Positions 1 through 34,171 of a stretch of 34,171 bases of DNA are shown here, one piece after another. This DNA is from PVC group bacterium (GTDB lineage: Bacteria > Auribacterota > Erginobacteria > Erginobacterales > Erginobacteraceae). The position numbers and the translations under genes were made by a program. Each line of letters opens with the position of its first letter. The first letter of the stretch is position 1. The stretch is taken from contig JAZDIV010000001.1 of NCBI GenBank assembly GCA_043804695.1, forward strand, positions 1 through 34,171. The letters run 5' to 3'. The notes beneath the pieces are model-generated. The model saw only the letters and a program-made list of their open reading frames with translations. It was not told where the DNA came from and made no database searches.

Positions 1-248
1 GGATAAAATCCGGTCATTGAAATTCCGAAACAGATGAAAAATCAACCGGAATAAAATAATCAGTTTTGCTTGTATGATACCAAGGGCTTACCGTTACTGA
101 TTAAGCGGTTAGATTCGAACTAATTTTTGGATTGCTATCAATCTGTTTTATATTTAGTTAAAGAGAAAATTCACTAAATTAGCGACCGAAGGGCGCTAAT
201 TTAAAAAGATAGTTTCACTTTGGCATAATTTTCGAGCAAGACTGTTTC

Positions 249-1115
249 ATGGGAATTATCGGGCTGCTTTTTTCAATTTATTTCCTGCTTCTCCTGGTCC
301 GGGCGATCATACCCGACACCGGCCAGATCTCCTTTAACCGCCCCTACCGGCTGATCGTCAGGCTGACCGAACCGGTGATTACTGTCCTGGCCCGGATATT
401 TCCGGGGCGGTCCCGCCGGCCGGCTCCGGTATTGGGGATGCTGCTGCTGGTCCTGCTCAACGGGGTCCTCTATTCCGGGGACACCGGCCGCGAATCCGGT
501 TTTTTCTCCTGCGGCATCTCCCGGTGGGCATTCGTTACCACCGCACCGTTCTGGGGCGTGGGGAAGAGCTTCGCTCATTATTTTATTTTGATCTATCGTT
601 TTCTCGCTCTTCTGCTGGCGGTCACGCTTCTTTCCCCTCTGACATCAGCATCGGACCAGGTTTCCCGTCTGGTAAAAAGCCTCCTCCAGCCGGTGCTCAA
701 TTCCCCGTGGAGACGCTGGACCGCGGCGGCGGCGATCCCGGTTATTGTCACCTCGATGATCATCCTCCTCCGGGAACTGTATCAGGCCGTCGGATGGCTG
801 GAGGGAGAAGGGATCAACCCGGCCGGGGCATTTCTGGACAGCCTCGCCCTGCTCGTTCAGCTCTTCACGGTTGTTGTCTACCTGCTTATCTTTCGCGCGG
901 TTATTTCCTGGTTTCCTGCCATCCGCGGCGCCGGTGGACCGCTTTCCTGGCTGGAGTTCTTCACCGAACCGTTTCTGCGTCCGTTCCGGCGGCTGGGCCT
1001 CTCCCCGGGATCGATTGACCTGACGCCGCTGGCGGCGATTTTCGTCATCATCATCGGCCAGAAGATCCTCCTGAGCATCCTGGGGGAAATATACACTGCC
1101 CTTCCCGGTGTATGA
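249..1115 (+). CDS. yggT: YggT family membrane protein with repeated YggT units
   Basis: Hydrophobic protein with YggT-type segments RLIVRLTEPV and RAVISWFP...EFFTEPFLRPFRRL...IDLTPLAAI; directly followed by a DUF167 gene, the usual neighbour. Confidence 0.8.
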   Translation: MGIIGLLFSIYFLLLLVRAIIPDTGQISFNRPYRLIVRLTEPVITVLARIFPGRSRRPAPVLGMLLLVLLNGVLYSGDTGRESGFFSCGISRWAFVTTAPFWGVGKSFAHYFILIYRFLALLLAVTLLSPLTSASDQVSRLVKSLLQPVLNSPWRRWTAAAAIPVIVTSMIILLRELYQAVGWLEGEGINPAGAFLDSLALLVQLFTVVVYLLIFRAVISWFPAIRGAGGPLSWLEFFTEPFLRPFRRLGLSPGSIDLTPLAAIFVIIIGQKILLSILGEIYTALPGV

Positions 1116-1116
1116 C

Positions 1117-1431
1117 ATGGAATCACTGGAGATTCTGGAGAAGGACGGGGGGGTCAGTTTCCGGGTCAGGCTTCACCCCCGGGCCGGGTGCGACCGTATT
1201 TCAGGGGTTGTCAACGGACAATTGAGGGTTGACGTCCGCGCACCGCCGGTCAAGAATAAAGCTAACCGGAGCTTGATCAAGATTCTGGGTAAGGCCATCG
1301 GGGTACCGCAGCACTCGGTGACGATAACAAGAGGAGCAACCGGGCGGGATAAAGTAATCGCCATCCGGGACCTGGGCGCCGCTGAACTGAGAAGTTGTCT
1401 GACCCGATTTATTCACACATCGGGTCAGTAG
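1117..1431 (+). CDS. yggU: DUF167/YggU (UPF0235) family protein (alternative GTG start at 1108)
   Basis: VRLHPRA...LRVDVRAPPVKNKANRSLIKILGKAIGVP...ITRGATGRDK matches the DUF167 pattern. Confidence 0.85.
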   Translation: MESLEILEKDGGVSFRVRLHPRAGCDRISGVVNGQLRVDVRAPPVKNKANRSLIKILGKAIGVPQHSVTITRGATGRDKVIAIRDLGAAELRSCLTRFIHTSGQ

Positions 1432-1490
1432 AAGAATTGGTACCCGTTTACACTTTTTAAATATATAATTTTTGCGGAGCAAAAAATTAT

Positions 1491-2693
1491 ATGCGGGAAC
1501 GTTTTACAGAACGGCTGGTCAAGCGGCTTGATCACCTCGACCGCCGGGAGGTTGGTGAATACCTGATCGGGCTGGCCCGGGATAAGGGGCTGCTGGAAAA
1601 CATCTTCGACAGCATGCAGGAGGGCCTCCTGGTCATCAACCCGTCCCGCGCGATCGCGCTCATCAACGCCCCGGCGGCCCGGCTGCTCGATATCCCGGTC
1701 GATTCGGCGGGATACGCGTATGACGAGCGCCTCCGCGACCCGGGACTCCGGACAATCATCGATCAGGGCTTCGAAGTGCCGTCGCAGGCGCTGATCCGGG
1801 AGTGCATCATCATCCACCCCCAGCCGCGGTGGATCCGCCTCAGCCGGACCTCGCTGCGGGACACGGATGGACGTTTCCGGGGGATCTTGCTGGTGCTGGC
1901 CGACATCACCCGCCAGCGGAAGGTCGAGGAGGAGATCAGCCTGGTGGAGAGGCTGGACTTCCTCAGCCATCTCACCGCCGGGGTCGCCCATGAGATCGGA
2001 AACCCGATCAGCTCGCTGGCCATCCAGGTCCAGCTGATCGAACGGCAGGTCCGGGAACTGGGCCCTCCCCTGCGGGACAGACTTCTGAAAACGATCTCGA
2101 TCATCAAGGAAGAGCTGCGGCGTCTCGATCTGATCGTCGACCAGTTTCTCAAGACCCTCCGCCCCGGCACGCTGCAGTTCCGCGAGACCGATCTGGTCGG
2201 AGTGGTGGAAGAAGTCCTGGCCCTGATCGGAGGGGAGCTGGAAGAGAAGGGGATCTCGCTGAAGAAACTCTATCCCCGATCAGGCATCCGGGGGAGGATG
2301 GATAAGAATCTGATCCAGCAGGCGATCTTGAACCTGATCATCAATGCCGCCCAGGCCATGCCGAAGGGGGGAGAGATCGCCCTCCGGCTGGAGAAAAAGG
2401 ACGCGTATCTCAAGTTCTCGATCACCGATCAGGGGACGGGCATCCCTCGGGGAAAAATCAACCGGCTCTTTGAACCGCTCTTCACAACCAAGGAGACCGG
2501 ATCCGGACTGGGGCTGCTGGTGGTGTACAAGGCGATCCGCCAGCACGGCGGGTACGTGGAAGCCGCCAGCCAACCGGGGGAGGGGACCACCTTCACGATC
2601 TGGCTTCCCCAGCGGCCGGACAGAATAAAACTACTGCCGGCGGGCAGGGCGAATTTTAGAGATGAAGTCAGTCATCCTGATAGTCGAAGATGA
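1491..2693 (+). CDS. Cytoplasmic PAS-domain sensor histidine kinase (NtrB/AtoS-like)
   Basis: H-box AGVAHEIGNP, N-box QAILNLIINAAQA, G boxes DQGTGI, FEPLFTTK and GSGLGL; no transmembrane segment. Confidence 0.9.
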   Translation: MRERFTERLVKRLDHLDRREVGEYLIGLARDKGLLENIFDSMQEGLLVINPSRAIALINAPAARLLDIPVDSAGYAYDERLRDPGLRTIIDQGFEVPSQALIRECIIIHPQPRWIRLSRTSLRDTDGRFRGILLVLADITRQRKVEEEISLVERLDFLSHLTAGVAHEIGNPISSLAIQVQLIERQVRELGPPLRDRLLKTISIIKEELRRLDLIVDQFLKTLRPGTLQFRETDLVGVVEEVLALIGGELEEKGISLKKLYPRSGIRGRMDKNLIQQAILNLIINAAQAMPKGGEIALRLEKKDAYLKFSITDQGTGIPRGKINRLFEPLFTTKETGSGLGLLVVYKAIRQHGGYVEAASQPGEGTTFTIWLPQRPDRIKLLPAGRANFRDEVSHPDSRR

Positions 2694-4116
2694 GAAGAAC
2701 GCCCGGGAAGGCCTCCGGGAGGCCATCCGTTCGCCGTTCCACACGGTCCTGACGGCGGAGAACGGTTTCCAGGCCGAGGAGATCATCCGGAATAAAGCCG
2801 TCGACCTGATCATCTCGGACTTGAAGATGCCGGGGATGACCGGCCTGGAGCTTTTGAAAAAAGTCCAGGCGTTTTCCCCGGCCACCATCTTCATCATCAT
2901 GACCGCCTACGGGTCGGTCGATAACGCGGTCGAGGCCATTAAAAAGGGGGCCTACGATTACCTCACCAAGCCGATCAACCTGGACCAGATGGAGCTGCTG
3001 ATTGCCCGGGCGCTGAAAGAAAGGGCGCTGGAGGCCGAGAACGTTTACCTGAAGGAACAGCTGCAGAAGCACTACGGCCTGGAAAATATGGCCGGCCACA
3101 GCCGGGCCATGGAAAGGGTCTTCGAGACGATCCGGCAGATCGGCCCCAGCAACGCCACCGTTCTGATCACCGGCGAGTCCGGGACCGGGAAGGAACTGGT
3201 CGCCCGGGCCATCCACCACCAGAGCCACCGGAAAAATAATCCTTTTATTCCCATTCACTGCGCGTCGCTCTCCCCATCATTGCTGGAGAGCGAACTGTTC
3301 GGGCACGAGCGGGGCGCTTTTACCGGGGCGGTGCTCCAGAAAAAAGGAAAATTTGAAATCGCCGACGGCGGCACCGTCTTCCTGGACGAGATCAGAGAGA
3401 TCCCCCCGGAGATGCAGGTGAAGCTCCTTCGTTTTCTGGAGATGAGGGAGCTCGAAAGTTTCGGGGGAACGGCGACGATCGCGGTGGATATCCGGCTTCT
3501 GGCGGCTTCCAACGTCAATCCGGAAGAGCTCGTTCGAGAACGCCGGCTTCGGGAGGACCTCTACTACCGTCTCAACGTGGTGAGAATCGATCTGCCCCCC
3601 CTGCGCGAGCGGCGGGAGGATATCCCGCTCCTCGTTCACGACTTTATCAGTGAATTCAATCAGACCAACCGCCAGGAGGTCTCCTCGATCACTCCCCGGG
3701 CTCTGCAGGTGCTCCAGGCCTATCACTGGCCGGGCAATGTCCGGGAGCTGAAAAATTGCATGGAGAGCATGATGGCGCTGACCAAGAAGAGCGTCCTGGG
3801 AGTTGATGACATCCCCTCCCCGATTAAATCCGAAAGACCGGCGAAGCTCCCTCCCGGCGCCGACCTGCAGATCAAGACAGCGGAGAAGGAACTCATCCGA
3901 AGCGCCCTCGACCGGGCGGGCGGCAACAAGCAAAAAGCGGCCGGCCTCCTCGGCATCAGCCGGCGCACCCTCTACCGGAAGATGGAGGAGTACGGGCTGA
4001 AGGATAAAGGGAGTACGAAGACAGGCGACCAGGAGATCAGGGGATCAGCAGGAAGGATATCAGCAGATCAGGAGATCAGGGAGGCCCCGGCCGCCCCTGA
4101 TGACCTGGTTCCCTGA
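2662..4116 (+). CDS. Sigma-54-dependent response regulator (NtrC/AtoC family)
   Basis: Receiver domain (IVEDE, DLKMPGMTG), Walker A GESGTGKE, GAFTGA loop, WPGNVREL, Fis-type HTH (AAGLLGISRRTLYRKM). Confidence 0.95.
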   Translation: MKSVILIVEDEKNAREGLREAIRSPFHTVLTAENGFQAEEIIRNKAVDLIISDLKMPGMTGLELLKKVQAFSPATIFIIMTAYGSVDNAVEAIKKGAYDYLTKPINLDQMELLIARALKERALEAENVYLKEQLQKHYGLENMAGHSRAMERVFETIRQIGPSNATVLITGESGTGKELVARAIHHQSHRKNNPFIPIHCASLSPSLLESELFGHERGAFTGAVLQKKGKFEIADGGTVFLDEIREIPPEMQVKLLRFLEMRELESFGGTATIAVDIRLLAASNVNPEELVRERRLREDLYYRLNVVRIDLPPLRERREDIPLLVHDFISEFNQTNRQEVSSITPRALQVLQAYHWPGNVRELKNCMESMMALTKKSVLGVDDIPSPIKSERPAKLPPGADLQIKTAEKELIRSALDRAGGNKQKAAGLLGISRRTLYRKMEEYGLKDKGSTKTGDQEIRGSAGRISADQEIREAPAAPDDLVP

Positions 4117-4152
4117 TATTCCCCCCGCTGATACACTGATAACCTGATATCC
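4027..4152. repeat. ATCAGG/CCTGAT 8-nt-period foldback element, copy 1 (overlaps the 3' end of the regulator gene)
   Basis: Run of (G/T)ATCAG units followed by a run of CTGAT units; clear inverted homolog at 18544-18674. Confidence 0.85.
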
Positions 4153-4197
4153 TTTTTAAACAAAGCATCCATCATCTATCCGGATTAAGTGATCACC

Positions 4198-4638
4198 ATG
4201 AGTCAAACAACAACAATTTCCTATCGCGTTCCCTACGCGGACACCGATCAGATGGGTGTCGTCTACTACGCCAACTACCTGGTTTATTTCGAACGGCTGC
4301 GGAACGAACTGCTCCGGCAGACCGGCACCCCCTACCGGGCGTGGGAAGAGAAGGGGGTGATGCTGCCGGTGGTGGAGGCATGCTGCCGGTACCGGGCTCC
4401 GGCTCATTATGACGACCTGTTGACCATCTCCGGCCGGATAAGCCGGAGCAGGGGCAGCCGGCTCCGAATCGAGTATGAAGTTCGAACGGGGGGTGCCATC
4501 CTGGCCGACGGCTACACCGTTCACGCCTGCCTGAAACGGTCCGGGCGCCCCACGCGGATCCCGGCAGAACTGACCGTCGAATCGACGGATGCAGGAGAAG
4601 CGGGCGCTCCGGGAAGGAAAAAGGATGACCGCCCCTGA
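4198..4638 (+). CDS. Acyl-CoA thioesterase, YbgC/FadM (4HBT) family
   Basis: RVPYADTDQMGVVYYANYLVYFE hot-dog fold motif and YRAPAHYDD. Confidence 0.9.
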   Translation: MSQTTTISYRVPYADTDQMGVVYYANYLVYFERLRNELLRQTGTPYRAWEEKGVMLPVVEACCRYRAPAHYDDLLTISGRISRSRGSRLRIEYEVRTGGAILADGYTVHACLKRSGRPTRIPAELTVESTDAGEAGAPGRKKDDRP

Positions 4639-6424
4639 AAAAATCAGGTCCCGTCCCCCCCTGGCGACCGTCGGGCTCATCCTCCTCTGCTTTCTCTATC
4701 TCACCTTCGCCTGGGATCACTTCTGGAACACGAACGAGTACAGCCGGATTTTCCTGACCCGGGCCCTGATTGATCATCAGAGCTTATCCATCGATAAAAT
4801 CATCGTTGGACACGACACCCAGGACAAATCATACTTCCGGGGGCGGTTTTATTCCAACAAGGCCCCGATTTCCTCATTCCTGGCCGCGCCCGGTTACCTG
4901 GCGGTGCGTCTGACCGAGATCTATTCCGGCATTTCGATCGGGGAGGAGATGACCCTCTATCTGATCAGATCACTCACGATCAGCATCCCCTCGGCGCTCT
5001 TCCTTCTGCTCCTCTTCAAGTTCTGGTCTTCGATCACCCTCCACTATTCGATCCGGCGGGCGGTTTTGATCGCGTATTCCCTGGGGACCATGGTCTGGCC
5101 GTACTCCAGCATGTACTACGGCCATATCCTGGCCGCCATGAGCCTCTGCCTGGCTTTCCTGATTATTTTCAGCGCCAAAGAGACCGCTGCCGGATCCAGG
5201 GCGCTCTTTGAATGCGGCTTCTTCTGCGGACTCGCTTTCGCGATCGAGTATCCGACCGCGCTGATCTCGATCTGCCTGTTCATGTATGCGGCCGCGGTTG
5301 GTAAAAAACTCCGCGCCGCGGTCTACCTGCTCCTGGGGGCCGTCTTGATTGGAGTCCTCTGGTCCCTCTTCGATCCTATCCAGGCCGCCATCGGCCCCCA
5401 TGTAAAATCATTGATCGACCCCCATCAGGCGGTAATGATCGTGTCCGTCATCGTCACCGCGGTGATTGGCCTGGCGGCCATCTCACGGGCCCCGAGCCTG
5501 CTGTTCTTTTTCGCCGGGGCCGCCCCGCTGGTGGGCGCCACCTTCTATTACCACTGGAAATGCTTCGGGGGACCGCTCCAGTTTCCCTACTATCATGAAT
5601 CCTACCGGCAGTTCGCCGTCGCTCACCGGGAAGGGATTGCCGGGGTGTCCTTTCCCGCCGGCGGGCGCGAACTGAGCGAGCGCCTAACTGTTCTCCTGAA
5701 GCTGTTGATCAGCCCCTACCGCGGTCTCTTTTTCTATTCCCCCTTCCTCCTGCTCGGGGTAAGCGGAATGATCAAAATGGTCCGGGACGCGGAATGGAAA
5801 CTGGAAGGCCGGCTCTTCCTGGCCATCGCCGTCGTCTATCTGTTGTTCCTGTGCTCCTTCACCGACTGGGAAGGCGGCTGGTCGATGGGGCCCCGGCACC
5901 TGGTGCCCCTCCTGCCGTTTCTGGCCACCGCCGTCGTCTATCAGCTGGGAACGGTCGATAGAAAACTCCGGAGAGTTCTGGTCTGTTTGATGGCAGTCCT
6001 GGGCCTGATCTCGATCGCCTTTATCTTTATCGGGACCGCTTCTTTTCCCTACCTGCCCAAGGAGTTCAACAATCCCCTCTACGATCTTTCCTGGCAGCTG
6101 CTGGCCGGGGGCAAGATCGCCCCCACCCTGGGCGAGTTGTGCGGCCTTAAGGGGGGGGTGGGCCTCGTTCCCCTGGTTGTCCTGGTGGGGATATTGACGG
6201 CCATCTTTCTCAGCGATCTGAGCCGATTCGCCTGGCGGGGGGCGGCGATCCGGATCATATTTATGCTCTTGAGCGCGGCGACGGCCGCGGCCGTCCTGCT
6301 CGCCTGGGGAGCGGGAAGCCGGTTGCGGGTGGGGCGGTTATCTCCTTACCAGCGGGCGCTGGAGGGAACGCAGAAAGAGCGGGTGATCGCCTTCATGGAG
6401 CGGACAAAAGGGGAGGGGCAATAA
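4625..6424 (+). CDS. Polytopic membrane protein, probable GT-C-type (lipid-linked sugar) glycosyltransferase
   Basis: Many hydrophobic helices; motifs YSNKAP, GLFFYSP and WEGGWSMGPRHLVPLLPFL resemble PMT-like membrane glycosyltransferases. Function is inferred. Confidence 0.55.
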   Translation: MTAPEKIRSRPPLATVGLILLCFLYLTFAWDHFWNTNEYSRIFLTRALIDHQSLSIDKIIVGHDTQDKSYFRGRFYSNKAPISSFLAAPGYLAVRLTEIYSGISIGEEMTLYLIRSLTISIPSALFLLLLFKFWSSITLHYSIRRAVLIAYSLGTMVWPYSSMYYGHILAAMSLCLAFLIIFSAKETAAGSRALFECGFFCGLAFAIEYPTALISICLFMYAAAVGKKLRAAVYLLLGAVLIGVLWSLFDPIQAAIGPHVKSLIDPHQAVMIVSVIVTAVIGLAAISRAPSLLFFFAGAAPLVGATFYYHWKCFGGPLQFPYYHESYRQFAVAHREGIAGVSFPAGGRELSERLTVLLKLLISPYRGLFFYSPFLLLGVSGMIKMVRDAEWKLEGRLFLAIAVVYLLFLCSFTDWEGGWSMGPRHLVPLLPFLATAVVYQLGTVDRKLRRVLVCLMAVLGLISIAFIFIGTASFPYLPKEFNNPLYDLSWQLLAGGKIAPTLGELCGLKGGVGLVPLVVLVGILTAIFLSDLSRFAWRGAAIRIIFMLLSAATAAAVLLAWGAGSRLRVGRLSPYQRALEGTQKERVIAFMERTKGEGQ

Positions 6425-6480
6425 AATCCGAAACCCGAATAACGGAATCCTGATTTCGAAAATAAACAACAAATTAAAAT
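6424..6480. repeat. Degenerate 7-nt-period tract (AAATCCG AAACCCG AATAACG GAATCCT ...)
   Basis: Heptad periodicity similar to the left arms at 11746-11767 and 23884-23925. Confidence 0.55.
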
Positions 6481-6502
6481 TTTTCCTCAGGAAAAATTTT
6501 AA
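6474..6502. terminator. Perfect 13-bp AT-rich hairpin between convergent genes
   Basis: TTAAAATTTTTCC-TCA-GGAAAAATTTTAA overlapping the stop codon of the minus-strand gene; terminator role is inferred from position. Confidence 0.5.
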
Positions 6503-7176
6503 AAGGAGTACTCCAGGCCGGCCCGGATCTGCCAGTTGTCAAGTTCGGCATCGTCTTTCACGGTAATCGACCCTTTCTCCGGGTTGGAGTGGGTCTGTTC
6601 GCGGTCAATATCGGTGAAGACGTAACGGGCCTCCACGTTCAGGAATATGTGTTTGCTGAGCGTGAAATCAGCTCCCACCGCGGCATGAACCGACCACTGC
6701 CCCGTTACTTCTCCGGTAATGGTGAACGGATAGGTTTTGCCGTCGACAACGACATTGTAACTGCCGTCGATGTCCGAATCAATCTGGTAATAGCCGCCCC
6801 CCAGCCCCAGGTAGGCCCGGGCGCTCTGCTCCATGATGGGGGCGAAGATCATCGCGGTCAGATAGATCGGATAGACCCGGTCCACTTCTTTATACGTAAC
6901 CGGACCCGGGTGGTCCGAGTAGGGCATCACGATATCCCCTTCATCGAGACTCCAGCGAAAGTAATCAACCCCCATCTCGATCCCCAGCATATCGGTAAAT
7001 TTATACTTGGCAATGGCCCCGTAACCGAATTCATGCGCGAAATCCGAGTCCTTCGGGTTGATGTAAATCCCATGAGCGCCTAACCGCAGTTCCCCGTATT
7101 TCAGTTCTCCGGCACTCTCCCCGGCGACCAAACAGAAAAGGAGCAAGGCCGCCCCGATCAAGGTGACCGTTCTCAT
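6499..7176 (-). CDS. Outer-membrane beta-barrel protein (OmpW/OmpA-like)
   Basis: Signal peptide MRTVTLIGAALLLFCLVAGESA, amphipathic strands (YLGLGGGYY, FLNVEARYVF), C-terminal GLEYSF; AAGAGG RBS upstream. Confidence 0.8.
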   Translation of the reverse strand: MRTVTLIGAALLLFCLVAGESAGELKYGELRLGAHGIYINPKDSDFAHEFGYGAIAKYKFTDMLGIEMGVDYFRWSLDEGDIVMPYSDHPGPVTYKEVDRVYPIYLTAMIFAPIMEQSARAYLGLGGGYYQIDSDIDGSYNVVVDGKTYPFTITGEVTGQWSVHAAVGADFTLSKHIFLNVEARYVFTDIDREQTHSNPEKGSITVKDDAELDNWQIRAGLEYSF

Positions 7177-7369
7177 ATGATTTCCTCTTACTTGCTCTGA
7201 CGTTGAAATATCGTGATAAAGGGCCGGCAACAGGCTTTTTTTAATACGACCGAGCGCCGGTATTTGTTCAGTCTAAGTATAAACGTCCCGGAACGCCTGT
7301 AAAGCGAAATAAAACTTTTTCCCGTTCTGGTTCCGCCTCTTCCCGGAAGTGGTACTTTCTGATTTTCAC

Positions 7370-7399
7370 TTGCTTCCGGCCGTTCCCAATTGCTATAGT
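7370..7399 (+). promoter_or_regulatory. Putative sigma-70 promoter for the tRNA-Pro/hom unit
   Basis: TTGCTT-N18-TATAGT with an extended -10 TG at 7391-7392. Confidence 0.55.
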
Positions 7400-7485
7400 C
7401 CACTCTTCAGATTGGGGGGAGTGGGCGATCAGGGTAATGCCGGTGTCCCTTGGCCCTTGCCTATTATCCCATAGATCTGTCTTTT

Positions 7486-7541
7486 CGGGGCGTGGCGCAG
7501 TCCGGCTTAGCGCGTCCCGAAAGCTTTCGGGAAGGTCCCGG
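7486..7541 (+). pseudogene. tRNA-Pro 5' fragment with the anticodon arm replaced by a palindrome
   Basis: 7486-7514 matches tRNA 7601-7629 at 28/29; TCCCGAAAGCTTTCGGGA follows, then AGGTCCC(GG) as in the tRNA; no T arm or 3' acceptor strand. Confidence 0.85.
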
Positions 7542-7600
7542 GAAATGTTTTATATGAATTAAAAAGGGAAAAGAGTAAGAAGATCATTGATTACATGGTT

Positions 7601-7676
7601 CGGGGCGTGGCGCAGTCCGGTTTAGCGCGCCTGAATGGGGTTCAGGAGGTCCCCGGTTCGAATCCGGGCGCCCCGA
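7601..7676 (+). tRNA. tRNA-Pro(GGG), CCA not encoded
   Basis: Acceptor stem CGGGGCG/CGCCCCG, anticodon arm CCTGA-ATGGGGT-TCAGG, T arm GGTTCGAATCC; followed by CTA rather than CCA. Confidence 0.97.
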
Positions 7677-7764
7677 CTAATAAAGAGCATCGGCTAAAAA
7701 ATGGGGAGTTCTGCGCCGGAGGCGCTAAGTCCTGATAATTGGTAATTTTTGCGGAGCAAAAATT

Positions 7765-9057
7765 ATGAAACAGATCAACATCGGCCTGATCGGCTGGGGA
7801 ACTGTCGGGACCGGGGTGATCAAGCTCCTCCGCGCCAACGCGTCCCTCATCTCCCGCCGCCTGGGGGGGGCCCGGCTTTGCATTTCCCGGATAGCCGACC
7901 TCGACCTGAAAAAGAAACGGGGGGTAGCCGTTCCGGCAAAGATGCTGACCCGGGAGGCTTCCCGGATTATCGAGGACCCGGCCATCCGGATAGTTGCCGA
8001 ATTGACGGGGAGTATCGAGCCGGCTGGAGAGCTGATCCGGGAGGCCCTCCGGAAAGGAAAGCAGGTGGTGACGGCCAACAAGGCATTGCTGGCCGAAAAG
8101 GGGAAAGACCTGTTCAGGGAAGCCCGCCAGAACAACCGCCGGATTTACTATGAAGCGAGCGTCGGCGGCGGCATCCCGATCATCAAAATTCTGCGAGAGG
8201 GGCTGGCGGCCAATAACATCCGATCCGTCCTGGGAATCATCAACGGCACCACCAACTATATTCTCTCCCGGATGACGGAGGAGGGGATGGCGTTCTCCGC
8301 CGCCCTCGCCGAGGCCCGGAAAAACGGATACGCCGAAAAGGACCCTTCCCTCGATCTGGAGGGGGTTGACTCGGCTCACAAGCTGGTGCTGCTGGCCTCC
8401 CTGGCGTTCGGAGGATGGGCCGACCTGAAAAAGATCTTCGTTGAGGGGATTACAGACATAACGGCTGAAGATATCGCCTCTACCGCGGGGTTGGGCTACA
8501 CGGTCAAGCTTCTGGCTATCGCCAAGCAGACATCGGCAGGCGCCGACATCCGGGTGCACCCCACCCTGATCAAACACCACCACCTCCTGTCCTCGGTCAA
8601 CGGGGTCTTCAACGCCATCTATGTCGAAGGCGATTACAGCGACCGCCAGATCTATCAGGGCAAAGGAGCAGGCGAAGGGCCGTCCGCCAGCGCGGTGGCG
8701 GCGGACCTGATTGAGGCGGGAAGAGAGATCCTGTCCGGACCGACCGTTGACCCGGATTTCATCGCCGGGGATGGCGACCTGGAGCTGGCTCCGATAGGAA
8801 AGGTTGAATGCCGCCATTACATCAGAATCCCGGCCGTCGACCGGCCGGGTGTCCTGGCGAAGATATCGAATATCCTCGGATCGGGGGGGATCAGCATCGC
8901 CTCGGTGATTCAGCGGGAGCGAAGGAAAAGCGGGGTTGTCCCGGTCATTTTGATGACCCACAAGGCCGGGGAGCAGGCTCTGGCCCGGGCCGTGGCCCGG
9001 ATCAGCCGGATGGCGGCGGTCAGGGGCCGCCCGCTCCGGATCCGGGTGGAGGATTGA
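7765..9057 (+). CDS. hom: Homoserine dehydrogenase with C-terminal ACT domain
   Basis: GWGTVGTG, VVTANKALLA, YEASVGGGIPII, GIINGTTNYIL and DRPGVLAKI. Confidence 0.97.
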   Translation: MKQINIGLIGWGTVGTGVIKLLRANASLISRRLGGARLCISRIADLDLKKKRGVAVPAKMLTREASRIIEDPAIRIVAELTGSIEPAGELIREALRKGKQVVTANKALLAEKGKDLFREARQNNRRIYYEASVGGGIPIIKILREGLAANNIRSVLGIINGTTNYILSRMTEEGMAFSAALAEARKNGYAEKDPSLDLEGVDSAHKLVLLASLAFGGWADLKKIFVEGITDITAEDIASTAGLGYTVKLLAIAKQTSAGADIRVHPTLIKHHHLLSSVNGVFNAIYVEGDYSDRQIYQGKGAGEGPSASAVAADLIEAGREILSGPTVDPDFIAGDGDLELAPIGKVECRHYIRIPAVDRPGVLAKISNILGSGGISIASVIQRERRKSGVVPVILMTHKAGEQALARAVARISRMAAVRGRPLRIRVED

Positions 9058-9070
9058 GCGGAATGATCCC

Positions 9071-10288
9071 ATGAAATTCGTGGTTGTACTGGGCGACGGC
9101 ATGGCCGATTATCCCCTGGAGGAATTAAAGGGGCGGACACCGCTGGAAGCCGCGGCCACCCCCAACCTGGATCGGCTGGCCCGGGAAGGAGCCGGGGGAA
9201 GGTTGAAGACAGTCCCTGCCGGCCTGGACCCTGGAAGCGATGTGGCCAACCTTTCTATCCTGGGGTATAACCCCGCCCGCCAGTATACCGGCAGAGGGCC
9301 GCTGGAGGCGGCCAGCCTGGGGGTCAAACTGGAAGATGATGAAATCGCTTTCCGCTGCAACCTGGTGACCGCGGCCGACGGGCTGCTGAACGATTACAGC
9401 GCGGGCCATATCTCCTCCCGGGAGAGCGCGGTTCTGATGGCCGTCCTGGAGAAGCGCCTGGGGGGGCAGGGGATACGATTCTACCCCGGGAAGAGTTACC
9501 GCCACCTCCTGGTAGTCAAAGAACAGCTTCTGGATGACGGCCAGCGCTCCCTGAAAACAACCCCGCCGCATGATATCACCGGGCAGGCGCTGCAGCCCCA
9601 TCTGCCCCGCGGCCGCGGCGCCCATTTCCTGAACGACCTGATCGCTCAATCACGGGTGATCCTGGCCGATCAGGAAGTGAACGATATCCGGATCGATCTG
9701 GGGGAAAACCCGGCCAATATGATCTGGCCCTGGGGGGGAGGGAAACGCCCCCGCCTGGAGCCATTCCGGGAGAAATTCGGGCTGAACGGCGCGCTGATAT
9801 CGGCAGTTGACCTGCTGCAGGGGATCGCCCGGATCGTCGGGTTGCAGGTGATCGAAGTGCCGGGGGCCACGGGGTATTTCGACACCGATTATCAGGGGAA
9901 AGGCCGCGCCGCCATCAGCGCGCTGGAGACCTATGACCTGGTCTACCTTCATGTCGAGGCCCCCGATGAGGCGGGCCATGCCGGGAACATCGCCGAGAAG
10001 ATAAAAGCAATCGAACGGATCGACGAGCAGATCATCGGGCCTCTTTTAGCCCTCGGCCGGGAGAGACCGGAAATCCGGATCGCGGCGCTTCCCGACCATG
10101 CCACGCCGATCTCGATCCGATCCCATGTCGCGGACCCGGTTCCGTTCGCGATCTGGGGAACGGGGATCGAGGCCGATCAAATGACGGCTTTCAGCGAACA
10201 GGAAGCCCACCGCGGCCGTTTCCGGCAGCGGAGCGGGCATAAATTCATGTCTTTGCTTTTATCTTCCGGCATCAGCAAATCCGGTTAA
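9071..10288 (+). CDS. apgM: Cofactor-independent phosphoglycerate mutase family protein (ApgM-like; proposed homoserine kinase subgroup)
   Basis: GDGMAD, TPLEAAATPNLD, PGSDVANLSILGY, HVEAPDEAGH and DHATP metalloenzyme motifs. Confidence 0.85.
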   Translation: MKFVVVLGDGMADYPLEELKGRTPLEAAATPNLDRLAREGAGGRLKTVPAGLDPGSDVANLSILGYNPARQYTGRGPLEAASLGVKLEDDEIAFRCNLVTAADGLLNDYSAGHISSRESAVLMAVLEKRLGGQGIRFYPGKSYRHLLVVKEQLLDDGQRSLKTTPPHDITGQALQPHLPRGRGAHFLNDLIAQSRVILADQEVNDIRIDLGENPANMIWPWGGGKRPRLEPFREKFGLNGALISAVDLLQGIARIVGLQVIEVPGATGYFDTDYQGKGRAAISALETYDLVYLHVEAPDEAGHAGNIAEKIKAIERIDEQIIGPLLALGRERPEIRIAALPDHATPISIRSHVADPVPFAIWGTGIEADQMTAFSEQEAHRGRFRQRSGHKFMSLLLSSGISKSG

Positions 10289-10410
10289 CCCGATCTGACG
10301 ACAGATTAATCATCCCCCTGGACAGGAGCACGGCAACCCGGAAGAATTTATTCCGGTTGCGCTGTTGAGAGGAAAAATAAAACTAAAATTTTTCGGAGAA
10401 AAATTTTAAG

Positions 10411-11634
10411 ATGAACATCATCGTTCAGAAATACGGCGGGACATCGGTCGCCGACACCGCGCGGATTAACAACGTCGCCCGGCGGGTCTGCCGTTCAAAA
10501 TTGCCGGGACACGGTCTGGTGGTCGTGGTTTCGGCGATGGGGGACACGACCGACGACCTGATCCGGCAGGCTGAAGAGATACACCCCTCGCCCCCGGAAC
10601 GGGAGCTTGATCAGCTGATCTCCACCGGAGAGCAGATCTCCGCGGCGCTGCTCGCAATGGCGATTCAGCACGCCGGACACCGGGCCGTCTCCCTGACCGG
10701 GAACCAGGTGGGGATCCTGACGGACGACAGCCACACCAAAGCCCGGATCTTCAAGATCGATCCTCAAAAAATGCTGGAACTGCTGGAAGACGGCACGATC
10801 GTGGTGGTGGCCGGTTTCCAGGGGATCAACCTGAAGAAAGACGTCACCACTCTGGGGCGGGGCGGTTCCGATACCACGGCGGTCGCGCTGGCCGCGGTCC
10901 TGAAGGCCGAGCTCTGCGAAATCTACACCGATGTCGACGGGGTCTATACCGCCGATCCCCGGGTGGTGCCTCAAGCGGCCAAGATCAGCCAGATCAGCTA
11001 TGACGAGATGCTGGAACTGGCCAGCCTGGGAGCGAAGGTGCTCCAGAACCGGGCCGTGGAGTTCGCGAAAAAGTTTAACGTCGCCCTCCGGGTCCGGTCC
11101 AGTTTTACTGAAGATGAAGGAACACTTGTCACCGAGGAGGCAGATACCATGTCGATGGAGAAGGTCGTCATCAGGGGGGTAACCCTCAACCAGGAGGAGG
11201 CGAAGTTAACGATCACCCTGGTCCAGGATACCCCGGGGATCGCTGCCCGGATCTTCAAGAGCATCGCCGAAGCGAATATCAATGTTGACATGATCATCCA
11301 GAATGTCAGCGCGAAAGGATTTACCGACGTCTCGTTCACCATCCCCCGGCCGGATCTCGCGAAAACCAGGAAGCTCCTGGAAAAGATCTCGCTCGAGATT
11401 CGGGCCGGGGAGGTCACCGTGGAAGAAAAAATCGCCAAGGTCTCGGTCGTCGGTGTGGGGATGAAAAGTCACCCCGGGGTCGCGGCCATCATGTTCGAAG
11501 CACTGGCCGGGGAAGGGATCAACATCATGATGATCAGCACCTCCGAGATCAAGATTTCCTGCGTGGTGCGGGAGGAAGACGGCGAGAAGGCGGCGCGGGC
11601 TATTCATACGGCGTTTGGATTAGATCAGGAGTAG
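10411..11634 (+). CDS. lysC: Aspartate kinase
   Basis: [45 protein letters not shown] and two ACT domains. Confidence 0.97.
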
Positions 11635-11659
11635 TATATTTATAGCCGACGCTCATTCC

Positions 11660-11723
11660 CTCGTTCCCACGCTCCGCGTGGGAACGTAAGGCTAAGCGTT
11701 ACCACGCGGAGCGTGGTAACGAG
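11660..11723. repeat. REP-like inverted doublet
   Basis: CTCGTTCCCACGC-TCC-GCGTGGGAACG followed by the inverted partner CGTTACCACGC-GGA-GCGTGGTAACGAG; each half is itself a hairpin. Confidence 0.85.
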
Positions 11724-11724
11724 T

Positions 11725-12063
11725 TACAATAATAAACAGATCATAAATCCAAATTCTAAATTACAAACCCGCCTGACAGAGCAGAGGGCTTGCCGAAGCG
11801 CTATGCCAAATGGCATAGGCTTTGTAATGGGGTTGAGAGTAAATCCCTGCGTTTTAGCGAATTGTTTTGAATTTTTGTCAGCCGACTTCGCCATAGTAGC
11901 CTTCGGGCTACGACGGCTGAATTGTGATCTGGAATTTGTTTGTTATTTTCAGCCGGAGGCTTCAGCCTGAGGCTGATCCGCCTCTGGAGGAGATCAGCCT
12001 TTGGCTGAGGTGCTTCCGTCTTCGCTCTTCGAGCTTCGCCGGACAAGTGGGATTTGGAATTTT
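11725..12063. repeat. 7-nt-period foldback element interrupted by nested micro-palindromes
   Basis: A-rich arm AAATCCA AATTCTA AATTACA and T-rich arm TTGTGATCTGGAATTTGTTTGTTATTT...GGGATTTGGAATTT, broken by TCAGCC-N3-GGCTGA and CTTCGC..GCTTCG units. Confidence 0.7.
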
Positions 12064-12089
12064 AAAACAAGATAGACAGGTATCGTATC

Positions 12090-13718
12090 ATGACGAAAAA
12101 ACAAAAAGTAATTCTATATGATACTACTTTACGCGACGGCGGCCAGGCGGAAGGAATCAGCTTTTCCCTCCCCGACAAACTGAGAATCGCCTCGCGTCTC
12201 GACCAGCTCGGCATCGGCTACATCGAGGGGGGCTGGCCCGGTTCCAACCCGAAGGACATGGCTTTTTTCACGGAAATCAGGCGCCGGACATTGCGGCAGG
12301 CCAGGATCGTCGCCTTCGGGAGCACCCGGCGAGCGGGATTGAAAGTGGAAAAGGATGAGAACGTCGCCTCCCTGCTGGCTTCCCGAACCCCGGCGGTCGC
12401 GGTTTTCGGAAAGAGCTGGCTGCTTCATGTCAGCGGGGTTTTGCGGGTCTCGCCGGAGACCAATCTCGCCATGATCGGGGAGACGCTCTCCTATCTAAAA
12501 TCGAAGGGCCGGGAGATCATCTATGACGCGGAGCATTTCTTCGACGGAGCTAAGGATGACCCCGGGTACGCGCGGGCGACTCTCCGGGCGGCGGCGGACG
12601 CCGGGGCTGATTTCCTGGTTCTCTGCGACACGAACGGCGGATGCCTCCCGGAAGAGGTCTTCTCCATCACCAGGGAAATCGCGAAACAATTCCCCCTCCG
12701 GCTGGGAATCCACGCCCACAACGACGCCGGCCTGGGGGTGGCGAATTCCCTGGCGGCGGTCCGGGCCGGCGCCGTCATAGTCCAGGGAACCATCAACGGC
12801 TACGGGGAGCGGACCGGGAACGCGAATCTCTGCACAATCATTCCCAATTTGGTCCTGAAGATGAACCGTCCCGCCCTCAGCCGGCGCCGGCTGAAAAAAC
12901 TCGGGGAGGTGTCCCGGTTTGTCGACGAGCTGGCCAACATAACACCGAATATCCGGGCTCCCTTCATCGGGGCCAGCGCTTTTGCCCACAAAGGCGGGAT
13001 GCACGTGGACGCGGTCCGGAAAAATCCGAAGACCTTCGAGCACATCGACCCGGCCGCCGTCGGCAACCGCCGCCGGATCCTGATCTCGGAGCTTTCCGGG
13101 AAAAGCAATGTGGTGCTCAAGGCCGTCGAGTTCGGCGTTGACCTGGGAAAGGATACCCCGGAGACCCGGACGATCCTGGATGAACTGAAGCGCCTGGGAG
13201 AGGAGGGGTACGAGTTCGAAGGGGCCGATGCGTCGTTCCGGATTTTAATCCAGAAGGCGCTGGGCAAGCACAAAACATTTTTTGAGCTGGAAGGTTTCCG
13301 GGTGATCGTGGAGAAACGGAAGAACGAGCCGTCCATCTCCGAGGCGACCATCAAGATCAAGGTCGGGGGAGTCAGCGAGCTGTCCGCCGGGGAGGGGGAC
13401 GGCCCCGTGAACGCCCTTGACAACGCTCTCAGAAAAGTCCTTCTGCGGTTCTATCCTCAGATCAAGGAAGTTCACCTGGCTGATTTCAAGGTCAGGGACC
13501 TGGACACCGCGGCCGGAACCGCCGCCCGGGTGAGGGTGCTGATCCAGTCCCGGGATGATGAAGGGATCTGGGGAACGGTGGGGGTCTCTGAAAACATCAT
13601 CGAGGCCAGCTGGCAGGCCCTGGTTGACAGCGTCGATTACAAGCTTCTGAAAGACAGGAAGAGAATGACGAAGTCCGACCCGAAAAATAATCTTCGATCA
13701 TCTCGGGTTAAAAAATGA
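12090..13718 (+). CDS. cimA: Citramalate synthase
   Basis: YDTTLRDGGQAEG, IEGGWPGSNPKD, YDAEHFFDG, HAHND, GYGERTGNANL, AFAHKGGMH and GPVNALD. Confidence 0.93.
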   Translation: MTKKQKVILYDTTLRDGGQAEGISFSLPDKLRIASRLDQLGIGYIEGGWPGSNPKDMAFFTEIRRRTLRQARIVAFGSTRRAGLKVEKDENVASLLASRTPAVAVFGKSWLLHVSGVLRVSPETNLAMIGETLSYLKSKGREIIYDAEHFFDGAKDDPGYARATLRAAADAGADFLVLCDTNGGCLPEEVFSITREIAKQFPLRLGIHAHNDAGLGVANSLAAVRAGAVIVQGTINGYGERTGNANLCTIIPNLVLKMNRPALSRRRLKKLGEVSRFVDELANITPNIRAPFIGASAFAHKGGMHVDAVRKNPKTFEHIDPAAVGNRRRILISELSGKSNVVLKAVEFGVDLGKDTPETRTILDELKRLGEEGYEFEGADASFRILIQKALGKHKTFFELEGFRVIVEKRKNEPSISEATIKIKVGGVSELSAGEGDGPVNALDNALRKVLLRFYPQIKEVHLADFKVRDLDTAAGTAARVRVLIQSRDDEGIWGTVGVSENIIEASWQALVDSVDYKLLKDRKRMTKSDPKNNLRSSRVKK

Positions 13719-13829
13719 CGAATGACGGAGAATGACCGGATTTTTCGATTCAATCTCCCTCCCGATTTTGACAGCCCCGAGGGTATAGTTATTAATCCGA
13801 CCGTTATAGTATTTGCATCAACAATTGAG

Positions 13830-13908
13830 GTCATTGCGAGCGAAGCGAAGCAATCTCTTGTTGTGCATAGGGTTGGGATTGCTTCGTCGCTTCGCTCCTC
13901 GCAATGAC
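13830..13908. repeat. GTCATTGCGAG...CTCGCAATGAC palindromic element
   Basis: GTCATTGCGAGCGAAGCGAAGCAATCTC ... GGGATTGCTTCGTCGCTTCGCTCCTCGCAATGAC; perfect 11-bp terminal IR plus inner GAAGCAATC/GATTGCTTC. Confidence 0.9.
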
Positions 13909-13944
13909 GCATCCATACAATTATGTACCGACTAATAAAAGCTG

Positions 13945-16593
13945 ATGACACCTGAAAATAATCCTATCTCCGCCTGGCCGACCCGCTATGACCCGAAACG
14001 GGTGGAAAGTTCAATCTACCGGCTCTGGCAGGAGAACGGCTGCTTCATGGCTTCCCCCGGCGGCGCCGATCCGTATGTCATTGTCATCCCGCCGCCCAAC
14101 ATCACGGGAATCCTGACCATGGGACATGTCCTGAACAACACCCTCCAGGATATCCTTGTCCGCTGGCAGAGGATGCGGGGGCGGGAAACGCTCTGGCTCC
14201 CCGGCACCGACCATGCGGGGATCGCCACCCAGAACGTAGTGGAGAAGAAGCTGGAGGAAGAGGGGATCACCCGGGAAGGGCTGGGCCGGAAGCAGTTCGT
14301 GCGGCGGGTGTGGGAATGGAAAAAGCAGTACGGCGGGACGATCATAAAACAGTTAAAGGAACTGGGCTGTTCCTGCGACTGGTCGCGGGAGCGTTTTACC
14401 CTCGACCCCGGCCTCTCCCGGGCGGTGAGAGAGGTCTTCATTACGCTCTACCGGAAAGGACTGATCTACCGGGGGCCCTACCTGATCAACTGGTGTCCGC
14501 GCTGCCACACGGCCCTCTCCGACGAAGAGGTCGAGCATGACGAGAAAAGCGGATCTCTCTGGCACATCCGCTATCCTCTCCGGGACGGCGGCGGCTGGAT
14601 CACGGTCGCGACGACGCGCCCGGAGACCATGCTGGGGGACACCGCGGTGGCGGTCCATCCCGATGACCGCCGGTTCCGTTCCCTGATCGGGAAGACGGTT
14701 GTCCTTCCCTTCGTCCGGCGCGAGATCCCGGTTATCGCCGATGAGTTTGTCGACCCGAGTTTCGGGACCGGGGCGGTCAAGGTCACCCCGGCCCATGATC
14801 CCAATGACTTCGCGCTCGGACGCCGCCACGGCCTCCCCGAGGTGGTGGTGATGAACACCTCGGCCAGGATGAACGAGAAGGCGGGACCGGATTTTAACGG
14901 GATGGACCGGTTTGAATGCCGCCAGAAGCTGGTGATCATGCTGAAGGAACTGGACCTGCTGGAGAAGGTCGAGGAACATGCCCACGCCGTCGGGGAATGT
15001 TACCGGTGTCGGACCGTCATTGAGCCGTATCTTTCCGTCCAGTGGTTCGTCCGCATGAAACCCCTGGCGGAACCGGCTCTCCGGGCGGTCCGGGAAGGCG
15101 CCGTGACCTTCTACCCCGAGCGCTGGGTGAAAGTCTACGAGCACTGGATGGAGAACATCCGCGATTGGTGCATCAGCCGGCAATTGTGGTGGGGGCACCG
15201 GATCCCCGCCTGGTACCGCAAAGACGAGATTTACGTCGGCGAGGCCCCTCCCGGGGGAGAAGGATGGGTGCAGGACGAAGACGTTCTCGACACCTGGTTC
15301 TCCTCCTGGCTCTGGCCCTTCTCCACGCTCGGCTGGCCCGATCCGACTCCCGATCTGAAGGCCTTTTATCCCACCTCCGTCCTGGTCACGGGCCCCGACA
15401 TCATCTTTTTCTGGGTGGCCCGGATGATCATGGCGGGCCTGGAATTCCGGGGCGAAGTTCCTTTCCGCCAGGTCTTCTTCACCGGGATCATCCGGGACAT
15501 GGACGGGCGGAAGATGAGCAAATCCCTGGGCAATTCCCCGGACCCGCTCGACGTGATCGGGGAATACGGGGCAGACGCCCTCCGCTTCACCATCGCCCGG
15601 CTCTCCCCGATCGGGCAGGACGTCCACTACTCGAACTCCCTGTGCGAGCTGGGAAGAAACTTCGCCAACAAGATCTGGAACGCCGCCCGGTTCGTGGCGG
15701 CGGGGATAGAGGGCCGGAAGGTCCTCGACCCGCGCCGGCACCTCTCTCTGCTCTCCCTGGATGACCGGTACATCCTCGACCGCCTGCAGCGGACGATCGA
15801 GGAATGCGGGGACGCCCTGAGCCGGTTTCACTTCAACGAGGCCGCGCTCGGCCTCCATGATTTTTTCTGGAGCCATTTCTGCGACCGCTACCTGGAAAGC
15901 GCCAAATCCTTACTCGGGGGGGAGGACGGCGACCGGCCGGCGGTCGTCCGGGGGGTGCTCCTCGAATCGCTCACCGTTTCCCTGCGGCTCCTTCACCCGT
16001 TCATGCCTTTCATCACCGAGAGGATCTGGCAGTTGCTCGGGAAGGAATCGCTCCTGATCCGGTCTCCCTGGCCCCGGGCGAAGAAAGAACTGTGCTTCCC
16101 GGAAGCCAGGGATCCGGCCGGGCTGAAATACGATCTGATCAGCGCCGCCCGCAACCTGCGGAAAGACTATGAACTGCCCGCCTCGCGGCAGGTGTCGTTC
16201 ATCATCGTTCCCCGGGAGAACTCTCTCCCGGGGATCCTGGCCGGGGAGGCGGAGAACATGGGGGCGCTGATTAAAAATTGCCGTGTTTCCATCGAACCCC
16301 GTTATCAGTCGCCCCGGACCGTGCCTTCAACCATGGTCGGGGGATGGGGGATCTACATGCCTCTCGAGGGAGTGATCGACCTTGACGCGGAGCGGGAACG
16401 ATTCGGGAAGAAGCTGGCCCGGGCCGGGGAGGCGCTGGAGCGGGTCCAGGCGCGGCTCCGGAACCCTGATTTCCTCTCCCGGGCACCGGAGGAGATCAAA
16501 AAGAAGAATCGGGATCAGCTGGAGGAGCTGACCCGGGAAGTCGCGTCCCTGAAGAAGATACTCTCCACTCTTATTTTTCCGGAGGAAAAATAA
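13945..16593 (+). CDS. valS: Valine--tRNA ligase
   Basis: PPPNITGILTMGH, GTDHAGIATQ, ATTRPETMLGD, DWCISRQLWWGH, KMSKS and C-terminal coiled coil. Confidence 0.98.
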   Translation: MTPENNPISAWPTRYDPKRVESSIYRLWQENGCFMASPGGADPYVIVIPPPNITGILTMGHVLNNTLQDILVRWQRMRGRETLWLPGTDHAGIATQNVVEKKLEEEGITREGLGRKQFVRRVWEWKKQYGGTIIKQLKELGCSCDWSRERFTLDPGLSRAVREVFITLYRKGLIYRGPYLINWCPRCHTALSDEEVEHDEKSGSLWHIRYPLRDGGGWITVATTRPETMLGDTAVAVHPDDRRFRSLIGKTVVLPFVRREIPVIADEFVDPSFGTGAVKVTPAHDPNDFALGRRHGLPEVVVMNTSARMNEKAGPDFNGMDRFECRQKLVIMLKELDLLEKVEEHAHAVGECYRCRTVIEPYLSVQWFVRMKPLAEPALRAVREGAVTFYPERWVKVYEHWMENIRDWCISRQLWWGHRIPAWYRKDEIYVGEAPPGGEGWVQDEDVLDTWFSSWLWPFSTLGWPDPTPDLKAFYPTSVLVTGPDIIFFWVARMIMAGLEFRGEVPFRQVFFTGIIRDMDGRKMSKSLGNSPDPLDVIGEYGADALRFTIARLSPIGQDVHYSNSLCELGRNFANKIWNAARFVAAGIEGRKVLDPRRHLSLLSLDDRYILDRLQRTIEECGDALSRFHFNEAALGLHDFFWSHFCDRYLESAKSLLGGEDGDRPAVVRGVLLESLTVSLRLLHPFMPFITERIWQLLGKESLLIRSPWPRAKKELCFPEARDPAGLKYDLISAARNLRKDYELPASRQVSFIIVPRENSLPGILAGEAENMGALIKNCRVSIEPRYQSPRTVPSTMVGGWGIYMPLEGVIDLDAERERFGKKLARAGEALERVQARLRNPDFLSRAPEEIKKKNRDQLEELTREVASLKKILSTLIFPEEK

Positions 16594-16708
16594 GAGAAGG
16601 ACCAACTTGTGTTATCCATAACGTGCAGTTGAAGTGGAATATGTTGGTTGTGGTGAGGAATACTTCTTACGATGTCGCCTCCAGGATTCAGCTTTTGTTT
16701 AAACAACA

Positions 16709-16761
16709 GACCCGACGAAGTCGGGTCCCCTATTAAGTAGCGCCGAAGGCGCTAATTAATA
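16709..16761. repeat. Two tandem C-GAA-G triloop hairpins ahead of nadC
   Basis: GACCCGAC-GAA-GTCGGGTC (16709-16727) and TATTAAGTAGCGCC-GAA-GGCGCTAATTAATA (16731-16761). Confidence 0.85.
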
Positions 16762-16763
16762 AA

Positions 16764-17621
16764 ATGAATTTTGAAATTTTCCGCGTTCTGGTCCAGCAGG
16801 CTCTGGCCGAAGACATCGGCGCCGGAGATATCACCACCACTGCGCTCATCCCTCCCGAAGCCCGGGTCAGGGCGGCCATCGTTGCCCGACAGAAGCTGGT
16901 GGCGGCAGGGCTCCCCCTGGCCAAGATGGTTTTCACCGAACTGGATCCGGGCCTCTCCTGTCTCAGTCAGGTTGCGGAGGGGGGGACGGCGGAGGCAGGA
17001 GCCGTTCTGATGCGTCTTGAGGGGAGAGCCCGCCCGATCCTGACCGGCGAAAGAACCGCGCTGAATTTTCTCCAGCACCTCTGCGGAATTGCCACCCATA
17101 CCGCCCGGTTCGTGGCCACGGTTAAAGAGAGCCGGACTGTCATCCTCGATACGCGGAAAACGATCCCCGGGCTCCGCAAGCTCCAGAAATACGCGGTCCT
17201 GATGGGGGGCGGCGAGAATCATCGTTTCGGCCTTTATGATTCCGTCCTCATCAAAGACAATCACCTGGCAGTGGTCGCCGGCGACGGGGTCGGAAAAATC
17301 CAGCGGGCCATCCGGTTGAGCCGGGGCGCCCTTCCCCGCTGGGGGGTCGAGATCGAAGTGGAGACCGTGGAAGAAATGCGGGAGGCCCTGGAGGCAGGCG
17401 CGGAAGCAATCCTCCTCGATAATTTTTCTCCGGAAGAACTGGCGGAAGCGGTGACGCTGGCCGGGGGCAGGGTCCGCCTGGAAGCATCCGGCGGACTCGA
17501 TCTGGAGTCCGTCTTCGCGGCAGCGGCAACGGGGGTAGACTGCATTTCACTGGGCTGCCTTACCCATTCCGCTCCGGCCGCCGACATCGCCCTTGATCTG
17601 GAGCCGGACTCCTCCCATTAA
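16764..17621 (+). CDS. nadC: Nicotinate-nucleotide pyrophosphorylase (carboxylating)
   Basis: ALAEDIGAGDIT, ERTALNFL, DTRKTIPG, NHRFGLYD, IKDNH, LLDNF and EASGG. Confidence 0.97.
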   Translation: MNFEIFRVLVQQALAEDIGAGDITTTALIPPEARVRAAIVARQKLVAAGLPLAKMVFTELDPGLSCLSQVAEGGTAEAGAVLMRLEGRARPILTGERTALNFLQHLCGIATHTARFVATVKESRTVILDTRKTIPGLRKLQKYAVLMGGGENHRFGLYDSVLIKDNHLAVVAGDGVGKIQRAIRLSRGALPRWGVEIEVETVEEMREALEAGAEAILLDNFSPEELAEAVTLAGGRVRLEASGGLDLESVFAAAATGVDCISLGCLTHSAPAADIALDLEPDSSH

Positions 17622-17643
17622 CCTGCCGCTTCGGAATTTAATA

Positions 17644-18465
17644 ATGAATCATCCGCGGGCGTCGGCCCACACGCCAAAAAGAATCCTCACTCTTGACCTC
17701 GGGAATACCGCCCTGACCGCGGGGCTCTGGGATGGGGGCGTTCCGGCAGATGCCTGGTCATCGCCCTTCCGCGCCCAGTCCCTGCGGAAGCGCTTGCAGG
17801 TTCTCCGGCAGGAGCGGGGGGTCGACTCGGCAATCCTGGCCTCCGTGGTGCCCGCGCGGAACCGGGCGATCCTCGACATCTGCCGGGATGTTCTCGGCCT
17901 TGAATGCTCGGTCCTTGACTCGAAGACGCCGACCGGCCTCACGATTCTGTACCTCAATCCGGAACAGGTGGGGGCGGACCGGATCGCGAACGCGGTGGGG
18001 GCCTTTCATCGCTGCGGGGGGCCGGTGATCGCGGTGGATTTCGGGACCGCGATCACCTTCGATGTGGTTTCGGACGCATTCGAGTACCTGGGCGGCGTAA
18101 TCGCTCCCGGCCTCGTGATCTCAACCGAGGCTCTCTTCAAAAAAGCCGCGCTCCTGCCGAAAGTAAAAATCTCCATCCCCGGGCGGGTCCTGGGCCGGGA
18201 GACCTCGGAATCGATCCGCTCCGGGGTGTACTGGGGGACACTGGGACTGGTGGATCGGATTATCCGGGAACTGAAAAAAGAACTGGGGTGGGGGAGGGAA
18301 ACCAGGCTGGTCGCCACCGGGGGATACGCGGGTTTGATTTTATCCCGCTCCCGTCTGATCAGAGAGATCGACCCCCTCCTGACCCTCCGCGGCCTTTATC
18401 TGATCGCTCAAAAAATATCGCCACTAAGGCACGAAGACACTAAAAAAATAAAAAGTGAAAGTTAG
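17644..18465 (+). CDS. coaX: Type III pantothenate kinase
   Basis: DLGNT, VGADRIAN, VDFGTAITFD, YLGGVIAPG and ATGG. Confidence 0.95.
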   Translation: MNHPRASAHTPKRILTLDLGNTALTAGLWDGGVPADAWSSPFRAQSLRKRLQVLRQERGVDSAILASVVPARNRAILDICRDVLGLECSVLDSKTPTGLTILYLNPEQVGADRIANAVGAFHRCGGPVIAVDFGTAITFDVVSDAFEYLGGVIAPGLVISTEALFKKAALLPKVKISIPGRVLGRETSESIRSGVYWGTLGLVDRIIRELKKELGWGRETRLVATGGYAGLILSRSRLIREIDPLLTLRGLYLIAQKISPLRHEDTKKIKSES

Positions 18466-18543
18466 AACATAGCGCCTTCGGCGCTAACTTTTTGTTTTGG
18501 CAAAGCCCGGGGATTGAATGGATGGGGTGATTATCCTCAAAGT

Positions 18544-18674
18544 GCATATCAGGTTATCAGCATATCAGTGGGAAGAATACTAGGGTATCAGGTTATCAGG
18601 CGCGGCCGGCTCCCCTACCTGATCTCCTGATATTCTGATACCCTTCCTACTGGTCCCCTGATTTTCTGATACAC
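18544..18674. repeat. ATCAGG/CCTGAT foldback element, copy 2 (inverted relative to 4027-4152)
   Basis: Reverse complement aligns colinearly with 4027-4152 (ATCAGGGGA.CAG.AGGAAGG.TATCAG...ATCAGGAGATCAGG...CCGGCCGC.CCTGAT.ACCTG...CTGATAACCTGATAT). Confidence 0.85.
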
Positions 18675-18775
18675 TTAATTAGTTCTTATCCCTCGGCCCA
18701 ACCAATGATTACACTTTAATTCGATTTTGATTTATTGAAATTCCGAAGCAGGAACTTAGCGCCTTCGGCGCGACT

Positions 18776-18833
18776 TCGTAGCGGCGACCGTCAGGTCGCC
18801 ACAATCTTGGCAGCCTGAAGGCTGCCGCTACGA
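18776..18833. repeat. GTAG-family REP doublet
   Basis: TCGTAGCGGCGACC-GTCA-GGTCGCC ... GGCAGCC-TGAA-GGCTGCCGCTACGA; GTAG/CTAC feet flank two hairpins. Confidence 0.8.
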
Positions 18834-19026
18834 CAGTTATTGTCCCGATTCATTTATTCAAAAGTATTGTTATCCCGACGGATGTCGGGACGGATGTCGG
18901 GAAAATTCCGAAGAAGGAACTTACGCTACGCAACTTGGCTAAGGTGGCATTGATTAATCACTCCCTGATTTCTTGTCTTCCCTGATTAATTCTCCTTAGT
19001 GTCTTTGTGTCTTGGTGGCAATAACT

Positions 19027-20082
19027 ATGAAAATAGGCGTTGCGCTAAGCGGGGGGAAGGACAGCAGCCTGGCCGCCGCCCTGCTGCTCGGAGAGGGACA
19101 TCAGGTGACCGGGTTCCATCTCCTTCTTTGCCCGGACGAATACGCTCCCATCCCCCCCGAAAATCAGCTGGCCGCGGTCCGGCGGCTGTGCGGGATGCTG
19201 GGCATCGGATTGCGGGTGATCGACGCCCGGGCCGACTTCCGGCGGGAAATCATGGAGCCTTTCGTCGCGGCTTACCGGGCCGGGAAGACCCCCAACCCGT
19301 GCGTTCTCTGTAACCGTATCTTTAAATTCGGCAGGCTCTTCCAGGCCGCGCTTGAAGACGGCTGCGATCTGCTGGCCAGCGGCCATTACGCCCGCGTTAC
19401 CGGGGGCGAACGCCCGCAGTTGAAAAAGCCTCTCGATCCCCGAAAGGATGAATCCTACTTCCTCTTTGATCTGCCCCCCGGGCGGCTCTCCCGACTCTTC
19501 TTCCCGCTGGGAGAACTGGCACTCGAAGAGATCAGAAAAATCTCCCGGGAACTGCTTCCGGAGTTCATCCCCCTCCCGGTGACACAGGAGGCCTGCTTTC
19601 TCTCCCGCCCGGGCTTACGACGATTTCTCGAAGAGTACATCCCCCGGCCGGAAGAACCGGGAGAGATTATCGATCAGGCCGGGAAGGTGCTGGGGGGACA
19701 TCCGGGCTGCCATTATTACACCGTCGGTCAGCGGAGAGGCCTGAGCTCGGCTTCGGGACGGAAAGGACCGCTTTATGTTCTCCGGGTGATCCCGGATACG
19801 AATCAGGTGGTAGTGGGAGAAAAAGCCGACCTGCGTTCTTCCCGGCTGCGGGCGACCGGCCCCAACTGGCTCTCCATCCCCCCGCCCGCCGGGCCTCTGA
19901 CAGCGGTAACCAAGATCCGGTACACCCATCCGGGCGCGGAAGCGCTGATCACCCCCCAGCCGGACAACACCCTGGAGATCGAGTTCGCCGTCCCCCAGGA
20001 AGCCCCCGCCCCGGGACAGGCGGCGGTCTTCTACCGGGATAACACCCTGCTGGGCGGAGCCTGGATTGAAGAAGTGTTCTAG
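19027..20082 (+). CDS. mnmA: tRNA 2-thiouridine(34) synthase, divergent
   Basis: PP-loop SGGKDSS, GKTPNPCVLCNRIFKF, ASGHYAR, KDESYFL, YTVGQRRGL and PGQAAVFY. Confidence 0.9.
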   Translation: MKIGVALSGGKDSSLAAALLLGEGHQVTGFHLLLCPDEYAPIPPENQLAAVRRLCGMLGIGLRVIDARADFRREIMEPFVAAYRAGKTPNPCVLCNRIFKFGRLFQAALEDGCDLLASGHYARVTGGERPQLKKPLDPRKDESYFLFDLPPGRLSRLFFPLGELALEEIRKISRELLPEFIPLPVTQEACFLSRPGLRRFLEEYIPRPEEPGEIIDQAGKVLGGHPGCHYYTVGQRRGLSSASGRKGPLYVLRVIPDTNQVVVGEKADLRSSRLRATGPNWLSIPPPAGPLTAVTKIRYTHPGAEALITPQPDNTLEIEFAVPQEAPAPGQAAVFYRDNTLLGGAWIEEVF

Positions 20083-20117
20083 TTGATGAACGAGAGTTGA
20101 ACATCGGGCACGGTCGT

Positions 20118-20162
20118 TTGTGATTTGTGATTTTGATTATTGGGATTTGTTATTTGGAATTT
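20118..20162. repeat. T-rich 7-nt-period tract
   Basis: TTGTGAT TTGTGAT TTTGATT ATTGGGA TTTGTTA TTTGGAA TTT, similar to the right arm at 11922-11948. Confidence 0.7.
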
Positions 20163-20204
20163 ATCCAATGCCGGGAGTTGATATTTCTGATGGCATAGGA
20201 TTAA

Positions 20205-20633
20205 CTATGGTCTTGGGTAACGGCTTCTCCACGGTTGCCCGCCTTCATAGGCCCGCCAGTGGCCGTCGTGCCATCGCCTTCCTCCCCAGCAGGGATCGGC
20301 CCAGATATGCCCGGGGCGGCGGCCGGGGCGCCAGAAACCGTCCACCCAGATGACTCCGTTCCAGTACCCGGGTACCCAGGCCTGGCCAGCGGGCGAAGAT
20401 CCGGGCGCCGGGTTCCAGTGGCCCGGGATCCAGTTCCCGTCACCATCCTCCTTCCCCTCCACCCAGTAATAGCCCATTTTGAAGGGCGGTCGCCAGTAGC
20501 CCGGGACAACGGTCCCGTCGGACAGCGCGTGCGGCTCCACCCGGACATCGCCCGGATTCTGCTGCGCTCCGGCAAAAATCGCGCCGGAGAAGATCAGAAT
20601 CAAACCACAGATAAGGGAAGATAGTCTCTTCAT
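20205..20633 (-). CDS. Secreted YXWGXW/WXXGXW-repeat protein
   Basis: N-terminal signal peptide; repeats VPGYW, WVEGK, WIPGHW, WVPGYW, WVDGFW and WHDGHW; GGAGG RBS. Confidence 0.8.
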   Translation of the reverse strand: MKRLSSLICGLILIFSGAIFAGAQQNPGDVRVEPHALSDGTVVPGYWRPPFKMGYYWVEGKEDGDGNWIPGHWNPAPGSSPAGQAWVPGYWNGVIWVDGFWRPGRRPGHIWADPCWGGRRWHDGHWRAYEGGQPWRSRYPRP

Positions 20634-20858
20634 GCCCTGCCTCCAGGGTATATCGTTGTTACCGCTGTCACATTTTATCTCTTTGAAAATATAAGGTCAC
20701 CACCGACGCAAGGTCGGTGGGGGCTTTTCATTGAACTGACGTGATAGACATTTTTGTATTTTTTCGGGAATAAAAACGCCCGTTCATACGACTATTCAAT
20801 TGTACTATATCATATTTGAAACGGGGGAACACAGCAGATCGCGTATTTTCGTACCGGG

Positions 20859-20886
20859 TTGACAGGCTGTCGGTGTGCGTTATACT
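20859..20886 (+). promoter_or_regulatory. Sigma-70 promoter for cinA-thpR-recA
   Basis: TTGACA-N16-TATACT. Confidence 0.7.
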
Positions 20887-20931
20887 TGAGCCCGATTCAG
20901 CGGAATGCTGATGACTGAGGAGAGCCAGGGA

Positions 20932-21414
20932 ATGACTGCTGATGACAAAAAGCTGGTCCGGGAACTGAGCGCGGGGCTCCGCACCCGGAAATGGACGCTG
21001 GCGACGGCCGAGTCCTGCACGGGAGGATTGCTCGGCGACCGGATCACCGATCAGCCCGGAAGTTCGGTTTTTTTCCGGGGCGGCGTGATCGCTTATTCCA
21101 ACCGGCTCAAGGAAGAACTCCTCGGGGTGCGCGCCGACATTCTCCGGGAACAGGGCGCGGTCTCTCCCGGGACGGCCCGGGCCATGGCCCGGGCCGTGAG
21201 GACGTTACTGGGAGCGACGGTCGGGGTCGCGATCAGCGGAATCGCCGGACCGGGCGGGGGAAGTCCGGCAAAGCCGGTCGGGCTGGTTTACGTGGCGGTG
21301 GTCACTCCGAAAAAGGAAGAAGTGAAAAAGTACCATCTTTGCGGAACCCGGCGGCAAATAAAGCTCCAGGCGGCCGGGAAAGCCCTGGCTTTACTTCTCC
21401 GAAATGTACAATGA
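20932..21414 (+). CDS. cinA: CinA C-terminal domain protein / NMN deamidase PncC (alternative starts at 20905 and 20911)
   Basis: ATAESCTGGLL, PGSS, GAVS, ISGIAGPGGG and KPVGLVY; typical position upstream of thpR-recA. Confidence 0.9.
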   Translation: MTADDKKLVRELSAGLRTRKWTLATAESCTGGLLGDRITDQPGSSVFFRGGVIAYSNRLKEELLGVRADILREQGAVSPGTARAMARAVRTLLGATVGVAISGIAGPGGGSPAKPVGLVYVAVVTPKKEEVKKYHLCGTRRQIKLQAAGKALALLLRNVQ

Positions 21415-22025
21415 AGAAACTGCGTTTGTTTATCGCTGTTGAGCTGCCGGAGACCTGGCAGAAAAGGATCTCGCTTTCCATCCGGACGCTCGCCGGCCGG
21501 TATCCGGGTGTACGGTGGATACCGGCTGAAAATATCCATCTCACGCTGAAATTCCTGGGAGACACGGACCCCGGGCAGGTGACGGCTGTCCAGAGTTTTC
21601 TCGATGCGGCAGCCGGCCGGTATCTGCCGATAACTGCCCGGTCCGGCGGATTCGGGGTTTTTCCCAATCTAAAAAAGCCCCGTGTCATCTGGCTCGGCTT
21701 GCCGGCGGGGAAAAATGAATTGACCGCTCTGGTGGAGGCTCTGGACCGGGGACTGACAAACCTGGGGTTTGAACCGGAGAAAAGAGAATTCACTCCTCAT
21801 CTGACACTGGGGCGGGTGAAAAATGAAGTAAAAACACCGAACCTGGCTGAATCCCTTGCTGAAGAAAATAAGAAGGCACGTGAGCCTCTGGATTCACTTG
21901 GTCCGCTGAATATAAATATGATAGCATTGATGCAGTCCACTCTTACCCCCCGGGGAGCCATCTATCGGGTTCTTTCCCGGCATGCCGGTAAAGGATATGA
22001 TTTTGCCACGGGATTTTCAGCCTGA
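21411..22025 (+). CDS. thpR: RNA 2',3'-cyclic phosphodiesterase (2'-5' RNA ligase family)
   Basis: RLFIAV, two HxT motifs (NIHLTLKFLG, FTPHLTLGR) and PRVIW; ATGA overlap with cinA. Confidence 0.93.
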   Translation: MKKLRLFIAVELPETWQKRISLSIRTLAGRYPGVRWIPAENIHLTLKFLGDTDPGQVTAVQSFLDAAAGRYLPITARSGGFGVFPNLKKPRVIWLGLPAGKNELTALVEALDRGLTNLGFEPEKREFTPHLTLGRVKNEVKTPNLAESLAEENKKAREPLDSLGPLNINMIALMQSTLTPRGAIYRVLSRHAGKGYDFATGFSA

Positions 22026-22061
22026 GGCTGATCCCGAGTGTCATCGGGACAATAATTATTA

Positions 22062-22152
22062 GCCACCAAGGCACAAAGGCACCAAGAAAGAGGGAAAAGG
22101 GCAGAATATTCACCCTATTTGATTCTCCTTAGTGTCTTGGTGACTTAGTGGC
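22062..22152. repeat. Compact 9-nt-period CACCAAG foldback element upstream of recA
   Basis: GCCACCAAGGCACAAAGGCACCAAG ... CTTAGTGTCTTGGTGACTTAGTGGC. Confidence 0.85.
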
Positions 22153-22199
22153 AAAAGTTGCGAGCGCAGCGAGCTAATTTATATTATAAAGGAGGCATC

Positions 22200-23249
22200 A
22201 TGACCACAGACGCCAAAACTTCAAAAGACACCGTGTCAGTGGCGGCGGCGGGAAAAAAGAAAGCGCTCAGCCTGGCCCTGGAGCAGGTCGAGAAACAGTA
22301 CGGGAAAGGGACCATCATGCAGCTGGGGCAGCAGGCGGCCGACATCAAGATCGAGCATATCCCGACCGGCGCTCTGACTCTCGACATCGCCCTCGGGATC
22401 GGCGGCCTGCCCCGGGGGCGGGTGGTGGAGATTTACGGAGCGGAAGCTTCCGGCAAGACCACCCTCGCTCTGCAGGCGGTCGCCAATGTTCAGAAAGCGG
22501 GCGGGGTGGCGGCCTATATCGACGTCGAGCACGCCATCGATCCGGCCTACATGAAAATAATCGGGGTCAATTTGGACGAGCTGCTGATCTCGCAGCCCGA
22601 TTCCGGGGAAGCCGCGCTCAACATCACTGAAACGCTGGTCCGCAGCAACGCGGTCGACCTGATCGTGATCGACTCCGTGGCCGCCCTGGTCCCCCGGGCC
22701 GAGATCGAAGGGGAGATCGGCGACACCCACGTCGGACTGCAGGCCCGGATGATGTCCCAGGCCCTGCGCAAGCTGACCTCGGCGATCAGCAAGTCAAAAA
22801 CCTGCTGCATCTTCATCAACCAAATCCGGATGAAGATCGGTGTGATGTTCGGCAGCCCGGAGACCACGCCCGGAGGGAGGGCGCTGAAATTCTACGCGTC
22901 GGTCCGGATCAACATGAGAAGGACCGGCTACATCAAGGACAGCGCCGGGGAGGCGATCGGAAGCCGGACTCACGCCAAGATCGTCAAGAACAAGGTGGCG
23001 CCGCCGTTCCGGGAAGCGGAGTTCGACATCATGTACAACGAGGGAATCTCCTGGGCCGGGTCGATCATCGACCTCGGCCTCTCGACCGGGGTCATTGAAA
23101 AGAGGGGGACGTCTCTCTCGTATCAAGACACCAGCCTGGGGCGCGGCCGCGAACATGCCCGCGACCTCCTGAAAGAGGATAAAAAATTGGCCGACCGGAT
23201 CACCGCTGATATTAAAAAATTCTTGCTGGAAAAAGCGAAGACAAAGTAG
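22200..23249 (+). CDS. recA: Recombinase RecA
   Basis: [42 protein letters not shown] and [20 protein letters not shown]. Confidence 0.99.
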
Positions 23250-23263
23250 CGGTCTCATTTATT

Positions 23264-23764
23264 ATGACAACAACCGCGGAACCGGCGGATGAACATGCGC
23301 GGGCGTGGGAGAGCGCCCTGCGGCTGCTCAACTATCGGGAACGGAGCCGAAAAGAGATTTTCGACAAGCTGGCCGGCAAGGGCTATTCCGCCGCGGCCAT
23401 CGGGACGGTCGTTGAAAGGCTGACCCGGCTGGACCTCCTCGATGACGAAAAGTTCGCCCGGCTCTGGGTCCGTTCCCGGGTCAGGTTCAGGCCCCGTGCC
23501 GCCTGGCTGATCGGCCGGGAACTGCGCGCGAAGGGGATTGAAGAAGGTCTGGCCCGCCGGGTGATGGATGAAGAGATGCCTCCCGATCGGGAGAGGGAAG
23601 CCGTCCGGGAGATGGCCAAGAAGAGGGCCCGGTATTACCGCGGCGAACCGCCGGACGCTGCCCGGCGGAAACTCTTTTTCTACCTGGCCCGCCGGGGCTT
23701 TGCATCCGATACGATCCGGGAATGCATCGACGACTTGGTCGGCGGGGATGAGCACGGGGAGTGA
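23264..23764 (+). CDS. recX: Regulatory protein RecX
   Basis: ALRLLNYRERS..EI..KL, LLDDEKFA, ELRAKGI and LARRGF; immediately downstream of recA. Confidence 0.93.
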   Translation: MTTTAEPADEHARAWESALRLLNYRERSRKEIFDKLAGKGYSAAAIGTVVERLTRLDLLDDEKFARLWVRSRVRFRPRAAWLIGRELRAKGIEEGLARRVMDEEMPPDREREAVREMAKKRARYYRGEPPDAARRKLFFYLARRGFASDTIRECIDDLVGGDEHGE

Positions 23765-23818
23765 CGCCTGAGAGATGAGAACAAACCGCCTTATAACCTC
23801 ACAATAATTAACAATTAA

Positions 23819-24119
23819 GGTTCTCTCCCATTTTGTGTGCGTAAGTGGCGATAATCTGGATAATATTTAAATGACGAACTCATAATGACGAAACCCGAAA
23901 GAATATTAAAATCCAAATGTCCAATGGCATCAGCATCACGGTTTTCTTCTTGCGGGCGATTGGCGAAGAAAGCTCAGAGGACCTTTTGATATTCAGATTA
24001 AGTCATTGATTCGTCATCCGCCTTCGCGAGAGCGCCGAAGCCGCTTCGGCGGAGGAGCTTCGACATTCGGATTTAGTCATTCCTAAACATAAGCAACTCA
24101 CACGAAACGAAAGATAGCC
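23819..24119. mobile_element. Candidate MITE-like element with imperfect terminal inverted repeats and TTAA on both flanks
   Basis: 23813-23842 and the reverse complement of 24096-24125 match 23/30 without gaps; contains an internal 7-mer foldback. Confidence 0.5.
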
Positions 24120-24131
24120 TTAATTTATAAT

Positions 24132-26783
24132 ATGAGATCCATTGAAATTCGACACGCGTTCCTCGATTTTTTCGCCGACCGCGGCCACGCGGTCCGGCCC
24201 GGCGACAGCCTGGTTCCCTCCGCGGACCCGACACTGATCTTCACCTCGGCGGGGATGGTGCCTTTTAAATCCCTCTGGACCAACGCCCCTCTTGAGTTCA
24301 CGCGGGCGGTCAGCGTCCAGAAGTGCCTCCGGGTGGGGGGAAAAGACAGTGACCTCGAAAACGTGGGGAGGACGCTGCGCCATCACAGCTTCTTCGAGAT
24401 GCTGGGCAACTTTTCCTTCGGCGACTACTTCAAGCAGGAGGCCATCGCCTGGGCCTGGGAGTTTGTCGTCGGGGTGATGAAGCTCCCGAAAGAACAGCTC
24501 TGGGTCTCCGTCTTCCGGGACGACGATGAAGCTTTCGACATCTGGCGGAAATTCATCGGGGTCCCGGCGGCCAAAATCGTCCGCCTGGGGGAGCAGGATA
24601 ACTTCTGGGGACCGGCCGGGCTGTCCGGCCCCTGCGGCCCCTGTTCGGAGATCTACTTTGACCGCGGAACGGAGTACGGCTGCGGTCGGGACGGGTGCCG
24701 CCCCGGCTGCGACTGCGAGCGCTATTTCGAGTTCTGGAACCTGGTCTTTCCCCAGTTCTATCAGGAAGAGTCGGGGGAGCGGCGGGAACTGGAGCGGCGC
24801 GGCATCGACACCGGGATGGGGCTGGAACGTCTGGCGCTTCTCTCCCAGGGCACCGTCAGCAACTACGACATCGACCTCTTCGCCCCCATCATCGCCGCGC
24901 TCCGGGAGTTCGCCCGCGGGCCGGACGACCGGCCGTCCCGCGAAGCCTATCACGTGATCGCCGATCACATCCGGGCCCTCACCTTCGTTCTCTCGGAAAA
25001 TGTCCTGCCGTCAAACGAGGGAAGGGGTTATGTTATGCGGCGGTTGCTCCGGCGAGCGGTCCGCTTCGGCCGCAAGCTGGGACTGACCGATCCCTTCCTC
25101 CACCGGCTGGTCCCGGCCGTGGTGGAGGCGATGAGAGATCCGTATCCGGAGCTTCTGGAAAGCCGGGAGCATGTCCGGAGGATCATTCTGGCCGAGGAAG
25201 AGCGGTTCGGAGATACCCTGACCCTCGGCCTGGAGAAACTGGATGAGATCGCCGGGTCCCTGAAAGGGGAGGGCGGGAAGATCATCCCCGGGGAAGAGGT
25301 ATTCAAACTGTCCGACACCTACGGCTTCCCTCCCGAGCTGACCGATGAAATCGCCCGGGAAAAAGGACTTTCGATCGACTGGCGGGCTTTCGATCAGGCC
25401 CTGGCAGAACAGCGGGAGCGCGGCCGGCTGGCCTGGAAAGGGCTGGCCGAGCGGGAAGTTCTCCCCGTTTACCATAAAATCCGGAAGAAATGCCTGCCGA
25501 CCGAATTCTGCGGCTACGGGCAGCTGACATCCCGGGCCCGCATCCTCGCCGTCATCCTCCAGGGTCGGTCAGTGGACAAAGCTCATACAGGGGAGGAGGT
25601 GGAGGTGGTCCTCGACCGGACGCCCTTCTATGCCGAGGCGGGCGGGCAGGCGGGGGATGCCGGGGTGATTCAAACCTCCGCCGGCGCGATGGAGGTCTCC
25701 GATACCATCAGTCCCCTGGAAGGGCTGATCATCCATCGGGGGCGGATCGTCGCGGGGGAAATCTCTCCGGGCGGGGAAGGGGGGGAGGGGGCCGAGGCCC
25801 TGGTCGATCAGGGCCGGCGGCGCCAGATCGAGAGGCATCACACCGCCACCCACCTCCTGCAGCACGCCCTGCGGGAGATGGTGGGCGATCACATCGGGCA
25901 GGCCGGATCTTTTGTCGGTCCGGATTACTTCCGGTTTGATTTCTCCCATTTCGAAACCGTCCGGCCGGAAGACCTGTCCCGGGTCGAAGCCCGGGTCAAC
26001 GAGATGGTCCGGCAGGACTGGCCGGTCAATATCTTCCATCTCTCTCTCGCGGCGGCGAAGAAACAGGGCGCCCTTGCCTTTTTCGGGGAGAAATACGGGG
26101 AGACCGTCCGGATGATCGAGGTGGGAGGATTAAGCCGCGAACTCTGCGGGGGGACCCACGTCCGGCGGACCGGCGAGATCGGGCTTTTCCTCCTGCTCAG
26201 CGAGAGTTCGGTTGCCTCCGGGGTCCGCCGGATCGAGGCGGTCTGCGGCGAGCGGGCCTCTCAGCGTTCATGGCAGACCCGCAACACCCTTCAGGCCGCG
26301 ACGGCCTATCTGAAGACCTCCCCGGAAGACCTCCTCAACCGTCTGGAAAAACTGACCGACCGGGTGAAAGCCCTGGAAACCGAGAATAAGAACCTTTTAA
26401 AGATACAGGTCTCCGGCAACCTGGCGCACCTGCTCAAAAGCGCCCGGGTGGTCTCGGGCGTGAAGCTGCTCTGTGCCCACCTCGGCGAGACGGAGATGGC
26501 CACCCTCCGCTCCGTCGCGGATGATCTCAAGGGCATGCTCGGCTCCGGAATCGCTGTTCTCGGGGGCGCTTCCGGCGGGAAGGTCTACCTGATCGCCGCC
26601 GTCACCCCCGACCTGGTAAAGAAGGGTTTTCATGCCGGGGAGATCGTCAAGCAGGCCGCCCGGCTGGTCGGCGGAAGCGGGGGGGGACGGGCCGACCTGG
26701 CCCAGGCGGGGGGTAAGGAGCCTGAAAAACTGAAGCAGGCTCTGGAGGCGATCCCGGGGATAATCGATAAAATGGAGGCTTAA
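24132..26783 (+). CDS. alaS: Alanine--tRNA ligase
   Basis: FTSAGMVPFK, HHSFFEMLGNFSFGDYFK, IDTGMGLERL, HHTATHLL, ELCGGTHV and GGSGGGR DHHA1 tail. Confidence 0.99.
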   Translation: MRSIEIRHAFLDFFADRGHAVRPGDSLVPSADPTLIFTSAGMVPFKSLWTNAPLEFTRAVSVQKCLRVGGKDSDLENVGRTLRHHSFFEMLGNFSFGDYFKQEAIAWAWEFVVGVMKLPKEQLWVSVFRDDDEAFDIWRKFIGVPAAKIVRLGEQDNFWGPAGLSGPCGPCSEIYFDRGTEYGCGRDGCRPGCDCERYFEFWNLVFPQFYQEESGERRELERRGIDTGMGLERLALLSQGTVSNYDIDLFAPIIAALREFARGPDDRPSREAYHVIADHIRALTFVLSENVLPSNEGRGYVMRRLLRRAVRFGRKLGLTDPFLHRLVPAVVEAMRDPYPELLESREHVRRIILAEEERFGDTLTLGLEKLDEIAGSLKGEGGKIIPGEEVFKLSDTYGFPPELTDEIAREKGLSIDWRAFDQALAEQRERGRLAWKGLAEREVLPVYHKIRKKCLPTEFCGYGQLTSRARILAVILQGRSVDKAHTGEEVEVVLDRTPFYAEAGGQAGDAGVIQTSAGAMEVSDTISPLEGLIIHRGRIVAGEISPGGEGGEGAEALVDQGRRRQIERHHTATHLLQHALREMVGDHIGQAGSFVGPDYFRFDFSHFETVRPEDLSRVEARVNEMVRQDWPVNIFHLSLAAAKKQGALAFFGEKYGETVRMIEVGGLSRELCGGTHVRRTGEIGLFLLLSESSVASGVRRIEAVCGERASQRSWQTRNTLQAATAYLKTSPEDLLNRLEKLTDRVKALETENKNLLKIQVSGNLAHLLKSARVVSGVKLLCAHLGETEMATLRSVADDLKGMLGSGIAVLGGASGGKVYLIAAVTPDLVKKGFHAGEIVKQAARLVGGSGGGRADLAQAGGKEPEKLKQALEAIPGIIDKMEA

Positions 26784-26821
26784 TTTGCCTGCCTGACTAT
26801 AATTTTCCGAAGGTAAATTAT

Positions 26822-27160
26822 ATGATTGACGACTACCGTTTCGGCCGGATGATAATTGACGGCAGGACCTACGCTTCGGATGTAATCATCTTTCCTGACC
26901 GGGTTCAGGGGTCATGGTGGAGGAAGAACGGACATTCGCTCTGCCGGGAGGATATCGAGGACGTTCTTCGAGCAAAGCCGGAGGTGCTGGTGGTCGGGAC
27001 CGGGGCCGGGGGGGTGATGAAGATCCCCCCCGCCGTCGCGGAGAGGATAAGGGCAGAGGGGATTGAACTGATCGCCCGGGAAACGGCGTCCGCCTGCCGG
27101 ACATACAATTCCCTCCTCGGGAAAAGGACGGTAATAGGCGCCTTTCACCTGACGTGTTAG
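26822..27160 (+). CDS. Mth938-like domain protein (DUF498)
   Basis: IDDYRFG..IIDG, PEVLVVGTG, ACRTYN and GAFHLTC. Confidence 0.88.
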   Translation: MIDDYRFGRMIIDGRTYASDVIIFPDRVQGSWWRKNGHSLCREDIEDVLRAKPEVLVVGTGAGGVMKIPPAVAERIRAEGIELIARETASACRTYNSLLGKRTVIGAFHLTC

Positions 27161-27197
27161 GACAATCACGCTCCCGGCGTGGTCAGGCGGCCGCGAA

Positions 27198-28142
27198 CTA
27201 TGTGTTCTTCCGGCGGATCACATAGAGAGGCCGGTTGACAACCTCGGCGTGGATACCGGCTATGTAGAGCGCGATCAGCCCCAGACAGGTAAGAACGACC
27301 CCCACCAGAAACGTAACGAAAACAGCCAGCATGACCGGCCCGGAAAAATTGAGCCTGAGGGGATCGTTAAGGACAAAGTCCTCAATAATGATGAACAGTC
27401 CCAGTAACCCGGAAAAGGCGGTGATAACAAGACCAAGGTAACCGGCGATTTTCAAGGGGAAGATGCTCAGGGCGACAAAACTGTTCATGGCCAGGCGAAG
27501 CAGTTTTAAAAATGTATAACTTGCCTGGCCGTGCCTGCGTTCACGGGCCTCGAAATATATATATTCGCGGCTGAAACCCAGCCAGTCAATCAGGGCCCGG
27601 GACATCCGGTTTCTCTCCGTGAGGTTGTTGAAAGCGTCGATCACGGCTTTATCCAGAAGCCGGAAATCGGTTGTGTCGGGGGTAATGGGAATCGCGGCGA
27701 TCCGATTGATAATTTTATAAAACAGTGCCGAGCCCATTCGCTTGATCAACTCTTCCTTGCGATATTTTTTTCTGATTCCGACAACCGTTTCCGCTCCTTT
27801 CTCCCACTTTTCTATGAACTCGGGGATAAGCTCAACCGGGTGCTGCAGGTCGGCGTCAAGCATGAGGCAGGCGTCGCCACGGCAGTTTTTAATACCGGCG
27901 GTGAGGGCGACTTCCTTGCCGAAATTCCGGGTTAGTTCGATATACTTTACCCGGCTGTCGGCCCCGGATATTTTCTCTATAACCCGGGCGCTGTCATCGG
28001 TACTGCCGTCATCAATAAAAATGATCTCGCAGTTATACTTATCCGATAGCCGATCGCTTATCCGGACAAGACTTTCATAGATGATCGGGATGTTCCCGGA
28101 TTCATTATGGACGGGTATAATGATGGAAATCAACTTTTTCAT
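27198..28142 (-). CDS. GT2 polyprenol-phosphate glycosyltransferase (GtrB/YkoT-like)
   Basis: SIIIPVHNE, IDDGSTD, RNFGKEVALTAG, DADLQHP, DFRLLD, two C-terminal TM helices and RPLYVI. Confidence 0.9.
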   Translation of the reverse strand: MKKLISIIIPVHNESGNIPIIYESLVRISDRLSDKYNCEIIFIDDGSTDDSARVIEKISGADSRVKYIELTRNFGKEVALTAGIKNCRGDACLMLDADLQHPVELIPEFIEKWEKGAETVVGIRKKYRKEELIKRMGSALFYKIINRIAAIPITPDTTDFRLLDKAVIDAFNNLTERNRMSRALIDWLGFSREYIYFEARERRHGQASYTFLKLLRLAMNSFVALSIFPLKIAGYLGLVITAFSGLLGLFIIIEDFVLNDPLRLNFSGPVMLAVFVTFLVGVVLTCLGLIALYIAGIHAEVVNRPLYVIRRKNT

Positions 28143-28162
28143 TACAATCAACAGAAAGTATA

Positions 28163-29158
28163 GTGAATAACCAGTCGAAAAGCAAACCGATAGTTTCCCG
28201 GGATCCTCTGGTCACGATTATTATCGCGTTCCGTCATCCCGGAGAATATGTACGGGAAAGCCTGGAGAAGATCGGGGAACTCGATTACCGGAATTTCGAG
28301 GTGATCCTTCTTCCCGACGAACACATGGAAGAGATCGGGCCGGAAATAACAATCATCCCCACCGGCCCGGTCGGGCCGCCCCGGAAGAGAGACATCGGGG
28401 CGGAACAGGCCCGGGGGGAGATACTCGCTTTTATCGATGACGACGCGCATCCCCTGCCGGACTGGCTGAAGAGGGCGGTTCCCCTGTTCAGTGACGACTC
28501 GATCGCGGCGGTCGGGGGGCCGGCCATGACCCCGCCGGAAGATGACCTCTCCCGGCAGGCAGGAGGACGTGTTCTCTCCTCCTTTATGGTGGGCGGGTTC
28601 CATAGCTTTCGAAGCGTACCGGACAAAAAGAGACTGGTGGATGATTACCCGACCAGCAATCTCCTGGTCCGTAAAACGGCGTTCATGCGGGTGGGCGGAT
28701 TCAACTCCCCCTACTGGCCGGGGGAGGACACGGTTCTCTGCTGGAAACTGACCCACGAGGCCGGGATGAAAATACTGTATGATCCCGACGTGCGGGTCTG
28801 GCACCATCGCCGCCCGCTCTTTAAAAAACACTGGAACCAACTCGGCAATTACGGGCTCCACCGGGGTTATTTCGCCAGGAAATTCCCCCGGACGTCCCGG
28901 CGGTTCACTTATTTTCTTCCCTCCCTCTGGACGGCTTTCCTGTTCCTGGGCTGGCTGCCCCTGCTGTTCATCCCCGGCGGAATCTTCCTCTATGCCGCCG
29001 CGGTTCTTTTATATTTCCTGGCAGCACTGGTTACCGGGGTGAGCAGCCGGAATCTCAAAATGACTTTCATGGTCGCGGCCGGTATCGTCACCACGCATGT
29101 TGTCTATGGCCTTAACTTCATGCGCGGGCTGCTGATTAAACAACTGCCGGAAGAATAA
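28163..29158 (+). CDS. GT2 glycosyltransferase with C-terminal TM helices
   Basis: KRDIGAEQARGEILAFIDDDA, GGF and GEDT; hydrophobic C-terminus. GTG start is uncertain. Confidence 0.85.
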   Translation: MNNQSKSKPIVSRDPLVTIIIAFRHPGEYVRESLEKIGELDYRNFEVILLPDEHMEEIGPEITIIPTGPVGPPRKRDIGAEQARGEILAFIDDDAHPLPDWLKRAVPLFSDDSIAAVGGPAMTPPEDDLSRQAGGRVLSSFMVGGFHSFRSVPDKKRLVDDYPTSNLLVRKTAFMRVGGFNSPYWPGEDTVLCWKLTHEAGMKILYDPDVRVWHHRRPLFKKHWNQLGNYGLHRGYFARKFPRTSRRFTYFLPSLWTAFLFLGWLPLLFIPGGIFLYAAAVLLYFLAALVTGVSSRNLKMTFMVAAGIVTTHVVYGLNFMRGLLIKQLPEE

Positions 29159-29161
29159 AAG

Positions 29162-29563
29162 TTAATACCCCTCTACTCTTAAACCCTGAATTCGTTGAAA
29201 ATGTGTTATATCCCGGGTAATCAAAGGCAACCCATGCATCTTTGCGGTAACTCCTATTAAAAGATCCATAGTTGGTATCGAGATTCCCTTTTTTCGCAAG
29301 GTCGATTCCGCCTCTCCATAGCTGGCCGCAAAGGAATAATCCGGGTAGACGACAGTTAGCAGTTTAAACAGGCTATTAACTCGCTGTAATTCCCGCCGAG
29401 GATTAGTGGACAAACGGGCTCCTGTCTGAAGTTCACCAAGAGCGAAAACAGACGAAAAAAGTTCAACTCCGGCGAGTGTTTCCAGCTTTTGGACTGCTGG
29501 TCCTCTTTTATCTCTTTTTTGTTCCCGCAATAAATCAATCCAGAAAGAAGTATCGAGAAACAT
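29162..29563 (-). CDS. vapC: VapC PIN-domain toxin
   Basis: FLDTSFWIDLLR, conserved E (ELQTG), DLLIGVTA and LITRD..HF.RI.GL. Confidence 0.9.
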   Translation of the reverse strand: MFLDTSFWIDLLREQKRDKRGPAVQKLETLAGVELFSSVFALGELQTGARLSTNPRRELQRVNSLFKLLTVVYPDYSFAASYGEAESTLRKKGISIPTMDLLIGVTAKMHGLPLITRDITHFQRIQGLRVEGY

Positions 29564-29569
29564 GATATT

Positions 29570-29812
29570 TTACTCCTTTCCAATTACCGGAGAGTTCGCC
29601 ATTGATTCCTTTCGAGCTCGGATTATTTCTTCGGTTTTATCAAGAGTACTGTCGGATAATGTAATCTTATCGAGATTACGCAACAGATTATCAGCGGTAT
29701 GAACCGGTTTGAGTCGTCTTTTGATAACCTTGCTGAATGATTCATTTTCCCTTTTCTCCGAGGCCAGTAGATTATAAGCCTCCATGTCGATTGTAATAGT
29801 CTTAACCGCCAT
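29570..29812 (-). CDS. vapB: VapB-type antitoxin (DUF217-like)
   Basis: KTITIDMEAYNLL..EKRENESFSKVIKR; upstream of the PIN gene; AAGGAGGT RBS. Confidence 0.85.
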   Translation of the reverse strand: MAVKTITIDMEAYNLLASEKRENESFSKVIKRRLKPVHTADNLLRNLDKITLSDSTLDKTEEIIRARKESMANSPVIGKE

Positions 29813-29875
29813 AATACACCTCCTTGAATTCCTGATTATAAAGTAGCGCCGAAGGCGCTACTTTAAACACACTTA

Positions 29876-29903
29876 ACATGCACTTATATTGAGTGTATGT
29901 CAA
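29876..29903 (-). promoter_or_regulatory. vapBC promoter -35 with overlapping palindromic operator candidate
   Basis: TTGACA on the minus strand (29903-29898) overlaps ACATGCACTTA-TAT-TGAGTGTATGT. Confidence 0.55.
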
Positions 29904-29958
29904 TACGAAAAACAGGGAAAATATTTCAATCTGTATTTCTTCCGGTTATGCTAAACTC

Positions 29959-30005
29959 TATTTTTCTCTCCGCCCCGATCTTTAATCGGGGCGGAGAGAA
30001 AAATA
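29959..30005. repeat. Perfect 21-bp inverted repeat
   Basis: TATTTTTCTCTCCGCCCCGAT-CTTTA-ATCGGGGCGGAGAGAAAAATA. Confidence 0.9.
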
Positions 30006-30088
30006 ACAATTTACCGTTCTGGAATTTTTAGACTGAGTCTCTTGTCCGCCTCCGGAGAAGATGCGTCTCTGGCACACAATAAAGTGTC

Positions 30089-30152
30089 TGTGGGAGGGGT
30101 TTTCAACCCCGATTCTATCCAGCCTGGATCGGGGTTGGAAACCCTTCCCACA
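30089..30152. repeat. GTGG-family REP doublet
   Basis: TGTGGGAGGGGTTTTCAACCCCGA ... TCGGGGTTGGAAACCCTTCCCACA. Confidence 0.8.
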
Positions 30153-30205
30153 ATGGATCTATTGAAACTCCGAAGCAACAAGTTAATTTTTACGCAGCAA
30201 AAATT

Positions 30206-31810
30206 ATGAAGATATTATTTTCATATCCTCCCCTGGATACCTCAAAAGGTTTTCCCACCCTGGGGCAGAACCGGCAGTTCCAGTACTTCTCCGAGCCGAC
30301 ATTCATCTATCCGGTCGTCCCCGCCATTGCCGCCACCGGACTCCGCGACGCAGGCCACGAGGTTCTCTGGAATGATTGTCTTGCCGAAGGTATCTGCCGG
30401 GAAGAGTACTTCAAGTTGCTCGAGCGCGAAAAACCCGATCTTATCATCTTCGAAACCAAAACCCCGGTCATCAAGGAGCACTGGCAGCTGATTGATGAGA
30501 TCAAACGCCTACCGTTTACCGCTCACCGCTCACCGCTTACCGTCCTCCTCGGCGATCACGTCACCGCTTTACCGGAAGAATCCATGCAGAACTCACAGGT
30601 TGACTTCGTTCTCACCGGCGGCGACTACGACTTCCTCCTGCGCAATTTGTGTGAGAGCCTTGAGCCGGAAAATCCCCCCTTCGACTCCGCTCCCTTCGAC
30701 TTCGCTCAGGGTCTGCGACAGGATCTTCGACAATCCCCAATACTTCGGCAAGCTCAGCACATGTTCCCCAATACTTCGGCAAGCTCAGCACATGTTCCCC
30801 AATCCCTGGAACCGGGAATCTGGTATCGTGAAAGCGGCACAATTAAAACCACCGGTTCCTTTAAACTTGACCATGACCTCGATCAGGCTCCTTCCATCGA
30901 CCGGCAACTGACCAAATGGGAACTTTATGCTTATAAGAACGGGAACTACCGGCAGACACCGGGCACCTATATCATGAGCGGGCGGGACTGCTGGTGGGGG
31001 AAGTGCACCTTCTGCAGCTGGCCCCAGCTCTATCCCAAATTCCGGGTTCGATCGGTCAATAATGTGCTCGATGAGATCGGGATGATTATTAAAAAGTATC
31101 CGGTCCGCGAGATCATGGACGATACCGGAACCTTCCCCCGGGGGGAATGGCTGAGAAGCTTCTGCCGGGGCGTCATTCAGCGGGGTTATCACCATAAGAT
31201 TGGTTTTGACTGTAATTTTAGATTCGGAGCCGCTGACTTTGATGATTACCGGCTGATGAAACAGGCCGGGCTCCGCTTCCTCCTCTTCGGACTGGAGAGC
31301 GGCAACCAGGAGACACTGGATCGCCTGAACAAGAACCTGCGGGTCGAAACCATTATCGAGTCCTGCCGGATGGCCAGAAAAGCGGGTCTCTTCCCGCATA
31401 TCACCATCATGTTCGGCTATCCCTGGGAGAACTATGAGCAGGCCCGCAACACGCTCAAGCTGGGGAAGTATCTCCTGAAAAAAGGCTATGCCTACACCAT
31501 GCAGGCCACCGTCGTGGTTCCGTACCCCCGAACCCCCCTCTATGAAGAATGCCTGGAGAAGGACTGGCTGCTGACCTCCGACTGGGCTGATTTCGATATG
31601 AAACAACCGGTCATGAAGACTCCCTTTCCGGAGAAAGATCTGATGAAACTAGTCCAGGGGATGTACTCGATAGCCTATGATCCCGTATTCCTGGCCAGGA
31701 AAATGCTGAGCATCAGGGACTGGGCTGACATTCAATTCTTCCTCCGGGCCGGGAAAAAAGTCTTTGGCCATATCCGTGATTTCAAATCGGAAGAGAACCG
31801 GAAAGACTGA
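30206..31810 (+). CDS. B12-binding-type radical SAM protein carrying in-frame repeat insertions
   Basis: N-terminal B12-binding-like region (KPDLI, LLGDHVTALPEE), GRDCWWGKCTFC (CX4CX2C), RSVNNVLDEI, FGLESGNQETL and FGYPWE. Confidence 0.85.
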   Translation: MKILFSYPPLDTSKGFPTLGQNRQFQYFSEPTFIYPVVPAIAATGLRDAGHEVLWNDCLAEGICREEYFKLLEREKPDLIIFETKTPVIKEHWQLIDEIKRLPFTAHRSPLTVLLGDHVTALPEESMQNSQVDFVLTGGDYDFLLRNLCESLEPENPPFDSAPFDFAQGLRQDLRQSPILRQAQHMFPNTSASSAHVPQSLEPGIWYRESGTIKTTGSFKLDHDLDQAPSIDRQLTKWELYAYKNGNYRQTPGTYIMSGRDCWWGKCTFCSWPQLYPKFRVRSVNNVLDEIGMIIKKYPVREIMDDTGTFPRGEWLRSFCRGVIQRGYHHKIGFDCNFRFGAADFDDYRLMKQAGLRFLLFGLESGNQETLDRLNKNLRVETIIESCRMARKAGLFPHITIMFGYPWENYEQARNTLKLGKYLLKKGYAYTMQATVVVPYPRTPLYEECLEKDWLLTSDWADFDMKQPVMKTPFPEKDLMKLVQGMYSIAYDPVFLARKMLSIRDWADIQFFLRAGKKVFGHIRDFKSEENRKD

Positions 31811-31819
31811 TTGCCGGAC

Positions 31820-33190
31820 ATGCGTGCCGACGTCACAGCAAAAAATAACATTTTTAAGATTTTCCAGCGGAAAATCTTAAAAGATGAGTTCCTCCGCCAC
31901 ACCGCTATAATGTTAGTCGGGACCAAGCTGGGGGATATCTTCAATTTCATCTATCGCCTGGCCATGATCCGCCTCCTTACGGTCAAGGAGTACGGTACCC
32001 TGAACTCCCTGATCTCTTTCTCCATGATCGTCCTTTCCTTCTCGCCCTTTCAACCGGCTTTAACCAAATTCATAGCCGGTTATACTGCTCGTCAAGAATG
32101 GCCGCGGATTCGTTTTATTGTCCGGAGGTCCTGGCGCGATATTGGTACATTCTCATTAATTATACTTGCTATCTTCCTCATGGCTTCCGGATGGATCGCC
32201 GCCTTTTTAAAAATTACGGAAACTCCTTATGTGGCATTACTGGGTTTTTTCATTGCCGGCGGATTGATCATATCTGTCCCAACCGCCTTCATTCAGGGAG
32301 CCCAGTTGTTCGTGCCTCTCGCCTATCTCTCGGCTTCTTCCGCTCTCTTTAAGCTGCTGGTCGGAGTCGGGCTTGTGCTTCTGGGCCAAAAGCTGATGAT
32401 CCCCGGTCTGGCTGTCGGAGGGGCTCTGGGGGGGTATCTTATTGCCCCGCTCTCGGTTATCCTGATTGGGATAATCGTTATTAAAAAACACTTTGTCCGA
32501 CACCTGGGAATAAAAAATATAGACCCGGCTCCGATCACCATATTTCCGGTTTACCGATACTTCCTTCCCACGGCTCTGGTTATTGGTTCATTCTGGACGC
32601 TGACCAATATCGATATTATTCTGGTAAAGCATTTCTTTAGCGATCAAGCGGCCGGATCTTATTCGGTTGCCCAGATGGTGGGATTGATTATCCTTTTTCT
32701 CCCGGGGACGATCACACTGGTTCTCTACCCGAAGGCCGCATCTTCTCACGCTAAAAACGTCAGTAGCCGGGTGTTATTGATTAAAGGACTGGTCATCGTA
32801 GCCATTTTTTGCCTGCCGGCGGCTTTAATCTGCGGGGTTTTCCCCGGTCAAGTCCTGACCGTGATTAGTGGTAAAAGTAACCCGCAGAGCAATGAACTGG
32901 TTTTATGGTTTTCTCTGGCAATGAGTTTATATGCCCTATCCATGTTGGTTATTTATTATCACTTAGCGGTTCATAACACAAAAATTGTTCTTCCACTTAT
33001 CCTGCTGGCGGCGGCGGAGACCGGGGCGATCTCTCTTTATCATCCAACGTTAATATCGGTGCTCTATATTGTATTCGGGTATTCAGTCATGACTTTCATA
33101 GTCTCTCTTTTTATGCTCCGGCACATCCCGAGCGATAGAAAACCGACAAATGAAAGAGCTGATGTTGATCCAAACGTGGAAACCGGGTAG
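31820..33190 (+). CDS. Oligosaccharide flippase (Wzx/MOP family)
   Basis: Many TM helices, RLLTVKEYG, NIDIILVKHFFS..AGSYS and LYPKA; located in a glycosyltransferase cluster. Confidence 0.8.
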   Translation: MRADVTAKNNIFKIFQRKILKDEFLRHTAIMLVGTKLGDIFNFIYRLAMIRLLTVKEYGTLNSLISFSMIVLSFSPFQPALTKFIAGYTARQEWPRIRFIVRRSWRDIGTFSLIILAIFLMASGWIAAFLKITETPYVALLGFFIAGGLIISVPTAFIQGAQLFVPLAYLSASSALFKLLVGVGLVLLGQKLMIPGLAVGGALGGYLIAPLSVILIGIIVIKKHFVRHLGIKNIDPAPITIFPVYRYFLPTALVIGSFWTLTNIDIILVKHFFSDQAAGSYSVAQMVGLIILFLPGTITLVLYPKAASSHAKNVSSRVLLIKGLVIVAIFCLPAALICGVFPGQVLTVISGKSNPQSNELVLWFSLAMSLYALSMLVIYYHLAVHNTKIVLPLILLAAAETGAISLYHPTLISVLYIVFGYSVMTFIVSLFMLRHIPSDRKPTNERADVDPNVETG

Positions 33191-33192
33191 TT

Positions 33193-34038
33193 ATGAACCG
33201 AATTGACATCTCTATTATTATTACCACAAAAAATGAAGAGCGGCACATCGGAGACTGCCTCCGTTCTATCAAGGGACAGAGATATCCCCAGGAACGGATA
33301 GAGATCATCGTTGTTGACAACAACTCCACCGACAATACCAAGGAAATTGCCTCCCGTTTTAATGCCCGTGTCTACAACAAAGGTCCGGAACGCTCTGTCC
33401 AGCGAAATTTCGGGATTTCGAAATCAAGGGGCAGATATATTCTTTACCTGGACGCAGATATGATTTTAAGCAAAGATGTGATTTCTGAATGCTATCAAAA
33501 GTGCGAGAAAGAAGGTCTTATAGCTTTATATATTCCGGAAAGGATCATCGGTCAGGGTTTCTGGACAATGGTAAGGGATTTTGAGCGCAGCTTTTACAAT
33601 GCTACCTGCATAGATGCAGTGAGGTTTGTCCGAAAAGAAGCAGCTGTTTCCATAAACGGTTTTGACGAATCCCTGAATGGACCGGAAGACTGGGATTTTG
33701 ATCGAAGGATCAAAGACATAGGGCAAGTGGGTATAATAAAAAGCCCCCTGTATCATAACGAGGTCCCGTTCAAATTCGGCAGGTATTTTTCAAAAAAGAT
33801 TTATTATTCAAAAAATTTCGAACAGTACATTCAGAAATGGGGATCTCCCGACGCCATAACGAGGAGGCAACTAGGTTTTTACTACAGGTTATTTGGCGTA
33901 TTTATAGAAATCCATAAATGGAAGAAGTTATTACGGCACCCCCTGTTGACTTTTGGAATGTATTTTCTGAGAATTTTGATAGGATTTAACTATTTAATCT
34001 ACGGTATGAAAACCCATAGAGATAATGCTCATGGATAA
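33193..34038 (+). CDS. GT2 glycosyltransferase
   Basis: SIIITTKNEE, VVDNNSTD, QRNFG, YLDAD and GFDE..GPEDWD. Confidence 0.9.
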   Translation: MNRIDISIIITTKNEERHIGDCLRSIKGQRYPQERIEIIVVDNNSTDNTKEIASRFNARVYNKGPERSVQRNFGISKSRGRYILYLDADMILSKDVISECYQKCEKEGLIALYIPERIIGQGFWTMVRDFERSFYNATCIDAVRFVRKEAAVSINGFDESLNGPEDWDFDRRIKDIGQVGIIKSPLYHNEVPFKFGRYFSKKIYYSKNFEQYIQKWGSPDAITRRQLGFYYRLFGVFIEIHKWKKLLRHPLLTFGMYFLRILIGFNYLIYGMKTHRDNAHG

Positions 34039-34171
34039 ACAGCAACTTTATGCTCACCATTACCAAGAACAGCAGGCCTTCTACAAGCAGCACCGATTGG
34101 ATATGTTCAAGACTTCTGATAGATATCGTATGTTTGTTGATATTATCAAGAAGTATTCCCCGGAACGTTTT
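34031..34171 (+). CDS. 5' part of a CDS truncated by the window end (function unknown)
   Basis: ATG at 34031 overlaps the previous stop; open to the window end (MDKQQLYAHHYQEQQAFYKQHRLDMFK...). Confidence 0.6.
   Translation, partial: MDKQQLYAHHYQEQQAFYKQHRLDMFKTSDRYRMFVDIIKKYSPERF

Follow-up and report, generated by a model that had tools for sequence, protein, structure and literature searches.

Hairpins at six start codons belong to a genome-wide family of polar, A+T-rich palindromic repeats

The window analysed here is the whole 34,171-nt stretch at the start of contig JAZDIV010000001.1 of a PVC group bacterium. A preliminary description had listed six hairpins with C-GNA-G triloops at the start codons of unrelated genes, and all six sequences are present in the window. 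Pfam confirms that the downstream genes are unrelated: in coordinate order they are a PAS histidine kinase, homoserine dehydrogenase (hom), aspartokinase (lysC), QRPTase (nadC), DUF498 and B12-binding radical SAM gene. We identified further members that were absent from the earlier list, and these are marked as additional below.

175..203, plus strand: additional, TAAATTAGCGACC-GAA-GGGCGCTAATTTA with a repeated tail-side module; ATG 249 lies 45 nt downstream
1463..1492, plus strand: start-flush palindrome with GGA loop, PAS histidine kinase gene; A and T of ATG 1491 within the stem
6474..6502, minus strand: additional, perfect 13-bp palindrome TTAAAATTTTTCC-TGA-GGAAAAATTTTAA; its end provides the TAA stop of the minus-strand gene 6499..7230
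7743..7765, plus strand: start-flush palindrome TAATTTTTGC-GGA-GCAAAAATTA, hom; its last A is the A of the ATG
10384..10408, plus strand: consensus copy TAAAATTTTTC-GGA-GAAAAATTTTA, lysC; ends 2 nt upstream of the ATG
16568..16596, plus strand: additional, perfect 13-bp palindrome CTCTTATTTTTCC-GGA-GGAAAAATAAGAG of the TCTTATTTTTCC subfamily; the upstream ORF (882 aa) has its stop codon, 16591-16593, inside it
16709..16727, plus strand: G+C hairpin GACCCGAC-GAA-GTCGGGTC, tail-side module of the nadC cassette
16731..16761, plus strand: palindrome with GAA loop, nadC; ends 2 nt upstream of the ATG
26798..26822, plus strand: imperfect start-flush palindrome with GAA loop, DUF498 gene; 14 nt 3' of the preceding stop codon
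29837..29867, plus strand: additional, GTAG-bearing copy TATAAAGTAGCGCC-GAA-GGCGCTACTTTAAA in the long spacer 5' of the radical SAM gene
29959..30005, plus strand: additional, 21-bp perfect palindrome with loop CTTTA in the same long spacer; outer stem A+T-rich, inner stem G+C
30184..30206, plus strand: imperfect start-flush palindrome with GCA loop, radical SAM gene
31852..31882: additional member

As first reported, the stem takes in the A of the ATG in four of the six hairpins and ends 2 nt upstream of the ATG in the other two (ATG 10411 and 16764). In the four, this A is the final base of the stem (1491, 7765, 26822 and 30206). The hairpins are real, but three of the stems are imperfect: an A is bulged in the stem at 1463, the stem at 26798 contains a T-T mismatch, and in the stem at 30184 an A-C mismatch adjoins the closing pair. 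Folded as RNA at 37 °C the six reach −7.8, −10.3, −6.2, −15.0, −4.5 and −1.5 kcal/mol in coordinate order. The fold at hom was far better than its shuffles (z = −4.95), whereas those of the 26798 and 30184 hairpins were not better than theirs (z = −0.66 and +0.19).

The six hairpins belong to a family of short, A+T-rich palindromic repeats found throughout the genome. The family consists of several hundred palindromes of 23-31 bp, including variants with a G+C inner stem, and a logo of 324 copies gave the consensus T-W4-T5-(Y)C-GNA-G(R)-A5-W4-A. With at most one mismatch, WWTTTTNCGNAGNAAAAWW matched the window 8 times compared to 0.03 expected, a count reached in 0 of 100 shuffles; exact matches numbered 204 in the 2.97-Mb genome and 0 for the reversed pattern. 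C-GNA-G or its complement was present in 327 of the 664 perfect triloop hairpins of the genome (stem of at least 8 bp), and 181 of 345 A+T-rich perfect hairpins carried C-GNA-G or C-TNC-G. The arms had been described as differing between copies yet staying complementary. They are complementary, but constrained to the consensus of their subfamily; the nadC palindrome belongs to one that combines an outer stem rich in A+T with a G+C core and has GTAG in its left arm. Of 378 copies, 31 had GTAG in the left arm and none in the right. Since the arms follow the subfamily consensus and the flanks are repeated, the structure of the repeat family explains much of the covariation seen between copies.

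Mosaic repeat cassettes have the palindrome as their terminal module ('head'). Near-identical copies are common and share flanks of 40-60 nt; repeated flanks occur on the tail side of 156 of 378 copies and on the head side of 31. The module at 16709..16727 recurs in a 32-member flank cluster, where it precedes the palindrome. Neighbouring copies are arranged tail-to-tail (25), directly (15) or head-to-head (4), and entire cassettes were also found inverted at stop codons. Three of the 378 copies lie deep in coding sequence and 17 overlap the 3' ends of ORFs. Convergent spacers contained 10 copies in 248, divergent spacers 65 in 247. Within 600 nt of the six Y1_Tnp-like loci of the genome we detected no C-GNA-G hairpin, and thus no link to a transposase. 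We also saw no pair of empty and filled sites with clean borders, so that we infer mobility only from copy number, shared flanks and turnover.

The preliminary description had proposed a genome-wide signal at gene starts, and the test for enrichment by distance and strand relative to start codons was clearly positive. The 3' ends of the hairpins cluster at −2..+2 of start codons (n = 143), where C-GNA-G loops outnumber C-TNC-G loops by 101 to 5 (p = 3e-24), and 162 of 2088 genes have a flush start hairpin. The loop was GGA in 61 of 87 start-abutting copies compared to 55 of 155 others (p = 3e-7), the remaining 26 of the 87 having GAA, GCA or GTA. About 30 of 125 co-directional hairpin genes have a spacer of <60 nt, and in 15 cases with a spacer of 20-40 nt the entire intercistronic region is one hairpin.

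The signal is, however, not specific to start codons. The same palindromes occur in opposite orientation on stop codons, with a mirror peak at −5..+3 (n = 162; C-TNC-G 50, C-GNA-G 7; p = 4e-9) to which all three loop types contribute (TGC 18, TCC 16, TTC 13). Both peaks recur in 800 kb of genome G001, where the ratio is 13:0 for starts and 5:2 for stops. Hairpins are also flush with the 5' end of 19 of 37 tRNA/tmRNA genes and with the 3' end of 23 of 37. The 5' ends of the tmRNA and SRP RNA adjoin hairpins, the large SRP RNA beginning 0 nt after the palindrome. As the start and stop peaks are mirrored and the ends of tRNA, tmRNA and SRP RNA are abutted too, the G-N-A strand is directed into the gene at either side. 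Within a spacer, the presence of a start-flush hairpin is independent of that of a stop-flush one (13 two-hairpin spacers vs ∼13 expected), and therefore two-ended elements do not explain the inward polarity, for which a selection filter is our candidate explanation. No filter for a Shine-Dalgarno sequence (SD) accounts for the flush position at tRNA +1.

Only a few genomes, all from one bacterial family, show the expansion. Three genomes of the family contained 204, 168 and 164 copies and six others 0-35, compared to 0-15 in the rest of the order and phylum (22 genomes searched). The family turns over within the genus, yet retention is about ten times the background: in the same-genus genome a flush hairpin was kept at 7 of 20 hairpin genes compared to 7 of 148 other genes (odds ratio 10.8, p = 2e-4), a count from which 46 additional ortholog pairs were left out because the start residue differed. 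The other 13 of the 20 hairpins are not common to that genome. Compensatory double changes were observed in two kept copies, nadC (one such change, in G001) and C117. The G001 ortholog of the kinase gene keeps a hairpin with changed arm bases, whereas the lysC ortholog has an ordinary GGAG leader and no hairpin. For hom, the same-genus ortholog is without the hairpin and more distant orthologs carry other GNA-loop palindromes. We compared tRNA leaders across five genomes of four genera (G002 for Gly and Val only). Abutting hairpins at tRNA Gly, Cys, Ile, Ala, Phe, Val and His were kept in 2-5 of the five genomes, and the conserved ones differ in the inner stem between genomes. Perfect stems reach 24 bp, a length that could result from homogenisation at the DNA level.

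At tRNA-Val a promoter of the form TTGAAA-17-TATAAA is conserved in four genera and ends 1-3 nt 5' of the hairpin, which would thus form the very 5' end of the transcript. A stable leader structure beside the cleavage site is described as slowing E. coli RNase P ∼10-fold (PMC10731613), so conserved leader hairpins would carry a cost if their A+T-rich outer stem neither frays nor stays untranscribed.

Taken together, the hairpins resemble selfish repeats that have been co-opted, and not a switch built for start codons, and among the three options offered at the outset a 'domesticated micro-element' fits best. The reading that we prefer, and to which we give about an even chance, is that of REP/BIME-like polar repeats that serve as transcribed leader and trailer hairpins, with the GGAG-loop copies at starts acting as displaced SDs and some copies domesticated. 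The repeat unit is a mosaic intergenic cassette whose palindrome heads face genes. Heads on the sense strand stop directly at a start codon or at the 5' end of a tRNA, tmRNA or SRP RNA; those in reverse orientation start at the 3' end of a tRNA or on or within a stop codon. Co-transcribed with the genes, the palindromes would fold into leader or trailer hairpins. Next to start codons a putative selection filter would leave mainly GGAG-loop copies, because the loop would provide an SD displaced to 10-13 nt upstream, with the A-rich right arm as spacer. A copy entering from the 3' end of a gene would supply an immediate stop codon through its A+T-rich arm. Some copies may have become fixed with their pairing held by selection, for example the tRNA leaders across four genera. 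At the 5' terminus or in the leader, such hairpins plausibly shield the RNA or insulate it.

SD-like sequences had indeed been noted at the hairpin tip. It does lie in the loop, but 10-13 nt separate the loop GGAG from the ATG compared to 6-8 nt for ordinary SDs of this genome, and a displacement of 4-5 nt looks tolerated rather than designed. This offset also weakens the proposal, to us an unlikely one, that the hairpins are an endogenous, non-mobile gene-boundary RNA system that evolved in place. Its G-N-A leaders and U-N-C trailers would be kept by selection to define, protect or process RNA ends at each gene, with 5' shielding from 5'-end-dependent decay, 3' shielding or termination, and a standardised presentation of the ribosome-binding site. 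Positions precise to ∼5 nt at starts, stops and tRNA ends suit such a system, as do the compensatory changes in protein-gene leaders, the orthologous tRNA leaders that keep the structure with different stems in up to four genera, and the start of the tRNA-Val hairpin 1-3 nt past the conserved −10 box. Among the sense-strand loops of tRNA leaders there are furthermore tetraloops of the UUCG and GNRA classes, both characteristic of RNA. Evolution in place is however difficult to reconcile with near-identical copies that have 40-60 nt of flank in common, with an expansion in only a few genomes of one family and with 13 of 20 hairpins unshared within the genus. Two of the six window hairpins are unstable as RNA, and there is no known RNA-level reason to favour U-N-C over G-N-A in trailers. 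Nor was there a G-U excess: among internal mismatches (n = 81) G-U and A-C (18 vs 10) did not differ significantly (p = 0.18), so RNA-level selection on pairing is not demonstrated.

Almost absent wobble pairs, and thus pairing held on both strands, would instead suit a signal in the DNA, where RNA polymerase or a DNA-binding protein reads the palindrome or an extruded hairpin with the highly stable d(C-GNA-G) loop on one strand. In one version a TAWAAT in the outer left arm would be the −10 box and the start site would fall in the loop; in another the palindrome would be an N4-like hairpin promoter or a cruciform boundary element. We consider this improbable. The outer left arm does read T-A/W-W-W-W-T at −13..−8 from the loop centre, which makes the loop purine a candidate +1, and one cassette type has GGTACA, 17 nt and TAAATT in register with the arm. 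Scarcity in convergent spacers fits a 5'-region element, and at tRNA-Val the outer left arm probably lies 5' of the start site yet complements the right arm. But we found no promoter geometry tied to the hairpin: a −35 at fixed distance is missing (TTG at spacers of 15-18 in 20 of 177 copies, near background), its position at hom and nadC is taken by a G+C hairpin, and tRNA-Val has a canonical promoter of its own 5' of the hairpin. Because the polarity at gene ends points inward, an outward-firing N4-like or −10-in-arm promoter is disfavoured; the 50 stop-flush copies face the upstream gene and would fire antisense, and ∼30 copies occupy operon-internal spacers of <60 nt. Arms that vary by subfamily but stay complementary are likewise a misfit with one sequence-specific dimeric protein. 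A global translational switch, with the A-U stems as RNA thermometers or the GGA loops as operators for a CsrA-type repressor, is in our opinion very improbable, even though four of the six window hairpins have an A-U-rich stem over the start codon, start codons are enriched in GGA loops and −6 to −10 kcal/mol is a range able to respond to temperature. The SD is unpaired in the loop, stabilities range from −1.5 to −15 kcal/mol, and the same elements precede tRNA, tmRNA and SRP RNA and sit on stop codons, which argues against the thermometer suggested initially. As to CsrA, 26 of 87 start-abutting copies have GAA, GCA or GTA loops, we found no CsrA domain in the 88%-complete genome, and a C-G-closed GGA triloop is unlike CsrA sites, which present GGA in a hexaloop.

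Among known systems, d(GCGAAGC)-type mini-hairpins and N4 promoters share the C-G-closed G-N-A loop, and N4 promoters also the strand-specific hairpin near the start of a transcription unit. The promoters of the phage N4 virion RNA polymerase have stems of 5-7 bp with conserved sequence and need the phage polymerase, whereas the stems here are variable, measure 8-24 bp and occur by the hundred in a bacterial chromosome, including operon-internal positions and gene ends where they point inward. RNA thermometers (fourU, ROSE) and translational-coupling hairpins resemble our family in their A-U-rich stems over the start region, and a hairpin filling a 20-40 nt spacer (15 cases) would melt under a terminating ribosome. 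Thermometers, however, pair the SD, which here lies in the loop of elements that are also found at stop codons and ahead of tRNAs and stable RNAs. Correia elements (CREE/NEMIS, Neisseria) and the modular BOX elements (Streptococcus) are small non-coding repeats by gene starts that form RNA hairpins in leaders and can alter the expression of neighbouring genes. They are comparable to our family as small repeats near starts that end up in leaders, but they measure 100-150 bp or more, are built with terminal repeats or modules of a distinct kind, do not abut start codons and have no SD in a loop. Nor, to our knowledge, are they described as lying in mirror image at stop codons or at the ends of tRNAs. 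The REP/BIME/REPIN elements of Proteobacteria (Di Nocera et al. 2013, PMC3733652) are polar palindromes outside genes that measure 20-40 bp and number in the hundreds. They are lineage-restricted, form mosaics with other modules and sometimes overlap gene ends, all of which applies to our family; they are also often transcribed as RNA hairpins, as our family probably is. That source places REPs mainly 3' of genes, between unidirectional and convergent ORFs, and distinguishes GTAG- and CGTC-tagged classes; here one subfamily has GTAG, in the left arm only, and 347 of 378 copies are without it. In contrast to REPs, the palindromes in this genome are depleted in convergent spacers, do not flank Y1-transposase genes (0 of 6) and lie flush with start codons and tRNA 5' ends, and their A+T-rich stems carry a fixed C-GNA-G triloop that would double as SD.

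The preliminary description had placed A+T-rich hairpins with C-GNA-G triloops (sense strand; the complement reads C-TNC-G) at the starts of six unrelated genes of the window. We recovered all six upstream of these genes at the following coordinates, which are given with the predicted RNA folding energies.

Palindromes at gene starts in the window, with RNA folds at 37 °C
1463-1492: PAS histidine kinase gene, imperfect stem, -7.8 kcal/mol
7743-7765: hom, -10.3 kcal/mol
10384-10408: lysC, -6.2 kcal/mol
16731-16761: nadC, -15.0 kcal/mol
26798-26822: DUF498 gene, imperfect stem, -4.5 kcal/mol, no more stable than shuffled sequence
30184-30206: B12-binding radical SAM gene, imperfect stem, -1.5 kcal/mol, no more stable than shuffled sequence

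As had been reported, the A of the ATG lies inside the stem in four of the six cases and the stem ends 2 nt short of the ATG in the other two. With at most one mismatch WWTTTTNCGNAGNAAAAWW matched the window 8 times compared to 0.03 expected matches. A tRNA-Pro was the sole Rfam match at gathering thresholds across the whole window.

The palindromes belong to a genome-wide family. In the assembly that contains the window (G000; 2.97 Mb, 155 contigs, 57.8% G+C, 88% complete) C-GNA-G or its complement was present in 327 of the 664 perfect triloop hairpins (stem of at least 8 bp, 3-nt loop). If any loop of 3-7 nt was allowed, 181 of 345 perfect A+T-rich hairpins carried a C-GNA-G-type triloop. 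Tolerating up to one mismatch we counted 461 C-GNA-G hairpins, 242 of them with A+T-rich stems. The palindromes are 23-31 bp long, which lies within the definition of extragenic palindromic repeats (REPs) as short (20-40 bp), extragenic and high in copy number. The logo of 324 copies reads T-W4-T5-(Y)C-GNA-G(R)-A5-W4-A; thus the arms follow a consensus and fall into subfamilies, namely TAAAATTTTTC, TATTATTTTTTC, TCTTATTTTTCC and the G+C-core TAAATTAGCGCC. The exact pattern occurred 204 times in G000, 168 times in the same-genus genome G001 and 164 times in the related genome G003. Six further genomes of the same family contained 35, 32, 30, 6, 1 and 0 copies and the rest of the order and phylum 0-15 copies (22 genomes searched), while the reversed pattern, used as a control, yielded 0-1 matches. 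Only 3 of 378 copies were located deep in coding sequence. Palindromes were depleted in convergent spacers (10 copies in 248 spacers) and most frequent in divergent ones (65 copies in 247), with 246 copies in 1541 co-directional spacers, 151 of these in sense and 95 antisense relative to the downstream gene.

To locate the copies relative to genes we used 2088 crude gene calls obtained with our own codon-bias caller and longest-ORF starts. The hairpin 3' ends formed a sharp peak at positions -2 to +2 of the start codon (n = 143). Off the peak, between -30 and +70, we observed 1-16 hairpins per position (21 at a single position), including a secondary hump of 11-16 per position from +12 to +18. 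In the start peak 101 loops were C-GNA-G and 5 were C-TNC-G. Overall 162 of the 2088 genes (7.8%) had a flush hairpin, i.e. one ending at the gene boundary, at their start. Among the 242 A+T-rich C-GNA-G hairpins, 87 ended within -6 to +5 of a called start in sense and 7 antisense, and a tRNA followed 11 sense and no antisense copies. The loop was GGA in 61 of the 87 start-abutting copies compared to 55 of the 155 other copies. The distance from the loop GGAG to the ATG was 10-13 nt; the GGAG of other genes peaks at 6-8 nt. Within the window the TTG start listed at 31811 for a 459-aa ORF is doubtful (31811-31912): the ORF would enclose a perfect 14-bp palindrome (31852-31882, loop AGC), and an in-frame ATG first appears at 31910.

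A second peak was formed by hairpin 5' ends at -5 to +3 of the end of the stop codon (n = 162), with 50 C-TNC-G loops, spread over TGC, TCC and TTC, and 7 C-GNA-G loops. Many of the stop-flush copies provide the stop codon itself. For the tRNA and tmRNA genes a hairpin ended within -3 to +4 of the mature 5' end in 19 of 37 cases, the tmRNA among the genes adjoined, and began within -3 to +6 of the 3' end in 23 of 37. The same placement was found at one further RNA gene:

C49:9721-10030 (contig C49 of G000): large (Bacillus-type) SRP RNA, full Rfam model at 9721-10005, palindrome TATTTTATTTC-GAA-GAAATAAAATA at 0 nt from the 5' end

The RNase P RNA of G000 is present without a flush palindrome, a degenerate copy ending ∼25 nt upstream, and the search of G000 gave no match for 6S RNA. 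From the positions and loop types at starts, stops and RNA ends it follows that the G-N-A strand runs into the gene from either side. The structural signal proposed for start codons therefore stands as a sharp, oriented peak at -2 to +2, but it is not confined to them, as the same palindromes occur at stop codons and at the ends of RNA genes.

Behind many tRNA genes, 0-2 nt from the 3' end, stand classical two-way terminators, in which a G+C stem is framed by an A-tract and a T-tract. At other tRNA 3' ends we observed A+T-rich palindromes in antisense orientation, and tRNA genes thus have hairpins at either end. A different palindrome family, TAACCCGATTTA-TGAA/TTCA-TAAATCGGGTTA, lies on stop codons in either loop orientation throughout the genome (e.g. 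G000 C122:18644 and C114:39524). It is often trailed by (g)ttttgaacaatg. This is the reverse complement of cattgttcaaaac, a motif found in the tail-side flanks of palindromes that are flush with starts.

The palindrome is the gene-facing head of a mosaic repeat cassette. Repeated flank modules were found on the tail side in 156 of 378 copies and on the head side in 31 of 378. At stop codons entire cassettes are inverted with the palindrome against the gene. Neighbouring copies within 200 nt were arranged tail-to-tail in 25 cases, directly in 15 and head-to-head in 4. A two-ended (MITE- or REPIN-like) element filling whole spacers was rejected: start-flush and stop-flush hairpins co-occurred in the same spacer only at the chance rate, so the spacers are not single two-ended elements. 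In the TCTTATTTTTCC-GGA-GGAAAAATAAGA subfamily (∼25 copies, e.g. G000 C46:10373 and C48:41512) a conserved module precedes the palindrome; its GG-N10-GC (cGGttcaatgcTTGCA) resembles a sigma-54 -24/-12 promoter. Often ttattgaaattccgaagca follows, and the same motif occurs at 30160-30180 of the window. Just past lysC (11662-11721) the window also contains two 11-bp G+C hairpins, CGTTCCCACGC-TCC-GCGTGGGAACG and CGTTACCACGC-GGA-GCGTGGTAACG, inverted tail-to-tail and 10 nt apart. This doublet is REPIN-like and represents a different repeat family with the same C-GNA-G loop.

Orthologs were compared across 800 kb of G001, where 168 pairs agreed in their start residue and could be scored (46 further pairs were dropped). 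A flush hairpin was kept in 7 of 20 hairpin genes compared to 7 of 148 other genes (odds ratio 10.8, p = 2e-4). The window sites at the kinase gene and nadC were kept, those at hom and lysC were not: the same-genus hom ortholog lacks the palindrome, and more distant hom orthologs, read by eye, had other GNA-loop palindromes or none. Covariation in orthologous leaders had been suggested earlier as a check; the kept copies at nadC and on contig C117 displayed compensatory double changes. G001 repeats the start and stop peaks with the same loop polarity (13 to 0 at starts, 5 to 2 at stops). For the tRNA leaders we took 20 of the best-scoring listed tRNA genes per genome, chosen regardless of hairpins. 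Among these best-scoring genes a hairpin ended at most 4 nt from the tRNA +1 in 8 of 20 in G001, 7 of 20 in G003, 7 of 19 in G006 and 1 of 20 in G002, the last three being relatives of G000. Orthologous tRNA-Gly, Cys, Ile, Ala, Phe, Val and His genes kept an abutting hairpin in two to five of five genomes, with differing inner stems and loops, the latter including UUCG and GNRA. Retention at ten times the background, together with compensatory change in tRNA leaders, shows that either selection or DNA-level homogenisation maintains some of the copies.

In four genera the tRNA-Val promoter (TTGAAA/TTGTCA, 17 nt, TATAAA/TATATA) ends 1-3 nt before the hairpin, which therefore lies at the extreme 5' end of the transcript; its outermost left-arm bases may be untranscribed, given the usual 7-nt distance. 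The tRNA-Ala hairpin is probably inside a longer transcript, since tRNA-Ile is encoded ∼100 nt upstream of it on the same strand and the intervening stretch has no recognisable promoter. Spacers were shorter than 60 nt in ∼30 of 125 co-directional hairpin genes. From these contexts we infer that the hairpins are part of RNA in at least many cases. Counts of G-U versus A-C mismatches (37 to 58 in a loose version; 18 to 10 among 81 internal mismatches in a strict one, p = 0.18; 5 to 1, too few cases, in a terminator control) do not demonstrate selection at the RNA level. At tRNA-Lys, -Arg and -Met loci without a leader hairpin (G000-G006) we observed ordinary promoters (CTTGCC/TTGACA, 17 nt, TATAGT/TATATT) and leaders of ∼10-20 nt, from which we conclude that canonical sigma-70 signals operate in the lineage.

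Several known types of regulator share features with these hairpins. The left arm can be read as the -10 box (TAWAAT) of a sigma-70 promoter, but this reading was rejected as no -35 element is enriched 16-18 nt upstream, where one would be expected. With a -35 TTG anchored on the left arm, implied spacers of 15-18 nt occurred in 20 of 177 functional copies, which is near background, and motif profiles anchored on the hairpin base displayed neither a positional peak upstream nor any fixed-distance signal. An N4-type hairpin promoter, in which a phage virion RNA polymerase recognises a short conserved stem with a 3-nt loop and starts just downstream, resembles the present elements in loop size; the inward-pointing copies at stop codons argue against promoter activity. 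The suggested likeness to RNA thermometers (fourU/ROSE) did not hold. Such stems are marginally stable, belong to heat- or cold-regulated mRNAs and pair off the Shine-Dalgarno sequence (SD) and/or the AUG, whereas the SD-like GGAG lies here in the loop, folding energies range from -1.5 to -15 kcal/mol, and the same elements also occur upstream of tRNA, tmRNA and SRP RNA. A CsrA/RsmA operator would present GGA in a hairpin loop that overlaps the SD, a reading that we rejected because the 88%-complete G000 has no match to CsrA (PF02599) and the loop is not GGA in 26 of the 87 start-abutting copies.

Numerous copies with flanks in common, an expansion limited to the lineage, turnover inside a genus, a strictly intergenic position and the supply of stop codons together fit a REP/BIME-like repeat family whose head suits gene boundaries. 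At starts the head would supply a GGAG loop and an A-rich spacer and at gene ends immediate stop codons. E. coli RNase P was ∼10-fold slower with a stable leader structure (PMC10731613), which makes flush placement at RNase P sites more surprising. It seems to us unlikely, though worth stating, that the inward polarity is not a by-product. It would then reflect either a boundary-seeking repeat, which inserts or grows head-first at starts, stops and RNase P sites, or a host factor for which C-GNA-G hairpins mark the ends of functional RNAs. Neither was found described for any bacterium in the literature searched, and either would amount to a genome-wide 'gene-boundary hairpin code' at about half of the tRNA genes and ∼8% each of the starts and the stops.

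If a repeat family of this kind is indeed at work, small selfish palindromes would be able to settle where non-coding sequence is under the tightest constraint, namely in the final bases ahead of a start codon or RNase P site and on the stop codon, and would be tolerated because they bring their own ribosome-binding site or stop codon. The lineage would then offer a natural system for studying how much structure bacterial translation starts and pre-tRNA leaders tolerate, how repeats rewrite leaders and C-termini and how they become fixed in gene expression. In practice flush hairpins serve as an annotation marker of true start codons and RNA gene boundaries in this candidate phylum; here one indicated the 5' end of the large SRP RNA.

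The family departs from standard REPs in three features: most copies are untagged, no flanked Y1 transposase gene was found and the spacer preference is reversed. Most REPs are located behind genes, in spacers between unidirectional or convergent ORFs (PMC3733652); the palindromes described here show the opposite, with convergent spacers depleted and the main peak at start codons. The unpaired GTAG/CGTC end tag was absent from most of the 378 copies examined. GTAG occurred in the left arm of 31 and within 8 nt of the tail-side flank of 3, and CGTC in the tail-side flank of 3; GTAG is confined to the G+C-core subfamily and the A+T-rich majority is untagged. Matches to PF01797 (Y1_Tnp), the transposase domain of the REP-linked RAYTs, numbered 6 in G000, 9 in G001, 20 in G003 and 2-4 in the others, and at none of the 6 loci of the 88%-complete G000 was there a C-GNA-G hairpin within 600 nt. 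The matches (G000 C43:49050, C114:33349 and relatives) fall within open frames of ∼310-360 aa, which exceeds the length of typical IS200 transposases. In the main texts of the literature searched, palindromic repeats flush with start codons or tRNAs were not found described, and the main text of one Auribacterota genome paper contains none of the terms palindrom, hairpin, inverted repeat, intergenic or promoter.
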